Shown here: one piece after another, positions 1-64,000 of the stretch
Layout of the letters: each line of letters begins with the position of its first letter
Position numbering within the stretch: position 1 is the first letter of the stretch
Assembly (NCBI GenBank): GCA_013285995.1
Contig: JABDGN010000003.1
Span: forward strand, 5,317-69,316
Length of the DNA stretch: 64,000 nt
Direction: 5' to 3'
Source of the DNA: Gammaproteobacteria bacterium
Lineage (GTDB): Bacteria > Pseudomonadota > Gammaproteobacteria > JABDGN01
The notes under the pieces: generated by a model
Seen by the model: only the letters and a program-made list of their open reading frames with translations
Databases searched by the model: none
Told to the model about the DNA's origin: nothing
Translations under genes and position numbers: made by a program

Positions 1-216
1 AGAAAAAATCCGATCCCACCGTCTTTGTAAAAAAATGTGTAAAAAAGCTTGCAATGTTTTAAAAATGGTATAGACTTTAGATTGTCGCTGTAGGGGGCTC
101 TCGGAATGGGCACAATTGGAAGGATCCAAACCCGACAGCGATATTTTTTTGCCTGTTGTTTTATGCTTGCGTTGCCACTTTCTTTTCGGAATAACTATAC
201 GCCGCAAGTGCCACGA

Positions 217-450
217 TTATTCTCTCGTTTTATCAGATTGATTATCCATCTCCTGTTTATCATCGGTCACATTTTCATTAGCAGCGGTTTGCGCCTGAAT
301 TTTTTCATAAATTTCTTCACGATGTACCGACAAATCTTTTGGCGCATTAATTCCAATTCGTGTTTGGTTACCCTTAACCCCTAATACTGTTACTGTAATA
401 TCTTGCCCAATTACAATGGTTTCTCCAACACGTCGAGTTAATATTAACAT
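217..450 (-). CDS. csrA: carbon storage regulator CsrA
   Basis: 77-aa [51 protein letters not shown], the canonical CsrA/RsmA sequence. Confidence 0.95.
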
Positions 451-523
451 TTGCTTATCTCCAATAATTTATTTTCACTGTCTTTGCGTAAGCAAAAACT
501 TAATGATCCAATTAATCCACTAT

Positions 524-548
524 GTAGGGGCGGCTCGTAAGCCGCCCG
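524..548. repeat. family A GC-rich palindromic element (gtaggggcggctcgtaagccgcccg), REP-like
   Basis: Near-perfect palindrome with a GTAGG head. Six copies in the window (15125, 17003, 38990, 47687, 53266). Confidence 0.8.
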
Positions 549-552
549 TTTA

Positions 553-603
553 CATCCCCCTTTAAAAAAGGATCCCCCTTTGGTAAAGGGGGCAGGGGGA
601 TTT
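553..603. repeat. family D C5/G5 hairpin element (ccccctttaaaaaaggatccccctttggtaaagggggcaggggga)
   Basis: Same ...aaagggggcaggggga(tt) terminus as copies at 16261, 43633 and 49745. Abuts the stop codon of the 602..961 gene. Confidence 0.75.
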
Positions 604-961
604 ATTTTTCTTCAGCCATCATTCTTGCCGCCACGACAGTAGATTCATGTATCGCCAATAACGTCGCACCCGCATGAAAAGTCAAAAATCGCAAATCGTT
701 TTCTAAAATCAATGCGACTCCCTTGGCGTGAATCCCAATTTGTTTGGCAATCATGCTGATAGTGAATTGCCCCGTCGCTAAAATCTCGCCTAAAGTTATT
801 AACCAATTGACTTTGCCGTTCAGCAATTCATCACCGAGCCAGCATTGTGGGGTACTGCCGGGTTTGAATTCGGGGTGAACGGTTGAAGGTTTTGCGTCTG
901 CTTCGTAAACAATAGTCATTGAATTAATCACATCTATATTTTCAATTTCTGTAGTCATCAT
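602..961 (-). CDS. hypothetical protein (no confident family assignment)
   Basis: ORF 602..1000. An internal ATG at 961 is preceded by GGGAGA, so start placed there. Weak, unconvincing resemblance to the CinA C-terminal domain. Confidence 0.55.
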   Translation of the reverse strand: MMTTEIENIDVINSMTIVYEADAKPSTVHPEFKPGSTPQCWLGDELLNGKVNWLITLGEILATGQFTISMIAKQIGIHAKGVALILENDLRFLTFHAGATLLAIHESTVVAARMMAEEK

Positions 962-1188
962 TATTTCTCCCATTTTGTTTGGCGAGTTAAACACATACAA
1001 ATGTTTACTCTTGCTCTGGTTACCTTTTAGTTACACGTGTGTATGAGCACTTTGACACGGCATATATTTCTTCCTTGCTGGCAAGTAAAACATTGACATC
1101 CTTGAAATACCAGCTGATAATAATCAGTACTATTTATAATTTAAAATTATAGCAATAATTTTATGTGTTAATTTTGAACAGGTGGATT

Positions 1189-2544
1189 ATGTTTACTCAG
1201 AATAACGAAGGAAAAGGTCTGGTAAAAGTTTATTGGGCTGATGTACGTGATCATGTTGCAAAAATAGAACCAAATTTTGCGAGATTAGTTGATACTTTAA
1301 ATCCTGATAAAACTTTTCCATTATATTTAGCTTATTATCCTTATGGGGCTTTAAAAGGTGATACAGAAAGTACTTTGTTACCTACTGTAGATGGGGGGTA
1401 TTATCGTGTTTCAGATCCAGATGCACCCAAAGATGTGGCTAAACATTTAGGATATAGCAAAGACTATGCTCCCCTGGCAATGTTACTTGATAAAAATTTT
1501 GAGCTATTTATGGATTTGAAAGCTGAAAAAATTAGCATTCCATGGATAATTTATTCGCCTGGCAGAATTTTCCCCTTTAACAGAATATTAAACCGAAAAA
1601 AACAACGTATCTATGCTCCTAACGGTGTTTTGACTATGACATCTGGTTCACGTTCTGTTTTTATGTTACCTAATATTGGCTGTTTTACAAATCATGTGAA
1701 TTTACAAGGTGATTTCAATGTAAAACTTCCACCGGCAAAATCTTTATATGAGCACTGGGCCATTTTTAAAGCTATTCTGGATAGTAACGTTATTCCTTGT
1801 GATTGGCGCTCTTGTATTATGTATTTTTCAGAAAAATGGCTTAGTAAGTTGCATGAAGATAAAGCGTGGGTGCCACTAAAATTATATTTACATGAGCTGG
1901 CTTGGGAATATTCAGAATATGATCGGAACAGAATATATTATGAAACAATTTTCTCGATGATACAAAAACAACGCAACTTGAAACCTAACCCTTATTTAGC
2001 AGATACTGCTCGCCACCTCTTTACTTCAGCTCTAGGCATTACGCCGGCTTATGCTCCGGTCTGCGATGAAAATGCTTTACCTTTTGAGATTTTGCAAAGA
2101 GCATTTGTTGAATCGTATGGGTTAAAGAAATATTTTCCCACGATTATGCAGCCTACACATTTTTATTTTGAAGAAGATAAACACCCTGTCTACTACTCTT
2201 TACAAAATCCTTCAACATATGTTTTTTCACCTAAATCCAGGCAAGTTTCCAGTACCTTATTTGAAATGCGAGAATTAGCAAATATCATTAAAGTATTTTC
2301 TGAAGAATTATCGAAAAGCAGCTCACCTTGCGCTGATACCGTTATGCGCCAAATAGCACATGACGTACAATTTAAATATTTTCATAATAAACCTGACAGA
2401 CATCATACTGTGAGACTTTCGGGTGAGATTGCTACATTGGATAAACGATTTGGTATGATTAACGCAAAATATAAGTTGCCAGATGCTGAATTTGCAGGAG
2501 ATGCACCTTTTGTACGGGGTTGTATTAGCATAGGTTCAAGTTAA
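1189..2544 (+). CDS. hypothetical protein, ~450 aa, no recognisable motifs
   Basis: Long ORF from 1165. ATG at 1189 is preceded by AGGTGGA. Its 3' end overlaps the convergent MFS gene by 9 nt. Confidence 0.7.
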   Translation: MFTQNNEGKGLVKVYWADVRDHVAKIEPNFARLVDTLNPDKTFPLYLAYYPYGALKGDTESTLLPTVDGGYYRVSDPDAPKDVAKHLGYSKDYAPLAMLLDKNFELFMDLKAEKISIPWIIYSPGRIFPFNRILNRKKQRIYAPNGVLTMTSGSRSVFMLPNIGCFTNHVNLQGDFNVKLPPAKSLYEHWAIFKAILDSNVIPCDWRSCIMYFSEKWLSKLHEDKAWVPLKLYLHELAWEYSEYDRNRIYYETIFSMIQKQRNLKPNPYLADTARHLFTSALGITPAYAPVCDENALPFEILQRAFVESYGLKKYFPTIMQPTHFYFEEDKHPVYYSLQNPSTYVFSPKSRQVSSTLFEMRELANIIKVFSEELSKSSSPCADTVMRQIAHDVQFKYFHNKPDRHHTVRLSGEIATLDKRFGMINAKYKLPDAEFAGDAPFVRGCISIGSS

Positions 2545-3756
2545 TCTTTTATAGTAATAACAACCTACAAAACATACCAGTCCGAGAAACCCACTGACAG
2601 TCCATACCATATCGCCTCCTAAATGGTGGTAAATAAATCCACCTAAAGCAGGACCGCTCACCATCCCTAAGGCATAAATGGCTTGAAAAAGCCCTAAATT
2701 ATAACTTTGATCTTCTTCTCGGCTATATTGATAAACTAATAATTGTGCCATTGCAAAAAAACACATCTCACCTAAGGTATAAACAACACACGCAATAATA
2801 GCAAGACTAAATATAACGGAGAAAGTTAACATCAGCATACCCAGCCCCATTAATAAAGCCCCTATTCCAACGATGAGTATTTTATTAAAACGGAGTAAGT
2901 GGCTTGCTAAAAACGTTTGGAATAAGACGATAATCAAAGGATTTATAGTAAATAATAGCCCAATTCCTTTAGTACCTAATTCGGGAAAGAGATCGTGAAC
3001 ATACACTAAATAAGTGGTGCTGCGCTGAGAAATAATAATACCTACCAGAAACAAACAGAATAAAACCAGCCAAATTATTTTTATATTTTTTAATTGAGAT
3101 TTATTTTTATTTTGATAGTTAACTGCAGTATGCTCTATTGATGACAAAAACTGTATGGGGGTTTTCAGATGAAAAATAAAATAAATCAGAGATAGAAATA
3201 ACAATATACCTGCCAAGTAAAATACATCTTCAAAACCTCGCGCACCTAAAAAACTCACTATTACGCCAGCAAGTCCAATACCTAGATTGGCAGTAGCATA
3301 TAATACGTTAATGGTCTTAAATTTTTCGGCTTCATGACTTTTACAAGAAGTAAGCACCCAAATATAATTGGCTGTTTTAAAGCCATAAGTTGTCACACCT
3401 AAGATAAATAAATCAACAAATAAAAAATTAACAGTATGAAATCGTGCGAGAGCAAAAAATGCTAGAGTCTTGCATAAGAGTGAAATAATGGCAATGGCAT
3501 TGGAAGGAATATGCTGAGAAAGTTTACCACTGACATAACCTCCAATAACTGTCCCTATGCCATACACTGAAATCATCAGTCCTGCCAGGGCAATATTAAG
3601 ATGTAATGTTTTTACAAAATAGAAGGATAAGAAAAAAACCACGCCAGCAGAAATATTATTAATAAAACTAACCGCTATTCTTTGCCAAAAAGCAATTGGT
3701 AACCCATGATAACTTTGAAAATATGTTTTTATACCTGTTTGCAAATAACTTAGCAT
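2536..3756 (-). CDS. MFS-type transporter (putative exporter)
   Basis: 406 aa with about 12 hydrophobic helices and the two-halves architecture typical of major facilitator proteins. Directly downstream of the methylase gene. Confidence 0.75.
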   Translation of the reverse strand: MLSYLQTGIKTYFQSYHGLPIAFWQRIAVSFINNISAGVVFFLSFYFVKTLHLNIALAGLMISVYGIGTVIGGYVSGKLSQHIPSNAIAIISLLCKTLAFFALARFHTVNFLFVDLFILGVTTYGFKTANYIWVLTSCKSHEAEKFKTINVLYATANLGIGLAGVIVSFLGARGFEDVFYLAGILLFLSLIYFIFHLKTPIQFLSSIEHTAVNYQNKNKSQLKNIKIIWLVLFCLFLVGIIISQRSTTYLVYVHDLFPELGTKGIGLLFTINPLIIVLFQTFLASHLLRFNKILIVGIGALLMGLGMLMLTFSVIFSLAIIACVVYTLGEMCFFAMAQLLVYQYSREEDQSYNLGLFQAIYALGMVSGPALGGFIYHHLGGDMVWTVSGFLGLVCFVGCYYYKRLT

Positions 3757-3785
3757 GCTTACAACCTGTAATATAAACTCTCAAT

Positions 3786-4586
3786 TTACTTATTGAGTGG
3801 AATTTCAATACCAAGGGTTTTTAACATGCCCTTCTTGATTTGCGATCTCTTAGCAGGAGGCACATATAATGTTGCAGTTCGCGAAATAATAGTACTGGGT
3901 AGCTGCTCTAAAGGAAATTTATATATTTTCGCTTCAAAACCTGTATATTGAGCTGCTTCATATAATATCACCTCATGATTTGAAAGATAATATTTATTTA
4001 AATGTTGTACCAAAGCATGCAATGCTTTAGAGTTTTTTTGGTCGATAGTGTGCTCAAGAATGCCGATAATACCTACTTGCCATAATAACAAATGGCTATT
4101 GGGATCCCACTTTCTGCCATATACAAGAAAATCCGTTGCTTCAAATGATTGACATCCGCAGGAGCCAGGATTAATTAATAGATCGGCAAATAAACAATCT
4201 TCTGCGGAAATACCAGGTAAAGCTCTTGCATCATAACCTACTTTTCTTGCTTGAATTACGGCATTCAAACCTGGTTCAGCGAAAACAGTAGGATGTCCAT
4301 ACAAAACCACACAGACATTTTGCTGTTTATATAAAGTTTCTAAAATATAATCTGTAATGGCTTTATAGCAGTCACTGCGTAATGGATATTTGATATAAAG
4401 TGGGTCTAAAGATTCAGCAGTGGAATTCGTTTTCTGAACCCACTGCTGCATAGCAGGTTCATTAAGTAAATATAAAACTTTATCTGCACGCTCGATATAA
4501 AGTTTTGCTTCAGTGGTAAGATGAGATAAAAATTTGATGCCTGAACCCACAAGAACCAAAGAGCCAGGGATTTTTTTATTCTGCAT
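3786..4586 (-). CDS. tetrapyrrole (corrin/porphyrin) methylase-fold SAM-dependent methyltransferase
   Basis: N-terminal GSLVLVGSGI glycine-rich motif and a YGHPTVFAEPG (GDP-like) motif, as in the TP_methylase/diphthine-synthase/RsmI fold. 266 aa. Confidence 0.65.
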   Translation of the reverse strand: MQNKKIPGSLVLVGSGIKFLSHLTTEAKLYIERADKVLYLLNEPAMQQWVQKTNSTAESLDPLYIKYPLRSDCYKAITDYILETLYKQQNVCVVLYGHPTVFAEPGLNAVIQARKVGYDARALPGISAEDCLFADLLINPGSCGCQSFEATDFLVYGRKWDPNSHLLLWQVGIIGILEHTIDQKNSKALHALVQHLNKYYLSNHEVILYEAAQYTGFEAKIYKFPLEQLPSTIISRTATLYVPPAKRSQIKKGMLKTLGIEIPLNK

Positions 4587-4648
4587 AGTGTATTCTGTTC
4601 ATAAAAAATTAAAGGGAAGAATACAGCAACTATATTTTAAATATCAAA

Positions 4649-4837
4649 CTAGAATCGGCACGAGGCTTGTTCATTAGCAAAATATGCTTGATGAGGGAAC
4701 ATTTTTTTTAGTAAATTAGGCTCATTTTTTGAAAAGGCTTCTTTTATTTCTTGTGGTTGATTGTTAATGAGAGTATTTAATTTCGGATCGAAGGTAGGCA
4801 TGTTCACAAGTTGTTCAAGCAAGGTAAGTATGTTCAT
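4649..4837 (-). CDS. small 62-aa peptide, paralog of the 4924..5121 product; candidate modified-peptide precursor
   Basis: MNILTLLEQLVNMPTFDPKLNTLINNQPQEIKEAFSKNEPNLLKKMFPHQAYFANEQASCRF is conserved with its neighbour over about 55 residues and diverges in the last 6-9 residues. Confidence 0.5.
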   Translation of the reverse strand: MNILTLLEQLVNMPTFDPKLNTLINNQPQEIKEAFSKNEPNLLKKMFPHQAYFANEQASCRF

Positions 4838-4923
4838 ATGATTTTCCCAGTGTTTGCCATAACCCAGAGCGGGAAAGGCTTTTATCTTTTCTCATTTAAT
4901 GTGAATCAGAACCATTGTAACTT

Positions 4924-5121
4924 TTATATTCTATCACTTAAAAACACAGCATGCTCATTAGCAAAATATTCTTGCTGAGAAATTGCTCGTTTTAATAGGC
5001 TGTGGTCATTCACTAAAAAAGCGTTCGTTATTTCTTTCTTTTGTTGATTAATTAAAACTTGAGTCACAGGCTCAAAATGGCAACAAGCTGCAAGTTGTTC
5101 AAGAAAATTCAGAACCGCCAT
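4924..5121 (-). CDS. small 65-aa peptide, paralog of 4649..4837; candidate modified-peptide precursor
   Basis: MAVLNFLEQLAACCHFEPVTQVLINQQKKEITNAFLVNDHSLLKRAISQQEYFANEHAVFLSDRI. GGGGA lies upstream. First gene of a minus-strand operon. Confidence 0.5.
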   Translation of the reverse strand: MAVLNFLEQLAACCHFEPVTQVLINQQKKEITNAFLVNDHSLLKRAISQQEYFANEHAVFLSDRI

Positions 5122-5208
5122 TATTTTATCCCCGATTTTTTAAATATGCCAGATATTATAGTACGAAAAATTATAGGAAAACTATTTTTTATAATATATA
5201 TTGCTTAA

Positions 5209-5721
5209 TTAATAAACAGATAGCATAGAACACACTGGATGTTGCTTAATTAAATGACCCCCATGTCTAGACCACTGTTTAATCTTCTCAAGCAGGCGGG
5301 CATTCTCTTGTGCCCGGCGGCTGAGTTTTCCTCTGCAATAGCGATAATACCCACTACACGATACCTTCAATACACGCGCCATCTCCACAACCCGCCATGC
5401 TTTCACATGTGAACGCATAAACTCATATTTTTCCTTTACGGTGATGAGAAGATGGCTAGCGCTTTTTTTAATATATCGCGCTCGCGTCGTAATACTTCAT
5501 TTTCCCGTTCTAATTTACGTACCCGTTCATCTTCTACTTTCGGGTGACCACTGCCCGGAAAAGCCCCTTTGCCCCCCATTTTTTTAAGCCCTCACCCAGC
5601 ATTGCAAGGTCGATAGACCAATTCCCAGGTCATGGCTGGCCTGACTCACCGATAATTTTTGCTCTCTTACTAACTTTACAGCATTTAATTTAAATTCTTT
5701 ATCATATTTTCTTTTTGGCAT
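5209..5721 (-). mobile_element. IS3-family insertion sequence remnant (frameshifted orfA plus truncated orfB)
   Basis: Minus-strand orfA MPKRKYDKEFKLNAVKLVREQKLSVSQASHDLGI... is preceded by GAGGAG but broken by stops. orfB N-terminal fragment is MRSHVKAWRVVEMARVLKVSCSGYYRYCRGKLSRRAQENARLLEKIKQ (HTH_21-like). The element is only about 0.5 kb. Confidence 0.7.
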
Positions 5722-5825
5722 ATTCCACTCCTCAGCGGTATTTTACCCCTGTTTGGAGTGTCTATTAAATTGTAGCAAGATCAAATCGCTTCTACTTTGC
5801 CATCCAACAAACTCACAATAATTTT

Positions 5826-8800
5826 TCACGACGTGGTAGAAAGCAAGCTTTGGCAGTAGATGGAGGCGAAGGGCCACCAAAAGGCGAGCACGGGGGCGGT
5901 GGCGTTATCGCCGATGGCGGTGATGTTGGTGCCTTTGGTATTGTCCAGTTTGGTATTAACCATCCCCTTGAAGTTAAACAGTGCATTGGGATTATTTTGC
6001 TGAGGCCCTAAAATGCCGATATGAGTGTATACAGTATCCATATTGATGCAACCGATTAAGCCATTGGCAGTAAAATTATTGACATACGCATTTAAAAAAG
6101 CGCACCAGTTGCCGGGAGCTAAAGCGCGGTTATTGGGTGGTAAAGCTATGCCACCTAAATTAGGTGCCGAAATATTCGAAGGACAAATCGCGCCGAGGGA
6201 ACCTGTCGACCGGGTGCCGCCGCTGGTGCGGATAGTGCGACTGCTGCTAGCACTATCGCTGCTGCCGACCGTGGCCCAGCCAGCAGCTGCGCTGGTGAGC
6301 TCATTGAACGCGCTGGTGGCGTAGGCATAAGCGCTGCTGGTCGCTTGCATGGCGCTGGTGGCGGCATGGTAGGCTGAGCTTTGGAGGCTGCCGAGGGAGC
6401 TGGCGATTTGTTGCACCACAGTGGTGCCGCCACCTATTGGCTGCGTACTGGCCGCGGGGAGGGGGGCTGTACTTACCGGCACCACCGGCCCACTGGTCGG
6501 CGCCGCGCCGGCGGTGGCGCTGCCAAACAAGGTGCTGACTACACCCATAACCGCTTGATACGCCGTGCTCCCTGCAGCTTGTGCCGTTGTAATCGCCTGT
6601 TGCACCAGGCCCACATCGCCGCTGCTCAGTGCTGTGGTGGTCGCCTGAATAGATTGAGCGCTGTCAGAGGCCGATTGTCCGCTCAAAGAAAAAGACGTTT
6701 GCACTTCGTTAAGTTTGGTATTTAAAGTGCTGACGGCCGACACTTGCGCTGGCATTGTCCCTAAAGTGCTGCCGGCGGCCCGGATTGCGGCGGTGGTCCC
6801 GGCCCCGGTGCTGTCAACTGCTATATTATTGCTGGAGCCAAATTCCAACACGCCAGCCGCAATGGCCGTGCTTTGTTGGCCGAGGCTGCTCATAACAGCG
6901 CCCAAACTGCTGCCGAGTGCCGCGACCTGAGTGCTGCCAGCCCCCACTTGCTCGCTGGTTACTTGCGCATTGTTTAAACCTTGCTCTGCTGTACTGCCTG
7001 CTGCGTAATTACCGCTGCTTAATTCCATTTTTACGGTTGTTACCGCGGTGTCGGCTGACTTCCCGGTACTGACAGCGTTGCCGGTAATCGTACTGGAAGC
7101 CAGTCCGGTGGCCATGGCTGAGCTTGCCACGGCCAGGCCAGTTGCCGCCGTACTTTGAATGGCCGCCGTGGCGACGGCTTTTTGCGTGGAATTTAACACA
7201 CCGGTACCTTGAGTAGCCCCGCTGGAGCGTGCCAGGTGTTCACTTAAAACCGGCAACGTCGACACGGCGGATTGGATCGGCATTATGGATTGCGTTGTTG
7301 AGCTGATGAGCGCAGCAGTTGAGTCGCCCTTGCTTGAACCAGTGGCGGCCACGCCACCAGCCGAACTTTGTTGCGCAAGATTGACTCCGCTGCTTGCCGC
7401 GCCTATAGCGCTTTGTGATGATTGCAGCAACGCCTGGCTAGTAGAAAATACATTATTAGCGGCCGTCGATTGACGCGGACCCAAACCGCCGGTGGTGCCA
7501 CTACCACCGGTGCTTACACTCATGCGGGCGAGTTGCAAGCTGGTGCCGGCGTTGTTAATCATTGCGCCGGTGCTTTGGATCGCATTTTGCACCATTTCTG
7601 TCGAAACCACGCCGGGGCCAGTGCTTCCGACAGGTCCCGAGCTGCCTGCGGCCGGAGCACCGGCAGCGTCACTTGAAACTGCAGCGGGGCCAGTGCTTCC
7701 GGCAGGTCCCGAGCTGCCTGCGGCCGGAACGCCGACAGCGTCACTTGAAACTGCAGCGGGGCCAGTGCTTCCGGCAGGTCCCAAGTTGCCCACGGCCGAC
7801 GATCCAACCTCACTGCTGCCTGCACCACTCGTTCCGCTGCTTGCTGCCAGAGCGAAGCTGATACTCGCGGAGCTGGCAGCAAGCCAGGCGCTGCCGGTCG
7901 CTGCCGCTGTTTGCACCGCGACGATTTGTTGCGTGCTACCGCTTGGTTGCAGAGCCAGTGATGAAGCGTAAGATCGAAAACCCGTGACCAGGGCCGTCCA
8001 GGTAAGGGGTTGCAGCGTTGAAATCGGAACGCCCGAACTTCCCGAACTCCCCGGACTAACAACTCCTTCGGAACTTCCCAAACTGCCCGCGCTCGAGGCA
8101 ACCTGACTGGCGACAGTTGCGCTGGCCCCGGTAGAAACATCGGCCAGGCTAAGTGCGGTGTTAGTACTAGCCACAAAACGATTAGCTTGTGATGTGCGTT
8201 GTAAAGTGGCAAGTCCCGTCACCAACTGTTCGGTACTTAAATTAGGCGTGCCACGGCCGCTCGTGCTTCCCGAGCGCGCTAACACGAGTCCGCTGCTGCC
8301 CGTGGGTGGCGCGCCGGTATTTCCCGTGCGCACTAACACGGGTCCGCTGCTGTCGAATACTCCCGTGCTGTAGCTTGCGACGTGGGCTGCCAAAGCGCTG
8401 CTACTGCCAGCGGCAACTTGAATCGCCCGACTGCTTTGCGCTGCACCGGCACTGGTTGCCAAGGCACTGCTTAAGGCGGCAGCGGGCAGATTGCCGGTGC
8501 TGGCACTTTTTCCGGTACTTGATAAGATATTAGTTATAACAGACTGAGTTGAAACACTATTTTGTTCAATATTTTGCGCGGTACTGGCAATCATTTCGCT
8601 GCTGACTTGATTAGCTGTTGCGGCTGTGCTCACGGCTCCTGCCACGCCTGCCGCGCTGGACGCAGTATTTGCAATGGTAGTCGCATCATAAGGATTTTGG
8701 GCGAACGAGCTGCTGAGCGCATCGACTCCGGCGCTACTGGCAGAGCTGGCCTGGCTCGCTGCGCTGCTTGCTTCATGAGCGAAAGTAGAACCCCCCACGC

Positions 8801-11800
8801 CGGAGGCCGCGCCAAAGGCGAGGGAAGTTTCTAATACCGCACCGGCAGCTTGATGGGTCGTTGCCACTGCCACCGCACTGCTGGAAGGGGCATTGTCTGA
8901 GCTGGCAAAATTGCCGCTACTTCCTAAATTACTTTGTGTGGCCTTCGCCAGTGCCAGCGTGCTGCCTGGCAAGCCTGTGCCGCCGGTATTAGCCAATGCT
9001 GTTTGAGCACTCGTATAAGCTATGAAGGCAGTGCTTCTGGCTTGATTAGCAAGATCAGTCAATGCCGCAGCGGTGGCTATTTGTTCCGATGTTTGCGCGA
9101 GAATACTGGCGCTGGCAGCTGCACTGCTCGCGCGAGCAGCATCGCGCACAGCGGTACTGGCGCTTTGCAGGGCCAGAAATACATCACTCGTTGCGCCGGT
9201 ATTCATCAACACCGCTGCTGCTGTGCTGGCTCGCAATGATTCATGGGAAGTTTGTAAAGCCGTCGTACCCGCGCTGCCAAAATTAAGCGTTGGTACTACA
9301 CTTTGCAAAGTAGCCTCTGCCGTTTGCCCGGCCGCCACCGTGGGGTTGCCGGTGCTGAAGGCATTGCTTACGGTAATGACCGGCTCCATTGCAGTGGCAA
9401 GACTAGTCGCGAGCAGCGGAATTTGCGCGTGCGCGCTGGAAGCTTGCTGCACAATAGCTACACCGCTGCTCAAGCCTGGGCTTTGGCCCCCGCTAGTCGT
9501 TAATTGAGCTTGCAAACTGGTTTGGGCTTGATTTGCATCGCTTAAGAAGCTAGCGCTGCTTTGCACAATTTGTTGATTAGTGGTGTGGAGGGTCGTAGCG
9601 CTCGCGGCCATCGCCGCCGCCGAACTAATATTATTTCCCGTTCCATTAGCCCCGGTAGAACCGGCCACCGGTAGAGCGCCTCGCGTACTTACAGCCGGCG
9701 GCAACGGTATGCTGGCACTGCTGCCCGCAGCAAAACTAAGTACTGCCTGCAGAGTTTGGCTGGCAGTTAAAGCTAAATTAGCGCCACTGCTCGCATTTTG
9801 ATTTGCCAATACCAGGCTAGTGTAAGCGGTGCTGCTCGGGTGACTGCGCCCGGCATGTTGAAAAAAATAAGCGTTGGGATCGCCCGTTAATTCGCCGGTG
9901 CCCAAAGTTGCCAGCGCATTTTGCGCACTGCTATAAGCTGCTTGCGTGTTATAGAGGGCGGTAGAAAGATCGCCGCTTCGCAAAGCGTTACCCGCCGTAT
10001 TCAAATGGCTAAGCGCCGTGCTGGTATATTGATTACTGGTATCAATTTGCTGCAAGATAACTTGTTCGGTGGTAGATAAATCAGTTCCCGTGCTTTGCAA
10101 GTTAGCACTGCTTTGGGCTACGAAAGTGGCTGCTTGCTGGCTGCTTGCCAGCGCCCGTCCGGTACTGCTCAACACTTGATATTCTCTGCTGGTAGAAGCA
10201 TAGCCACCACTTGCCAGCTGGTTTTGTAAAGCCTCCCCTGTACTGTTAAGAGAGCTACCGATTTGAGTTGCCAAGGCTTTGGTACTGTCTGCCGAAGGAA
10301 TGGAATCACTACTGGTGAGTTTTAATGCGCCACTTAAACGTCCAAGGGTAGTTCCTTGTAATTCCAGGGAAATTGCAAAAGTGCTCAAGACTGTAGGTGA
10401 AATAAGACCGCTGCTGCTGCTAAGGCGCACTAAGTTAAGAGTTGCCAACAGGGACGTTACGCCACCCGTAATGGCTGCTGGTAAGGCGCTGCTACCGCTC
10501 GGGTTAACATCACTCGTGTTGTCGTTTCCATTACTGCTGCTACTGCTATGCAACATTTGTCGTAAAGTGCTGGCGGCCTGGCTGCTTTGTGCGGCAAAAG
10601 TTCCGCTCGGTACTTGACCGGTTTCTTCGGCACGCGCTGTACCCGCCAAACTATTCGCGATGGCAGTGCTTTGGTCTGCTAACGCGGAGGACGCCGCGAC
10701 GGGGACACTGCCGCCTGTGCCGGCAGATTGGGTGGCCTGGATGAGTGCGGCCTCAGTGGTTTTGATGCCACTTTGGAATTGGCTAATGCTTTGCTGAATC
10801 TCGTTGGTGACGGGGGAAGGGCCAGTGCTGCCAGTGGCCGAAAGAAACAGTTCGGGAAAAAAAGTGCTGGCGGTTTCGCTGGTGGCGGCCAGGCTTTCAG
10901 CAGCGATCCCAAGTGTAGTGGTAAAAATAGCCGTCGATAAATCTTTAGCGGAGTGTGCAGTTGCTTTAATGCTGGTACTGGTGTAGTCAGTGCTGTCAGC
11001 TTGCTCGCCAAGATCGCCGGTGAGGCGCCTACCAGCTTGTGTAGTGGGCGCACTGGCAGGAAAGGGTGATGGCGGCGGCGGTGATGGCGACGGCGGTGAT
11101 GGCGATGGGGGTGATGGCGGTGCCATACCATTGCCACTGGTTGGCGCAGCAGAAGTTGGTGCAGTATTATTGCCAGCAGCTGGCGGTGGTGGCGACGGGG
11201 GTGATGGCGGTGCCATACCATTGCCACTGTAACCTGCTTGGCTGGTTGGCGCAGCAGAAGTTGGTGCAGTATTATTGCCAGCAGCTGGCGGTGGTGGCGA
11301 TGGTGATGATGGCGGTGATGACGGCGGCGATGACGGCGGTGGACACCAATCTCCACCCCAACCTCCATGCCTGTTAACGCATTCATTGCCAATAATTGCC
11401 GCCGCTGGCAGCAGACATAGGAGCCAGCATAAATTCCACAGCTTTGGGTTACACGAGCGCGATTTCTTTTTTTGTGGAGCTGCACCCATTGTAGTTGCAG
11501 TTCCGGCGGCTCCCTTCCGGAAGTTTGCCATATAATCACGCACTTTCTGCGCCACCGTATTACCGGCGGCACTACCCATTGCAGTTGCAGTTCCCGTGGC
11601 TCCATCTGCAGTTCGCATGGCTTCATCCAGGAGCCTTACCATATGCTCACGCACTTGTTGATTCGCTACATCGGCGGCATTTGTTTGCCTAACAATAGGT
11701 TTTTTTTGCTTTAATTCTCTTTGTATATTAACCGCCCGATTCTTTGCTTGACTGGCATCCTTCAATAAAGCAGCTTTAAGCCCCTCAAGCGGGCGATAAT

Positions 11801-14060
11801 ACTCTGCTGGATAAAGTTGTTCAATTTTATCTCCTTGCATGCTAATAAAGGCCAATAGTGTATCGGCATCGGAAATATATTGCGCTGTACATTTTTCACA
11901 ACCGAGTTCTTGTAAAGTGGGAATGGCGACTCCTGTCGCCGTTTTTGTTTCTGCCAAGGTTTGTGCTAAAAGTGTTGCTGCATCAGCAGCTGTGCGTGGC
12001 GAAAGAGCAAATTGAATAGTGTGAGTTTGTTGCCAAGTCGACAATTGGCTATTTAGCCCGGCAAATTGACTGAGATACCCTTGAATATCATTGTCGATGG
12101 CCGTAAAACTCATGGGTGCAACCTTGGCCCAATTGGTTTTTTGCGTCGCAATATTCTCTGCGCTTTGTTTTATAGCCGCTGCAATCTTTTCTAGTTCTTC
12201 AAGTGGCGTGACAGCGTGCGATCCACTGGCAGCGGGACCTGCAGCATTTGCTTCGTCTGCGGGCGTTGTTCCCGCAATAGGTGGAAGCCGCACTCTGGCG
12301 AGATTTCCCCCTGCTATGGGCATTTCACCATTAGTTGGTGGGAACTGTGAATCGAGAGTAAAGCCTTCAGGGGGAAACGTTTGACCTTGGCTGGGTGCTA
12401 CGGCAGGAGATAATGCAGTGGGATCTGATATGCCCGCTGGGGTTCTGACAGTTCCTTCTTCTGGATAAATATTTTCTACTGGGGTTGGCGTTTGTGGAAA
12501 GAATTCTAGCGTTGCTGATGCAGCAGCGGGTTTAAGTACCGGACTGCGCCCATCGCCCAGATTGAGCGTCTCCCGTGGTGGCGGAGTTTGTGGAGATAAT
12601 TTGCGTGATGCTGGTACAGGAGTAGGCAAAAGCTTGGGTACTCCGCTCGGAGCTTTTTTCTCGCGCTGAGCTTTCAGAGCGAGCAATTTTTCTTGCTGTT
12701 GTTTAGTCTTGGCATACTTGCGCCAGGCTTGCGCGATAATTTTTTGTGCGGTATCTTCGTCCAATCTTCTGCCGCTAGTGTGCAGTCTCCCTGCAGCAGA
12801 GCCTGGTTGCGGAGGAAGTGTGCGGGGCGAGTTCTCTGGAGGGTTTTGTGTGGGATCTCCTTCCAATCTTCTGTTGCTAGTGTGAAATCTCCCTGCAGCA
12901 GAGCCTGGTTGCGGAGGAAGTGTACGGGGCGAGTTATTTGGAGAGTTTTGTGTGGGATCTCCTTCCAATCTTCTGTTGCTAGTGTGAAATCTACCTGCAC
13001 CAGGGTCTGATTGCTCTGATTGCAGAGGAGGTGTGCGGGGCGACTTATCTGGAGGGTTTTGTGTGAGATCCACCTCCGGTTTTTTAGTGCTAATGTGAAG
13101 TCTTGGGTTATGGCGAAGAAGACCGTCATCTAACCTGATTTCAAAGGGTTCATCGTCGACTCCTTGGGGTCGAATTTCTTTTTTTCGCCCGCTGGGGTTT
13201 TTACCCGCAGGATTTCCTGTTTTTGTGTTTCCCAGCTTGTGGGCAAATACACGAGTGGCATCCTCATCCCCGTTAGACTCTTCTCCATCCAAGGCGTTAG
13301 CTGCAGCAGCAGCAGCTTCTTCTTCTGCTTTTTTTCGCTTTGCTTCTTCTTCTGCTTTTTTTCGCTTTTCTTGCTCCTCCGCTTCGAGATTTTGCTGACG
13401 TAATTTTTCTTGCAAATTTCTTATCGTAGCCTGGCTTTTAAAGCCACCGGGTGCAGCGCCGGGATTGACTAAAGTCATAGCACCGGAGCGCAGCATTTCC
13501 CTATGAGCAGGAGGCAAATTTCCACTACGAGTGGGAATGGGGCTTGCTGGTGGGGCTCCTGAGCGTGCTACCTCCAGATAACTGGGCGCTTTTGGCGGCG
13601 GCGAAGCTGACGGAGACACATTTGGCGGTGGCGAAGGGGGTGGAGACACATTTGGTGGCGATACCGTGGGCGGCGAATCACCAGGCGAAGAATTGCTTGA
13701 GGTAGGACTCACACCACTAAGGTGAGGTGCGGCGGAACCAGACGGAATAGGAAGTGGGGCTGAAGTTGAAGTAAGTCTCTTTTTTTGTGCAGCAATATAT
13801 TCCAAAGCCCCCGCAAGATCCGGTGCGCGGGCGTTTGAGGCGTTTGGCAGTACCGCTCCAAGATCCGGTGCGGGGGCGTTTGAGTCGCTTGGCAGTACGG
13901 CGGGAGCGGGAGCAGGCTTAAGGCCAAAATGATTGCTGGGCTTGAAAATATTCCGGGTGTTACTCGGCAGTACCCGAGTTGGCTGTGTGCTACTCGGCGG
14001 TACCCGAGGCCGTACCTGAACCCCGGGGTCTGGACCAACTCTGCCGCCACGATCTAACAT
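5826..14060 (-). CDS. giant 2744-aa low-complexity repeat protein (P-rich N-terminal region, central TM-like segment, about 1500-aa S/T/A/G/Q-rich region, Cys-containing C-terminal domain)
   Basis: Uninterrupted 8.2 kb ORF. GC content is far above neighbouring genes. Contains about 105-bp tandem repeats (approx 12760..13080) and roughly 100-bp PPSPP-coding direct repeats (approx 11100..11330). A hydrophobic stretch LWNLCWLLCLLPAAAIIG lies at approx 11385..11445. Confidence 0.8.
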   Translation of the reverse strand: MLDRGGRVGPDPGVQVRPRVPPSSTQPTRVLPSNTRNIFKPSNHFGLKPAPAPAVLPSDSNAPAPDLGAVLPNASNARAPDLAGALEYIAAQKKRLTSTSAPLPIPSGSAAPHLSGVSPTSSNSSPGDSPPTVSPPNVSPPPSPPPNVSPSASPPPKAPSYLEVARSGAPPASPIPTRSGNLPPAHREMLRSGAMTLVNPGAAPGGFKSQATIRNLQEKLRQQNLEAEEQEKRKKAEEEAKRKKAEEEAAAAAANALDGEESNGDEDATRVFAHKLGNTKTGNPAGKNPSGRKKEIRPQGVDDEPFEIRLDDGLLRHNPRLHISTKKPEVDLTQNPPDKSPRTPPLQSEQSDPGAGRFHTSNRRLEGDPTQNSPNNSPRTLPPQPGSAAGRFHTSNRRLEGDPTQNPPENSPRTLPPQPGSAAGRLHTSGRRLDEDTAQKIIAQAWRKYAKTKQQQEKLLALKAQREKKAPSGVPKLLPTPVPASRKLSPQTPPPRETLNLGDGRSPVLKPAAASATLEFFPQTPTPVENIYPEEGTVRTPAGISDPTALSPAVAPSQGQTFPPEGFTLDSQFPPTNGEMPIAGGNLARVRLPPIAGTTPADEANAAGPAASGSHAVTPLEELEKIAAAIKQSAENIATQKTNWAKVAPMSFTAIDNDIQGYLSQFAGLNSQLSTWQQTHTIQFALSPRTAADAATLLAQTLAETKTATGVAIPTLQELGCEKCTAQYISDADTLLAFISMQGDKIEQLYPAEYYRPLEGLKAALLKDASQAKNRAVNIQRELKQKKPIVRQTNAADVANQQVREHMVRLLDEAMRTADGATGTATAMGSAAGNTVAQKVRDYMANFRKGAAGTATTMGAAPQKKKSRSCNPKLWNLCWLLCLLPAAAIIGNECVNRHGGWGGDWCPPPSSPPSSPPSSPSPPPPAAGNNTAPTSAAPTSQAGYSGNGMAPPSPPSPPPPAAGNNTAPTSAAPTSGNGMAPPSPPSPSPPSPSPPPPSPFPASAPTTQAGRRLTGDLGEQADSTDYTSTSIKATAHSAKDLSTAIFTTTLGIAAESLAATSETASTFFPELFLSATGSTGPSPVTNEIQQSISQFQSGIKTTEAALIQATQSAGTGGSVPVAASSALADQSTAIANSLAGTARAEETGQVPSGTFAAQSSQAASTLRQMLHSSSSSNGNDNTSDVNPSGSSALPAAITGGVTSLLATLNLVRLSSSSGLISPTVLSTFAISLELQGTTLGRLSGALKLTSSDSIPSADSTKALATQIGSSLNSTGEALQNQLASGGYASTSREYQVLSSTGRALASSQQAATFVAQSSANLQSTGTDLSTTEQVILQQIDTSNQYTSTALSHLNTAGNALRSGDLSTALYNTQAAYSSAQNALATLGTGELTGDPNAYFFQHAGRSHPSSTAYTSLVLANQNASSGANLALTASQTLQAVLSFAAGSSASIPLPPAVSTRGALPVAGSTGANGTGNNISSAAAMAASATTLHTTNQQIVQSSASFLSDANQAQTSLQAQLTTSGGQSPGLSSGVAIVQQASSAHAQIPLLATSLATAMEPVITVSNAFSTGNPTVAAGQTAEATLQSVVPTLNFGSAGTTALQTSHESLRASTAAAVLMNTGATSDVFLALQSASTAVRDAARASSAAASASILAQTSEQIATAAALTDLANQARSTAFIAYTSAQTALANTGGTGLPGSTLALAKATQSNLGSSGNFASSDNAPSSSAVAVATTHQAAGAVLETSLAFGAASGVGGSTFAHEASSAASQASSASSAGVDALSSSFAQNPYDATTIANTASSAAGVAGAVSTAATANQVSSEMIASTAQNIEQNSVSTQSVITNILSSTGKSASTGNLPAAALSSALATSAGAAQSSRAIQVAAGSSSALAAHVASYSTGVFDSSGPVLVRTGNTGAPPTGSSGLVLARSGSTSGRGTPNLSTEQLVTGLATLQRTSQANRFVASTNTALSLADVSTGASATVASQVASSAGSLGSSEGVVSPGSSGSSGVPISTLQPLTWTALVTGFRSYASSLALQPSGSTQQIVAVQTAAATGSAWLAASSASISFALAASSGTSGAGSSEVGSSAVGNLGPAGSTGPAAVSSDAVGVPAAGSSGPAGSTGPAAVSSDAAGAPAAGSSGPVGSTGPGVVSTEMVQNAIQSTGAMINNAGTSLQLARMSVSTGGSGTTGGLGPRQSTAANNVFSTSQALLQSSQSAIGAASSGVNLAQQSSAGGVAATGSSKGDSTAALISSTTQSIMPIQSAVSTLPVLSEHLARSSGATQGTGVLNSTQKAVATAAIQSTAATGLAVASSAMATGLASSTITGNAVSTGKSADTAVTTVKMELSSGNYAAGSTAEQGLNNAQVTSEQVGAGSTQVAALGSSLGAVMSSLGQQSTAIAAGVLEFGSSNNIAVDSTGAGTTAAIRAAGSTLGTMPAQVSAVSTLNTKLNEVQTSFSLSGQSASDSAQSIQATTTALSSGDVGLVQQAITTAQAAGSTAYQAVMGVVSTLFGSATAGAAPTSGPVVPVSTAPLPAASTQPIGGGTTVVQQIASSLGSLQSSAYHAATSAMQATSSAYAYATSAFNELTSAAAGWATVGSSDSASSSRTIRTSGGTRSTGSLGAICPSNISAPNLGGIALPPNNRALAPGNWCAFLNAYVNNFTANGLIGCINMDTVYTHIGILGPQQNNPNALFNFKGMVNTKLDNTKGTNITAIGDNATAPVLAFWWPFASIYCQSLLSTTS

Positions 14061-14240
14061 AGACTGTCCCTACTAATTGATACAGCAAATATGCCACGCC
14101 TAGCCATAAATGGCAACCGGCTTAAAGAAAAAACTTTAGCATCCCTGCTGTTGAGAGTTTGCGCTCAATATCCCACCCATCTCCTGAATCGTTCAATAAA
14201 ACTGGAAAACCTAAATGGAATAACTATATACTCGCCTTTT

Positions 14241-15107
14241 ATGATGACCCTCAACGACATCCTGCAATGGGGCGCCAGCCGCTTCGAAACAGCTAACTTA
14301 TATTTTGGCCATGGCACCGATAATGCCTGGGATGAAGCCGTGTGGCTGGCTTCGCACATTTTGAATTTGCCGCCCGATGCCGATCGCAAGTTATTAACCC
14401 GTGAACTCAGCCTGTATGAAATGACGGCAATTCGTAATTTATATGGCAAGCGTATTGCCACGCGCAAACCGGCTGCGTATTTAGTAAACGAAGCTTGGTT
14501 TGCCGGCCAAAAATTTTATGTGGATGAACGCGTGATTGTGCCGCGCTCTCCCATTGCTGAATTAATCGCAGCACACTTTAAACCTTGGATTAAACTCTCG
14601 CAAGTCAAAAATATTTTGGATTTATGCACCGGTAGCGCCTGTATTGCGATTGCTTGCGCTAAACAATTTCCCAACGCACAGGTTGATGCGAGTGATATTT
14701 CGGAAGCTGCTTTAGAGGTTGCAAAGATCAATGTGGAAAAACATTCTTCATCGGTTCATTTATATCAATCCGATTTATTCAAAGCCTTGCCCATTAAAAA
14801 ATATGACATCATCATTTCTAATCCGCCTTATGTTGATGCTGAAGATATGGCCGCTTTACCGCAAGAATATAACGCCGAACCGCGTTTAGCCTTGGCGGCT
14901 GGCAAAGATGGCTTGCGTTTAGTTGATAAAATTTTAAAACAAGCCAAAAATTATTTAAGTGATGAGGGCATTTTGATTGTAGAAGTCGGCAATAGTGAAG
15001 CAGCTTTAGTTGCAAAATATTCGCAGGTCTCTTTCGTTTGGCTGGAATTTAAGCAAGGAGGGCAGGGGGTGTTTTTGTTAAAGGCTGAGGACTTAAAAAA
15101 TTTTTAA
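14241..15107 (+). CDS. prmB: 50S ribosomal protein L3 glutamine N5-methyltransferase PrmB (HemK family)
   Basis: NPPY motif (IISNPPYVDAEDMAALPQEYNAEPRLAL) and a PrmB-like N-terminus MMTLNDILQWGASRFETANLYFGHGTDNAWDEA. ORF opens at 14091, but that would leave only 30 bp to the divergent giant gene. Confidence 0.85.
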   Translation: MMTLNDILQWGASRFETANLYFGHGTDNAWDEAVWLASHILNLPPDADRKLLTRELSLYEMTAIRNLYGKRIATRKPAAYLVNEAWFAGQKFYVDERVIVPRSPIAELIAAHFKPWIKLSQVKNILDLCTGSACIAIACAKQFPNAQVDASDISEAALEVAKINVEKHSSSVHLYQSDLFKALPIKKYDIIISNPPYVDAEDMAALPQEYNAEPRLALAAGKDGLRLVDKILKQAKNYLSDEGILIVEVGNSEAALVAKYSQVSFVWLEFKQGGQGVFLLKAEDLKNF

Positions 15108-15124
15108 TCGTCTATAATCTCAAT

Positions 15125-15149
15125 GTAGGGGCGGCTCGCGAGCCGCCCG
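15125..15149. repeat. family A palindromic element (gtaggggcggctcgcgagccgcccg)
   Basis: Perfect palindrome 17 nt after the prmB stop. Confidence 0.8.
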
Positions 15150-15171
15150 TTATTTTAAAAGAGTATTTCCA

Positions 15172-16257
15172 ATGACAAAAAAAACTACTGTCGCCGTCTT
15201 GTATGGTGGCGTTTCCGGCGAACATGAAGTATCGATTATTTCAGCCAGTTCCGTTATCAAGCACATCGATCGCAAAAAATATTCCATTATTCCGATTGGC
15301 ATCGATAAAAAGGGCCGTTGGCACCGTAATGAATTAGCCAACGTTGATCCTTTAGAAGGCGAAAAATTGGTAGTACAAGGGAAGGGTGCCAAACCTTTTT
15401 CACTGGATTATTTTTTTCACACGCCGCATGAGATCGAGGTGGTATTTCCCGTTTTACATGGCACTAATGGTGAAGATGGCACCATGCAAGGGTTTTTAGA
15501 ATTAGCCAATGTTGCTTATGTGGGCGCGGGTGTGCTCTCTTCGAGCTTGGGGATGGATAAAGATGTCACCAAACGGTTAGCATTACAAGCTGGTATAAAA
15601 GTGACGCCTTATTGGGCTTTTACAGTAGGTGAATGGCAGCGCCATGCCGATGCGATCCTCGAGAAAATCGAACAAAAATTAACTTACCCCATGTTTGCCA
15701 AGCCAGCCAATACCGGTTCCAGCGTGGGAATTACCAAAGTTAAAAAACCCGCTGAATTGCGCGCAGCGATCGACAATGCTTTTTTATATGATAGCAAAGC
15801 GATCGTGGAACAAGGTTTGCGAGTCAGGGAAGTTGAATTGGCGGTGCTGGAAAATCCACTGCACGGTGAAAAACCTTTAGTGAGCGTACCGGGTGAAATT
15901 ATTACCAGCCACGAATTTTATACCTATGAAGCAAAATATTTAGATGAAAAAAGTTTGCAACTGATTATTCCCGCGCAGGTTTCTGACAGCCATTTAAAAG
16001 AATTGCAACGCATCGCCAGTACGGTATTTGAGTTATTAGAATGTCGTGGTATGGCACGGGTGGATTGTTTTATCGACAAAGATACCGATGCCGTAGTGTT
16101 CAATGAAATCAATACCATTCCTGGCTTCACGCACGTCAGCATGTATCCAATGATGTGGCAAAAAAGCGGTAAAGCTTATCCGGAGTTACTCGATAATTTG
16201 TTGCAATTGGCAATTGCACGGCAGGATAGAAAGCTGAAGCTAAAGCGGTCGCCGTAG
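15172..16257 (+). CDS. ddl: D-alanine--D-alanine ligase
   Basis: MTKKTTVAVLYGGVSGEHEVSIISASSV... ATP-grasp Ddl signature. 361 aa. Confidence 0.93.
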   Translation: MTKKTTVAVLYGGVSGEHEVSIISASSVIKHIDRKKYSIIPIGIDKKGRWHRNELANVDPLEGEKLVVQGKGAKPFSLDYFFHTPHEIEVVFPVLHGTNGEDGTMQGFLELANVAYVGAGVLSSSLGMDKDVTKRLALQAGIKVTPYWAFTVGEWQRHADAILEKIEQKLTYPMFAKPANTGSSVGITKVKKPAELRAAIDNAFLYDSKAIVEQGLRVREVELAVLENPLHGEKPLVSVPGEIITSHEFYTYEAKYLDEKSLQLIIPAQVSDSHLKELQRIASTVFELLECRGMARVDCFIDKDTDAVVFNEINTIPGFTHVSMYPMMWQKSGKAYPELLDNLLQLAIARQDRKLKLKRSP

Positions 16258-16260
16258 AAA

Positions 16261-16341
16261 ATCCCCCTTAGTCCCCCTTTTTCAAAGGGGGAAATCAAAA
16301 CAGCAGAATCCCCCCTTTGAAAAAGGGGGGCAGGGGGGATT
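16261..16341. repeat. family D hairpin element (two C5-loop-G5 hairpins ending ggggggcaggggggatt)
   Basis: Sits between convergent ddl and udk. Probably a bidirectional terminator. Confidence 0.75.
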
Positions 16342-16968
16342 TCAAGCGTTCAACAACATCTCTTTCATTTGCGCTTTAATCACATCGATCGCAATGCGAT
16401 TTTTACCGCCATGCGGCACGATAATGTCAGCATAACGTTTGCAGGGTTCAATAAATTGTTGGTACATAGGCCGCACCGTGTTTTCATATTGTTCTAACAC
16501 GGAATCTAAATCGCGACCCCGTTCTTTCACATCGCGCTTTAAACGCCGCAACAAGCACATATCGAGCGGGGTATCCATAAAAATACCGATGTCTAACAGT
16601 TCGCGTACTTTTGCTTCCACCAATAACAAAATGCCTTCTAACACGATAATCGCATGCTGCCCAATTTCACGGGTTTTATCGCTGCGTGTGTGTAAGCTGT
16701 AATCATAAACCGGCACTTGCACATTGCGGCCACCTTGCAATTGCTGCAATTGTTGACACAGTAATTCATGATCAAACGCATCGGGGTGGTCGTAATTGAT
16801 TTTTTGCCGTTGTTCTAAGGATAAATGTGAACGGTCTTTGTAATAAGAATCTTCCGAAATAATGACGACTTGATTAGAGCCTAACTCTTCCACAATGGTA
16901 CGGGCTAATAAACTTTTACCGGAGGCGGAAGGTCCGGCGATACCAATGATGATAGGTTGTTTATGCAT
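16342..16968 (-). CDS. udk: uridine kinase
   Basis: [17 protein letters not shown]-loop and Udk family sequence. 208 aa. Confidence 0.93.
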
Positions 16969-17002
16969 TTAAGTTCCTTGTTTTTGATTTATGACATCAG
17001 AT

Positions 17003-17052
17003 GTAGGGGCGGCTCGTGAGCCGCCCGCGGGCCGGTCACGACCGGCCCCTAC
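17003..17052. repeat. family A compound palindromic element (gtaggggcggctcgtgagccgcccgcgggccggtcacgaccggcccctac)
   Basis: Two nested GC-rich palindromes with GTAGG/CCTAC termini. Confidence 0.8.
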
Positions 17053-17085
17053 AGGAAGTACTTAACAGAGCGATTATAGCGTAAA

Positions 17086-17622
17086 TTATTCTTTTTCGCT
17101 CGCGATATTACGTAATAAAACCTGCACCGACCCCGCCCCACCATCCTTCGGCATGGCTGAATAAAAGGCTAATACATCTTTTAGCTCGCGCAACCATTGA
17201 TTAACAAAGTTTTTCAAAGTAGGATTATTATTTTCCGAGCGATGCCCTTTGCCATGAATAATCCGTATCACGCGATAATGTTTCGCCTGGCACTCCTGCA
17301 CAAATTTTTCTAAGGTTTGTTCTGCTTGCGCCAGTGTCAAACCATGCAAATCACATTCCGCTGCGCAAATTAAATTCCCTTTTTGCAAGTTACGCAATTG
17401 TCGCGGTTGTACTCCGGCACGCGAGAAATTTAATAAGCTATCGCTTTGTACGGGTTCTGTTCTTGGTACATTAAAATCTTTTGCAATGACGGACATTTCA
17501 GGAATCAGTTTGGGTTTACGTTTGATGCGCTTACGTGGTGTGATGATTTTATCGTGCGCAATGGGCTGCACCTTGCCGATGGAGTCACGAAATAATTGTG
17601 AAGGTTCTGTAGAATGTTTCAT
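17086..17622 (-). CDS. smrB: Smr-domain protein SmrB (ribosome rescue endonuclease)
   Basis: DLHGLTLAQAEQTLEKFVQECQAKHYRVIRIIHGKGHRS Smr domain. E. coli smrB (yfcN) is also adjacent to prmB. Confidence 0.8.
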   Translation of the reverse strand: MKHSTEPSQLFRDSIGKVQPIAHDKIITPRKRIKRKPKLIPEMSVIAKDFNVPRTEPVQSDSLLNFSRAGVQPRQLRNLQKGNLICAAECDLHGLTLAQAEQTLEKFVQECQAKHYRVIRIIHGKGHRSENNNPTLKNFVNQWLRELKDVLAFYSAMPKDGGAGSVQVLLRNIASEKE

Positions 17623-17834
17623 GAATGGCCATTATATGATAGTTAACAAAAATTATAGCACGCGCAATTTTTAGCGCACAAACAATAATTTTTTATGCCG
17701 AAGCTTAAGGAAATATTAAGGGATTAATGAAGATTTACGTGAATCATTATAATTTTTTTTTAAAAGCAACATTTTTTCTAAAAATTTGTTAGGATCGCAG
17801 AAAAGCTGCTAAATAATTTTAATGAGAACATTTT

Positions 17835-27313: not shown

Positions 27314-28264
27314 ATGCAATTAAAAAAAAATCTAAACTCAGTAACAGCTTTTGCGCCGGCAAGCTGTGCCAATGTTGCGGTCGGGTTTGATATTTTAGGT
27401 TTTGCTATTGATGCAGTAGGCGATTATGTGAGTTTGACGCTGCGTAATGACAATCAAATTGTCATCGAAAAAATCGAATCTAAAGATGAATTGCCTTTGG
27501 ATCCTAAAAAAAATGTTGTTGCGGCGGTGATTCAAAAAGCCTGTGATGAATTGAATATCAGCCAAGGATTTTCAATTCATCTTCGCAAATCGATCGCTTT
27601 AAGTTCTGGCATGGGAGGATCAGCTGCCTCTGCGGTCGCAGCGATTGTGGCATTCAATCAATTTTTGCTTAAACCATTAACACCTGCTGATTTAATTCGC
27701 TATGCACTCTATGGCGAAGAAATTGCTTGTGGTCATGCGCATGCGGATAATGTGGTACCTTGTTTGCTGGGTGGTTTAACATTAACACGCAGCATAGATC
27801 CGCTCGATGTCATTCAACTGCCGGTTCCAAAATGTTTTTACGTTATTGTGCATCCGCATTTGCGAGTTGAAACTAAATTGGCGCGCGCGGTCATTAAATC
27901 TGAATTGCCGCTGAAAGAATATGTGCAACAATCGGCAAACTTAGCGTCTTTTATTGTTTCGCTTTATGAAAATAATATAAGCTTGTTGCAAAAATCGCTT
28001 ACTGATGTGTTAATTGAGCCCCAAAGATCTTCCTTAGTGTCTGGCTTTTATGAAGTTAAAGCAGCAGCATTAAAAGCAGGCGCGCTGGGAGTTTCATTTT
28101 CAGGATCGGGTCCCAGTTTATTTGCGTTTGCCGCAACACAGCAAAATGCAATCGAAGTCGGTAACACAATGCAAATTGCCTTTGCGAATGAAAAAATTGC
28201 CAGCGATATTTATGTCGATCAAATAAGCAAGAATGGCGCGAGGATATACCCTGCGTGGGTATAA
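27314..28264 (+). CDS. thrB: homoserine kinase
   Basis: GHMP kinase motif SSGMGGSAAS. ATG at 27314 after a GAGGTG SD. Confidence 0.9.
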   Translation: MQLKKNLNSVTAFAPASCANVAVGFDILGFAIDAVGDYVSLTLRNDNQIVIEKIESKDELPLDPKKNVVAAVIQKACDELNISQGFSIHLRKSIALSSGMGGSAASAVAAIVAFNQFLLKPLTPADLIRYALYGEEIACGHAHADNVVPCLLGGLTLTRSIDPLDVIQLPVPKCFYVIVHPHLRVETKLARAVIKSELPLKEYVQQSANLASFIVSLYENNISLLQKSLTDVLIEPQRSSLVSGFYEVKAAALKAGALGVSFSGSGPSLFAFAATQQNAIEVGNTMQIAFANEKIASDIYVDQISKNGARIYPAWV

Positions 28265-28269
28265 AAACT

Positions 28270-29553
28270 ATGAACTTTATCAGTACCCGAAATAAAAATA
28301 TTTACAGCTCGCTTGCCGAGGCAATTCGTTTAGGTATGCCTGAGGATGGCGGTCTATACGTGCCTGAATATTTACCGAAGGTTAATTTAGATGCACTTGC
28401 TTCAGTTGCTAATTACAGCGAATTTGCAGCTTTAGTACTGAAAGATTTTTTTGCCGGAGATGTTTTGGCAGAGCAGTTATCAACACTCTGTCAAAAAGCG
28501 TTTGATTTTTCAATGCCACTGGAAAAAATAAACGATAATACTTTTATGTTAGAGCTATTTCATGGGCCTACTTTGTCTTTTAAAGATTTTGGCGCACGCT
28601 TTCTTGCAGAATGCTTTAATGTGCTTTCGCAAAACAAGAAAATGACTATCTTAGTTGCCACTTCCGGTGATACGGGTTCTGCTGTTGCGGCTGCATTTTA
28701 TAGGAAAAATGTAAATGTTATTATATTTTATCCGGCCGGAAAAATTTCACCGCGTCAAGAGCAACAAATTACTTGCTGGGATGAAAACATTTTAGCTTTG
28801 GCGGTCAATGATAATTTTGATGATTGTCAGCACATCGTTAAAAGTGCTTTTAATGATCCCTGGTGGCAAACTAAACTAAACTTAAGCACGGCCAATAGTA
28901 TTAATATTGGCAGATTACTGCCTCAAATTACGTATTATGCTTATACCAGTTTAAAATTTTTTCAAGCACATCAAGTGCAACCCGGTTTTATTGTGCCATC
29001 AGGAAATCTTGGCAATGTAACAGCGGCTTATTGGGCAAAACTAATGGGATTTCCCCTTCGTGAAATTGTGATTGCGAGCAATGCTAATCGGGTCATTTCG
29101 GATTATTTAGCAAGCAGCCAATATCAGCCGCGAGCGAGTCTTCAAACTTTAGCCAATGCGATGGATGTAGGAAATCCAAGTAATTTTGAACGTTTAAATT
29201 ATTTGTTTGATAGTTTCAAATTGTTTAAAGAAAATGTACAGGCCTTTAGTGTCACTGATGAAGAAATTAAAAAATCTATAAAAGATTTTTATCAGCGGTA
29301 TCAAAAAATTATTTGTCCGCATACTGCTACGGCTTGTTCGGTTAGAAATCAATTATCTGAAAAGCCCTGGATTGTAGTGGCAACTGCGGACCCCTGTAAG
29401 TTTGAAACCGCTATTGAATCTTTATTGCAGCAAAAAATTGCCCCATCGCCGCAGCTGCAAGCAATGCTATCAAGGCCCTCGCATGCTATAAATGTTTCTA
29501 ACAAGATGGATGATATTAAAAAGCTTATCGAGGGCTATTTTAAAAAAAGCTAG
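28270..29553 (+). CDS. thrC: threonine synthase
   Basis: PLP-dependent enzyme with the FHGPTLSFKD lysine motif. Start MNFISTRNKNIY. Confidence 0.9.
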   Translation: MNFISTRNKNIYSSLAEAIRLGMPEDGGLYVPEYLPKVNLDALASVANYSEFAALVLKDFFAGDVLAEQLSTLCQKAFDFSMPLEKINDNTFMLELFHGPTLSFKDFGARFLAECFNVLSQNKKMTILVATSGDTGSAVAAAFYRKNVNVIIFYPAGKISPRQEQQITCWDENILALAVNDNFDDCQHIVKSAFNDPWWQTKLNLSTANSINIGRLLPQITYYAYTSLKFFQAHQVQPGFIVPSGNLGNVTAAYWAKLMGFPLREIVIASNANRVISDYLASSQYQPRASLQTLANAMDVGNPSNFERLNYLFDSFKLFKENVQAFSVTDEEIKKSIKDFYQRYQKIICPHTATACSVRNQLSEKPWIVVATADPCKFETAIESLLQQKIAPSPQLQAMLSRPSHAINVSNKMDDIKKLIEGYFKKS

Positions 29554-30203
29554 CTTCTTTTATTGCAACAGCGAGCCAATCCATTACCGCACCATTGGAC
29601 TAACTGCACCAACACAATGAGCAACACGACCGTGGCAATCATAATGCCGACGTCAAAACGCTGATAACCATAGCGAATGCCTAAATCGCCTAAACCGCCG
29701 CCACCGACGGCGCCGGCCATCGCGGAGTAACTGATGATCCCAATCACCGTCACCGTTAAGCCATTAATAATACCGGGCAAAGCTTCGGGTAATAAAACGC
29801 GGGTCATAATTTGCAAGGGTGATGCACCTAAAGTTAAGGCCGCTTCGGTTAAACCTTGTGGTACTTCTTCGAGTGAATTTTCGACTAAACGCGCGATGAA
29901 AGGAATGGCGCAAATAATGAGAGGTACCATCGCAGCCGTGGTGCCAATGGTGGTGCCAACTACCAAGCGCGTGAACGGCACGATCGCGACGAGCAAAATA
30001 ATAAATGGGATTGATCGCACGGCATTGACGATCGCGCCTAAAATTTTATTGACATAAATTTGTGCGACGATGCCCTGTTTACGTGTGGTAAATAAAATAA
30101 AGCCCAGTGGTACGCCTAACACACCCGCAATGAGGCTGGAAACGATGGTCATATACAAGGTTTCCCACAGTGCAGGTAATAATAAACTAAGCGTTGTTGA
30201 CAT
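29550..30203 (-). CDS. metI: methionine ABC transporter permease MetI
   Basis: 217-aa permease with the EAA-like loop (EAALTLGASPLQI). Confidence 0.9.
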   Translation of the reverse strand: MSTTLSLLLPALWETLYMTIVSSLIAGVLGVPLGFILFTTRKQGIVAQIYVNKILGAIVNAVRSIPFIILLVAIVPFTRLVVGTTIGTTAAMVPLIICAIPFIARLVENSLEEVPQGLTEAALTLGASPLQIMTRVLLPEALPGIINGLTVTVIGIISYSAMAGAVGGGGLGDLGIRYGYQRFDVGIMIATVVLLIVLVQLVQWCGNGLARCCNKRS

Positions 30204-31224
30204 AACCCATCACCTCCACTTGTAAACCTTGTTCACGCAAATAGCGCATGCCGGTTGCGAGTTGTTCATCATCACCATACACTTCTAATAACATCACGCC
30301 GATAATTTGTTCTTGTACTAAACCTAAGTTGGCTTGCAAAATATTAAATTTAATGCCGTACTGCAAGGATAAATTCGACACCAACGGCTCAGCGGTTTTT
30401 TCACCAATAAATTCGATTCGTAAGACGGGAACTTGGCCGTGATCTGTCTTGCTAATGTGTAAGCGTTCTTGAATGCTGGGCGGTAAGTCAAATTTTAACG
30501 CGGGACGAATTAAATTGCGGGTGATTTCTGTTTTGGGTTGCGTGAATAAGTCGATGACGGAACCTTGTTCAACGATGCGACCGGCTTCGAGCACTGTAAC
30601 GTGAGCACAAATGGTTTTAATCACTTCAATTTCATGCGTGATGAGTAAAATTGTTAAACCTAATTTTTGATTGATAGCTTTTAATAATTCTAAAATTGAT
30701 TGCGTGGTTTCCGGATCTAAAGCGCTGGTGGCTTCATCGCATAATAAAATTTCCGGGTCGTTGGCTAGTGCACGCGCGATGGCCACGCGTTGTTTTTGCC
30801 CGCCACTTAATTGCGCAGGATAAGCTTTAGCTTTATCTTGCAAACCCACTAACGATAATAAGTTGGAGACTTTTTCACGGATAAAATTTTTCTTAATGCC
30901 AGCTAATTTGAGAGGAAGGGCGACGTTGTCATACACCGTGCGCGAACTTAATAAATTAAACTGCTGAAAAATCATGCCGATTTTGCGGCGCTTTTCGCGT
31001 AGTTTAGCAGCGCTTAAGCTGGCAAGATTAATCCCATCAATCAATACTTGCCCGCGATCCGGTTGTTCTAAAAAATTGACACAACGAATTAACGAACTTT
31101 TTCCCGCGCCACTTTTTCCGATGATGCCGCTAATGCTGCCACGCGGCACCAGCAGCGATACATCTTCTAAGGCGACAACACCGGAGGCAGGATAGGTTTT
31201 GTAAAGATGGGAAAGTTCAATCAT
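30187..31224 (-). CDS. metN: methionine ABC transporter ATP-binding protein MetN
   Basis: Walker A GKSGAGKSS, LSGGQKQR signature and a C-terminal NIL/ACT-like domain. Confidence 0.92.
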   Translation of the reverse strand: MIELSHLYKTYPASGVVALEDVSLLVPRGSISGIIGKSGAGKSSLIRCVNFLEQPDRGQVLIDGINLASLSAAKLREKRRKIGMIFQQFNLLSSRTVYDNVALPLKLAGIKKNFIREKVSNLLSLVGLQDKAKAYPAQLSGGQKQRVAIARALANDPEILLCDEATSALDPETTQSILELLKAINQKLGLTILLITHEIEVIKTICAHVTVLEAGRIVEQGSVIDLFTQPKTEITRNLIRPALKFDLPPSIQERLHISKTDHGQVPVLRIEFIGEKTAEPLVSNLSLQYGIKFNILQANLGLVQEQIIGVMLLEVYGDDEQLATGMRYLREQGLQVEVMGYVNNA

Positions 31225-31667
31225 GCCTTGTTAGGAATTCTTACCGCTAACACATCACATTCTGCGCGGTGCAAAATCGAATCCGCTGTCGAACCTAATA
31301 ACAAAGCTAAACCGTGGCGACCATGGCTACCGACGATAATCAAATCGGCTTGTACCGCTTGCGCCGCTTCGGCAACCACCACACCAGGACTACCAATCTC
31401 CAAAAATTGTTGCCCAGCTGCAATGCCAACTGAATTCGCTAATGCTTGCAAAGATTCTTTATGTTCTTTCAATAATTCTTCTTCAACGTCAACAATAGCA
31501 GGATAAGCCGATGCTGCGCCATAACCATTGATATTTTCAACCGCATGCACCAGTGCTAAACTCGCGTTAAATTGTTGTGCAAATGCGCGCGCTGTCTCCA
31601 GCACTCGGCTGTCTTCATCGGGAATTAATTCAACGGCGACTAAAATTTTCTTGTATTGACCTTTCAT
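31221..31667 (-). CDS. universal stress protein (UspA family)
   Basis: 148 aa. KKILVAVE...VGSHGRHG...ADSILHRAECDVLAV. Confidence 0.8.
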   Translation of the reverse strand: MKGQYKKILVAVELIPDEDSRVLETARAFAQQFNASLALVHAVENINGYGAASAYPAIVDVEEELLKEHKESLQALANSVGIAAGQQFLEIGSPGVVVAEAAQAVQADLIIVGSHGRHGLALLLGSTADSILHRAECDVLAVRIPNKA

Positions 31668-31848
31668 GCTATCTCCTAAGTAATGTTGCTAAAAAACCTC
31701 GCCTATTAAACTGCTTTTTCACTTTTAATGCAAGCTCAAAAATTTAGGGTCTGTCTACAATTACAAAAAGTGAGCCAGGCAACTTACTCTTTTGTTTGTA
31801 TGGATTCCTTCTTTGCGACGCTTCGAGTATAATGTACCGCTTTTTTAT

Positions 31849-31930
31849 GCGAGAGTGGCGGAATTGGTAGACGCACTGGATTTAGGTTCCAGCGGGGAAA
31901 CCCGTGAGAGTTCGAGTCTCTCCTTTCGCA
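31849..31930 (+). tRNA. tRNA-Leu (anticodon TAG)
   Basis: gcgagag acceptor, D-loop, anticodon loop tTTAGGt, long variable arm and T-loop gagag-ttcgagt-ctctc. Confidence 0.85.
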
Positions 31931-32135
31931 CACTAACCACCTCCGGGTCAAACAGAATTTTTAGTTTTCATTTTTTGTGTTCTCGAAGCCGGATGGAGTA
32001 TTGAGCGCAAACTCTCAACAGCAGGGATGCTGTTGTGAAGCCTACAGGGAAGTATTCATGGCGTGTTTGCGGGCAATACTCCATCTGGCTTACAACAAAA
32101 ACAAAAAATGAAAGCTAAAAATCGAGGAAAAAATA

Positions 32136-33445
32136 ATATGCAAGTGTCAGTTGAATCAACCAGTAATTTAGGTCGACGCATGTCGATCACCATCCCCAGC
32201 GAGCGCATCGAAGAAGCGGTGATGAAGCGCTTAAAGGATATTGCTAAACGCGTCAAAATGGATGGCTTTCGTGCCGGCAAAGTGCCCTTTAGCCGGGTAG
32301 AAAAAATTTACGGCGAAGATGCCCGCAGTGAAGTATTGCACGATATGATGAGTAAAGGCGTCTATGAAGCGTTCACGCAAGAAAAAATAATGCCGGCCGG
32401 ACGTCCCCGTTTAGAACACGATCATGACAATCATCCCAAAGCCGGTGAAGATTTTAAATTCGACGTGGAATATGAAGTATTTCCTGAGATCACCTTACCG
32501 GCTTTTAGCGAATTAAAAGTTGAAAAAGTGCAAGCCGCAGTCGCGGATGCCGACGTTGAGAAAACCATTGAAGCCATTCGCAAACAACAAGCCAAATGGG
32601 AAGAGGCAAGTCGCCCTGCAGAAAGCGGCGACAAAGTGAATATTGATTTTGTCGGTACGATTGATGGCGAGCCTTTAAAAGGCGGCGAAGGTAAAAATTT
32701 TGATTTAGAGTTGGGCTCTAACAGCATGATTCCTGGGTTTGAATCGGGTTTAATTAACAGCACTGCAGAACAAGATGTGACTCTACAAGCCACTTTTCCA
32801 GAAGATTATCATGCGAAAGAATTAGCCGGTAAAACTGCAGAATTTAAAGTTCACGTTAATTCTGTAAAAACAGCTAAATTACCCGAGCTCGATGATGAAT
32901 TTGCTAAAATACTCAATGTTGAAGGTGGGTTAGCAGAACTCAAAACCCAAGTACGTAATAATATGGAACGGGAACTCAATCAAGTGTTGAAAAATAAAAA
33001 TAAACAACATGTACTGGACAGTTTATTGACGGCAACTAAATTGGAAGTACCGCAAGCCTTAATCGCTGAAGAAGTCTATCGTCTGCAAAAAAATATGCAC
33101 GAGCGTTTAGGTGGTAAAATGGATTTCGAACTGATCGTCAAACACAGTGGTGCACAATTTACTGAAGAAGCCCATCGTCGTGTGTCGGTTGGCTTATTGC
33201 TAAATGAAATTATTAAAGAGCGCGAAATTAAACCGGATGCGGAACAAGTGCGTAAAGCGGTTGAAACATTAGCGGCGCCGTATGAAAAACCAGCCGAATT
33301 AATTCGTCATTATTATCAAGATAAAGATCGCTTGGCGGAAGTTGAAATGTTGGTGACGGAAGATGCGGCGATTGAGGCAATTTTATCGGAAGCCGTTGTT
33401 ACCGAAAAAAGTTTAAATTTTGATGAAGTGATGGGGAGAAAATAG
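32136..33445 (+). CDS. tig: trigger factor
   Basis: [20 protein letters not shown]... ORF opens at 32063, but start placed at the ATG at 32136 after an AGGAAAAAATAAT SD. Confidence 0.93.
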
Positions 33446-34068
33446 TGGCAATAAAAAATCAATTAGTACCAATGGTTATTGAACAAACAGCGCGCGGTGA
33501 GCGCTCGTTTGATATTTATTCACGTTTGTTAAAAGATCGGGTGATCTTTTTAGTCGGTGAAGTCGAAGATCACATGGCCAATTTAGTGGTTGCGCAAATG
33601 TTGTTTTTGGAATCTGAAAATCCCGACAAAGATATTTATCTTTATATTAATTCACCCGGTGGTGTAGTCAGTGCTGGTTTAGCAATTTATGATACCATGC
33701 AATTTATTAAGCCTGATGTTAGCACTCTGTGCATTGGCCAAGCCGCTAGCATGGGTGCTTTATTACTGACTTCTGGTGCGCCCGGCAAACGTTATTGTTT
33801 GCCCAATTCGCGGGTGATGATTCACCAACCTATAGGCGGGTATCAAGGTCAAGCCACCGATATCGCCATTCATGCGCGTGAAACTTTGAAAGTCCGCGAA
33901 CGCCTAGAGCAAATTTTAGCAAAACACACCGGCAAATCGGCGGAACAAATTAAAACGGATACTGAGCGTGATAATTTCATGAGCGCGAGTGAAGCTAAAG
34001 AATATAATTTAGTGGATGCAATTATGGAACAGCGCCCTGCGTTGACGAGTAAGACGGAAACTAAGTAA
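33445..34068 (+). CDS. clpP: ATP-dependent Clp protease proteolytic subunit
   Basis: [22 protein letters not shown]...GQAASMGA...MIHQP catalytic triad context. Confidence 0.96.
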
Positions 34069-34079
34069 GGATTGAGAGC

Positions 34080-34181
34080 GTAGGTCGGCTTCCCGCGTTT
34101 CATTTTAATGAAACGCGCAAGCCGACAGCCAATGTCGGCTTACTCACCTCGCGTTACGCGAGGTTCGGGAAGCCGACCTAC
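34080..34181. repeat. family B compound palindromic element (gtaggtcggcttcc...ggaagccgacctac), BIME-like
   Basis: About 100 bp with outer and two inner hairpins. Five copies in the window. Confidence 0.8.
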
Positions 34182-34201
34182 ATTTGATCTGAGGAAATAC
34201 A

Positions 34202-35518
34202 ATGAGTGAAACAACAACACCCACTGGCGAGAACAAGCCCACTTTGTTTTGTTCTTTCTGTGGTAAAAGCCAACATGATGTGCGCAAGTTAATTGCGGGC
34301 AACAGTGTGTTTATTTGCGATGATTGCGTGGATTTATGTAACGACATCATTCGTGAAGAATTAGCCGAAGCCGAAGCACAAGAGCAGCAAGCGGATTTGC
34401 CCACACCGGAAAAGATTTATAAAACCTTAGACGAGTATGTTATCGATCAACATTACGCCAAACGTGTATTGTCGGTTGCGGTTTATAACCATTACAAACG
34501 TTTAAATAGCGCCAAGCTAGAAGACGAAGTTGAAATTCGTAAAAGTAATATTTTATTAATTGGCCCGACCGGTAGTGGTAAAACTTTATTAGCTGAAACC
34601 TTAGCGCGCAGTTTGAATGTGCCATTCACGATTGCCGATGCAACCACTTTAACCGAAGCCGGTTATGTCGGTGAAGACGTTGAAAATATTATTCAAAAAT
34701 TATTACAGAACTGTGAGTACGATGTATCCAAAGCCGAAATGGGCATTGTATACATCGATGAAATCGATAAAATTTCTCGTAAATCGGAAAATCCTTCTAT
34801 TACGCGCGATGTATCGGGTGAAGGCGTGCAACAAGCTTTATTGAAATTAATTGAAGGCACCGTGGCTTCCGTTCCGCCCCAAGGTGGACGCAAACATCCG
34901 CAGCAAGAATTTTTACAAGTCAACACCACCAATATTTTATTTATTTGTGGTGGTGCATTTAGTGGCTTGGATAAAGTTATCCGCGCTCGCACGGAAAAAT
35001 CGGGGATTGGGTTTAATGCCGAAGTGGTTTCGAAAGATGATCAAAAAGTCATTGGTGAAATTCTTAAAACGGCTGAGCCCGAAGATCTCATTAAATTTGG
35101 CTTGATTCCTGAATTTGTCGGACGCTTACCGGTGATTGCGACCTTAGAAGAATTAGATCAGAAGGCTTTAGTGCGCGTGTTGGCAGAGCCAAAAAATGCG
35201 CTTATCAAGCAATATACTAAGTTATTTAAAATGGAAGGCGTGGAATTGGAGTTTCGTCCGGAAGCTTTAAACGCGATTGCAACCAAAGCCGTGGAACGCA
35301 AAACCGGTGCGCGCGGTTTGCGCAGTATTTTAGAAAAAACTTTATTGGATGTGATGTTTGAAATTCCTTCTAACAAGAGCATTAGCAAAGTGATTGTTGA
35401 TGAGGCTTGTGTGAAGGGAGAAAGTAAACCGGTGTTGGTGTACAGTCAAACTGAACGCAAAGCCGCGCCGATTGTTGCAGAGCCAAAAGCAGAGCCGAAA
35501 ATAGCCAAGCAGGCTTAG
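34202..35518 (+). CDS. clpX: ATP-dependent Clp protease ATP-binding subunit ClpX
   Basis: Zinc finger [16 protein letters not shown] and Walker A GPTGSGKT. Confidence 0.96.
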
Positions 35519-35531
35519 GTTTTTTTTTCTT

Positions 35532-35614
35532 CGTCATTCCCGCGAAAGCGGGAATCCAGGTTTTTTGGGGATTAGCCCACGTTTTTCTGGATTCCCGCCT
35601 ACGTGGGAATGACG
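35532..35614. repeat. family C MITE-like element (cgtcattcccgcgaaagcgggaatccag...cgtgggaatgacg)
   Basis: Terminal inverted repeats with internal hairpins. Confidence 0.8.
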
Positions 35615-35648
35615 CATTTACAATACAGCTAAAACGAGTGAAGCCCCT

Positions 35649-38093
35649 ATGCCCGATTCACAAGACAACATAATTTCCCAAACCCTCTGCGTCGTGCCCC
35701 TGCGTGATTTAATTATCATGCCGCATCGGATGCGACCCCTCTCTTTATTCGTCGGACGACGTAAGTCAGTCGTCGCGCTAGAGCGCGCCATGACCAGCAG
35801 TCAAAAAATTGTTTGCGTCGCACAAAAACAATTTAATGATGAAAATCCCAGCTTTGAAAATTTGTACCAGATAGGCACTGTTTGCCGCGTTTTACTGCGT
35901 TATCCGCTCGCGGATGGTACGGTCAAAATTGTTTTGGAAGGTGAAAGCCGTTGTGAAATTAAAGAATTTCATGACGATGGTGTAGCATTAACCGCCGATG
36001 TTAATATCATCACCGAAGCACAAGTCAGCGTCAAAGAACATGAAACAGTGTGTCGCGTTTTGCTAAGCGCCTTTGAAAATTATGTGCGCCTCAATCAAAA
36101 AATCCCCCCTGAATTTTTATTAGAGCTAGCTGGTCTTGATGACGCGGGTCGTTTGGCAGATACCATCGCCGCCTACATCAATATGAAATTGCCGGATCGA
36201 CAAGCCTTATTAAGCACAATTAATGTGGCTGAGCGCTTGGAAAAATTATTAGCGCTGCTCGAAGGGGAGCTAAATTTATTAGAAGTCGACAATCGTTTGC
36301 GCGAGCAAGTTAAAAAACAAATTGATAAAACCCAGCATGAATTTTATTTAAATGAACAGTTGAAGGCGATTCAAAAGGAATTGCACGGTGGCACTGAAAA
36401 CGAACTAACTGATTTACAAAAATTAGAGCAGCGTATTAAAGAAGCTGGCATGAGTGCTGAAGCGCAAGAAAAATCGCTCACGGAATTGAAAAAGTTAAAA
36501 GCGATGCCGGCTAATTCTTCCGAAGCCAGTGTGGCGCGCAATTATTTAGATTGGATGTTGCGTCTGCCCTGGCAAAAACGCAGCACCATTAAGCGCGATT
36601 TGAAAGCGGCAGAAAAAATTTTACATGCCGATCACTATGGGCTGGAAAAAGTTAAAGAGCGAATTTTAGAATATTTAGCAGTGACACAACGCGTAAAAGC
36701 ATTGAAAGGGCCCGTGTTGTGTTTAGTCGGTCCACCGGGCGTTGGTAAAACGTCCTTAGGTGAATCGATTGCCCGCGCAACTGGGCGTGAATTTGTGCGT
36801 TTGTCTTTGGGCGGCGTGCGCGATGAAGCAGAAATTCGCGGTCATCGCCGCACGTATATTGGTTCGATGCCAGGGCGCATTTTGCAAAAAATGGCTAAAA
36901 CAAAAGTCGTTAATCCCTTATTTTTGCTGGACGAAGTCGATAAAATGACGCGCGATTACCACGGTGATCCTAGTGCAGCGTTATTAGAAGTATTAGATCC
37001 GGAACAAAATAATAGTTTTAACGATCATTATTTAGATGTCGATTATGATTTGTCGCAAGTCATGTTTATTGCGACCGCCAATTCTTTAGATATTCCGCCG
37101 CCCTTATTAGATCGCATGGAAGTGATTCGCTTGAGTGGTTACACCGAAGATGAAAAAGTTCATATCGCTGAGCAGCATTTGATTCCGAAGCAAATTAAGG
37201 AAAATGGCTTAAAAGAAAAAGAATTAAAAATTTCGATTAGCGCTTTGCGTGACATGATTCGTTATTACACGCAAGAAGCGGGGGTACGCAATTTAGAGCG
37301 GGAAATCGCTAAAATCTGTCGAAAAATTGTCAAGGCAGCGCAACTTGAGAAGAAGTCTACGCAGCAGCGTGCGTGTTTGATTACGCCAAAAAATTTAGAA
37401 AAATATTTAGGCGTGCATCGTTATCGGCATGGTTTAGCTGAAAATCAAAATCGGGTCGGGCAGGTGACAGGTTTAGCCTGGACCGAAGCGGGCGGAGATC
37501 TATTAACGATTGAAGTGGCCACTGTACCCGGCAAAAGTAATGTGAAGCGTACCGGCAGTTTAGAAAATGTGATGTTGGAATCGATCGATGCGGCCGTGAC
37601 GGTGGTGCGCTCACGTGCTGCGCAATTAGGCTTGGAAGACTTTTATCCCAACACGGATATTCATTTTCATGTGCCAGCCGGGGCGATTAAAAAAGATGGT
37701 CCCAGTGCCGGGATTGCGATGTGCACAGCATTGGCTTCCAGCTTAACGCAAATTCCCGTGCGTGCCGATGTCGCGATGACGGGCGAAATTACTTTGCGCG
37801 GTGAATTATTGCCAATTGGTGGTTTGAAAGAAAAATTATTAGCCGCGCTGCGAGGTGGCATCAAATTAGTGATCATCCCTGCCGAAAATAAACGCGAATT
37901 ATCGGAAATTCCTGAACAAATTAAACAAGCGCTAGATATTCGTTTAGTGCGCTGGATCGATGAAGTATTTGCCTTAGCATTAGAAAGCCCACCCAAAGCA
38001 AAAGTTGTATTAGCTGATGCAATCGTTGAAGCTTTGCCCGCCGCGGCGATGGCACAAACTTCAAAACGCAATGAGAAGCGTAAAGTGCATTGA
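35649..38093 (+). CDS. lon: Lon protease
   Basis: 814 aa. LON N domain, Walker A GPPGVGKTS and proteolytic site DGPSAG. Confidence 0.96.
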   Translation: MPDSQDNIISQTLCVVPLRDLIIMPHRMRPLSLFVGRRKSVVALERAMTSSQKIVCVAQKQFNDENPSFENLYQIGTVCRVLLRYPLADGTVKIVLEGESRCEIKEFHDDGVALTADVNIITEAQVSVKEHETVCRVLLSAFENYVRLNQKIPPEFLLELAGLDDAGRLADTIAAYINMKLPDRQALLSTINVAERLEKLLALLEGELNLLEVDNRLREQVKKQIDKTQHEFYLNEQLKAIQKELHGGTENELTDLQKLEQRIKEAGMSAEAQEKSLTELKKLKAMPANSSEASVARNYLDWMLRLPWQKRSTIKRDLKAAEKILHADHYGLEKVKERILEYLAVTQRVKALKGPVLCLVGPPGVGKTSLGESIARATGREFVRLSLGGVRDEAEIRGHRRTYIGSMPGRILQKMAKTKVVNPLFLLDEVDKMTRDYHGDPSAALLEVLDPEQNNSFNDHYLDVDYDLSQVMFIATANSLDIPPPLLDRMEVIRLSGYTEDEKVHIAEQHLIPKQIKENGLKEKELKISISALRDMIRYYTQEAGVRNLEREIAKICRKIVKAAQLEKKSTQQRACLITPKNLEKYLGVHRYRHGLAENQNRVGQVTGLAWTEAGGDLLTIEVATVPGKSNVKRTGSLENVMLESIDAAVTVVRSRAAQLGLEDFYPNTDIHFHVPAGAIKKDGPSAGIAMCTALASSLTQIPVRADVAMTGEITLRGELLPIGGLKEKLLAALRGGIKLVIIPAENKRELSEIPEQIKQALDIRLVRWIDEVFALALESPPKAKVVLADAIVEALPAAAMAQTSKRNEKRKVH

Positions 38094-38095
38094 TT

Positions 38096-38205
38096 GTAGG
38101 TCGGCTTACGAGAGTTTCGCGATTAGCGAAACGAACAAGCCGACGCCAAAAAACGATGTCGGCTTGTTCGCTTGGTTTACGCCAAGCTCTCGTAAGCCGA
38201 CCTAC
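38096..38205. repeat. family B compound palindromic element
   Basis: Begins 3 nt after the lon stop codon. gtaggtcggcttacgag...ctcgtaagccgacctac. Confidence 0.8.
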
Positions 38206-38303
38206 GTTATGAGAAAATTTTTTAGAAATAACTTGACCTAAGGGCGCCATACTGGTATAAATCTCGTCCCTAAAAATTTGCCCCGTTAGTGAGGATGCAG
38301 GCA

Positions 38304-38576
38304 GTGAATAAAGCAGAATTAATTGACAATATTGCTGCAAAAGCGGATTTATCAAAAGCCGATGCAGGTCGCGCCTTAGATGCCGTTTTGGAAAGCATTA
38401 CCGAATCTTTAAAAAGCGGTACCGACGTTGCCTTAGTAGGGTTTGGCACTTTTCATGTAAAAAAACGTGCCGCGCGCAAAGGACGCAATCCGAAAACGGG
38501 CGCAGAGATCGAAATCAAAGCCGCCAATGTACCGGATTTTAAAGCCGGGAAGGCGTTGAAAGACGCAGTTAATTGA
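38304..38576 (+). CDS. hupB: DNA-binding protein HU-beta
   Basis: GTG start giving (M)[35 protein letters not shown]...GFGTF..RNPKTG. Confidence 0.88.
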
Positions 38577-38712
38577 GTTGTGAGTTGTGGGTTGTCAGTT
38601 GTGAGAGAATTTAGTTGTGAGTTGTGAGTTGTGAGAAAAAGCAAAATCTTTTTTCTTATAAATGTTTCTTGCGATACACAGTCATGAGATCTCACAACTC
38701 ATGCCTCACAAC
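38577..38712. repeat. short tandem GTTGTGAG/CTCACAAC repeat array forming an inverted-repeat structure
   Basis: gagttgtgagttgtgggttgtcagttgtgag...agttgtgagttgtgagttgtgag and the reverse tctcacaactcatgcctcacaact. Lies between hupB and tRNA-Val. Confidence 0.7.
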
Positions 38713-38721
38713 TAATATTGC

Positions 38722-38797
38722 GGGTGCTTAGCTCAGTTGGTAGAGCATCGCCCTTACAAGGCGAGGGTCGGGGGTTCGAACCCCTCAGCACCCACCA
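38722..38797 (+). tRNA. tRNA-Val (anticodon TAC), CCA encoded
   Basis: gggtgcttagctcagttggtagagc...cTTACAa...ggttcgaac...agcacccacca. Confidence 0.9.
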
Positions 38798-38799
38798 TT

Positions 38800-38880
38800 T
38801 ATTAAGTTGTGGGTTGTGGGTTGTCAGTTGTGAGTAAATTATCTCACAACTCATGCCTCACAACTCACAGCTAATATCCA
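38800..38880. repeat. short tandem GTTGTGGG/GTTGTGAG repeat with inverted copy
   Basis: ttaagttgtgggttgtgggttgtcagttgtgagtaaattatctcacaactcatgcctcacaactcacag. Second copy of the structure that flanks tRNA-Val. Confidence 0.7.
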
Positions 38881-38882
38881 GC

Positions 38883-38959
38883 GGAGTGGTAGTTCAGCTG
38901 GTTAGAATACCGGCCTGTCACGCCGGGGGTCGCGGGTTCGAACCCCGTCCACTCCGCCA
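38883..38959 (+). tRNA. tRNA-Asp (anticodon GTC), CCA encoded
   Basis: ggagtggtagttcagctggttagaataccggcctGTCacgccgggggtcgcgggttcgaaccccgtccactccgcca. Confidence 0.9.
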
Positions 38960-38989
38960 TATTCTTAAGGATTGGGGATTAATAAAACC

Positions 38990-39052
38990 GTAGGGGCGGG
39001 GCTTGACCCGCCCATTGCGGGACGGTCAAGCCCGTCCCCTACAGGTTTTTAT
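38990..39052. repeat. family A compound palindromic element (gtaggggcggggcttgacccgcccattgcgggacggtcaagcccgtcccctac)
   Basis: Variant spacer, same GTAGGGGC/GCCCCTAC termini. Confidence 0.75.
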
Positions 39053-39082
39053 AATCCTCAATCCTTCTTTCTGAGGGACTCT

Positions 39083-40996
39083 ATGTTACAACGCATGCGC
39101 GATGGTATTCAAGGTTGGATTGCGTGGATCATCATCATCGCTATCATCGCTTCCCTTTGCCTCTTAGGCGTCAATTATTATCTGCATGGCCAGAGTGGCA
39201 ACAGTAATGCGGTGGCTCAGGTTGACGACACCGTCATTACACAACAGCAATTAACTAATGCCTATAATCGGGCCCGCAGTCAACAAGTCGATTTACCCGC
39301 TAATTCTGCTGCTGAACAACAATTGCGGCACGATGTATTACAAAAATTAGTCGACCAAGCCTTAACGCAAAATATTGCGCAAGCCAATGGGTTTAGTATT
39401 TCGCGCGAGCAAGTCGATAATTTAATTGCACAAATTCCTGCGTTTCAAACTAATGGCCAATTCTCATCTGACCGTTTCGCGGCGATTTTAAGCCAACTTA
39501 ACTATACGCCACCGCAATTTATGGATGAAATGCGTTCCGGCATGTTGATTAACCAATTAGAAGGGGGCTTGGCAATCTCAAGCTTTGCCTTGCCTAGTGA
39601 AATTGCTGGCACGATTCAAATGGTTAAGCAAACCCGCGATTTTAGTTACACCCAAATTCCGGTGACTCAGTATTTAAAGAAAGTGACGGTAACTACGGAT
39701 CAAGCGCAACAATATTATGTTGCTCATCAAAATGATTTCCTCACCCCCGAAAAAGTGCAGGTTAATTATTTAATGTTGACGGGTGCTAATGTGGCTGCGG
39801 GTATCAAACCCAGCGCAGCTGACTTGCAACAGTTTTATCAAACCAATATCAGTAATTATTCGCAACCCGCGCAATGGAAAATTGCTCATATCGTGATTCG
39901 TGTAGATGGCAATGATCCAAAAGCGATTGCTAAAGAATTAGAGACAATTGAAACCGCCATCAAAGCAGGAGCTGATTTTGGCTCACTTGCGAAAAAATAT
40001 TCTGATGATCCTTTGTCAGCGCGACAAGGCGGTGTATTGCCGTGGGTATCAGCCGGTACCTTGCCGCAAGCTGTACAAGCTGCCGTGATGAATTTGAAAG
40101 TCGGGGAAGTTTCCGCGCCCGTAAAAAATGCGACGGAAGATAGTTACGAAATTATTAAATTATTAGATCTTAAAAAACCGACCGTGACACCGTTTGCGCA
40201 AGTGAAAACGGCGGTTCAACAAGCCTATATACAACAACAAACGCAACAGCAATTAGCCAATGCCGCGCAACAATTACAAGATTTAACCTTCCAAAATCCA
40301 GATTCTTTGCAAGCAGCGGCGCAAGCTTTAAATTTAAAAGTACAAACTTCCGATTGGTTATTGCGCAATACGCCGCCCACGCAAGGTGTATTTAGCAACA
40401 CTAATTTATTTCAAGCGGCTTTCAGTGATCAACTGCGCAGTGGTACGAATAGTGATGTATTGTATCCGGATCAAACCACGGCCATCGTACTGCGGGTGAA
40501 AGATTATCAAGCGGCGCAACCGATTCCATTCGCGCAGGTACAGGCGAAGATTACCCAGTTATTGACGGAGCAAGCCAGTGCCCAACAAGCGCAAGCGTTT
40601 GCCGATCGCTTAGTGAAAGCATTGCAAGATGGTCAAACGTTAGCGCAATTAACGGCGGCTTATGGTGTGAAGTGGAGTGGGGTGAGTAAAGCCGATCGAC
40701 ACAGTCAGAAGGTGAATTCATTGATTTTACAAACGGCGTTCAATGTGCCGCGTCCTGCCAAAGGTGCGATTTCTGCCACCAACGTGACTTTACCAACGCA
40801 ACAAATCGCGGTGATTGCTGTGACGGCGGTTTATGATAACAGCTCAAAAATAGCGCCCTTACCAGCAGAGCAAAAGATTTATCAAACGCAACTGCAAAAT
40901 TATTACAGCCAATTCGCGCAAACCGAATTGCTTAATTACTATCGTCGCCAGGCAGATGTGAAAATTTATCAGCAGCAGATGCAGGCGGATAGTTAG
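39083..40996 (+). CDS. ppiD: periplasmic chaperone / peptidyl-prolyl isomerase PpiD
   Basis: N-terminal TM segment MLQRMRDGIQGWIAWIIIIAIIASL, SurA-like and parvulin-like regions. Conserved position after hupB. Confidence 0.85.
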   Translation: MLQRMRDGIQGWIAWIIIIAIIASLCLLGVNYYLHGQSGNSNAVAQVDDTVITQQQLTNAYNRARSQQVDLPANSAAEQQLRHDVLQKLVDQALTQNIAQANGFSISREQVDNLIAQIPAFQTNGQFSSDRFAAILSQLNYTPPQFMDEMRSGMLINQLEGGLAISSFALPSEIAGTIQMVKQTRDFSYTQIPVTQYLKKVTVTTDQAQQYYVAHQNDFLTPEKVQVNYLMLTGANVAAGIKPSAADLQQFYQTNISNYSQPAQWKIAHIVIRVDGNDPKAIAKELETIETAIKAGADFGSLAKKYSDDPLSARQGGVLPWVSAGTLPQAVQAAVMNLKVGEVSAPVKNATEDSYEIIKLLDLKKPTVTPFAQVKTAVQQAYIQQQTQQQLANAAQQLQDLTFQNPDSLQAAAQALNLKVQTSDWLLRNTPPTQGVFSNTNLFQAAFSDQLRSGTNSDVLYPDQTTAIVLRVKDYQAAQPIPFAQVQAKITQLLTEQASAQQAQAFADRLVKALQDGQTLAQLTAAYGVKWSGVSKADRHSQKVNSLILQTAFNVPRPAKGAISATNVTLPTQQIAVIAVTAVYDNSSKIAPLPAEQKIYQTQLQNYYSQFAQTELLNYYRRQADVKIYQQQMQADS

Positions 40997-41001
40997 GATT
41001 C

Positions 41002-41105
41002 GTAGGTCGGCTTCCCGAGCTTCGCATCAAGCGAAGTGAGTAAGCCGACATTTGTTGTCGGCTTGTTCGTTTTGCCTATCGGCAAAACTCCGGAAGCCGA
41101 CCTAC
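41002..41105. repeat. family B compound palindromic element
   Basis: gtaggtcggcttcccgagcttcgc...ggcaaaactccggaagccgacctac, 6 nt after the ppiD stop. Confidence 0.8.
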
Positions 41106-41113
41106 GCCTAAAA

Positions 41114-42424
41114 TCATCCTCTCACTTGCAGCTTTTCCCCCACCTGCAACGGCTTCCGCGGATTTAATTGATTCAAACTTACTAACTGTTTCACACTCAT
41201 CTTATGCCGTTCGGCAATGCCCGACAGCGTATCACCCGCTTTCACCCGATAAACTACTGTCCCTCCCAAACCAGGTTCGCGCTCATGCATCAAGAAATTA
41301 CGCGAGGTAGCGTGAGCACTGACCGGTGGGGGAGACGTGGGCACTAACAACACTTGGCCGGTATGCAATTTATCGGTGACCAATTGATTACTAGCGCGAA
41401 TTAAATCAATTGTAGTGTGGTAACGTTGGGCCACTTTTTCGATGGTGTCATGGCGTTTTACTGTGTAATTTTGCCATTTAATATTATTTAATTCAGCGAT
41501 GCCATCGGTGAATTGTTGCTCTTGAGCGGCGGGTACCACGATGTGATAGGTATGATTCGGTGCGCTGGCAGAGCGATTAAAGCCAGGATTTAATTGATAA
41601 AACTCCTGCATACTGATGCCAGCTAATTGGGCGGCTTCAGTCAAATCAATTTGCGAATGCACGGTTACAAAGGCTAAATAAGGTTTATCCGGCGTAGCAG
41701 GCCAATCAATCGGGTACTTTTTCTGATCTTGCAAAATAATCGCCAAAGCTAGTAATTTAGGCACATATTGCCGGGTTTGTTCGGGCAAACGCAAATCCCA
41801 AAAGTCGGTCGGCAAGCCGCGTGCTGAATTGCGAGCAATCGCATTTTGCACGGTCCCTTCACCGGCGTTATAAGCGGCAATCGCTAAATACCAATCGCCA
41901 TTAAAATATTGTTTTAAGTAAGCTAAGTAATCCAGCGCTGCTTGCGTGGAAGCAAAAATATCACGTCTTCCGTCGTACCACCAATCACGTTTTACTTTGT
42001 AATAACTGGCTGTACCGGGTAAAAATTGCCATAAACCGGAAGCACCTGAAGGCGAGTGCGCATAAGGATTGTAAGCACTTTCGACAATCGGCAATAAGGC
42101 TAATTCGCCGGGCATATTACGCGTTTTAACTTGCTGTTGGATATAATAAATATAGGGGCTGCCACGGGTGGCGGAATGGACCAGGAAATCCTGATGCGAC
42201 ATATACCAATCAATTTGCGCTTGAACTTCGGAACGATTAGCATATTCATTCAGTGAAAAATTTTTATCTAAAACGCGCCATATATTCGTTTCAGTTTCAC
42301 CCGTTGTAGGATTTACAAACTCGGGCGAAGGTTGGCTAGCATGCCCAAACGGCATAAAAGAAGTGCTGCTGCTGCAAGCAGAAAGACTTAAAGCGATAAT
42401 GACGGCTAAGGCTAATTTTTTCAC
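41114..42424 (-). CDS. mltD: membrane-bound lytic murein transglycosylase D-like lipoprotein with LysM domains
   Basis: Lipobox LSAC. SLT domain ES..NP.A.S..GA.GLWQF. C-terminal LysM repeats (YTVKRHDTIEKVA, YRVKAGDTLSGIA). Confidence 0.85.
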   Translation of the reverse strand: MKKLALAVIIALSLSACSSSTSFMPFGHASQPSPEFVNPTTGETETNIWRVLDKNFSLNEYANRSEVQAQIDWYMSHQDFLVHSATRGSPYIYYIQQQVKTRNMPGELALLPIVESAYNPYAHSPSGASGLWQFLPGTASYYKVKRDWWYDGRRDIFASTQAALDYLAYLKQYFNGDWYLAIAAYNAGEGTVQNAIARNSARGLPTDFWDLRLPEQTRQYVPKLLALAIILQDQKKYPIDWPATPDKPYLAFVTVHSQIDLTEAAQLAGISMQEFYQLNPGFNRSASAPNHTYHIVVPAAQEQQFTDGIAELNNIKWQNYTVKRHDTIEKVAQRYHTTIDLIRASNQLVTDKLHTGQVLLVPTSPPPVSAHATSRNFLMHEREPGLGGTVVYRVKAGDTLSGIAERHKMSVKQLVSLNQLNPRKPLQVGEKLQVRG

Positions 42425-42534
42425 TCGCGCATGGTACGGTGATGGGCGCTGAAAATCAAGTAGTAATTGAATTGATTTCTTTCAAAACTCTAGGGTTTTA
42501 CAAGAAACCTAGAATTTTAAGGTATACTAACACG

Positions 42535-43194
42535 ATGCAACTTTTCAATGATCATTATCATGGCTTTCTTAACTGGTTGGCAACGCCCACCGGACGTCGG
42601 TTTTTGGACCTTGAATTAGCGCAGTTTATCAAGCCTATGCAAGGCAGCCATGGCAATCAATTATTATTAATTGGTAATGCTGTTTTTCATCCCTTGCTCA
42701 AAGAGGGATGTTTTGCGAATACCCATGCTATTGGCCTCAATCAGTTAAAGAAAAAGTTACCTTATCCGGATGAGAAATTTGACTGCATTATCTTGCCGCA
42801 TGTTTTAGAGTTTGTGGCCGAACCGGAACTCATTGTGAAAGAAATGCAACGACTTTTATATCCCGAAGGAAGTCTATTGATCAGCGGTTTTTATCCACGC
42901 AGTTTTTCCCGTTTACTGCACAACTTCACGACGAGTAAACCGAAGCGCCATGATCGCGCTGCTGCAATACCGGTACGCAATTTAACTAAACAATTGCAAG
43001 CCATTGAGTTAGAAGAGATTCAATGTACGGCTTTTGCGCTTGGAAAATGGTATCGGTATTTGCCACTTTTTCCAACGGCCTATGTCATTAAAGCTGCTGA
43101 ACGCCGCGAAGGGCTTACGCCTTTGCGGAGTCGTGCACAAATTATTAAGCCGCGTTTTGCTACTGGCACAAGTCTCGCCTATGAAAAAAGTTGA
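42535..43194 (+). CDS. SAM-dependent methyltransferase, YafS-like
   Basis: Sits at the position E. coli yafS occupies between mltD and rnhA. ORF opens at 42439; start placed at [11 protein letters not shown]. Confidence 0.65.
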
Positions 43195-43663
43195 AATTTT
43201 TACTGATGGTGCCTGCCAAGGTAATCCTGGGCCCGGCGGCTGGGGCGCGATTTTACGTTATGGTGAAACGGAAAAAGAATTATCCGGTGCTGTTTCTGAC
43301 ACTACCAATAATCGCATGGAGTTAACGGCTGCGATTGAAGCACTCAAGGCTTTAAAAAAACCGTGCGAAGTGAGCTTAAGCACTGATTCGAAATACGTAC
43401 AAGAGGGTATCCAAAAGTATATTCACAACTGGAAAAAAAATGGTTGGAAAACAGCTAATAAAAATGCCGTTAAAAATGCCGATTTATGGCAACAGCTTGA
43501 TGCAGTCGCTAGTCAACATGCAGTACAGTGGCATTGGGTGAAAGGGCATAATGGGCATCTGGAAAATGAACGGGCGGATCAATTGGCGGTGCAGGCAGTA
43601 AAAAATATGCTAAATAAAAATCCCCCCTGCCCCCCTTTTCCAAAGGGGGGATCTCTTATTTGA
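43181..43663 (+). CDS. rnhA: ribonuclease HI
   Basis: [25 protein letters not shown]...[14 protein letters not shown]...[16 protein letters not shown]. The last 14 codons ([14 protein letters not shown]) and the stop lie inside the family D repeat. Confidence 0.85.
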
Positions 43664-43850
43664 TTTCCCCCTTTTCCAAAGGGGGGATCTCTTATTTGAT
43701 TTCCCCCTTTTCCAGAGGGGGGATCTCTTATTTGATTTCCCCCTTTTCCAAAGGGGGGATCTCTTATTTGATTTCCCCCTTTTCCAAAGGGGGGATCTCT
43801 TATTTGATTTCCCCCTTTGAAAAAGGGGGATTAAGGGGGATTTAAGAAAT
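43633..43850. repeat. family D tandem array: about 5.5 copies of a 36-bp unit (cccccttttccaaaggggggatctcttatttgattt)
   Basis: Direct perfect repeats, each with a C5-TTTTCCAAA-G6 hairpin. Fills the whole rnhA-dnaQ spacer. The ORF track's 61-aa reading ([12 protein letters not shown] x5) is a translation artifact. Confidence 0.9.
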
Positions 43851-43855
43851 TAATT

Positions 43856-44542
43856 ATGTCACGACAAATTGTACTAGATACCGAAACCACCGGCCTTGAA
43901 CCCTCGAAAGGCCATCGCATCGTGGAAATTGGGTGCATTGAAATTATCAATCGCCAAATCACCGAGCGTTATTTTCATCACTATCTTAATCCCGAACGCG
44001 CCATTGAAGCCGGCGCACAAATGGTGCATGGCATTACCGATGACTTACTAAAAGATAAACCTAAATTCAGCGAAATCATTGATGAGTTATTAGCCTTTAT
44101 AAAAGATGCCGAAGTGATTATCCACAATGCACCGTTTGATGTAGGATTTTTGAATCACGAACTCAAACTCAGCAAACGCAAATTAGGCGTAATCACAGAT
44201 TATTGTCGTGTCACCGACACATTAGCCATGGCGCGCGAAATGCACCCGGGGCAGCGCAATAATTTGGATGCTTTGTGCAAGCGTTATGGAGTGGATAATT
44301 CCAATCGCGATTTGCATGGTGGTTTGCTGGATGCTGAATTACTTGCTTTAACTTATTTGGCGATGACTTCCGGGCAAGATAGTTTGTTTGCGGAACTGGA
44401 AGTGAATGATAAACCCACTGCGGCTGAAACACGTGTGACAACTAGCGTTAACAATGCTTTGCCAGTGTTGGCTGCGAACGCTGAAGAATTAACCGCGCAT
44501 AGCGATATTATGCAGCGCTTAGTGAAAGCGGACCTGTGGTGA
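43856..44542 (+). CDS. dnaQ: DNA polymerase III subunit epsilon (3'-5' proofreading exonuclease)
   Basis: Exo I VLDTETTG, Exo II, Exo III HGGLLDAELLA. Confidence 0.92.
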   Translation: MSRQIVLDTETTGLEPSKGHRIVEIGCIEIINRQITERYFHHYLNPERAIEAGAQMVHGITDDLLKDKPKFSEIIDELLAFIKDAEVIIHNAPFDVGFLNHELKLSKRKLGVITDYCRVTDTLAMAREMHPGQRNNLDALCKRYGVDNSNRDLHGGLLDAELLALTYLAMTSGQDSLFAELEVNDKPTAAETRVTTSVNNALPVLAANAEELTAHSDIMQRLVKADLW

Positions 44543-44562
44543 TTTCGTCATCACTTGGTAAT

Positions 44563-44665
44563 GTAGGTCGGCTTCCCGAGTTTCGCTTTAGCGAAGCGAG
44601 TAAGCCGACATTATGTGTCGGCTTGTTCATCTCGCCTTACGGCGAAACTCCGGAAGCCGACCTAC
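44563..44665. repeat. family B compound palindromic element
   Basis: gtaggtcggcttcccgagtttcgctttagcgaagcgagtaagccgac...ggcgaaactccggaagccgacctac. Confidence 0.8.
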
Positions 44666-45111
44666 GCTGCATCTCCAATTGCCTCCAACACTTCCTCCAC
44701 ATGTCCTGTGACCTTGACATTGCGCCATTCTTTGATGAGCTTACCCCCTTTAAATAAAAACGTACTGCGATCGACGCCTAAATATTCTTTGCCATAAAGC
44801 TTTTTCATTTTCATCACCTCAAAATGCTGACAAAGTTTTTCTTCCGGGTCGCTGATCAGCGCAAAGGGAAACTCAAACTGACATTTAAATTTATCGTGTG
44901 ATTTGAGACTGTCACGCGATACGCCATAGACGCTCGCACCTAATTTGCTAAATTTTTTAAAATGCTTGGCAAAATCCTGGCCTTCTAAGGTACAGCCTGG
45001 CGTATTATCTTTGGGGTAAAAATATACGACCAAATAAGGGGTTTCAACTTCGCTGAGTTTGACTTCGCCTTGTGTAGTAGATAAAGTAAAGTCAGGTAAT
45101 TTTTTGTTCAT
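44662..45111 (-). CDS. bcp: thiol peroxidase Bcp (peroxiredoxin)
   Basis: VVYFYPKDNTPGCTLEGQDF peroxidatic Cys motif. 149 aa. Confidence 0.88.
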   Translation of the reverse strand: MNKKLPDFTLSTTQGEVKLSEVETPYLVVYFYPKDNTPGCTLEGQDFAKHFKKFSKLGASVYGVSRDSLKSHDKFKCQFEFPFALISDPEEKLCQHFEVMKMKKLYGKEYLGVDRSTFLFKGGKLIKEWRNVKVTGHVEEVLEAIGDAA

Positions 45112-45142
45112 TTAACGTTGTCCTATTTAGTTAAGAACTCCG

Positions 45143-45249
45143 TCGTCATTCCCGCCCCCGTCTTCACGAGGGTAAACTCCAGCGGGAATCCAGAAATAAA
45201 GTAAACAATTTGAATTAAAGGCTGGATCCCCGCTTTCGCGGGGATGACG
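45143..45249. repeat. family C MITE-like element (variant with ttcacgagggtaaactcc core)
   Basis: cgtcattcccgcccccgtcttcacgagggtaaactccagcgggaatccag...ggatccccgctttcgcggggatgacgg. Confidence 0.75.
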
Positions 45250-45300
45250 GGGTGAAGTTAATATGATACCATACTGCCTCTTTTTAAAAGGCCTTAATTT

Positions 45301-46188
45301 ATGTCTAAAAGCCACAAATTTACTGGCAGCTTCGTCGCGCTCATCACCCCCATGCAGGCAGATGGCGCAGTTGATTTTCCAGCGTTGGATCGTTTGGTCG
45401 ATTTTCATTTAGCCAACCAAACCGATGGTATTGTGGTGCTCGGCACTACGGGTGAGGCGCCGACCATTACCAAAGCTGAATTTCCCGTGGTGATCAGCCA
45501 CGTCCTTAAACGAGTCAATAAAAAAATCCCGGTGATCGCCGGAGCTGGCAAAAATGCCACGGCCGAAACCGTACATCTGGCACAAGAAGTGAGCCAGTTA
45601 GGCGTGGATGGTTTACTGATCGTCACACCGTATTACAATCGCCCCACTCAAGAAGGCTTGTATCAACACTATATGAAAATTGCGGAAGCAGTTGATTTAC
45701 CACAGATTTTGTATAATGTTCCAGGTCGTACCGGCTGCGATTTATTGCCCGCCACCGTGGCACGTTTAACCAAAGCGATGCCGCATATTATCGGTATTAA
45801 AGAAGTCGTGAGTGTTGAACGCGTTAAACAATTAGTAGAGCAGTGTGGTGATATTGCGATTTATTGCGGTGATGATCCCAACAATTTGCCGTATTTACAA
45901 GCCGGCGCCTGTGGCTTAATTTCAGTGACTGCTAATGTTGCACCCAAAGCGCTGCACGACATGTGTGCCGCTTGTTTTGCCGGTGATTTAAAGCAAGCTG
46001 AAAAAATTCATCAGCAGCTGGGCTTATTGAATAAAGATTTATTTATCGAATCAAGCCCCGCGCCAACTAAGTGGGTTTTGCAGCAAATGGGCTTAATCGA
46101 AAATAATTTACGTTTACCGTTGGTGCCTTTGAGCGACAGAAGTCAGGCAGCAGTGCGTGAAGCGATGCAAGTCGCAGAAATAATTTAA
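45301..46188 (+). CDS. dapA: 4-hydroxy-tetrahydrodipicolinate synthase
   Basis: GSFVALITPM...VVLGTTGE...YNVPGRTG. 295 aa. Confidence 0.93.
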   Translation: MSKSHKFTGSFVALITPMQADGAVDFPALDRLVDFHLANQTDGIVVLGTTGEAPTITKAEFPVVISHVLKRVNKKIPVIAGAGKNATAETVHLAQEVSQLGVDGLLIVTPYYNRPTQEGLYQHYMKIAEAVDLPQILYNVPGRTGCDLLPATVARLTKAMPHIIGIKEVVSVERVKQLVEQCGDIAIYCGDDPNNLPYLQAGACGLISVTANVAPKALHDMCAACFAGDLKQAEKIHQQLGLLNKDLFIESSPAPTKWVLQQMGLIENNLRLPLVPLSDRSQAAVREAMQVAEII

Positions 46189-46203
46189 TGTGGTTGTTGT
46201 TTG

Positions 46204-46336
46204 CGTCATCCCGGAAATTGCCCCCGTTTTCACGAGGGTAAACTCCGCAATTATCCGGGATCCAGGTATTATCCCCGCGAAAGCGGGGACCCAGCATTAA
46301 AAAATGCCTGGATTCCCGCCTTCGCGGGAATGACGT
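46204..46336. repeat. family C MITE-like compound element
   Basis: cgtcatcccggaaattgcccccgttttcacgagggtaaactccgcaattatccgggatccag...ctggattcccgccttcgcgggaatgacg. Contains two nested inverted-repeat modules. Confidence 0.75.
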
Positions 46337-46404
46337 GAAATGTTGGTTTGTTCATTTCACCGTTGGCAAAATTTAGCAAGCCAACTTTACTTGGATTTTT
46401 TAAT

Positions 46405-46983
46405 ATGAAGTTAATTAGAATTTTTTTATTTGGATTGATCGTCTTAAATCTTACCGCTTGCTGGCCCATCGCTGGCCAACACGGTTTGATTCATAATCGG
46501 GAAAACGATTATTTAAAGAGTCAGCAGCAAACCACGCTCGCAATCCCAGCTGGCTTGAGCAATAGCAATATTCAAGATCAAGCGCCGATTCCGCAAGGTC
46601 CCGCTTGGAGTTCAACGACACCCGCTAGCATTCTGCCGCCCGGTAGTATTTTAGCGCAGGGTAAAGCTATTGCGCCGGCTTTGCAAGGTAATGGACCTTG
46701 GTTAGGAGTAGGTTCTAATGGTGAACCGGCTTTATTAGTGAATGGAAAAATTGCTACTGTATGGCCGCAAGTCGCAACCGCTTTACAAGCATTGCAATAC
46801 CAAATTGCAGGCAGCGATCAACGCGTTGGTTTATATATGGTAAGCCGCAATAAACAAGCTTTTGTGTTTAATGTGTTGCAAGCTCAACAAGGTGTAGTGA
46901 TTACAGTGGAATCCTATGAAAGCATCCCATTGCAAAATAAAGACGCGAAAAAATTATTACAAGAATTAAGCAAGAAATTATGA
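46405..46983 (+). CDS. lipoprotein, BamC(NlpB)-like by position
   Basis: Lipobox VLNLTAC after a signal peptide. Located between dapA and purC as bamC is in E. coli, but only about 190 aa. Confidence 0.5.
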   Translation: MKLIRIFLFGLIVLNLTACWPIAGQHGLIHNRENDYLKSQQQTTLAIPAGLSNSNIQDQAPIPQGPAWSSTTPASILPPGSILAQGKAIAPALQGNGPWLGVGSNGEPALLVNGKIATVWPQVATALQALQYQIAGSDQRVGLYMVSRNKQAFVFNVLQAQQGVVITVESYESIPLQNKDAKKLLQELSKKL

Positions 46984-47690
46984 AAAAAACTATCTTAGCT
47001 ACCGGCAAATCTAAAACGATTTACACAACCGATGATCCTAACTTATTGGTGATGGAGTTTCGTGATGACGCGACGGCCTTTAATGGAGTAAAAAAAGCGT
47101 CGTTGGCGCGCAAGGGCAAAGTGAACAATCATTTTAACGCGCATGTGATGCAATTATTGGCGGCTGAAAATATTGCCGTGCATTTTGTAAAATTATTATC
47201 GGAAACAGAATCGCTGGTTAAAAAGCTCGACATGATCCGTATCGAGTTTGTGGTGCGTAATGTAGTGGCTGGTGGCATCAGTAAACGTTTAGGAATCGAA
47301 GAAGGCATGGTATTGCCTGAGCCCACTTTAGAATTATTTTTAAAAGACGATGCTTTGGGCGATCCGATGATCAATGAATCGCATGTGCACGTATTTAACT
47401 GGGCGAAAGATGAAGAAATCGCTGAGTTGAAACAAAGAACTTTACGCATCAATACCATTCTCAAAGCCTTCTTTGCCAAAGCCGGTTTAACCCTGGTGGA
47501 TTTTAAATTGGAATTTGGCCGCGCTGATGGCAAACTATTATTAGGCGATGAATTTACCTTAGATGGCTGTCGCGTGTGGGATACTAAAACGCAAAAGAAA
47601 TTTGACAAAGATCGCTTCCGCCGTGATTTAGGTGAGGTGATTGAATCGTATGAAGAAGCGGCGGAACGGTTGGGGATTGATGTTTTGTAG
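46980..47690 (+). CDS. purC: phosphoribosylaminoimidazole-succinocarboxamide synthase
   Basis: SAICAR synthetase family. 236 aa. Its stop TAG forms the head of the following family A element. Confidence 0.93.
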   Translation: MKKTILATGKSKTIYTTDDPNLLVMEFRDDATAFNGVKKASLARKGKVNNHFNAHVMQLLAAENIAVHFVKLLSETESLVKKLDMIRIEFVVRNVVAGGISKRLGIEEGMVLPEPTLELFLKDDALGDPMINESHVHVFNWAKDEEIAELKQRTLRINTILKAFFAKAGLTLVDFKLEFGRADGKLLLGDEFTLDGCRVWDTKTQKKFDKDRFRRDLGEVIESYEEAAERLGIDVL

Positions 47691-47736
47691 GGGCGCCTCG
47701 CGAGGCGCCCGTGGGCCGGTCGCGACCGGCCCCTAC
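47687..47736. repeat. family A compound palindromic element (gtaggggcgcctcgcgaggcgcccgtgggccggtcgcgaccggcccctac)
   Basis: Overlaps the purC stop codon. 10 nt upstream of tRNA-Ser. Confidence 0.8.
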
Positions 47737-47746
47737 ATTTAGCGTA

Positions 47747-47837
47747 GGAGAGGTACCGAAGTGGTCATAACGGCACCGACTCGAAATCGGTCGGGGGAGC
47801 AATCCCCACAAGGGTTCGAATCCCTTCCTCTCCGCCA
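47747..47837 (+). tRNA. tRNA-Ser (anticodon CGA), CCA encoded
   Basis: ggagaggtaccgaagtggtc...accga-ctCGAaa-tcggt, long variable arm, ggttcgaatccc T-arm and cctctccgcca. Confidence 0.88.
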
Positions 47838-47845
47838 TATTTTTT

Positions 47846-47878
47846 AAAAAGGGCAACGCAGTTGCCCTTTTTAAAAAA
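47846..47878. terminator. rho-independent terminator hairpin (aaaaagggcaacgcagttgccctttttaaaaaa)
   Basis: Perfect 9-bp GC-containing stem with T-run. Directly after tRNA-Ser. Confidence 0.75.
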
Positions 47879-47954
47879 TACAGCGAGAGGGTAGGATGAG
47901 AACACTCTGGTTCGACAAATTCGCCGGGAGCGAATTTGGTCGCGCTTTGGCTTC

Positions 47955-48074
47955 GTAGGTCGGCTTACGAGAGTTTCGCATTAAGCGAAACGAACAAGCC
48001 GACAGCATGGCAAATTTCAAATATTGTCGGCTTGTTCATCACGCCTGCGGCGTAACTCTCGTAAACCGACCTAC
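47955..48074. repeat. family B compound palindromic element
   Basis: gtaggtcggcttacgagagtttcgcattaagcgaaacgaacaagccgac...gtaactctcgtaaaccgacctac. Confidence 0.8.
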
Positions 48075-48088
48075 AATTATATACAACC

Positions 48089-48973
48089 TTGAATACGACA
48101 TCCCCCCACTTCCATCTCGAACACAACGTTTCTCTCGCTGACTACGTCTCGTGGAAAACCAGCGGCTCCGCTAAACAACTTTTCCAACCCAGCAGTTTGG
48201 AAAACCTTCAAGCTTTTCTCAAAACCTTAGCCAATGACGAACCCTTATTATGGATTGGCCTCGGCAGCAATTTACTCATTCGTGACGGTGGCTTTAATGG
48301 CACAGTGATTTTTACGCAAAAACATTTACGGCATATAGAGCTAAAAAATACGACGACTATTTATGCCGAGTGTGGCGTTGCCTGCCCGAGTTTGGCGCGG
48401 TTTGCGGCCAAACATCATTTAAGTGATGCGGAGTTTTTTGCGGGTATTCCGGGTACCATCGGGGGAGCATTAGCGATGAATGCCGGAGCTTTTGGTGGCG
48501 AAACCTGGGAAAAAGTTTTGCGCGTTGAGTGCATCGATCGACAAGGAATTATCCACCAACGCTCGGCAACAGAGTTTGCGATTTCCTATCGTACAGTTGA
48601 AACGTCGCGCGAAGAATGGTTTGTGGGTGCAAGCTTTGAATTTGCCAGCGGTGATAAAACTAATGCTTTAGAAAAAATTAAACACTTGCTCGATAAACGT
48701 GCTGCCACCCAACCGACCGGTGTGCCCACTTGTGGATCGGTGTTTCGCAACCCGCCAGGTGATTATGCCGCGCGTTTAATTGAAGCCTGTGGTTTGAAAG
48801 GTCATCAAATTGGCGGTGCGGTGGTTTCCGAGAAACACGCCAATTTTATCGTTAACACGGGCACTGCCACGGCCAGCGATATTGAGCAATTAGTTGATTA
48901 TGTCGCCGCTACCGTGCTCGAGCAACAAGGTGTACAATTGCATCGGGAAGTGAAGGTCATGGGTGAGAGATGA
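48089..48973 (+). CDS. murB: UDP-N-acetylenolpyruvoylglucosamine reductase
   Basis: FAD-binding MurB family (GLGSNLL...GIPGTIGGA...). 294 aa. Confidence 0.9.
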   Translation: MNTTSPHFHLEHNVSLADYVSWKTSGSAKQLFQPSSLENLQAFLKTLANDEPLLWIGLGSNLLIRDGGFNGTVIFTQKHLRHIELKNTTTIYAECGVACPSLARFAAKHHLSDAEFFAGIPGTIGGALAMNAGAFGGETWEKVLRVECIDRQGIIHQRSATEFAISYRTVETSREEWFVGASFEFASGDKTNALEKIKHLLDKRAATQPTGVPTCGSVFRNPPGDYAARLIEACGLKGHQIGGAVVSEKHANFIVNTGTATASDIEQLVDYVAATVLEQQGVQLHREVKVMGER

Positions 48974-49734
48974 TATTTTGGCGCGCTAAGCCAGCGGGGC
49001 AAGCTAAATTACGAACCGAAAGTGGCGTGCAATATTTTTTACGACGCTTAAAAAAAATTTGTTTATGGCTGCTTGCTTTACTGATTTTAATTTTTATCAT
49101 CAGTAGTTATATTTATTTACATCGCCCCAGCACTTTACCAATTAAAACGATTCAAGTGCTCGGGGAATACAGTCACATTGATAATCGGACGGTGGAAAAT
49201 ATTGTTTTACCTGATGTGCAAAATGGCTTGCTCAACTTAAATTTAAGCACCTTGCAGCAGGCTCTCTTGCAATTGCCTTGGCTAGAGCGAGTCGAGATTC
49301 GCAAAATTTGGCCCGACACGATTGTTATTTATTTATATCAACAGGTGCCGGTAGCCTATTGGAATGAGAAAAGTTTATTGAACGATACGGGCGTCATTTT
49401 CACGCCACCGCACTTGAAAGATTTACCAGCCGATTTACCGTATTTTAATGGACCTGATTCGCAAAGCGCAGCGATGCTGGCCGCTTATCGCGATATGACT
49501 CAACGTTTGCAGCCTTTGGGTTTGTCAGTGCTTGCGATCAATTTAAGTCAGCGTCATGCGTGGACAGTTACTTTAAGTAACGGTATTATTTTAATTTTAG
49601 GTCGGGAAGATTTTGCGGATCGTTTGCAACGGTTTATTACGGTGTATCCGAATGTTTTAAGTGCCAAAGCGGGTCGGGTGCAGAGTGTCGACCTGCGATA
49701 TAATAGTGGATTGGCTGTTGAGTGGAAACGGTGA
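48970..49734 (+). CDS. ftsQ: cell division protein FtsQ
   Basis: Single TM ICLWLLALLILIFIISSYIYL, then a POTRA-like region (IQVLGEY...LPWLERVEIRKIWPDTIVIYLYQQVPVAYWN). Confidence 0.8.
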   Translation: MIFWRAKPAGQAKLRTESGVQYFLRRLKKICLWLLALLILIFIISSYIYLHRPSTLPIKTIQVLGEYSHIDNRTVENIVLPDVQNGLLNLNLSTLQQALLQLPWLERVEIRKIWPDTIVIYLYQQVPVAYWNEKSLLNDTGVIFTPPHLKDLPADLPYFNGPDSQSAAMLAAYRDMTQRLQPLGLSVLAINLSQRHAWTVTLSNGIILILGREDFADRLQRFITVYPNVLSAKAGRVQSVDLRYNSGLAVEWKR

Positions 49735-49744
49735 AAAATCCCCC

Positions 49745-49878
49745 TTAATCCCCCTTTTTCAAAGGGGGAAATCCTTCATTCAATTTATTGCATGAATCCC
49801 CCCTTTTTCAAAGGGGGAAATCCTTCATTCAATTTATTGCATGAATCCCTCCTTTGAAAAAGGGGGGCAGGGGGGATT
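49745..49878. repeat. family D tandem hairpin repeat (about 46-bp unit x 2.5, ending ggggggcaggggggattt)
   Basis: tcccccttaatccccctttttcaaagggggaaatccttcattcaatttattgcatgaa repeated. Directly after the ftsQ stop. Confidence 0.85.
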
Positions 49879-49921
49879 TAAAATTTTCAAATTTTGAAAA
49901 ATAAAATTTAAAGGTATCAAA

Positions 49922-51001
49922 TTGCGAGTCATAAATTTCGGGGCCGGTCCCGCTATGTTACCGGACAGTGTATTAGAACGAGCGCAAGTAGAAATGTTGG
50001 ACTGGCGTGGTACGGGTATGTCGATCATGGAAATTGGGCATCGCAGTTCTGCGTTTGAAGCATTATTACTGGGCATTGAAGCTAAACTGCGGCAGCTCAT
50101 GTCGATCCCTTCGAATTATAAAATATTATTTTTAGCCGGTGGCGCACAAGCGCAATTTGCTGCGATACCGATGAATTTATTGCGTGGCAATACCACGGCT
50201 GATTATGTTTATACCGGTGTATGGTCGGGTCTGGCGATAGATGAAGCGAAGAAACATTGTCAAGTCAATATAGTGGCGAGTGGGGAAGCGGAAAATTTTT
50301 TAACGATTCCCGCGCGCACCGACTGGCGATTAAATCCACACGCAGCTTATGCGTATTATTGCCCCAATGAAACCCTGACTGGCCTGCAATTGCACAGCAT
50401 ACCTGAGGTTGGTAATGTGCCACTGGTAGCAGACTTTACTTCCTCTATTTTGTCAGAGCCATTGGAGGTTGCAAAATTCGGTTTGATTTTTGCCAGCGCG
50501 CAAAAAAATTTAGGCCAATCGGGTGTGACCACCGTCATCGTGCGCGAAGATTTATTAGGTAACCCCGCAGCGATAACGCCTAATGTGTGGAATTATACGA
50601 AACAAGCCGAAGCGCAATCACGGGTCAATACACCGCCGACCTATGCCATTTACATTTTGGGTTTAATGTTAGATTGGGTAGCAGAGCAGGGTGGTGTCAC
50701 CGCTCTCGCCGCGACCAATGCGCGCAAAGCACGGACTTTGTATGGGTATATTGATCAGAGTGATTTTTATCGCAATCAAGTCGCACCCTCCTATCGCTCT
50801 GCAATGAATGTCACTTTTAATTTACCAACGGAAGAACTCAATGCTGCATTTGTAGCCGCCGCTGCAAAAGAAAATTTGATGAATTTAAAAGGGCACAAAA
50901 AAGCGGGTGGCATTCGGGTGAGTTTATACAATGCAGTGAGCGCAGCGATGGTGCAACGCTTAGTTGAGTTTATGCGCGAGTTTGCCAAAAGTGCGGGATA
51001 A
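49922..51001 (+). CDS. serC: phosphoserine aminotransferase
   Basis: MRVINFGAGPAMLPDSVLERAQ... aminotransferase class V. 359 aa. Confidence 0.93.
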   Translation: MRVINFGAGPAMLPDSVLERAQVEMLDWRGTGMSIMEIGHRSSAFEALLLGIEAKLRQLMSIPSNYKILFLAGGAQAQFAAIPMNLLRGNTTADYVYTGVWSGLAIDEAKKHCQVNIVASGEAENFLTIPARTDWRLNPHAAYAYYCPNETLTGLQLHSIPEVGNVPLVADFTSSILSEPLEVAKFGLIFASAQKNLGQSGVTTVIVREDLLGNPAAITPNVWNYTKQAEAQSRVNTPPTYAIYILGLMLDWVAEQGGVTALAATNARKARTLYGYIDQSDFYRNQVAPSYRSAMNVTFNLPTEELNAAFVAAAAKENLMNLKGHKKAGGIRVSLYNAVSAAMVQRLVEFMREFAKSAG

Positions 51002-51013
51002 ACGCATTAGCTT

Positions 51014-51043
51014 GGATTCCCATCGCTACGCGATGAGAATGAC
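51014..51043. repeat. family C half-element (ggattcccatcgctacgcgatgagaatgac)
   Basis: Degenerate single hairpin module related to gtcattcccgcg... Confidence 0.5.
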
Positions 51044-51122
51044 ATCAAAATTAACAAATCAAAGACAGCCCTGCAAATAGCTGTTAAAATAGCCGCTTAC
51101 TTAAAATTTTTTAGGAATTATT

Positions 51123-52361
51123 ATGGCTTGGACAGAACCCGGCAAAGACAAACAACCTAATCAGCCTAATGGATCCAATGATCCTAATCAAGGCCCACCT
51201 GATTTGGACAAGGTGTTTAAAGAATTTTCGCAAAAATTTGCTAGTTTGTTTGGCAAGAAGAAAACCACTTCCAGCACTGATAAAACGCCGCCCAGTGGCC
51301 ATAGCACAGTGATGGGCGTTGGTATCGTCATTGCGATTTTAATCGTGATTTGGATTTTATCGGGCATTTTCATTGTTTCGCCGCCGGAGCAAGCCGTCGT
51401 GTTGCGGTTTGGGCAATATGAAACAACGGTCGGCCCGGGCCCGCACTGGATCCCACGTTTTATCGATTCAGAAACCATCTTAAATGTACAACAAGTTTCT
51501 ACTTATTCTTATGAAGCGCAGATGCTGACCAAAGATCAAAACATCGTCGACGTATCGGTGGCGGTGCAATATAAAATTGCTGATGCCAAAGCTTATTTGT
51601 TTAATGTGGCCGATCCGGAACAAAGTTTACAACAAGCGACGGCCAGCGCGTTGCGGCAAGTGATTGGTAACACTAACCTGGATGATATTTTAACCAGTGG
51701 TCGTGCAGTGGTGCGGGATGAAGTGGGCCAACAACTCAATCAAATTTTGCCAATTTATAATACTGGTATTGTAGTGACTGACGTTGCTTTGCAACCAGCT
51801 AAAGCCCCCGATCAAGTGAAAGATGCCTTTGACGATGCGATTAAAGCGCAGGAAGATGAACAACGTTATATTAATCAAGCGCAAGCTTACGCACAAAGCG
51901 TCGTGCCGGTCGCACAAGGGAATGCACAGCGGATTTTGCAGGAAGCGCAAGCCTATCGTCAGCAAATAGTGTTAGCTGCGAAAGCAGATGTGGCACGTTA
52001 CCTGGCGATTTTACCAGTGTATCAAAGCGCGCCGGGTGTGACGCGCGAACGGATGTACTTATCAATGGTGCAAGATGTGTTTCAACATACTAACAAAGTA
52101 TTGTTGGATGCGAAGGGCAATCAAAATGTGGTGTATTTGCCCCTGGATAAATTAGGGGCAGCCGCTGCACCGGTTGCCACATCGACTAATGCAACGCCTA
52201 TTACCAATGCTGCTTCCGATGCGAGTCAGCAGTCGAGTACGGCACCTTCTTATAGCAGTAACACCAATAGCTCAAGCAGCAATGCTGCCGGAGCAGGTCG
52301 CCCGCAACGATTTGTATTCACCAATCCCGATAGCCAAGTGGGTACAGGAGGGAATCAATAA
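51123..52361 (+). CDS. hflK: FtsH protease modulator HflK
   Basis: MAWTEPGKDKQPNQPNG... SPFH/band-7 domain with a Q/S-rich C-terminus. Confidence 0.9.
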   Translation: MAWTEPGKDKQPNQPNGSNDPNQGPPDLDKVFKEFSQKFASLFGKKKTTSSTDKTPPSGHSTVMGVGIVIAILIVIWILSGIFIVSPPEQAVVLRFGQYETTVGPGPHWIPRFIDSETILNVQQVSTYSYEAQMLTKDQNIVDVSVAVQYKIADAKAYLFNVADPEQSLQQATASALRQVIGNTNLDDILTSGRAVVRDEVGQQLNQILPIYNTGIVVTDVALQPAKAPDQVKDAFDDAIKAQEDEQRYINQAQAYAQSVVPVAQGNAQRILQEAQAYRQQIVLAAKADVARYLAILPVYQSAPGVTRERMYLSMVQDVFQHTNKVLLDAKGNQNVVYLPLDKLGAAAAPVATSTNATPITNAASDASQQSSTAPSYSSNTNSSSSNAAGAGRPQRFVFTNPDSQVGTGGNQ

Positions 52362-53257
52362 TGTCGAAGAAATTAGTTGGCATCATTATTCTCATCATCA
52401 TTATTTTAATGGTGTTGTCAGGCAGTTTGTTTACGGTGGATGAAGGTGAACAAGCCTTAGTCACCCGTTTAGGGCAAATTAAAGATAATTCGCAAGGTCA
52501 GCCGCAAGTGATGTTGCCGGGCTTGCATGTGAAAACGCCGTTTTTGGATTCGGTATTGTATTTTGATACGCGGATTCAAACTTTAACCATCGATAAATCA
52601 CGCGTGGTGACGGCACAGAAAAAAGATGTGTTAGTCGATTATTATGTGAAATGGCGCATTACCAATTTAGCCAGTTATTTCACTTCGACAAGTGGTGATT
52701 CAGCGCAAGCCGAGCAATTATTGACGCAACAAATTAATGGTGCATTGCGCGCGCAATTTGGTCAGCGGGATATTCCGGATGTCGTGTCAGATGCGCGGTC
52801 GGAAATTATGTCGGCACTCTCAAAAAGTGCAAACGTGGGTGCGGCATCGCTGGGGATTCAAGTGATCGATGTACGGATTAAAGCGATTGATTTACCCGAT
52901 GAAGTGAGTAGCGCTGTGTTTAACCGGATGCGTGCTGAACGTACCCGTGTTGCCGCGCAACACCGCTCTGAGGGCCAAGCGCAGGCCGAAGCCATTCAAG
53001 CGACAGCCGATGCGGATGCCACTGTGATTGTTGCTAAAGCCAATGAACAAGCGGCACAATTGATGGCCGAAGGCGATAAAGAAGCGGGTAAAATCTATAC
53101 GCAAGCGTATAGTAAAGACCCCAATTTCTACGCATTTTATAAGAGTTTGCAAGCCTATCGGCAGTCGTTTTCAAATTCGAACAACAATATTTTAGTGTTG
53201 AGCCCGAATAGTGATTTCTTTAAATATTTTAATAATCCTAGTGGTAATAATAAGTAG
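52361..53257 (+). CDS. hflC: FtsH protease modulator HflC
   Basis: SPFH domain, immediately after hflK with an overlapping stop/start. Confidence 0.9.
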   Translation: MSKKLVGIIILIIIILMVLSGSLFTVDEGEQALVTRLGQIKDNSQGQPQVMLPGLHVKTPFLDSVLYFDTRIQTLTIDKSRVVTAQKKDVLVDYYVKWRITNLASYFTSTSGDSAQAEQLLTQQINGALRAQFGQRDIPDVVSDARSEIMSALSKSANVGAASLGIQVIDVRIKAIDLPDEVSSAVFNRMRAERTRVAAQHRSEGQAQAEAIQATADADATVIVAKANEQAAQLMAEGDKEAGKIYTQAYSKDPNFYAFYKSLQAYRQSFSNSNNNILVLSPNSDFFKYFNNPSGNNK

Positions 53258-53265
53258 GTCGGTTT

Positions 53266-53315
53266 GTAGGGGCCGCTCGCGAGCGGCCCGCGGGCGGGTC
53301 ACGACCCGCCCCTAC
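53266..53315. repeat. family A compound palindromic element (gtaggggccgctcgcgagcggcccgcgggcgggtcacgacccgcccctac)
   Basis: Preceded by a gtaggtcgg fragment (family B head) that contains the hflC stop codon. Confidence 0.8.
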
Positions 53316-53328
53316 ACGTAATTCGTAG

Positions 53329-54636
<1,308 letters not shown>

Positions 54637-54637
54637 A

Positions 54638-54665
54638 CGTCATTCTCGCTTTCGCGGGGATGACA
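54638..54665. repeat. family C half-element (cgtcattctcgctttcgcggggatgacag)
   Basis: Hairpin module 2 nt after the purA stop. Confidence 0.6.
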
Positions 54666-54819
54666 GTAAAAAGATAGCCATCTAATTCTAGCCCTGATTG
54701 TTCATTTTCTGTATAATCCTGTCTCTTTTAAGCGCTCATATTTCCTTAAGCTTGCTTTGTTACAATACTGGGTTTTCTGGTGGGGTTGGGGTTTAAATAT
54801 TATTAACATGGGTACAAAA

Positions 54820-57800
54820 ATGCGTCAATTTACAATTTTAAAACCATCCCTCCTAGCGTGTTTGCTGATGTTTGCTGGCCTTAATGCGGTCGCCGATACA
54901 CATGTATCTTTGCCGCAGGGTGTGACGGGGGCCTTTACCGTCGCTGGTATGCCTGTGGATAGCGTTAAAGTGGGTGAAACCTTGACTTATACCATCACTA
55001 ACAACTCGCAAGAAGTGTTGAGTGATTTTTATGTTGATAGCGCGCACTTGCCTAGCCAATTTAAATTAATAGCCAATGGTGGCGAGCATCCTTGTTCGAT
55101 TAATCCCGCCAATAAAATTTCATTAATGACCGTTCCCAATAGTGATTTGGAACATCCGCATTTACCGACCAATTATTGCACTTTGACGGGTGAGTTTACG
55201 GAATCAGTACCAGCACAAGCGCAAGGCTTAACGTTCAACTTGCCACTCCATTTTGCAGAACCGGGTTCTATGAATGTTAACCCGCCTATGGTTCAAGCTG
55301 ATTTGCCAGCTCATTTGAAGGCCATCAGTGATACCTCTGATTCATTGCCAGCGGGCGTGACCGGCGCGTTTTCGGTGGACGGTAAAGCTGTTGCAACAGT
55401 GAAAGAAAATCAAACTGTTGTCTACACGATTACCAATGGTTCTGGGACAGAGTTGGAGAATGTTTATGTCGATAGAGCAAGCCTGCCTACGAATTTTGTT
55501 TTAGATGAGTACGCTGGCTGGCGTCATTGCTCAGTATATCTGGAAGGTAAAACACCTCTAGTGACTACGCCAGCGGATGCAGCATCTCCGCACTTGCCGA
55601 CTAATTACTGTACCTTAACGGGTTATTTTACCAGTGCGGGGGAAGTTGCATGGAATATTAACATGCACTTTTCAATCGGTAGCACGAGTTATGAACCCGA
55701 GTTTACCGCCAAAATGACGGGTAAATTGGAGGTGGGAAATCCACACCAAGCCATTCCGGTGTATGTGTTTGGTGATAGTTGGTCAGATATGGGAAATAAC
55801 GGCATTGCAACCAATAAGCCCAATGGCAAAACCTGGGCTTATTATGTGGCGCAAGATTATGACAACCTGAACGGAATTCAGGCTTCTAAAAATGGTGGTA
55901 CAGATTATGCGCAGGGCGGGGCTTTAGCGGCAGCTGCAATAACGCAAGTTGATAGCTATCTTAACTCGCATAATAATCGTGCTGATCCGAAAGCTTTGTA
56001 TATTTTCTTTATTGGCGGTAACGATATACGTAATGCTTCTACCGTACAAAAGCAAACGATGGAAACTGCCGCTGGCAAAGTGAGCGAAGCCGCCAAACAC
56101 TTATTGGAAAGTGGCGCTCAGCATGTGGCTGTGGTAAATATTCCCATTTATAAAGATGTCAAGAATATTCCTGAAGCGCTGCGCCCTTTTATTCCACAAA
56201 TCGTTATTACTAATGGTGACAATTCAGAAACATTTAACACTAAGTTGTCGAATGAAGTAACAGCGTTGCAAGGAACCTATAAGGATAGAATTGATTTGGT
56301 TGACCTATATAAACCAATGATAGGCTTAATGTTGCCTGATTCGATGGGCGGCAACCAGGCTATCAAAGATCACTATAAATTTGATGCAGTCTTTGATTTA
56401 ATCCCTGCTATTAAAACCTATTCTTGTGCTGATGCGAACCGGCTGTTGAAGTCGGCCTGTGAAGAAACCAATTGGTTCTTTTACGACACAGATGACAATG
56501 GTATTCCATTGCATCCGGCTGACTATATTATTCAGGTTGGACCTGAAAAAGGTACGCATGCCGGTGGCCACATATTTTTTGCTAAAGAATTTATGAAAGC
56601 CTATAAATATGTACCTGGCGACGAAACACCCCCACCCGTGGATGATAGTGTATCGTTCAGCGGCAAATTATTAGACGATAAAGGCCAAGCTTTAACCCGT
56701 GTAGAAGTAGGTCATGCAGTTGTTTATAAAGTCACTAATACGTCACCTGCACAAGGGGTTAGCCTTTACTTAAGTGGTGCATTGCCAGCCCATTTTGTGT
56801 TGAATACAGCGGGCACCCACTGTGCGCTCAATGAACATCCAGCAACCGATTTAGCGCCTAATCAAAGCTGTGAATTAGTAGGCACTTTTAGCAAACCTAT
56901 TTTGCTTGGACAAACCGTTAAAATGGATTTTAAAGTAAACTACAAGCGTGCTCATACGGATGCAAGCTGGACGGCTTATAACATGGCGTCGTTTACTGTA
57001 GGTGTTTACCAACCTTTGTATGTGTTCGGCGATAGTTTGTCGGATATGGGTAATGAAGTCGATCCGCAATTTAAAGCCAAATTAGGGGCTCTGCCATTCC
57101 CAGCTAGAGGCCCTTATACTAGTGTGGACGGTAAAAAGTATGGTGGGGAAACTTGGGTTGTCGATGTTGCCAAGCAGTTGGGTAACACAACTATTACGGC
57201 TTCCCGTCCGATAAATAATGGTGCGCACGGTACAGATTATGCGGTAAGTGGCAGTACCACGTCAGGGTTGGATGCACAGTTGACAGCGCTTAAACAAGAT
57301 CATCCGCAATTGGACGGCGATGCTTTATATGTCGTGTGGTCGGCTGGTAATGATTTCTTGTATCAGGCCTTGAGCAATAAAGGCTCTACAGACTATTCAC
57401 CTGCCGCAAAGACAGCTGCAAATAATATGATTAACTTCATTAAGAAATTGCAGGCAACTAACATAAAACATATCGTGGTGATCAATTTACCACCGATTGG
57501 TTATACGCCTCTCATTGCTAACAATGTGTTTGATCTGGTGGGAAGTGGCAAAAAAGATCCAATGAATAAAGCGGTCGACACCTACAACACACAATTAGCT
57601 AACTTTGTCCACGCTGATACAAGTGGCAAATTAAAATTAGTGGATATGTATACACCCGCAGAGGCTTTATACGAGAGTAATGGCGCTAGCTATACAAAAA
57701 TCAAGTTTACAGATGTTAAGACATCTTGTTGGAATGTGATAGGATTTTTTAGTTGCGGGCCTAAAAAACAGCCAGGATTTTTCTATTGGGATACCATACA

Positions 57801-57864
57801 TCCTAGCAACAGCGGCCACTTGTTTTTAGCGGATCAATTTATGGAATCTTATAACGCACAATAG
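54820..57864 (+). CDS. secreted tandem-domain GDSL/SGNH hydrolase (three N-modules and two catalytic domains)
   Basis: Signal peptide MRQFTILKPSLLACLLMFAGLNAVA. Two GDSL blocks (VYVFGDSWSDMGNNG and LYVFGDSLSDMGNEV), each with GGND and DxxHP blocks. Three copies of a roughly 150-aa N-module ending HLPTNYCTLTG. Confidence 0.8.
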   Translation: MRQFTILKPSLLACLLMFAGLNAVADTHVSLPQGVTGAFTVAGMPVDSVKVGETLTYTITNNSQEVLSDFYVDSAHLPSQFKLIANGGEHPCSINPANKISLMTVPNSDLEHPHLPTNYCTLTGEFTESVPAQAQGLTFNLPLHFAEPGSMNVNPPMVQADLPAHLKAISDTSDSLPAGVTGAFSVDGKAVATVKENQTVVYTITNGSGTELENVYVDRASLPTNFVLDEYAGWRHCSVYLEGKTPLVTTPADAASPHLPTNYCTLTGYFTSAGEVAWNINMHFSIGSTSYEPEFTAKMTGKLEVGNPHQAIPVYVFGDSWSDMGNNGIATNKPNGKTWAYYVAQDYDNLNGIQASKNGGTDYAQGGALAAAAITQVDSYLNSHNNRADPKALYIFFIGGNDIRNASTVQKQTMETAAGKVSEAAKHLLESGAQHVAVVNIPIYKDVKNIPEALRPFIPQIVITNGDNSETFNTKLSNEVTALQGTYKDRIDLVDLYKPMIGLMLPDSMGGNQAIKDHYKFDAVFDLIPAIKTYSCADANRLLKSACEETNWFFYDTDDNGIPLHPADYIIQVGPEKGTHAGGHIFFAKEFMKAYKYVPGDETPPPVDDSVSFSGKLLDDKGQALTRVEVGHAVVYKVTNTSPAQGVSLYLSGALPAHFVLNTAGTHCALNEHPATDLAPNQSCELVGTFSKPILLGQTVKMDFKVNYKRAHTDASWTAYNMASFTVGVYQPLYVFGDSLSDMGNEVDPQFKAKLGALPFPARGPYTSVDGKKYGGETWVVDVAKQLGNTTITASRPINNGAHGTDYAVSGSTTSGLDAQLTALKQDHPQLDGDALYVVWSAGNDFLYQALSNKGSTDYSPAAKTAANNMINFIKKLQATNIKHIVVINLPPIGYTPLIANNVFDLVGSGKKDPMNKAVDTYNTQLANFVHADTSGKLKLVDMYTPAEALYESNGASYTKIKFTDVKTSCWNVIGFFSCGPKKQPGFFYWDTIHPSNSGHLFLADQFMESYNAQ

Positions 57865-57878
57865 TGCAGGAGAAAATC

Positions 57879-59276
57879 ATGATAGGAAAGAAAATCTACA
57901 CAGATGTTTTTAAAGCAGTGTTATTAAGCAGCTTGTGCGCAAGTTCAGCTTTAGCTGCCAATGAGTTTACCGGTTCTTTGAGTATTAATAACGCTCAAGT
58001 GTTGAATACTCAAGCATCTAATGCCACTGTGCCTAGCGTGGAAATTAATCATCCCGTGATGTACACGATCACTAACGCAACAGGCAATGCTTTTTACAAA
58101 GTGTATGTGTCTGGTGGTTTACCGAAACATTTTGTGCAAGAAGATGTAGCAGGGCAAATCAATTGCCCTACTAGCGCGGCGCAGGGTATTACGTTGTTGG
58201 CCGGTGCAACTTGCAAATTAAGTGGGTATTTCACAGCTGCATCACCTTACCAACCAAATGGTTCGGTACATTGGAATGTGCTAGTAGATTACTCAACCGA
58301 TGCAAAATCTGCTCCCACCACCAGCGAGCAACTCGCTTTGTCATCTATGGGTGTATCACAACCCGTGTATGTATTTGGTGATAGTTTGTCGGATATGGGT
58401 AATATCAATGCGATGAATTTAACAGGTCCTTATACCAATAACATCGAGCCTACCACACCGGTTAATAAAGATGCTAAAACTTGGGCAGATTATTTGGCAG
58501 TTGCTTTTGGGAATGATGGCATCAAGGCTTCTGAGCAATGCGACGGTGAACCAAAAATTTGTGGTACCGATTTTGCAGTAGGGGGTGCTGTTGCAGGGCC
58601 ATTGCCAGCAGGTTTTGAAGGTTTTCAGGCTACTCTGCTGAGCAGCGAGTTGGATAAATTTTTCGCGATTCATCCTGGTAAAATCGATTCCAATGCAGTG
58701 TATGCAATATGGGCGGGTGGAAATAATTTGCTCTACCCAGCTTTATTAGCGCCTGAAAAAATAACTGATGATTATCTCAAAGATTCTGTAATAGCGATTA
58801 ATGAGAGTGTTGGGCGTTTGAAAGAAATGGGTGCTACTCAAATCGTGGTATTCAATTTACCACCGGTGGGTAATGTGCCCGCTTTCAAGGAGCAAACTGC
58901 GTTGCGAGATACGCTGAATGAACGGGTAATATACTTTAATAACCAACTGCAGACAGCGATAGACGAACTTAATAGAGCAAATCCACAGCATCCTGTTAAG
59001 CTTATCGATATCCATAAAATTTTTGCCAACTATATAGCTGCCTTCAAACCAGGTGAGCCGTATGGTCCCGGCAATGATATTTTTCAAAATATCACTGATA
59101 ATTGCTATGCAGAAGCAGGTAGCAATGATCCTTCAATGGATCCTACGCAAAATGTTATACGTAATGCTTGTAAAGAGCAAAATGGCGATTGGTTTTATTT
59201 CGATGCCGTACATCCGAGTGGTAAAGCACACAAATTCATCTGGAATAATATTAAAGCTGAATTTGCTGGATTGTAA
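57879..59276 (+). CDS. secreted GDSL/SGNH hydrolase (paralog 2)
   Basis: AGGAG SD. Signal peptide ...LCASSALA. N-module, then VYVFGDSLSDMGN, WAGGNN and FYFDAVHPSGKAH. Confidence 0.8.
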   Translation: MIGKKIYTDVFKAVLLSSLCASSALAANEFTGSLSINNAQVLNTQASNATVPSVEINHPVMYTITNATGNAFYKVYVSGGLPKHFVQEDVAGQINCPTSAAQGITLLAGATCKLSGYFTAASPYQPNGSVHWNVLVDYSTDAKSAPTTSEQLALSSMGVSQPVYVFGDSLSDMGNINAMNLTGPYTNNIEPTTPVNKDAKTWADYLAVAFGNDGIKASEQCDGEPKICGTDFAVGGAVAGPLPAGFEGFQATLLSSELDKFFAIHPGKIDSNAVYAIWAGGNNLLYPALLAPEKITDDYLKDSVIAINESVGRLKEMGATQIVVFNLPPVGNVPAFKEQTALRDTLNERVIYFNNQLQTAIDELNRANPQHPVKLIDIHKIFANYIAAFKPGEPYGPGNDIFQNITDNCYAEAGSNDPSMDPTQNVIRNACKEQNGDWFYFDAVHPSGKAHKFIWNNIKAEFAGL

Positions 59277-59290
59277 GATAAGCAGCTATC

Positions 59291-64000: not shown

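Follow-up and report, generated by a model that had tools for sequence, protein, structure and literature searches.

Organization of the locus

The window, that is, the entire stretch of 64,000 nucleotides analysed here, carries between positions 2536 and 5121 four co-directional ORFs on the minus strand which specify two small peptides, an enzyme and an MFS protein, as the initial annotation had described. The features of this region are as follows:

Peptide A: 4924–5121, minus strand; 65 aa, putative precursor peptide
Peptide B: 4649–4837, minus strand; 62 aa, putative precursor peptide, paralog of peptide A
Methyltransferase: 3786–4586, minus strand; 266 aa, predicted borosin-type peptide backbone alpha-N-methyltransferase
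MFS transporter: 2536–3756, minus strand; 406 aa, putative exporter of the product
X451: 1189–2544, plus strand; 451 aa, conserved partner protein, convergent to the operon
Upstream non-coding region: 5122–5208, minus strand; two TATAAT-like boxes, with a Shine-Dalgarno sequence (GGGGA) preceding peptide A
IS3-family transposase relic: 5209–5721, minus strand; three short ORFs of 69, 47 and 45 aa

Within the operon the spacers measure 86, 62 and 29 bp in the order peptide A, peptide B, methyltransferase, MFS, and the precursor genes lie 62 and 337 bp upstream of the methyltransferase gene. X451 is 451 aa long if translation starts at the ATG at 1189, and 459 aa from the GTG at 1165; at the 3' end it shares 9 bp with the MFS gene.

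Methyltransferase

The 266-aa protein possesses a PF00590 motif [3.5e-16], in agreement with the TP-methylase fold originally assigned to it. Its only significant PDB homologs are SonM [7e-51], dbOphMA [4e-48], OphMA [7e-44] and MroMA [3e-42], and among the PDB matches at E≤0.01 there was not a single non-borosin TP methylase. The alignment with the 263-aa SonM (41% identity) spans both proteins from end to end, and the enzyme carries no fused borosin-binding domain (BBD) or core. The six SonM residues whose catalytic or clamp roles were shown by mutagenesis (PMC8429565) are all identical in the pairwise alignment, Y64, R70, Y74, Y96, F102 and W169 corresponding to SonM Y58, R67, Y71, Y93, F99 and W166. 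Reading the translation by eye also revealed both diagnostic motifs of the antiSMASH/RODEO borosin rules, YGHP and DCLFAD (bioRxiv 10.1101/2021.12.24.474128; their definition is also contained in the NMT_2 HMM), as YGHPTVF and EDCLFADL. Judged by its homology this enzyme is a borosin peptide alpha-N-methyltransferase and a clear homolog of SonM.

Borosins are a RiPP class with a TP-methylase-fold enzyme, represented by fungal OphMA and by the “split” type IV pair SonM/SonA of Shewanella (PMC8429565). The earlier suggestion that no described RiPP class employs such an enzyme, and that the locus might be a new system, therefore fails.

One might instead assume an ordinary methylase of tetrapyrrole (cobalamin or siroheme) metabolism, or one resembling RsmI or diphthine synthase, with the small ORFs being incidental. 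The PF00590 match would permit this, as would the public annotations, in which homologs of the enzyme are termed “uroporphyrinogen III methylase” or “YabN/MazG family.” We regard this explanation as effectively refuted by the exclusively borosin PDB matches, the complete set of borosin-specific residues and motifs, and NCBIfam scores far below the cut-offs (CbiE, 14.8 bits against 92.9; YabN, 48 bits against 525). Furthermore, no tetrapyrrole genes occur in the neighbourhood here or at related loci, where conserved small peptides adjoin the enzyme instead, as the RiPP proposal of the initial annotation had anticipated. CobA, CysG, CbiE and other tetrapyrrole-pathway methylases were rejected as identities for the enzyme, there being neither an equivalog match nor a tetrapyrrole neighbourhood.

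Precursor peptides

Peptides A and B are indeed paralogs with a conserved body and divergent ends [47% identity over 58 residues; BLASTP 3e-16], differing only in the last 5–9 residues. Peptide A comprises a helical leader (approximately residues 1–50), a conserved junction, YFANE, and the tail HAVFLSDRI; its single-sequence AF2 model displays three helices (pLDDT 74). Peptide B, which matches the family HMM [6e-24], terminates in FANEQASCRF. Its tail (QASCRF) lacks the V/I-rich hydrophobic motif of most family members, and may therefore be a variant or decaying core.

Since a profile of the two peptides finds at least 109 cluster representatives (E≤1e-3) among 1.84 billion proteins, the peptides are, on grounds of homology, more than chance ORFs. 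The members of this family are nearly all 60–70 aa in length, typically 62 aa, are matched end to end, and possess a strongly conserved helical leader of about 50 residues followed by a short hydrophobic tail. The tails keep a conserved short motif (typically SHVVQI, TKVTLY or RTTIFDL; AVFL in peptide A) at the extreme C-terminus, which at the sequence level corresponds to the hydrophobic core of type IV split borosins. The proposed leader/core pattern with a short C-terminal core thus stands, but the core is not hypervariable, as the family tails retain this motif. In a test for Nif11/NHLP leader peptides, Nif11 (PF07862) and related leader models gave no matches at E≤10 to the peptides of the window or of L002, and no NCBIfam leader family matched the window peptides. 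Nor do the peptides match any known family of unmodified proteins, in agreement with the initial proposal.

The leader and the borosin-binding domain

The canonical BBD is a LigA-like bundle of five helices. When the family profile was aligned by hhalign with a canonical BBD profile of 36 sequences, a collinear match over 48 columns was obtained [score 21.9, P=5.8e-4] with a probability of only 29%; none of 200 column-shuffled decoys reached this score (mean 8.4, sd 1.7, maximum 13.6). The BBD HMM matched 10 of the 109 family representatives at E≤0.01 versus none of 109 reversed decoys. Pfam LigA, which does detect SonA and four of the five canonical BBD controls, misses the leader; single-sequence hhalign of the peptide against SonA was insignificant, and Foldseek with the single-sequence peptide model did not retrieve SonA. 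In our best reading the profile comparisons indicate that this leader represents a borosin-binding domain which is both divergent and shortened.

Relationship to known borosins

The locus shares with SonM/SonA of Shewanella oneidensis (PDB 7LTC, 7LTE) a stand-alone methyltransferase of about 265 aa and an adjoining, separately encoded precursor of about 65–70 aa with an all-helical leader. A methyltransferase without fused BBD or core next to a separate precursor gene is the arrangement of the type IV split borosins. Unlike that of SonA, the leader of the window peptides is some 6–10 residues shorter and lacks the NP..VM..AGL[ST] middle segment, and the family tails end 2–6 residues past the hydrophobic stretch, whereas SonA carries SHGNGD. 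The window also differs from the son cluster in possessing a dedicated MFS transporter and X451, neither of which has been reported for son, and in the absence of a GGDEF gene nearby.

In the fungal borosins (OphMA, dbOphMA and MroMA; omphalotin pathway) the methyltransferase domain is homologous and the chemistry presumably the same, namely iterative SAM-dependent N-methylation of backbone amides in a C-terminal core. Methyltransferase, clasp/BBD and core are there joined by fusion into a single self-modifying polypeptide of about 400 aa, whereas here they are specified by separate genes, and the fungal product is macrocyclised by a prolyl oligopeptidase, a macrocyclase being absent here.

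Genome mining has already listed 81 borosin methyltransferases from Legionellales (bioRxiv 10.1101/2021.12.24.474128), and an SSN cluster of borosin methyltransferases is described as “mainly Legionella” (bioRxiv 10.1101/2024.01.09.574750). The “BBD-less” clusters of the latter work (Lee et al.; BoroLegA and BoroLegB HMMs) belong to the same order, likewise have stand-alone methyltransferases, and encode precursors which, like those of the window, are short and missed by canonical BBD models. They are nevertheless a different family with the N-terminal motif MNLLDKIE[KQ]AVGNEY (HMM MNLLDKIEKAVGNEY…). Up to position 15 BoroLegB has the same motif as BoroLegA. A BoroLegA model rebuilt from the supplement of that work recovered its own consensus [1.8e-17] and a published Coxiella precursor [1.6e-7], and gave no matches in the window peptides, in 35 family members at related loci or in 80 metagenome loci.

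Conservation of the module and its partner genes

A member of the peptide family lies immediately upstream of the methyltransferase gene in 12 of 13 loci of the window's clade, and in 21 of the 24 X451-anchored loci which contain a methyltransferase. Dozens of genomes share this gene order, and among cultured species the module is present in Legionella longbeachae, L. bozemanae, L. anisa, L. qingyii and L. rowbothamii. Two of its genes, those for the MFS protein and X451, are specific to the methyltransferase clade of the window. The former follows the methyltransferase gene directly in 11/13 loci of this clade versus 0/22 of other clades, and is found in 22 of 32 X451-anchored loci.

The 406-aa protein matches MFS_1 [1.7e-31] and weakly resembles drug-efflux MFS families, each with a score far below its cut-off. 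Its description as a 12-TM MFS transporter holds as to family; as to topology, 14 hydrophobic segments, which overlap in part, were obtained in a crude hydropathy scan, in rough agreement with 12 TM helices. A clade-specific gene for a putative efflux-type MFS protein fits export of the pathway product.

X451 accompanies all 13 methyltransferases of the window's clade versus one of 22 from other borosin clades, and so belongs to the module, as had been surmised for the convergent gene. Because 4 of 25 loci with close homologs lack a methyltransferase, X451 and the enzyme are not strictly linked in function; at two loci (L019 and L031) X451 and the MFS gene occur together without it. Pfam assigned no family to X451, and we found no description of it in the literature. 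The structure predicted for X451 includes a beta-roll resembling that of cyclic-nucleotide-binding domains, a ligand-binding-type fold; for an additional C-terminal half, about 250 residues long, there was no fold match. Identity to cyclic-nucleotide-binding and CRP/FNR proteins is about 10%, which points to fold resemblance in the model and not to membership. Judged by sequence family, phosphate-binding cassette and C-terminal HTH, X451 was rejected as a CRP/FNR or cNMP-binding protein; none of its members matches Pfam cNMP_binding at E≤1, and no HTH was detected.

Proposed pathway

Homology and synteny place two precursors directly upstream of a stand-alone methyltransferase, followed by a clade-conserved MFS gene and a convergent X451. 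A RiPP-type operon of leader/core precursors, tailoring enzyme and transporter, as first proposed, is borne out by the borosin homology and the conserved neighbourhood, and very probably we are dealing with a type IV-like “split” borosin gene cluster from a Legionellales-type bacterium, which would operate as follows. By analogy with SonM/SonA, the methyltransferase, probably a homodimer, would bind the helical leader of about 50 residues and methylate, with SAM, the backbone amide nitrogens of the short hydrophobic tail at one to three positions. The stretch concerned (AVFL in peptide A) is separated from the last leader helix by about the same distance as the methylated LVI stretch of SonA. 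With less support, we suggest that a protease then releases a short C-terminal N-methylated peptide, which would leave the cell through the MFS pump. The cluster contains no recognisable protease; candidates would be X451, the one conserved gene without an assignment, or else a housekeeping peptidase. The son cluster likewise has no protease and yet gives a cleaved product, shewanellamide A, a bis-N-methylated linear 16-mer from the C-terminus of SonA (PMC10549244). In register with shewanellamide A, the product of peptide A would comprise at most about 17 residues (QQEYFANEHAVFLSDRI).

Peptides of 15 or more residues are not the usual cargo of MFS pumps, which mostly export small molecules. 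Since the presumed exporter is such a pump, the product may be shorter than this register implies.

Alternatively, the proteins of about 62 aa might be functional small proteins whose tails are backbone-methylated in place, for example against proteolysis or to tune binding, with X451 as partner or sensor and the MFS protein transporting something else. The lack of a recognisable protease would agree with this, as would the strong conservation of the whole 50-residue leader at uniform length, the modelled ligand-binding-type beta-roll of X451, and the loci at which X451 and the MFS gene occur without the enzyme. Conserved leaders are however normal in borosin precursors, the protease-less son cluster still gives a cleaved product, and the position of the MFS gene directly after that of the methyltransferase fits product export; we consider modification in place unlikely.

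Within the split borosin pathway, it is tempting to see X451 as a dedicated, previously undescribed biosynthetic component which defines a distinct subtype, mainly of Legionellales, an idea we offer tentatively and would expect to prove wrong somewhat sooner than right. On this assumption several roles of X451 are conceivable: that of the missing peptidase for leader removal or maturation; that of a second tailoring enzyme with the methylated tail as its substrate; that of a partner presenting the precursor to the methyltransferase, compensating for the shortened binding domain; or that of a partner coupling production to a small-molecule signal through its predicted cyclic-nucleotide-binding-like beta-roll. 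What the MFS pump exports would in that case be an unusually short N-methylated oligopeptide.

The cluster thus belongs to a known RiPP class and not to a new one, X451 being an undescribed conserved addition in this branch. Backbone N-methylation confers protease resistance upon peptides and helps them cross membranes, and to our knowledge borosins are the only ribosomal route to it. Shewanellamide A is the only bacterial borosin product whose characterisation we are aware of, and we know of none from Legionellales, an order made up of intracellular pathogens and symbionts of amoebae. The compact module of five genes (one or two precursors, enzyme, pump and X451) is directly testable, since culturable Legionella species carry it. 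Its study could reveal how the enzyme recognises a minimal divergent leader and what removes that leader, and whether Legionellales secrete short N-methylated peptides during host interaction.

Flanking regions and base composition

The two TATAAT-like boxes and the GGGGA sequence were read directly from the region 5122–5208, which is a possible operon promoter; the evidence is weak because a consensus promoter scan of this region gave 23 sites against 20.3 expected, not above chance.

The module has a GC content of 0.35–0.38 versus approximately 0.42–0.46 for most of the window, confirming its description as AT-rich. It adjoins a CsrA paralog and the fragmented IS3 element. These neighbours, together with the GC content 6–9 points below the background of the window, the atypical tail of peptide B, and a related locus (L003) at which only a 29-aa peptide fragment is left and X451 is absent, might suggest a decaying remnant of a horizontally acquired island, no longer functional here. 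Against this, none of the five genes is disrupted or truncated in comparison with its homologs, the catalytic residues are preserved, and the same order recurs in dozens of genomes, so that decay appears very unlikely and a functional borosin cluster is preferred.

The IS3 relic itself, likewise recognised from the beginning, was identified through one of its three ORFs, which matches HTH_Tnp_1 [1.9e-8]. Its fragments recur as calls on an independent Logan assembly of the contig, and the relic marks the flank of the module, outside the system.

Gene organization

The four minus-strand ORFs recognized in the initial annotation are present exactly at the positions assigned to them, and a fifth gene, X451, converges on the last of them:

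Peptide A: 4924-5121, minus strand, 65-aa ORF, putative precursor
Peptide B: 4649-4837, minus strand, 62-aa ORF, putative precursor
MT: 3786-4586, minus strand, 266-aa methyltransferase [PF00590, E=3.5e-16]
MFS transporter: 2536-3756, minus strand, 406 aa [MFS_1, E=1.7e-31]
X451: 1189-2544, convergent on the MFS gene, 451 aa; the 3' ends overlap by 9 bp
Fragmented IS3 element: upstream of peptide A

The spacers between the peptide A, peptide B, MT and MFS genes are, in order, 86, 62 and 29 bp. The two peptides had been described as paralogs which diverge at their C-terminal ends; they share 47% identity across 58 residues [E=3e-16], and it is in the last few positions that they differ. The domain matches listed agree with the TP-methylase-fold enzyme and MFS transporter proposed earlier, as does the fragmented IS3 element with the reported relic beside an AT-rich operon, the GC content of the module being 0.35–0.38 against approximately 0.42–0.46 for most of the window. 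Promoter and terminator scans performed no better than chance.

The low GC content and the IS relic suggest that the module is part of an island. In Legionella, additional copies of CsrA typically belong to integrative mobile elements, and the presence of a 77-aa CsrA paralog (217-450, minus strand; PF02599 [4.6e-26], NCBIfam CsrA [7e-32]) some 750 bp from X451 would fit this suggestion. Directly adjoining the IS3 relic is a single ORF of 2744 aa (5826-14060, minus strand), rich in Pro/Ser/Ala/Thr low-complexity sequence, the GC content of which (0.52–0.59, against the background of approximately 0.42–0.46) is opposite to that of the AT-rich module alongside. A 132-aa ORF divergent from X451 (602-1000, minus strand) has no family match. 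It was dropped as a candidate member of the module, not being conserved: no homolog was found among 55 related loci, which leaves a lineage-specific gene or a spurious ORF.

The methyltransferase

Among all PDB sequences MT has significant relatives only in the borosin peptide backbone alpha-N-methyltransferases: SonM from Shewanella oneidensis [7e-51], dbOphMA [4e-48], OphMA [7e-44] and MroMA [3e-42]. Cobalamin, siroheme, RsmI and diphthine methylases are absent from the PDB matches at E<=0.01. A single-sequence scan of GTDB genomes returned no close relative of MT. MT is 41% identical to SonM, and the six SonM residues which matter according to mutagenesis or structure (PMC8429565) are all identical: Y58, R67, Y71, Y93, F99 and W166 correspond to Y64, R70, Y74, Y96, F102 and W169. 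The antiSMASH borosin-defining motifs YGHP and DCLFAD occur as YGHPTVF and EDCLFADL. On this sequence evidence MT belongs to the borosin class of RiPPs. Since the PDB relatives, the SonM residues and the motifs all place it among the borosin enzymes, the earlier premise that no RiPP class employs a TP-methylase-fold tailoring enzyme was wrong; borosins are that class.

Borosins were defined in fungi and then extended to bacteria by the "split" type IV pair of S. oneidensis, the enzyme SonM and its precursor SonA (PMC8429565). A survey of 746 type IV sequences includes 81 from the Legionellales, the methyltransferase domains of which diverge from the others (bioRxiv 10.1101/2021.12.24.474128). 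A later RODEO study describes a sequence similarity network cluster composed mainly of Legionella sequences, often near integrases, and a Legionellales subset "lacking a BBD" (borosin-binding domain) recognized by custom HMMs (bioRxiv 10.1101/2024.01.09.574750). The locus is thus a predicted split borosin cluster, and methyltransferases of its clade have already been catalogued. The RiPP interpretation offered initially therefore stands, while the claim of a new system does not. Our literature search found no characterization of a Legionellales borosin.

The precursor peptides

With peptide A as query, a word-indexed search recovered peptide A alone. An exhaustive profile search with both window peptides, against representatives of 1.84 billion proteins, revealed a family of 109 cluster representatives at E<=1e-3, with a modal length of 62 aa and nearly all aligned end to end. 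The leader (M..i.FLEQLA…H…LI..Q…IK.AF..ND..LLKK.IS) and the junction ([YF][FL]A[ND][EP]) are conserved. The tail, which ends the protein, is very short and rich in beta-branched and hydrophobic residues (SHVVQI, TKVTLY, RTTIFDL), and is thus motif-bound rather than hypervariable. The tail of peptide A (…FANEHAVFLSDRI) fits this motif loosely; that of peptide B (…FANEQASCRF) does not fit.

Some family members may possess two cores or give longer products: L002, the nearest relative with gene context, carries an 80-aa paralog (4451-4693) with a longer tail and a second hydrophobic stretch (…FADEVEIMQISDKQDFSNDMTYFVVVQD). A precursor from Aliiglaciecola resembles the family N-terminus; this match was chosen after a motif search and is a lead only.

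Relationship of the leader to the borosin-binding domain

Pfam LigA, which detects SonA at 1.7e-5, matches neither the window peptides nor those of L002. SonA was not among the PDB matches obtained by phmmer or with a four-sequence peptide profile, and small peptide profiles gave no significant hhalign match to SonA by itself. Peptide A, modelled by AF2 from its single sequence, consists of three helices (pLDDT 74); with this model Foldseek retrieved only generic three-helix bundles and not SonA.

The family is also distinct from the published BBD-less Legionellales group. The BoroLegA HMM for that group, rebuilt from the authors' supplement, recovers its own consensus [1.8e-17] and a published Coxiella precursor [1.6e-7]; it matches no family member.

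In metagenome loci, clear canonical BBD precursors lie next to the methyltransferases of other borosin clades; 4/5 of the precursors tested are detected by Pfam LigA. From such loci 36 canonical BBDs were assembled into a control profile. Hhalign gave a collinear alignment between it and the family profile that spans 48 columns (family residues 3–50, BBD positions 3–56 of 59) with a score of 21.9 [P=5.8e-4, probability 29%]. None of 200 column-shuffled decoys reached this score (mean 8.4, sd 1.7, maximum 13.6), and the reversed alignment scored 7.7; circular-shift decoys, in which the aligned block stays intact, were discarded as a null. The BBD HMM matched 10/109 family representatives at E<=0.01 and 0/109 reversed decoys. 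Helix 1 (FLEQLA in the family, FLIELA in the BBD) and the last helices (AFLVNDHSLLKRAI and LLLAGDPQAIRNAV, respectively) are common to both, but the family leader lacks the canonical middle segment NP..VM..AGL[ST]. We read the family leader as a candidate divergent, shortened BBD.

Proposed biosynthesis

By homology and synteny the locus comprises a stand-alone borosin methyltransferase with its active site intact, leader–core precursors adjacent to it, and MFS and X451 genes that are conserved in the clade. By analogy with SonM and SonA, MT would bind the helical leader of the precursor and, using SAM, methylate backbone amides of the hydrophobic tail. When peptide A and SonA are aligned without gaps, K44 of the former corresponds to K51 of the latter; AVFL (residues 58–61) lies 14–17 residues past K44, and the methylated L63 and I65 of SonA lie at 12–14, so that the tail geometry of the two is similar. 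More speculatively, X451 or a housekeeping peptidase might cleave the precursor, and the MFS pump might then export the product. The substrates of MFS exporters such as BacE and YdeE are of dipeptide size; a product far smaller than shewanellamide A would agree with this. Shewanellamide A, the sole characterized bacterial borosin product, is a linear 16-residue peptide, N-methylated at two backbone positions, that derives from the C-terminus of SonA, and the son cluster contains no protease (PMC10549244).

X451 and the conserved module

X451 has 467 homologs; it matches nothing in Pfam, NCBIfam, PADLOC or the sequences of the PDB. The possibility that it supplies a BBD in trans was rejected, hhalign having found nothing. 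In L002 two family peptides, a methyltransferase (65% identical to MT) and an MFS gene are accompanied by a convergent 451-aa gene, the product of which is 67% identical to X451. Sampling by X451 gave 52 loci from species-representative genomes, almost all Legionellales, including L. longbeachae, L. bozemanae, L. anisa, L. qingyii, L. rowbothamii and many Coxiellaceae MAGs. In the 32 whose downstream sequence extends for at least 3.3 kb, the methyltransferase occurs in 24 (23 in the same convergent layout), an MFS gene at the convergent position in 22 and a family peptide in 21. L. longbeachae and L. anisa possess this same module.

Sampling by MT gave 80 metagenome loci; those with enough flank were divided by identity to the window MT:

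Genes neighbouring MT homologs
MT identity >=53%: 13 loci; X451 convergent in 13; MFS gene next in 11; family peptide in 12
MT identity <=52%: 22 loci; X451 convergent in 1; MFS gene next in 0; family peptide in 1

The X451/MFS/peptide module is therefore clade-specific. The suspicion that the convergent gene of about 450 aa belongs to it proved correct. The definition of the precursor family, the evidence for a degenerate BBD as its leader and the close linkage, specific to this clade, with X451 and an MFS gene may be new.

In some relatives the precursor genes are flanked by another MFS gene of this type (L002 2932-4152, L013 12008-13189), so that part of the clade has two copies of the transporter.

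The X451 loci that lack a methyltransferase did not point consistently to any function. In two of these a conserved ORF of 138–146 aa (M[AP]A[LM]EPLCQILGINP…) adjoins X451 (L010 5702-6118, L019 5391-5831). More distant X451 homologs lie in other contexts: one (43% identical) converges on three genes which by eye resemble ATP-grasp and dehydrogenase genes (L041 7335-10956), and another (33% identical) is followed by what by eye resembles a POT-family peptide transporter with a WERYAYY motif (L049 7340-8779).

In a different borosin clade (methyltransferase 43–47% identical to the window MT) a 116-aa ORF (MDISDVTIEFFSDSEEHL..ILESQLKHIRDVDVYLIEPKD…) is conserved immediately after the methyltransferase (L103, L104, L106-L108, L110, L111, L113, L114, L116, L119, L123, L129 and L130). 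Some of these loci also have a recurrent 66-aa ORF (MFPxVLYFTDFxPEDxYWEF…) upstream, and the two ORFs look like another clade-specific partner set.

Follow-up and report, generated by a model that had tools for sequence, protein, structure and literature searches.

The window, by which we mean the whole stretch of 64,000 nucleotides that was analysed, contains an intact 8.2-kb open reading frame on the minus strand (5826..14060; 2744 codons plus a stop, giving a 2744-aa product) that occupies 13% of its length. The giant gene is bordered on one side by prmB, ddl, udk and smr, and on the other by an IS3-family relic, small ORFs, a TP_methylase gene, an MFS transporter gene and an orphan ORF. 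Gene content across the window is ordinary and of a housekeeping or biosynthetic kind (thrABC, dapA, purA/purC, murB, ddl), and no paralogue of the giant gene was found within it. The features of the locus, in window coordinates, are as follows.

5209..5790, minus strand: IS3-family relic with an IRL-like end, OrfA, a frameshift region and ~60 aa from the start of OrfB; no catalytic domain
5829..6290, minus strand: aa 2591-2744, C-terminal domain of ordinary composition with four Cys and four Trp (from sequence)
6291..11060, minus strand: aa 1001-2590, body rich in Ala/Ser/Thr/Gly/Gln/Leu, no Cys, net charge -22
7603..7818, minus strand: 72-bp (24-aa) array, x2.6-3, encoding GPAGSTGPAAVSSDA(V/A)G(V/A)PAAGSS at aa ~2094-2160
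11061..11381, minus strand: aa 894-1000, GGWGGDWC and then a stalk rich in SP4/PPSPP and free of charges, in which the unit PPPPAAGNNTAPTSAAPTS is duplicated (from sequence)
11391..11441, minus strand: aa 874-890, LWNLCWLLCLLPAAAII, the only candidate transmembrane segment (from hydropathy)
11466..12275, minus strand: aa 596-865, region of ordinary composition, probably all-alpha (from AF2 and periodicity), with CEKC at aa 721-724
12381..14060, minus strand: aa 1-560, basic (+18) and Pro-rich, on the disordered side of a charge-hydropathy plot
12693..12740, minus strand: aa 441-456, IQ-like stretch AQKIIAQAWRKYAKTK (read in the sequence)
12742-13070, minus strand: 102-bp array, x3.1, of 34-aa units RFHTSNRRLEGDPTQN at aa ~322-440
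14067..14071, minus strand: AGGGA, Shine-Dalgarno-like, 6 nt ahead of the start codon ATG at 14060 (read from the sequence)
14088..14116, minus strand: promoter-like site TTGCCA-17-CATATT with extended TG, upstream of the giant ORF (consensus match only)

The first-pass annotation had described a single uninterrupted ORF, and this description held: the coding frame contains zero stops, compared with 65-137 in each of the remaining five frames. At our own estimate of ~0.04 stops per codon for 55% GC, an 8.2-kb ORF arising by chance is impossible. An independent Logan assembly contig (SRR8422337_425) was 100% identical to window positions 5826-7693, and the junction of the bacterial flank with the 3' end of the giant gene was thereby recovered at 100% identity. 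The same short-read contig ended inside the 72-bp array (7603-7818), so repeat copy numbers are provisional. That break is one of the points that could be raised for there being no functional product at all, the ORF being either an assembly artefact or a neutral, recently expanded simple-sequence tract that is open by chance. Such a proposal could also cite the lack of any homologue or domain, the absence of the giant protein from public protein sets that include its contig neighbours, and the failure of AF2 to find a fold (pLDDT 32 and 46.6). We regard it as very improbable, given the stop counts, the independently recovered flank junction, a start codon preceded by a ribosome-binding site and a promoter-like site, synonymous usage that is host-like and frame-specific, repeat periods that are all multiples of 3, a helical hydrophobic periodicity in the protein, and a detectably repetitive share that sums to merely ~14% of the gene.

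The GC content of the giant gene had been noted as far above that of its neighbours, and our measurements agree (0.49-0.63 per 500 bp within the gene and 0.31-0.46 in the flanks; 0.550 overall versus 0.424 for the window's other genes). When GC was predicted from the protein's amino acids and host codon usage, a value of 0.527 was obtained, and ~80% of the excess is accounted for by amino-acid composition under host codon preferences. The gene is GC-rich because the protein is rich in Ala/Ser/Thr/Gly/Pro, amino acids with codons that tend to carry G or C in their first two positions. Most likely, then, the high GC is for the most part a by-product of composition and no mark of foreign DNA. Two-fold-site GC3 was 0.29 in the ORF frame (host 0.21; other five frames 0.40-0.66), four-fold GC3 across the whole gene was 0.52 versus 0.51 in the host, and mean ln RSCU was highest in the ORF frame among the six. 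Codon choice in the body favoured CAA (84%), AAT (69%) and ATT (54%), with AGC and GGC used in excess.

The GC3 excess of the whole gene (+0.056) lies within the range of 34 host genes (-0.128 to +0.082). It climbs toward the 3' end, from ~0 in aa 1-1000 to +0.14 to +0.16 in the last ~750 codons, slightly beyond the host maximum, which leaves room for a chimeric origin of the 3' part. Four-fold GC3 followed the same order (0.39 in aa 1-1000, 0.59 in the body, 0.625 in the C-terminal domain). A codon mosaic, with host-like codons in the C-terminal domain and GC-rich ones in the body, had been proposed from inspection, and these values contradict it: GC3 of the C-terminal domain was 0.578 versus 0.419 expected, and its four-fold value is no lower than that of the body. 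Uniformly high GC3 had been put forward as a sign of foreign origin; the C-terminal domain is indeed high, yet the N-terminal 1000 aa are the part at or below host expectation.

The decayed IS3 element reported beside the gene is present, directly downstream and ~35 bp past the stop codon. Its spliced translation matched NF033516 at positions 1-143 of 369 (E 9e-29; 100.8 bits, below the cutoff of 160), and Logan annotates it as PF01527. The match covers OrfA (5584-5721), the leucine zipper and the beginning of OrfB; the DDE (rve) part is missing, so the element is truncated. No second copy was found in the window, and it had no DNA match in plasmids. In relatives, udk-smr lies immediately upstream of prmB, a place occupied here by the giant gene; the udk-smr-prmB neighbourhood is common to a Legionellaceae MAG. 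These synteny relatives share only 53-62% PrmB identity, the closest (62%) being Gammaproteobacteria MAGs.

Taken as signs of import, several of these observations would suggest that all of the gene, or its 3' two-thirds, was acquired horizontally from a eukaryotic host or from a bacterium of higher GC, with the IS3 relic marking a mobile past. The 3' GC3 excess above the host maximum, the rise in four-fold GC3 from 0.39 to 0.59 with over-used AGC and GGC in the body, the relic ~35 bp beyond the stop and a prmB-region gene order unlike that of relatives all fit such an origin, and the SP3-4 motifs and S/T-rich region past the transmembrane segment, being extensin- or mucin-like, hint at a eukaryotic source. 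However, two-fold-site codon choice is host-like throughout the gene, a donor-like homologue was absent from all collections searched, the IS3 is truncated and lies on one side only, and at 53-62% PrmB identity rearrangement is expected anyway. We therefore hold a foreign or chimeric origin to be improbable.

Tandem repeats were found at the positions first reported for them: the 102-bp array (12742-13070; unit consensus GRFHTSNRRLEGDPTQNxPxNSPRTLPPQPGSAA), a duplication spaced 105 bp (11137-11212 and 11242-11317, 96% identity), and PPSPP arrays with 12-bp and 15-bp periods. Duplications of 45, 30 and 27 bp are also present in the part encoding aa 1-560. The body had been described as having no repeating unit, a statement overturned by the 72-bp array (x2.6) at 7603-7818. 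Cryptic long repeats were not found there by Smith-Waterman comparison of 100-aa blocks, in which top scores were no better than those of shuffles and the mean score was only slightly raised (50 versus 45). All eight TRF arrays in the giant gene have periods divisible by 3 (12, 15, 21, 21, 27, 30, 72 and 102), for which we calculate a chance of ~(1/3)^8, and their density is high (eight in 8.2 kb versus six in the other 55.8 kb of the window). Repeat copies are 83-96% identical, indicating that the duplications are recent, and such young in-frame tandem duplications argue that expansion in place is still ongoing. Copies 1 and 2 of the 102-bp array differ by 2 synonymous and 2 non-synonymous changes; over all repeat copies the count is 5 synonymous and 7 non-synonymous, too few to demonstrate purifying selection.

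The host-like, frame-specific synonymous usage together with the divisibility of all eight periods by 3 makes a resident gene, and not a high-GC import, most likely. The first-pass annotation had likewise preferred in-situ evolution over wholesale transfer from a high-GC donor; we arrive at the same preference on different evidence, namely host-like two-fold sites, an expected GC of 0.527 and recent in-frame duplications. We are highly confident that the giant ORF is a genuine, resident, native coding gene whose GC is driven by composition. It is most likely a lineage-restricted orphan, held open by selection and lengthening via in-frame tandem duplications.

Searches for relatives were uniformly negative. 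The whole protein and its C-terminal 151 aa had zero homologues in 5.8 billion protein clusters, and HMMER searches with aa 1-1040 and the last 155 aa found no relative among 1.84 billion representatives. Pfam searches with the whole protein, with five pieces of it (at E 10) and with its motif peptides yielded no relative, and neither did NCBIfam or PDB sequence searches. No homologue of the gene was found by tblastn against plasmids and phages, in scans of viral and metagenome contigs, or by tblastn against 162 loci (2.1 Mb) around prmB homologues. Function thus has no homologue, domain or structure match as an anchor in any collection searched. A 648-aa neighbour is equally orphan, and at 90% identity even the host's Lon, ClpX and ClpP are without a relative, suggesting that the orphan status of the giant gene partly reflects an unsampled lineage.

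The N-terminal region (aa 1-560) carries SPPP motifs (aa 139-156) and a K/E/A stretch with two KRKK clusters (aa 215-256). This stretch matched the TolA profile (E 1.6e-4), and we rejected a TolA relationship as the match is compositional only (21 bits versus a cutoff of 59). As had been claimed, there is no N-terminal signal peptide: the first 70 aa are Pro/Arg-rich and lack a hydrophobic core (highest 10-aa Kyte-Doolittle mean, 0.85). Statistical support is lacking for the eukaryote-like motifs, which are short. The IQ-like motif in particular did not survive scrutiny, as the strict pattern [FILV]Qxxx[RK]Gxxx[RK] is absent, PF00612 was unmatched at E 10, and the sole match was a sub-threshold one to PF15157 (IQCJ-SCHIP1; E 0.09, 13.5 bits versus a cutoff of 28); we thus rejected a true calmodulin-binding IQ motif. 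WH2, FPPPP and PPxY motifs were not found in the protein. For the adjoining domain (aa 596-865), no family or PDB match was obtained. A single-sequence AF2 model of aa 596-900 showed eight helices (mean pLDDT 46.6), and hydrophobic periodicity over aa 561-870 was helical (z = 3.6). Similarity to SNARE or ESCRT proteins was dismissed, with Use1 and Snf7 matches (E 0.04-0.3) being coiled-coil noise.

The single hydrophobic helix reported earlier is the one strongly hydrophobic segment of the protein (aa 874-895, nt ~11376-11441), with a 19-aa Kyte-Doolittle mean of 1.85 (next best in the protein, 1.50). At 17 aa its core is short, and a Pro lies in the middle; a crude Hessa sum over this core is the best in the protein yet borderline (+0.45 kcal/mol). 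The flanking K+R residues number four on the N side and one on the C side, which predicts an N-terminus-in, C-terminus-out orientation. The charge-free Pro-rich stalk follows directly; six Ser-Pro3-4 motifs, with an S/T-rich region, lie past the segment. The body (~1600 aa) has few charges and ~20% hydrophobic residues. An AF2 model of aa 1545-2744 without alignment was uninformative (pLDDT 32). Low-complexity disorder had been proposed for the protein; this stands for aa 1-560, whereas the charge-hydropathy plot places the body on its ordered side, and the body's hydrophobic periodicity is 3.4-3.8 residues, an alpha-helical value (z = 4.9). Cysteines are confined to the surroundings of the transmembrane segment and the C-terminal domain, with zero between aa 907 and 2625.

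From the single hydrophobic segment, the 4-versus-1 charge bias, the placement of Cys, the Pro-rich stalk and the helical periodicity, we infer a topology in which the product would be a single-pass N-in/C-out membrane protein, a proposal to which we give slightly less than even odds. Its modules in order would be a disordered basic segment of 560 aa, a helical domain of ~270 aa, a marginal transmembrane segment, the SP4/PPSPP stalk, a body of ~1600 aa and a Cys/Trp end of ~150 aa. The internal hydrophobic segment (aa 874-890) may act as a signal-anchor, such that the N-terminal tail would remain on the cytoplasmic side while the rigid stalk would be exported to the envelope or surface together with the long helical region and a terminal domain capable of forming disulfides. 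The exported part might serve as a structural or adhesive fibre; judged from sequence features, this function is tentative. Placing a signal-anchor 870 residues into a protein and exporting the 1850 aa behind it would be unusual in a Gram-negative species, which counts against such export.

No adhesin domain, effector domain, secretion signal or secretion-partner gene was found for the giant gene or in the window, and several known classes of secreted protein were rejected. A classical or trimeric autotransporter was set aside for want of a Sec signal and of a beta-barrel or YadA anchor, the last 185 aa being unmatched in Pfam (E 10) and NCBIfam (E 0.1); the protein ends ...SLLSTTS, without the C-terminal aromatic residue of autotransporters. 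A giant adhesin of the RTX/BAP (LapA/SiiE) type was rejected, as there were no Pfam matches to Ig-like/BIg repeats and no GGxGxD array, the lone GGxGxD match at aa 899 standing outside any nonapeptide array. Genes for ABC transporter, MFP or TolC export were not found beside the giant gene, and no outer-membrane export partner (T1SS, TpsB or autotransporter barrel) is encoded next to it. PEP-CTERM, GlyGly-CTERM and LPXTG sorting were likewise rejected (last 185 aa without an NCBIfam match, no LPXTG, no basic tail).

An adhesin or effector role, as first suggested, is nonetheless plausible from the sequence. In the effector version, the protein would be translocated (for example by a Dot/Icm-type IV system), aa 874-890 would sit in a host or vacuolar membrane, and the Pro-rich, KRKK-bearing, IQ-like tail would engage host proteins in the host cytosol. 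We consider this unlikely, albeit consistent with the missing signal peptide, with the long, basic, disordered N-terminal region and its SPPP/PxxP motifs, two KRKK clusters and tandem repeats, and with an orphan, lineage-specific status like that of many effectors. The window also holds three GDSL lipases weakly similar to Legionella PlaA/PlaC, and the shared udk-smr-prmB neighbourhood of the Legionellaceae MAG could be read in the same way. However, no secretion-system or chaperone gene lies in the window, which contains no dot/icm genes and gives no indication of a Dot/Icm system or of life inside host cells; Asp and Glu are absent from the last 24 residues NATAPVLAFWWPFASIYCQSLLSTTS, which therefore have no Glu-rich E-block; the IQ motif is unsupported and WH2, FPPPP and PPxY are absent; and thrABC, dapA and the purine synthesis genes suggest a metabolically competent bacterium. 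Bolder still, and in our estimate quite improbable, the gene could have arisen locally, mostly de novo through in-frame duplication and drift in composition, as a bacterial imitation of eukaryotic type II membrane glycoproteins. Such a mimic would combine a cytosolic tail rich in motifs, a transmembrane segment, an SP4 stalk resembling extensins, an ectodomain of mucin-like or helical type, and a Cys knob; it would be delivered into the membrane of a protist host and would represent a new class of giant effectors that insert into membranes.

To the whole account that we prefer, a native orphan gene encoding a modular membrane protein and growing in frame, we assign a probability of roughly 0.5. 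If expressed, the giant protein would be among the genome's largest investments (8.2 kb, 13% of the window); for now it is of use as a target of proteomic and localisation studies. The gene offers a clean example of a GC 'island' explained by amino-acid composition and not by horizontal transfer, and exemplifies the growth of a giant gene through frame-preserving tandem duplication.

We compared the protein with effectors of intracellular bacteria, namely chlamydial Inc proteins and TarP, Legionella Dot/Icm substrates, Rickettsia Sca2 and Burkholderia BimA. Like these it is an orphan without a Sec signal, has extended disordered stretches that are Pro-rich or repetitive, and contains a candidate host-membrane anchor. 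Unlike them it has no WH2, E-block or autotransporter/passenger domain, and whereas Inc proteins have a bilobed hydrophobic hairpin, it has a single hydrophobic segment. Plant and algal extensins, which are hydroxyproline-rich glycoproteins, were considered together with mucin-type stalks; the likeness lies in the six Ser-Pro3-4 motifs of the charge-free stalk, followed by a long Ser/Thr/Ala-rich region. In contrast to extensins, there are only six such motifs, no signal peptide, no Tyr cross-link motif and no sequence homology, and the codon usage and context of the gene are bacterial. The envelope-spanning anchors TonB and TolA similarly join a membrane anchor to a globular C-terminal domain through a long spacer rich in Pro or in K/E/A, but their anchor is N-terminal and that of the giant protein is at residue 874; it also lacks TonB_C and TolA_C and is ~10x larger.

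Giant proteins of other bacteria provide a further comparison. Giant1-4 of Apilactobacillus kunkeei have a predicted N-terminal beta-solenoid (PMC12863079), and the giant Omnitrophota proteins have many transmembrane regions and SecA-like domains (bioRxiv 10.1101/2023.11.21.568195). The protein at this locus differs from them in having no signal peptide, no recognisable domain, one internal transmembrane segment and zero homologues. With A. kunkeei Giant1-5 (PMC12863079) and the giant genes of the second report (bioRxiv 10.1101/2023.11.21.568195), it shares a multi-thousand-residue length, confinement to a single narrow lineage, mostly unannotatable sequence, internal repeats, growth by recombination or duplication, and a presumed role at the cell surface.

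The giant ORF lies unbroken at 5826..14060 (-) and encodes 2744 aa, the same coordinates and length as in the first-pass annotation. Since each of the five alternative frames across this stretch carries 65-137 stop codons, chance in GC-rich DNA does not account for the ORF. Upstream, we found a sigma-70-like site (14116-14088; TTGCCA, 17 nt, CATATT, extended TG) and an AGGGA motif 6 nt 5' of the ATG; the second in-frame ATG is codon 189. Logan contig SRR8422337_425, from an independent short-read assembly, equals window 487-7693 at 100% identity and supports the joining of the bacterial flank genes to the final 1.87 kb of the ORF. This contig stops within a 72-bp tandem repeat of the gene, and therefore one assembly underlies both the number of copies in the repeats and the sequence of the 5' three-quarters. 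The protein was absent from a 15-billion-protein collection by exact look-up and homology search, in which its same-contig neighbours are present (74,587-bp contig; NCBI, IMG, Logan); it was either withheld or never called as a gene during annotation. With the stop-free frame and supported 3' junction on one side, and the single assembly of the 5' part and the missing database entry on the other, we regard an artefact, or an ORF with no functional product, as very improbable.

We then examined base composition. Overall GC was 0.550, compared with 0.424 for the 34 other window genes, and 500-bp intervals ranged from 0.49 to 0.63 within the gene versus 0.31-0.46 in the flanks, bearing out the earlier remark that GC is far above that of the neighbours. 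An expected GC, calculated from the amino acids of the giant protein and the synonymous codon frequencies of the same 34 genes, was 0.527, so amino-acid composition accounts for ~80% of the rise above 0.424. GC3 at two-fold sites was 0.29 in the ORF frame (0.21 in the bacterium's other genes; 0.40-0.66 in the five other frames), and at four-fold sites 0.52 versus 0.51. Mean ln RSCU peaks in the ORF frame, CAA, AAT and ATT are the dominant choices here as in the other genes, and the whole-gene GC3 excess was +0.056 (range among the other genes, -0.128 to +0.082). Together, these measures argue that the ORF is translated in its frame and moulded by the biases of its own genome. The proposed mosaic of resident-like C-terminal codons and a GC-rich body did not hold: GC3 of the C-terminal domain (aa 2591-2744) was 0.578 versus 0.419 expected, and its four-fold GC3 (0.625) is level with the adjacent body. 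GC3 is at or under expectation in the N-terminal 1000 aa, and the excess climbs 3'-ward, reaching +0.14 to +0.16 over the final ~750 codons; this is slightly beyond the range of the other genes, so the 3' part could have a chimeric history. Weighing this gradient against the resident codon bias, we consider a foreign or chimeric origin of all or part of the gene quite unlikely. The AT-rich anomaly, hence a possible island, is on the other side of the IS: left of the relic, at 1165-4586, GC3 is 0.25-0.26 in three genes (459-aa orphan, MFS transporter, TP_methylase), 0.11-0.13 under expectation and the lowest of the window.

TRF detected eight arrays in the giant gene (8.2 kb) versus six in the other 55.8 kb. 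Every period in the gene (12, 15, 21, 21, 27, 30, 72 and 102) is a multiple of three, and repeat copies within the gene are 83-96% identical, which points to recent frame-preserving duplication with frame-breaking variants filtered out. Repeats can be detected over only ~14% of the gene, and comparison of 100-aa blocks revealed no cryptic long repeats in the body above shuffled controls. The earlier proposal of native origin with in-place expansion is thus supported, on different evidence (the resident codon bias and the multiple-of-three arrays). Elsewhere, intergenic tandem arrays at 43631-43829 (36 bp x5.5, 96% matches) and 49750-49866 (49 bp x2.4) have a common palindromic core, CCCCCTTTT(C/T)CAAAGGGGG, and look like a family of REP-like repeated hairpin elements. 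We conclude, with a probability of roughly 85%, that this is a real, resident, frame-maintained orphan gene with a GC content driven by amino-acid composition.

Regions of the giant protein, encoded on the minus strand
aa 1-560: basic (+18), Pro 15-28% in places, disordered side of a charge-hydropathy plot; SPPP x3 and a K/E/A stretch with two KRKK clusters; DNA duplications of 45, 30 and 27 bp and a 102-bp x3.1 array encoding 34-aa RFHTSNRRLEGDPTQN units
aa 441-456: AQKIIAQAWRKYAKTK, previously called IQ-like; departs from the strict IQ pattern
aa 596-865: ordinary in composition, with hydrophobicity recurring every 3.4-3.8 residues (z = 3.6)
aa 874-890: LWNLCWLLCLLPAAAII; Kyte-Doolittle 1.85, the sole segment above the TM threshold (runner-up 1.50)
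aa 894-1000 (stalk): GGWGGDWC, then SP4/PPSPP without charges
aa 1001-2590 (body): Ala+Gly+Ser+Thr 50-64%, charged 2-14%, Cys 0, hydrophobic ~20%
aa 2591-2744 (C-terminal domain): ordinary composition; Cys x4, Trp x4

PF00612 did not match AQKIIAQAWRKYAKTK even at E 10, and we discarded the IQ assignment. Residues 596-865 form eight helices in an AlphaFold2 model, at a pLDDT of only 46.6. A 96% identical duplication with 105 bp spacing lies in the stalk. The body, described earlier as having no repeating unit, does contain one, a 72-bp (24-aa) x2.6 array. It plots on the ordered side by charge-hydropathy and shows significant alpha-helical hydrophobic periodicity (z = 4.9) with the beta band at background; it is better seen as a low-charge, probably helical region than as simply disordered.

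The LWNLCWLLCLLPAAAII segment also ranked top on a crude Hessa sum, at a borderline +0.45 kcal/mol over 17 aa. Four Lys/Arg flank it on the N-side versus one on the C-side, therefore an N-in/C-out orientation is predicted. Based on this positive-inside asymmetry, the Pro-rich stalk right after the hydrophobic segment and the Cys placement, the protein may be a single-pass N-in/C-out membrane protein, a sequence-based reading that we hold at slightly under even odds. Cys is confined to the surroundings of the putative membrane segment and the terminal domain, a pattern that would fit a C-terminal part located in an oxidising compartment. That the protein serves as a fibre or adhesin of the envelope or surface is speculative and somewhat doubtful.

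Searches with the whole protein and its C-terminal 151 aa returned no homologues among 5.8 billion clusters, and full HMMER with aa 1-1040 and the last 155 aa matched none of 1.84 billion representatives. Pfam, NCBIfam, PDB, plasmids, phages, viral contigs, metagenome contigs and 2.1 Mb of loci surrounding prmB homologues likewise yielded nothing. Two controls weaken the force of these empty searches. The 648-aa ORF at 17835-19781 (+), a second orphan near the giant gene, matches itself alone among the 5.8 billion clusters and has no Pfam/NCBIfam match; the window's Lon, ClpX, ClpP, DapA and PurC form single-member clusters at 90% identity in a set of 15 billion proteins, and the closest PrmB match anywhere is 62%. 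With sampling of the source lineage essentially nil, a low-complexity protein that evolves fast is expected to seem orphan.

Upstream of the giant gene lies the divergent prmB, then ddl, udk and smr. The downstream side has the IS3 relic and two ~63-aa ORFs paralogous to each other, then genes for a tetrapyrrole-type methylase and an MFS transporter, and an orphan ORF. The relic (NF033516 positions 1-143 of 369) has an IRL-like end ~35 bp past the giant-gene stop and retains OrfA and the frameshift region as well as ~60 aa from the start of OrfB. The small ORFs between relic and methylase gene, 4649-4837 (-) and 4924-5121 (-), encode 62 and 65 aa, are 47% identical with a shared ending (...YFANE..), and match nothing in Pfam or NCBIfam; they may represent the duplication of a small gene for a regulator, an antitoxin or a leader peptide. 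At a Legionellaceae MAG locus (L071) udk-smr sits directly upstream of prmB, the slot occupied here by the giant gene, and at a further Gammaproteobacteria MAG locus (L002) it is likewise upstream, ~3 kb off. Here (14091-17622) udk-smr is downstream of prmB-ddl and inverted, and the giant gene is upstream of prmB; at PrmB identity of 53-62%, this difference says little. The rest of the window is mostly housekeeping (tig-clpPX-lon-ppiD, thrABC, dapA, purA, purC, murB, ftsQ, hflKC). At 20182-21916 (-), a gene with an aKG-HExxH-type peptide beta-hydroxylase domain (TIGR04267, E 6e-13) and one for a class I methyltransferase overlap, and the two may form a peptide-modification (RiPP-like) pair. 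Three consecutive GDSL lipase genes at 54757-60607 (+) (1035, 470 and 438 aa, the first matching the family in two separate stretches) weakly resemble Legionella PlaA and PlaC in NCBIfam, the window's sole hint of Legionellales-like biology.

In layout, the giant protein resembles both TonB/TolA-type anchors and membrane-inserted effectors. No secretion-partner genes lie next to the giant gene and nothing in the window demonstrates an intracellular lifestyle; we consider a translocated effector inserted in a host membrane unlikely. Membership among autotransporters, RTX adhesins, C-terminal sorting-signal proteins and E-block proteins was rejected in each case. The protein is similar in kind to the giant, lineage-restricted, mostly unannotatable bacterial surface proteins described in PMC12863079 and bioRxiv 10.1101/2023.11.21.568195, but differs in having none of the signal peptides, beta-solenoids or multi-TM architectures reported there. 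Its orphan status is largely explained by the poor sampling of its lineage, and we see it as a variant among the giant low-complexity proteins that are confined to one lineage.

Follow-up and report, generated by a model that had tools for sequence, protein, structure and literature searches.

The window, the whole 64-kb stretch of contig JABDGN010000003.1 that was analysed, carries clpP, clpX, lon, hupB, ppiD, mltD, dnaQ, bcp/prxQ, dapA, bamC, purC, murB, hflC and purA, together with prmB, ddl, udk, smrA and genes for tRNA-Asp and tRNA-Ser (gene identities checked with NCBIfam and Pfam). Short palindromic repeats of two families, A and B, lie between these genes. In 53 kb of the window they amounted to 11 loci and 2 relics (about 22 units), intergenic without exception:

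524..547, plus strand: family A singlet, GTAG followed by GGGCGGCTCGTAAGCCGCCC, from motif scan and fold
15125..15148, plus strand: family A singlet, prmB stop 17 nt before and ddl start 23 nt beyond
17003..17052, unstranded: family A heads-outward inverted pair, 2-nt spacer, in the udk/smrA gap (both genes on the minus strand)
34080..34181, unstranded: family B pair, 47 nt, 7-nt spacer and inverted 48 nt, in the clpP/clpX gap (11 nt past the clpP stop, 20 nt before the clpX start)
38096..38205, unstranded: family B pair, 49 + 13 + 48 nt, 2 nt past the lon stop, hupB promoter region downstream
38990..39042, unstranded: family A variant pair, 5-nt spacer, in the gap between tRNA-Asp and ppiD
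41002..41105, unstranded: family B pair, 48 + 7 + 49 nt, in the convergent ppiD/mltD gap (5 nt from the ppiD stop, 8 nt from the mltD stop)
44563..44665, unstranded: family B pair, 47 + 7 + 49 nt, where dnaQ (20 nt from its stop) and bcp/prxQ converge
46342..46390, minus strand: decayed singlet of family B, TAAAGTTGGCTT...GAACAAACCAAC, between dapA and bamC
47687..47736, unstranded: family A heads-outward pair, purC stop in the left GTAG, tRNA-Ser start 10 nt downstream
47955..48074, unstranded: family B pair, 49 + 22 + 49 nt, in the gap between tRNA-Ser and murB, right unit slightly degenerate (GTAGGTCGGTTT)
53254..53265, plus strand: family B head remnant of 12 nt (GTAGGTCGGTTT), adjoining the family A pair at 53266-53315
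53266..53315, unstranded: family A heads-outward pair, in the hflC/purA gap

The 24-nt motif of family A (3 mismatches or fewer) matched at 524, 15125, 17003, 47687 and 53266 and at inverted partners, with no match in 100 shuffles. The family A variant at 38990-39042 was picked up by a scan for GTAGG..CCTAC pairs, and occupies the loop of a larger palindrome (38967-39066, 23-nt arms). With 2 mismatches or fewer, GTAGGTCGGCTTCC had exactly ten matches, namely the two inverted termini at each of five family B copies (mean of 0.16 matches in shuffled sequence). All 11 copies listed in an earlier note on this DNA (six A and five B) were found where it had placed them, in numbers far exceeding those of shuffles. 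The decayed family B singlet at 46342-46390 scored 25.7 bits with covariance model R1 (E = 3.9e-5).

Three further palindromic repeat families occupy most of the remaining nearby intergenic gaps; when all five families are counted, 16 of the 17 gaps in 21 kb are filled. Several repeats of families C and D were flagged by a terminator scan.

Anatomy of the repeat units

Every unit compared (10 of 10 in family A and 10 of 10 in family B) begins with GTAG directly abutting the stem of a hairpin. In family A, GTAG is followed by a 20-nt GC palindrome, GGGC-NNN-TCG/CGA-NNN-GCCC; singlets measure 24 nt and pairs 50-53 nt, and not 25-63 bp as had been described. In family B, GTAG is followed by a foot of 8 bp (GTCGGCTT/AAGCCGAC), then by an internal loop and, above it, an upper stem of 6-10 bp that is variable. 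The five family B copies (102-120 bp) had been described as single elements with two inner hairpins, which does not agree with their structure: each is a heads-outward inverted pair of bulged REPs of about 48 nt, and the single-strand fold has three inner hairpins at a four-way junction.

The majority of A and B units are arranged as inverted pairs whose GTAG heads face outward. Pairs of family B have an outer stem of 14-19 bp and could fold into a single long hairpin, and pairs of family A have spacers of 2-5 nt. Predicted fold energies were about -16 kcal/mol for a singlet of family A, -35 to -41 for a pair of family A and -65 to -75 for a pair of family B; the z scores against shuffles were -10.9 to -14.2 (B pairs) and -2.7 to -6.3 (family A).

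Pairing was conserved in the stems of family B, with 99.3% of 150 pair cells paired (0 of 500 shuffles as good; slid controls 23-43%), and both sides had changed, in a compensatory manner, at 7 of 7 pairs of the upper stem. Family A units had 10 distinct bodies, each retaining 7-10 paired positions. Copies of family B were only 62-87% identical in pairwise comparisons overall, with head and foot invariant. The spacers of B pairs (7, 7, 7, 13 and 22 nt) were unrelated to one another in sequence, and there were no near-identical master copies among the five; because of both, recent transposition of the B pair as one unit is not evident in these five copies. No direct repeats that could be target-site duplications were found beside any of the 11 copies. 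The decayed copy (46342-46390) and the truncated copy (53254-53265) demonstrate turnover of the elements.

Position relative to genes and stop codons

Among the interpretable copies (n = 10), 8 were in same-direction gaps, 2 in convergent gaps and none in divergent gaps. Of the 8 elements in same-direction gaps, 7 were closer to the upstream stop than to the downstream start. Of the 10 flanking protein stop codons, 7 were at most 11 nt from the element, and 3 were overlapped (small sample, of about 10 sites). The closeness to lon, ppiD, clpP and dnaQ pointed out before was confirmed, with stop-to-element gaps of 2, 5, 11 and 20 nt, respectively; gaps were 8 nt for mltD (minus strand), 17 nt for prmB and 33 nt for smrA.

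In three genes (purC, bcp and hflC) the TAG of a GTAG head is itself the stop codon. The earlier note had named purC and hflC as ending on the TAG of a GTAGG head. This is accurate for purC, whose TAG (47688-47690) is formed by bases 2-4 of the A head at 47687; the TAG of hflC (53255-53257) is also a head TAG, belonging to the family B remnant at 53254-53265 and not to the A head at 53266. Overlooked on the minus strand was bcp/prxQ (44662-45111), whose TAG is the reverse complement of 44662-44664, in the right-hand head of the B copy at 44563-44665.

An improbable reading is that, in this lineage, proteostasis and housekeeping genes (clpP, lon, ppiD, hflC, purC and bcp) have systematically enlisted REP heads to provide the stop codon or the structure directly behind it. 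The hairpins would then form a genome-wide layer that controls translation termination and tmRNA-linked ribosome rescue and would not be passive passengers, and the repeat load given above would be unusually dense.

Stop-codon contact by GTAG REPs has already been published (PMC3733652). The sites flanking ppiD are free of A and B elements in the closest relative found, whose PpiD is the nearest at 57% identity (Legionella follows among named relatives, at about 31-32%).

RAYT genes and likeness to known repeats

The statement of the earlier note that the window lacks a RAYT (REP-associated tyrosine, HUH/Y1, transposase) was upheld: Pfam scans of open reading frames were negative, the best tblastn E-value was 0.25, there was no match to the HUH motif, and a loose tyrosine-motif pattern gave two stray matches only. 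Because the Pfam Y1_Tnp model is insensitive (E. coli RayT itself has no score at E ≤ 1e-3), absence from the window had been rechecked with those tblastn and motif scans.

In three other organisms, namely a Wenzhouxiangellaceae MAG, a second MAG and a metagenome contig, RAYT genes are bracketed by REPs with an identical head and foot, GTAGGTCGG(C/T)TT...AA(G/A)CCGAC. In these three (L003, L088 and L061) both the 12-nt head and the 8-nt foot of the REPs are identical; the RAYT of L003 matches Y1_Tnp (E = 2.5e-6), with HUH and Y motifs visible. A search with this protein returned 2189 relatives, of which the two looked up (P0137 and P0097) belong to other organisms. Whole B elements were found in the genome collection at only 7 loci, in other taxa, and B half-elements in metagenomes gave at least 72 scattered single matches, with no contig of the host among the matches listed. 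The B-type unit is seen in other genomes both as singlets and flanking RAYT genes.

A close published description is that of the GTAG REP super-family, which includes the bulged REPs of E. coli type (GTAG-3) and the SMAG repeats of Stenotrophomonas (Di Nocera, De Gregorio and Rocco 2013, PMC3733652). Families A and B share with it a 5' GTAG beside a stem of 6-13 bp, sub-families whose stems show compensatory changes and G-T pairs, "HH dimers" (heads outward) separated by 1-5 bp or by longer spacers, heterodimers differing in their upper stems, and the presence of several families per genome. Also shared are a location at most 20 bp from 3' ends in same-direction and convergent gaps, TAG stop codons derived from GTAG, and dimers nested within other palindromes. 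The likeness to the 24 published families is by description and not by exact stem sequence. Compared with those repeats, B units are long (47-49 nt, with the 8-bp foot and an upper stem of 6-10 bp), and the host of A and B is an uncultured gammaproteobacterium from a poorly sampled group.

REPINs of Pseudomonas fluorescens SBW25 are likewise inverted REP pairs with a short spacer that can form one long hairpin (Bertels and Rainey 2011, PMC3116915), and are presumed to be non-autonomous passengers of a single-copy RAYT (PMC3116915). In contrast to them, the five B pairs in this one 64-kb window, with unconserved spacers of 7-22 nt and 62-87% identity, do not resemble a young population around a master sequence. 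BIMEs of E. coli share GTAGG-initiated bulged hairpins (GTAGGCCGGATAAGG... in E. coli and GTAGGTCGGCTT... here), alternating orientation and an intergenic or 3' location, whereas A and B occur as single pairs only, and lack conserved linker motifs and long alternating clusters. The RAYT loci bracketed elsewhere by this type of REP resemble the rayT (yafM) "REPtron" of E. coli.

Probable origin of families A and B and their possible effects

Families A and B are very probably two families of GTAG-tagged REPs. The earlier assignment to REP/BIME-like elements with GTAG heads, of the RAYT (TnpA-REP) class, agrees with the GTAG-plus-hairpin composition of each unit, the compensatory stems and the lack of target-site duplications. 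A RAYT encoded elsewhere in the genome most likely spread both families, presumably as single-stranded DNA hairpins, as with other GTAG REPs. Such an enzyme would read GTAG and the bulged hairpin, and would leave no target duplications; in E. coli, TnpA-REP binds GTAG base-specifically, and GTAG is needed for cleavage (PMC3479197). Copies would survive where insertion is tolerated, directly beyond gene 3' ends, where the TAG of the head could replace the stop codon.

Effects on transcripts are suggested by work in E. coli and Salmonella. Transcribed hairpins may act as barriers to 3' exonucleases, so that A and B hairpins might protect and stabilise mRNA 3' ends, and as partial attenuators inside operons such as clpP-clpX-lon. 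Elements no more than about 15 nt away from a stop codon may also hinder translation termination.

An unlikely alternative is that the repeats are kept mainly as chromosome-organising binding sites for host proteins and homogenised by gene conversion instead of a transposase. Gyrase, an IHF/HU-like protein and DNA polymerase I bind REP/BIME elements of E. coli, and a head and foot that stay invariant while the upper stems co-vary freely would fit a constraint by protein recognition. The invariant part is, however, exactly what a RAYT reads, GTAG and the bulged foot (PMC3479197). Binding by host proteins is also not exclusive of spread by a RAYT, and leaves the copies at new sites unexplained.

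Very unlikely is that family B is a MITE derived from a DDE-type insertion sequence and mobilised through its terminal inverted repeats of 14-19 bp, with family A being an unrelated GC hairpin. The terminal inverted repeats of B are long and near-perfect, and a size of 102-120 bp is MITE-like; the Correia (Neisseria) and ERIC (enterobacteria) MITEs are also palindromic intergenic repeats of about 100-150 bp, co-transcribed with flanking genes. Those MITEs, however, have terminal inverted repeats and target duplications (TA for Correia) without a GTAG-plus-hairpin unit. The MITE reading was rejected because target duplications are absent. It also conflicts with each B half being a self-contained GTAG-plus-hairpin unit, with the occurrence of the B unit elsewhere as singlets and beside RAYT genes, and with the decayed B singlet within the window (46342-46390).

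It is equally hard to credit that the elements are non-mobile regulatory hairpins evolved locally as intrinsic terminators or attenuators of protease and chaperone operons. Their position at gene 3' ends and their very stable folds would suit that role, but a common head and foot occur at unlinked and functionally unrelated genes (prmB, smrA, purC, murB and dnaQ), and the ppiD-flanking sites lack A and B in a relative. The earlier suggestion that the elements double as transcription terminators was not sustained, since no T-run follows any A or B hairpin on either strand. Within A and B, the terminator scan gave one weak minus-strand match only, in the central hairpin of the B copy at 34080, and flagged no A hairpin and no B REP or outer stem. 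The hairpins are not canonical intrinsic terminators because they have no T-tracts.

Readings as CRISPR or attC were rejected, as there is no array and there are no core sites. Rfam at gathering thresholds returned four tRNAs only.

As GTAG-tagged REPs, A and B belong to a kind of element already described, as is their stop-codon habit; conceptually, they offer nothing beyond the published GTAG REPs. They add two REP families, along with at least three other families of palindromic repeats, to what is known of a gammaproteobacterial lineage that has barely been sampled. Short-read assemblies of this organism break at the repeats: Logan contigs end inside them. They can also mislead gene callers (the ppiD and bamC open reading frames run on over repeats), and they provide the real stop codons of three genes.

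Copies and anatomy of the two GTAG-headed families

A search with a 24-nt motif, allowing up to 3 mismatches, matched family A at 524, 15125, 17003, 47687 and 53266 together with inverted partners, and gave 0 matches in 100 shuffles. The family B terminus GTAGGTCGGCTTCC, searched with up to 2 mismatches, had exactly 10 matches in the window (shuffles, mean 0.16). A scan for GTAGG...CCTAC pairs returned the same elements, plus a family A variant at 38990-39042. Motif searches, pair scan and direct reading of the sequence agreed with the positions claimed in the earlier note, as did its names for neighbouring genes (tig, clpP, clpX, lon, hupB, tRNA-Val, tRNA-Asp, ppiD, mltD, dnaQ, bcp/prxQ, purC, tRNA-Ser, murB, hflK, hflC, purA, prmB, ddl, udk and smrA). 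The other ORFs were annotated by Pfam.

Family B pairs, each with two inverted termini matched
34080-34181
38096-38205
41002-41105
44563-44665
47955-48074

Each family B element consisted of a left unit and an inverted right unit, joined by a spacer of 7-22 nt. Every unit was 47-49 nt long and comprised GTAG, an 8-bp foot (GTCGGCTT/AAGCCGAC), an internal loop, an upper stem of 6-10 bp and a loop of 3-6 nt. Fold energies were -20 to -27 kcal/mol for single units; a whole pair, as a single strand, was predicted to form a four-way junction (-65 to -75 kcal/mol; z = -10.9 to -14.2 relative to dinucleotide shuffles).

Stem structure was constrained. Overall identity among family B copies was only 62-87%, and standard pairs filled 99.3% of 150 pair cells in an alignment fitted to the structure and hence biased towards it. 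The foot was invariant except for one C-to-T, and both sides had changed in 7/7 pairs of the upper stem. Pairing and covariation values were reached by 0/500 shuffles, slid controls were 23-43% paired, and independent single-sequence folds of the units gave the same stems. The covariance model built from the 10 units recovered those units at 59-76 bits, by construction, and found one further unit, decayed, on the minus strand at 46342-46390 (25.7 bits, E 3.9e-5).

Family A units consisted of GTAG plus a 20-nt GC palindrome. The 10 units had 10 different bodies, with 7-10 of 10 positions paired in each and compensated swaps of the middle triplet (GGC/GCC, CGG/CCG, GCC/GGC, CGC/GCG, GGG/CCC). 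There were two singlets (524 and 15125) and four heads-outward pairs with spacers of 2-5 nt. Direct duplications flanked no copy of either family. The variant pair at 38990-39042 exactly occupied the loop of a larger palindrome (38967-39066; 23-nt arms, AAGGATTGGGGATTAATAAAACC / GGTTTTTATAATCCTCAATCCTT), which had no second copy in the window.

Position relative to genes and possible effects on transcripts

By the gene table, 8 of the 10 interpretable copies lay in same-direction gaps, 2 in convergent and 0 in divergent gaps. Copies were biased towards 3' ends: in same-direction gaps the element was closer to the upstream stop than to the downstream start in 7 of 8 cases (one-sided binomial about 0.035, weak with n = 8). 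Elements overlapped the stop codons of purC, bcp and hflC, and followed those of lon, ppiD, mltD, clpP, prmB, dnaQ and smrA by 2, 5, 8, 11, 17, 20 and 33 nt, in accordance with the closeness described earlier for lon, ppiD, clpP and dnaQ. As had been claimed, purC stops at the TAG contained in the family A head (47687). The hflC stop was likewise the TAG of a repeat head, but that head is a 12-nt remnant of family B (GTAGGTCGGTTT, 53254-53265), which abuts the family A pair at 53266, and not the family A head itself. The stop of bcp (minus strand), overlooked before, was the TAG in the right-hand head of the family B copy at 44563-44665.

The earlier note had proposed that the elements act as transcription terminators, which was not upheld. 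No T-run followed the REP hairpins or outer stems of either family, and the terminator scan flagged none of these structures; its sole match inside the elements was weak, on the minus strand, in the central hairpin of the 34080 copy. Neither family qualifies as a canonical intrinsic terminator.

Where a hairpin lies within about 15 nt of a stop codon, it may interfere with termination; the 2015 work of Liang, Rudd and Deutscher reportedly describes such hindrance by a REP near the stop (~15 nt). By analogy with established E. coli and Salmonella work, A and B hairpins in a transcript could shield the mRNA upstream of them against 3' exonucleases or reduce read-through. Messages that contain REPs are among the targets of RNase R and PNPase (PMC12320835).

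Other repeats and features of the window

Five repeat families made up 29% of the intergenic DNA of the whole window. In the block from clpP to the first GDSL gene (33445-54757), one of them was present in 16 of the 17 intergenic gaps that exceeded 50 nt. The lower-GC left third of the window was far less occupied.

Third and fourth repeat families
CGTC head, CGTCATTCCCGCGAAAGCGGGAATCCAG, singlets and heads-outward pairs: 23385-23412, 35532-35614, 45222-45249, 46205-46335, 54642-54661, 62592-62739
Core palindrome TCCCCCTTTTTCAAAGGGGGA, several copies terminator-like: 573-593, 16264-16338, 43630-43830, 49736-49879

The third family fitted the CGTC-tagged REP super-family, which includes Neisseria dRS3-like elements (ATTCCC-N8-GGGAAT; PMC3733652). 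Its copy after clpX was followed by a T-run, and a compensated variant, GTCATGCCAGCGAAGGCTGGCATCCAG, occurred after ppiD in the relative with 57% identical PpiD (locus L010, about 2393-2419). The fourth family formed tandem arrays between rnhA and dnaQ (36-bp unit, 5.5 copies) and after ftsQ (49 bp, 2.4 copies). Palindromes rich in TGTGAG/TGTGGG heptamers (38574-38715 and 38805-38872; arms AGTTGTGAGTTGTGAG... / ...CTCACAACTCATGCCTCACAACT) lay beside tRNA-Val and tRNA-Asp.

Between tRNA-Leu and tig, a long imperfect inverted repeat (31957-32122; arms 25-42 nt, 76-92% complementary) overlapped the start of the longest tig ORF; the tig profile match began at residue 38, so the real start is probably further downstream. 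The mechanical ORFs of ppiD (start 38972) and bamC (start 46348) began inside or upstream of repeats, so REPs can inflate called ORFs here; the real starts are likely ATG 39083 and ATG 46406. A giant ORF of 2744 aa (5826-14060, minus strand) had about 49-55% GC, against 36-45% in its surroundings, and carried tandem repeats inside it (periods 72 and 102 nt). Three GDSL-lipase paralogues (1035, 470 and 438 aa) followed each other in one orientation at 54757-60607.

Relatives, RAYT genes and probable origin of the copies

The host PpiD had a single exact match, its next relative was 57% identical, and named matches were from Legionella (about 31-32%). In the 57% relative, neither the tRNA-Asp-to-ppiD gap nor the gap after ppiD held an A or B element. 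Ends of Logan contigs from the same organism fell inside the repeats. Among 185,579 species-representative genomes, whole B elements occurred at only 7 loci (Janthinobacterium, a Wenzhouxiangellaceae MAG and an Alcanivorax MAG), with 12-nt head and 8-nt foot identical to family B and shorter upper stems; the half-element had at least 72 scattered metagenome matches.

The same REP type was tied to RAYT genes in other organisms. The Wenzhouxiangellaceae locus encoded a 164-aa RAYT (Y1_Tnp E 2.5e-6; HUH motif LPDHIHCLL, tyrosine motif YIHYNPVKHG) with inverted REPs of family B head and foot on both sides; a 65% identical RAYT of another MAG was likewise bracketed by REPs, and metagenome contig L061 held a frameshifted RAYT amid GTAGGTCGGCTT...AAGCCGAC units. 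In the window, Y1_Tnp matched no ORF. Because Pfam Y1_Tnp also failed to match E. coli K-12 RayT (L085, 3638-4135) at E <= 1e-3, and a Pfam-only screen can therefore overlook RAYT genes, the window was rechecked: tblastn with three RAYT queries gave a best E-value of only 0.25, the HUH motif had no match, and a loose tyrosine pattern had two stray matches, neither in RAYT context. The window holds no RAYT, in agreement with the earlier note.

The REP/BIME-like reading with GTAG heads was essentially right, as anatomy, stem constraint and 3'-end bias match published GTAG REPs. All traits that had drawn attention to the two families are already known from the GTAG REPs of Di Nocera et al. (PMC3733652). 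Stems there are 6-13 bp long, their sub-families differ by complementary changes in the stem and include G-T pairs, and REPs of the E. coli type have complex bulged "loops". Heads-outward dimers predominate, with either 1-5 bp or 20-100 bp between their units, and heterodimers also occur. A genome may carry several families (Coxiella burnetii included), dimers may be nested in other palindromes, and sites are chiefly in same-direction and convergent gaps, up to 20 bp from 3' ends. The A and B pairs agree with the definition of a REPIN, two inverted REPs plus spacer (PMC3116915, PMC3337134), but show no sign of a young population replicating as a unit, with spacers unconserved and identity of 62-87%. 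In E. coli, binding of the 5' GTAG by TnpA-REP is base-specific; both binding and cleavage, the latter at CT dinucleotides, require GTAG plus a mismatched hairpin (PMC3479197).

Families A and B belong to an ordinary kind of element that had been described before; the host is new. Their copies would have been made by a RAYT encoded elsewhere in the genome, via single-stranded hairpin intermediates.

Follow-up and report, generated by a model that had tools for sequence, protein, structure and literature searches.

The genes rnhA and dnaQ, which encode RNase HI and the epsilon subunit of DNA polymerase III, respectively, are separated in this genome by a spacer filled with tandem hairpins, which raises the question of what this array is, how it arose, and whether it acts on the gene downstream. 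The first-pass annotation had reported a hairpin minisatellite of about 5.5 perfect copies filling the whole spacer. Both the array and the figure of 5.5 copies are confirmed (Table 1), and according to the repeat search six copies stand in register with 36-nt spacing. The copies, however, are not perfect, since unit 3 carries an A>G substitution at 43715, and in the sixth hairpin (43811-43829) the loop runs in the opposite sense (TTTGAAAAA). Each unit has a stem of 8-9 bp and a loop of 3 nt, with a folding energy of -7.5 kcal/mol as DNA and about -12.5 kcal/mol as RNA, and the 20-nt hairpin core has 15 matches in the window versus 0.01 expected. The reading preferred below, with a probability of roughly 0.6, is that the array arose by amplification inside a small dispersed repeat, of which it forms the core, and that this repeat has G/C-rich class II triplex-motif ends, of the same kind as the BoxC/PIT/TMECO repeats. 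BoxC/PIT (potential intrastrand triplex) class II motifs were reportedly described by Hoyne et al. in 2000.

Table 1. Features of the rnhA-dnaQ junction and family-D elements in the window, i.e., the whole 64-kb stretch of DNA that was analysed
Feature	Coordinates	Strand	Description
rnhA (RNase HI), 160 aa	43181..43663	+	ATG 43181; Pfam RNase_H 5e-53, residues 2-140
rnhA stop codon TGA	43661..43663	+	Within the spacer of unit 1; from ORF table and sequence
Whole family-D element E3, 228 bp	43616..43843	-	Opposite orientation to E1 and E2; plus-strand order: A-type end, 5 x (hairpin + 16-nt spacer), sixth hairpin, B-type end; from sequence, repeat anatomy, and comparison with E1 and E2
A-type end of E3, class II motif	43618..43650	-	CCCCCCTTT-GGA-AAAGGGGGG-CA-GGGGGGATTT; arm order: pyrimidine arm, loop, purine arm, linker, reverse-Hoogsteen arm; stem 10, one bad triad
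Tandem array	43631..43829	+	36 bp x 5.5, 96% matches, no indels; from TRF (period 36), repeat search, and folding
Array unit			Hairpin CCCCCTTT-TCC-AAAGGGGG(G) + spacer ATCTCTTATTTGATTT
B-type end of E3, class II motif	43810..43843	+	TCCCCCTTT-GAA-AAAGGGGG-ATTAA-GGGGGATTT; stem 10, one bad triad
dnaQ (DNA polymerase III epsilon), 228 aa	43856..44542	+	Pfam RNase_T 4e-37; homologues align from residues 1-3
E0, decayed copy	553..603	+	First hairpin degenerate, A-type end intact
E1	16259..16343	+	B-type end, hairpin, 18-nt spacer, hairpin, A-type end; unamplified
E2	49736..49880	+	Both ends as in E1; core is a 49-bp unit x 2.4 (hairpin + 29-nt spacer)

Rather than standing alone as a minisatellite, the array makes up the amplified core of E3, a composite element whose two ends differ. 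On the plus strand, its left end reads AAATCCCCCC-TG-CCCCCC and its right end GGGGG-ATTAA-GGGGGATTT, and the B-type end holds a 10-bp direct duplication (AAGGGGGATT twice; TRF row 43823-43842). The internal units have no third arm, and the array proper therefore consists of hairpins only. The same pair of ends brackets all four elements of the window, and in the 3 intact ones (E1, E2, and E3) a CA-linker end is paired with an ATTAA/ACTAA-linker end; the elements carry inverted ends of 9-10 nt (AAATCCCCC...GGGGGATTT). Their spacers measure 16, 18, and 29 nt, and the array period equals the hairpin plus the spacer in both amplified cores (36 = 20 + 16 and 49 = 20 + 29).

The sibling copies lie tight against gene ends, in agreement with the dispersed family at gene 3' ends that had been proposed before. 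Thus, E1 exactly fills the gap between the convergent stops of ddl (ends 16257) and udk (ends 16342), E2 begins directly past the stop of the upstream ORF (ends 49734), and E0 overlaps the stop of an ORF on the minus strand (602-1000). As single-stranded DNA, E1 folds with -31.4 kcal/mol (z = -6.6). As for the shared terminal sequence that had been claimed for these loci, GGGGGGCAGGGGGGATT occurs unaltered at 16325, at 49862, and, on the minus strand, at 43619, and in degenerate form at 587.

The element ends resemble class II intrastrand triplex motifs, which consist of a 5'-pyrimidine arm, a loop, a purine arm, a loop, and a reverse-Hoogsteen arm-3' on one strand with triads C-G*G, T-A*A, and T-A*T; the ITxF definition of the stem allows 6-15 triads, at most one mismatch, and loops of 1-6 nt (Holder et al. 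2015, PMC4666352). Based on the published ITxF definition, the 64 kb were scanned for stems of at least 8 with at most one bad triad, loops of 1-6, and at least 50% G/C. Exactly 7 matches are reported (stems 8-10, 0-1 bad triads, loops 1-3), and all 7 are element ends. The same scan gives 0 matches in 30 Markov simulations and, as a positive control, finds the E. coli hrpB-mrcB BoxC pair with both its motifs. Judged by sequence, the element ends, for which the triplex-motif sequences are TCCCCCTTTGAAAAAGGGGGATTAAGGGGGATTT and CCCCCCTTTGGAAAAGGGGGGCAGGGGGGATTT, fall under the class II definition.

Family members on other contigs add a second line of evidence. Among the halves with an inner-arm substitution, 17 co-vary in mirror order only, 0 in direct order only, and 6 are ambiguous, with 7 variant cores represented; in 2000 permutations the mirror count averages 1.8 and never exceeds 6, so that none reached the observed value. 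For example, an outer TCTCCCC with linker AA accompanies the inner CCCCTCTTT, loop, and AAAGAGGGG. In elements with two hairpins, the variant half keeps its internal consistency but is no longer complementary to the other half (e.g., L126). When GGGGGATT on the G-rich strand is set against the reversed AAAGGGGG, eight triads result that the purine motif allows (G*G-C, A*A-T, and T*A-T). Mirror repeats are meaningless for dimeric proteins that bind double-stranded DNA, and are needed for a third strand lying on the purine strand. Because they are not producible by templated copying, they point to selection on a three-stranded fold, and the mirror order of the second purine arm reads as the signature of an intrastrand triple helix. 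Triplex formation by the ends is thus supported by mirror co-variation, a type of evidence not contained in PMC4666352, as well as by the in-vitro data on the E. coli relative.

That relative, BoxC/PIT/TMECO, known from E. coli and other Proteobacteria, is the example on which the class II motifs have been studied (Holder et al. 2015, PMC4666352). It is multi-copy and intergenic, its inverted pairs always join an A-type and a B-type motif, and as single-stranded DNA it forms a stable triplex and blocks DNA polymerase in vitro (PMC4666352). In double-stranded DNA, however, no triplex was seen, and DMS footprinting in vivo revealed none either (PMC4666352), so that folding of the element ends in the cell is no more than putative. 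As in E. coli, the elements described here have G/C-rich class II motifs on one strand, are multi-copy, intergenic, and often near gene ends, and form inverted pairs of two motif types (A and B) with variable loops and conserved arms; the E. coli hrpB-mrcB motifs are likewise 16 nt apart.

The differences from BoxC concern both sequence and layout. The arms are C5-6TTT/AAAG5-6 here versus CCCTCNCCC/GGGNGAGGG in E. coli, and the TMECO pattern CCCTCNCCC N3-6 GGGNGAGGG N3 GGGNGAGGG has 0 matches in the window. The third arms point inward in E. coli ([Y-R-RH]-16 nt-[H-Y-R]) and outward here ([H-Y-R]-spacer-[Y-R-RH]). In addition, the hairpin core is amplified in tandem here, and elements insert into coding 3' ends or stand in frame within genes, none of which is described for BoxC in PMC4666352. 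The family-D element is accordingly a sequence and architectural variant that is new within a known kind of triplex repeat, and what appeared to be a locus-specific minisatellite becomes a member of a widespread, barely studied repeat class of intrastrand triplex motifs.

As for other non-B structures, the G-quadruplex potential suggested by the first-pass annotation is not borne out. No G3+ motif with N1-7 or N1-12 loops is found in or near the array on either strand, the G-runs of the array are 30 nt apart, each beside a complementary C-run, and two-tetrad (G2) matches occur at the element ends only. The non-B structure to consider here is the putative triplex of the ends, not a G-quadruplex.

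At the junction itself, the element starts at rnhA codon 146, and residues from K146/N147 onward are element-encoded; the overlap of E3 with the rnhA ORF covers the last codons only. E. coli RNase HI (PDB 1rbr) aligns to RnhA residues 1-142, and the C-terminus of relatives' RNase HI lies a median of 5 residues past the position aligned to residue 142, compared with 18 here. The RnhA tail is therefore element-encoded and outside the conserved fold. The last 13-15 residues and the stop codon are repeat-encoded, in agreement with the earlier annotation. On the other side, repeat-derived sequence stops at 43843 (GGGGGATTT) and the gap to the dnaQ ATG is 12 nt, not 6 nt as had been stated, while the accompanying claim that the dnaQ-proximal context is repeat sequence holds.

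According to the spacer lengths in 45 same-strand relatives, rnhA and dnaQ are normally contiguous or overlapping (median 1 nt, 0 nt or less in 22 of them, maximum 154 nt, versus 192 nt here). The element between them is consequently an insertion, which has displaced the native rnhA stop and parted the genes. It separates two replication-fidelity genes that are normally translationally coupled, and this gives it a concrete possible effect on dnaQ expression. Elsewhere, BoxC-like triplex motifs occupy this spacer in two related Burkholderiales MAGs, L033 (1 motif) and L035 (2 motifs), whose contigs are ~88% identical in the flanks, and a GTAG REPIN sits in it in L002. In 619 kb of dnaQ loci there are only 3 class II motifs, and 2 of the 3 lie in the rnhA-dnaQ spacer; this is suggestive, yet the 2 probably go back to a single event by descent.

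The geometry of the element also suggests how the array arose. In the basic element, two near-identical 19-20-nt hairpins lie 16 nt apart in direct register. Slipped-strand mispairing between them, at a fork stalled by the folded single strand, would duplicate the hairpin plus spacer (36 bp), and further slippage would bring the array to 5.5 copies. Such an origin, judged from the geometry and not from observed events, is the most likely one, since the period equals hairpin plus spacer, amplification recurs (E2; L153, 32 bp x 5.7; L128, 36 x 2, these last two being rare tandem arrays elsewhere in the family), PIT stalls polymerase in vitro, and TMECO loci are hypervariable among strains, with replication slippage proposed as the cause (PMC4666352). 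Under this reading the array would have no dedicated function, and its effects would be by-products: a repeat-encoded RNase HI tail of 13-15 residues past the folded domain, translation of dnaQ no longer coupled to that of rnhA, and a stable string of hairpins in the read-through mRNA that may attenuate expression or stabilise the mRNA.

The number of copies, as distinct from the repeat itself, might be an assembly artefact, because an array of ~200 bp exceeds short k-mers and the 5.5 copies may be collapsed or mis-threaded. The sole other assembly of the strain, the independent Logan SRR8422337 contig (L001), shows 100% identity over 43814-45173 and ends within the array at 43814; its other break, at 45173, is another repeat, and its first 30 nt also match E2. 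Copy number thus depends on a single assembly. The window contig, however, crosses the array, has a unique junction at either side, and shows a one-base variant in unit 3, and the RnhA frame and stop are coherent; an artefact is considered unlikely. Strain comparison brings little more, as an exact-protein look-up returns no record for RnhA and, for DnaQ, solely a contig of 1.4 kb whose end falls within the array. Among 5.8 billion proteins the closest DnaQ shares 63-65% identity with the one encoded here, and in GTDB genomes the best match reaches 61%; no close relative of the organism is among those sampled. For assemblers, breaks of contigs are to be expected wherever family-D elements occur.

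Alternatively, the array could be an intercistronic RNA element that persists because its tandem hairpins serve as partial terminators or 3' stabilisers, lowering dnaQ relative to rnhA, protecting the rnhA message, and uncoupling the cistrons. In a scan of 42300-44800 with a terminator-like consensus, which is loose, 9 of the 11 matches are sense-strand units (2.9 expected), and the array RNA folds with -130 kcal/mol (z = -7). For dnaQ, the sense strand has no predicted sigma-70-like promoter, which makes read-through from rnhA likely; the array may attenuate it. Across the family, outer ends abut the stop codons of long ORFs in 12.7% of cases (base rate 1.3%) and lie at most 12 nt before a long-ORF ATG in 8.7% (base rate 3.6%). 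The U-tracts of the units are interrupted, however, with tail scores of 1.4-2.3 versus 4.7 for the trpA terminator and d-scores that are all negative; other family copies have no U-rich tails in one or both orientations, and the E. coli PIT elements show neither promoter nor terminator activity (PMC4666352). A role as an RNA element is therefore regarded as doubtful; five sense-strand hairpins with U-rich tails could nevertheless be a selected attenuator instead of a neutral by-product.

The first-pass annotation had also raised the idea of a contingency locus, in which frequent slippage would change the number of units, thereby dnaQ expression, and so switch the mutation rate. Near-perfect tandem units are indeed prone to slippage, TM loci are hypervariable in E. 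coli, and in another lineage L033 and L035 differ in this very spacer. With no sense-strand promoter predicted, however, there is no spacing for the array to tune, and from the G-run of the B-type end to the ATG the distance is 16 nt, more than a standard Shine-Dalgarno sequence would allow. Moreover, the unit has 36 bp compared with 1-8 bp in classic phase-variation repeats, and the same family expands where no link to mutation rate exists (E2 and L153). Nothing shows the array acting as a mutation-rate switch, and such a role appears highly improbable.

A type III toxin-antitoxin-like RNA antitoxin array was considered as well. ToxI has 5.5 repeats of 36 nt, and this numerical coincidence, 5.5 x 36 nt upstream of a gene, is the sole point of agreement. 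The downstream gene codes for a DnaQ-type exonuclease homologue (see the RNase_T match in Table 1), not a ToxN/AbiQ endoribonuclease, the units are simple hairpins of a dispersed family, and Rfam returns nothing above threshold. A ToxIN-like system is ruled out by the identity of the downstream gene, and its probability is practically nil.

Returning to the preferred reading of an amplified dispersed repeat, the family was searched for outside the window with the pattern AATCCCCC N2-5 CCCCCTTT NNN AAAGGGGG (24 specified bases). It matches at least 120 stretches in JGI metagenomes and at least 120 in IMG/VR viral contigs, i.e., at least 240 contigs, with GC of 31-72% among the matches listed. 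Prophage loci named via exact-protein look-ups belong to Candidatus Jettenia caeni (Planctomycetota), Glaesserella parasuis, Pasteurella multocida, Muribacter muris, and Psychrobacter lutiphocae. The family occurs as single halves (outer arm, linker, and hairpin), as palindromic monomers of 41-51 nt, and as two-hairpin forms with both unlike ends as in the window (e.g., L281, in Jettenia). The base preceding AAT is almost always A across the family, although the search pattern does not set it, and 52 halves that mismatch the pattern have an outer G-run followed by ATTT.

Family elements are depleted in open frames (31% versus 74% for random positions). Some of them nevertheless lie in frame in genes; thus, the Mu-like portal protein of Glaesserella prophages gains the peptide SPLAPLFQRGE. 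Annotators should expect repeat-encoded protein tails from this family, the core of which expands, enters coding 3' ends, and stands in frame in a prophage portal gene. A further candidate role, with the G arms serving as ribosome-binding sites (Shine-Dalgarno) and the C arms mimicking the 16S rRNA 3' end (anti-Shine-Dalgarno), was rejected, as many apparent starts are TTG artefacts of the ATTTG end and counting ATG only gives the above-mentioned 8.7%; the ATG-proximal ends represent opportunistic use in phages, not a general role. Nor do the linkers of palindromic monomers generally co-vary in a complementary way, many of them being internal loops. The resemblance to KOPS (GGGCAGGG in the A-type end) is considered incidental, because linkers vary widely across the family.

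Regarding mobility, ORF clustering shows no transposase enriched within 2.5 kb of about 240 loci, only phage structural genes. MITEs combine terminal inverted repeats with a target-site duplication and have a related transposase-encoding parent; inverted ends are present here, and no consistent duplication flanks E1-E3. Rfam, in gathering and E-value modes, gives no family match, with four tRNAs alone passing in the window and only sub-threshold hairpin noise at 43400-44000, and a literature search with the literal repeat sequence strings returned nothing relevant. BLAST of a 45-nt monomer against plasmids and phages likewise gave no match, probably owing to masking of the query by the low-complexity filter. 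In the most far-reaching version, the C5/G5 triplex-ended element would be mobile, phage-carried, and cross-phylum (Planctomycetota, Gammaproteobacteria, and prophages), its mirror ends would be read by some enzyme as a folded single-stranded triplex, and its presence at this junction in two unrelated lineages (here and in the Burkholderiales L033/L035) would not be chance. The fold or the copy number would then set the ratio of RNase HI to the proofreading subunit as a heritable, reversible modulator of fidelity. This conjecture is given very little credence.

Several better-known repeats share individual traits with family D. In S. pneumoniae, BOX elements have the structure boxA-boxB(n)-boxC and are similarly modular, with two unlike ends, a variable tandem centre, hairpin-forming sequence, and intergenic location. 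To our knowledge, BOX elements are unrelated to family D in sequence and have no triplex-type mirror ends. Rickettsia palindromic elements are also small palindromic repeats that stand in frame in coding genes and add a peptide, but they have about 100-150 bp, are restricted to one lineage, and are unrelated to family D in sequence. REP/REPIN elements, which are mobilised by RAYT transposases and have a GTAG/GNAG head beside the hairpin, are likewise short hairpin-forming intergenic repeats found at gene 3' ends and in inverted doublets. In contrast, family-D ends begin with AAATC and have no GTAG/GNAG head, the mirror repeat that defines them is absent from REPs, and no RAYT gene was noticed. 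Two repeat families with a GTAG head are also present in the window, one of them directly after dnaQ (44563-44665).

The junction between rnhA and dnaQ is repeatedly colonised by small repeats. In the spacer of two related Burkholderiales MAGs these are class II triplex motifs resembling BoxC of E. coli (1 in L033 and 2 in L035), and the closest gammaproteobacterial MAG (L002) carries a GTAG-headed REPIN there. Two GTAG-headed REP families are found in the window. The first forms five inverted doublets (GTAGGTCGGCTT...AAGCCGAC), which are classical REPIN-like elements; the doublet at 44563/44665 lies immediately 3' of dnaQ. The second, GTAGGGGCGGCTCGYGAGCCGCCC, occurs in part as inverted doublets, and one of its copies adjoins the decayed family-D element at 553.

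Locations of repeats in the window (plain coordinates) and in database contigs
Feature	Location	Strand	Detail
First GTAG REP family, doublets	34080/34181, 38096/38205, 41002/41105, 44563/44665, 47955/48074
Second GTAG REP family	524, 15125, 17003/17052, 38990, 47687/47736, 53266/53315
BoxC-like motifs, rnhA-dnaQ spacer	L033 173-205; L035 2062-2185
GTAG REPIN, rnhA-dnaQ spacer	L002 857-1016
GGGCAGGG	587-603, 16325-16341, 49862-49878	+
GGGCAGGG	43619-43635	-
Half-element in portal gene	L219 7274	-	in frame
Tandem repeat in 2,744-aa ORF	7613-7798		72 bp x 2.6
Tandem repeat in 2,744-aa ORF	12742-13070		102 bp x 3.1

KOPS are FtsK-orienting sequences with the consensus GGGNAGGG, which is fitted by GGGCAGGG within the A-type end of family D. 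Three of the four copies in the window lie on the (+) strand, which is the G-rich one. The likeness is probably incidental, because linkers differ across the family.

Family-D-type elements are also present in prophages. In Mu-like prophages of Glaesserella parasuis (L219, L207, and L253) a half-element, i.e., outer arm, linker, and hairpin, lies in frame within the portal protein gene (DUF935/gp29) and encodes the peptide ..KSPLAPLFQRGE.., and in P2-like prophages of the same species the identical sequence separates the gene of the tail sheath from that of the tube. In one lineage (contigs L085, L089, L112, L151, L178, L195, and L200) the two-hairpin element is nested within a larger repeat of ~200 bp, which has inverted ends CGTAACACTTTAGCSCTTTGAAAA and is inserted upstream of differing genes.

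Among other repeats of the window, heptamer tandem arrays (TGAGTTG x 8.6; GTTGTGG and CTCACAA x 3.9) occur at 38574-38635 and 38806-38869, flanking a pair of tRNA genes (38722-38794 and 38883-38956). An additional short repeat (..cccgcccccgtcttcacgagg.. and ..ttgcccccgttttcacgagg..) is located at ~45140-45175 and 46205-46240, and L001, the independent Logan contig of the same strain, stops at its first copy. As for the GC island of 55–59% in this ~43% GC genome, it is occupied by a single ORF of 2,744 aa (5826-14060, minus strand), for which a Pfam search gave no match and inside which there are long tandem repeats.
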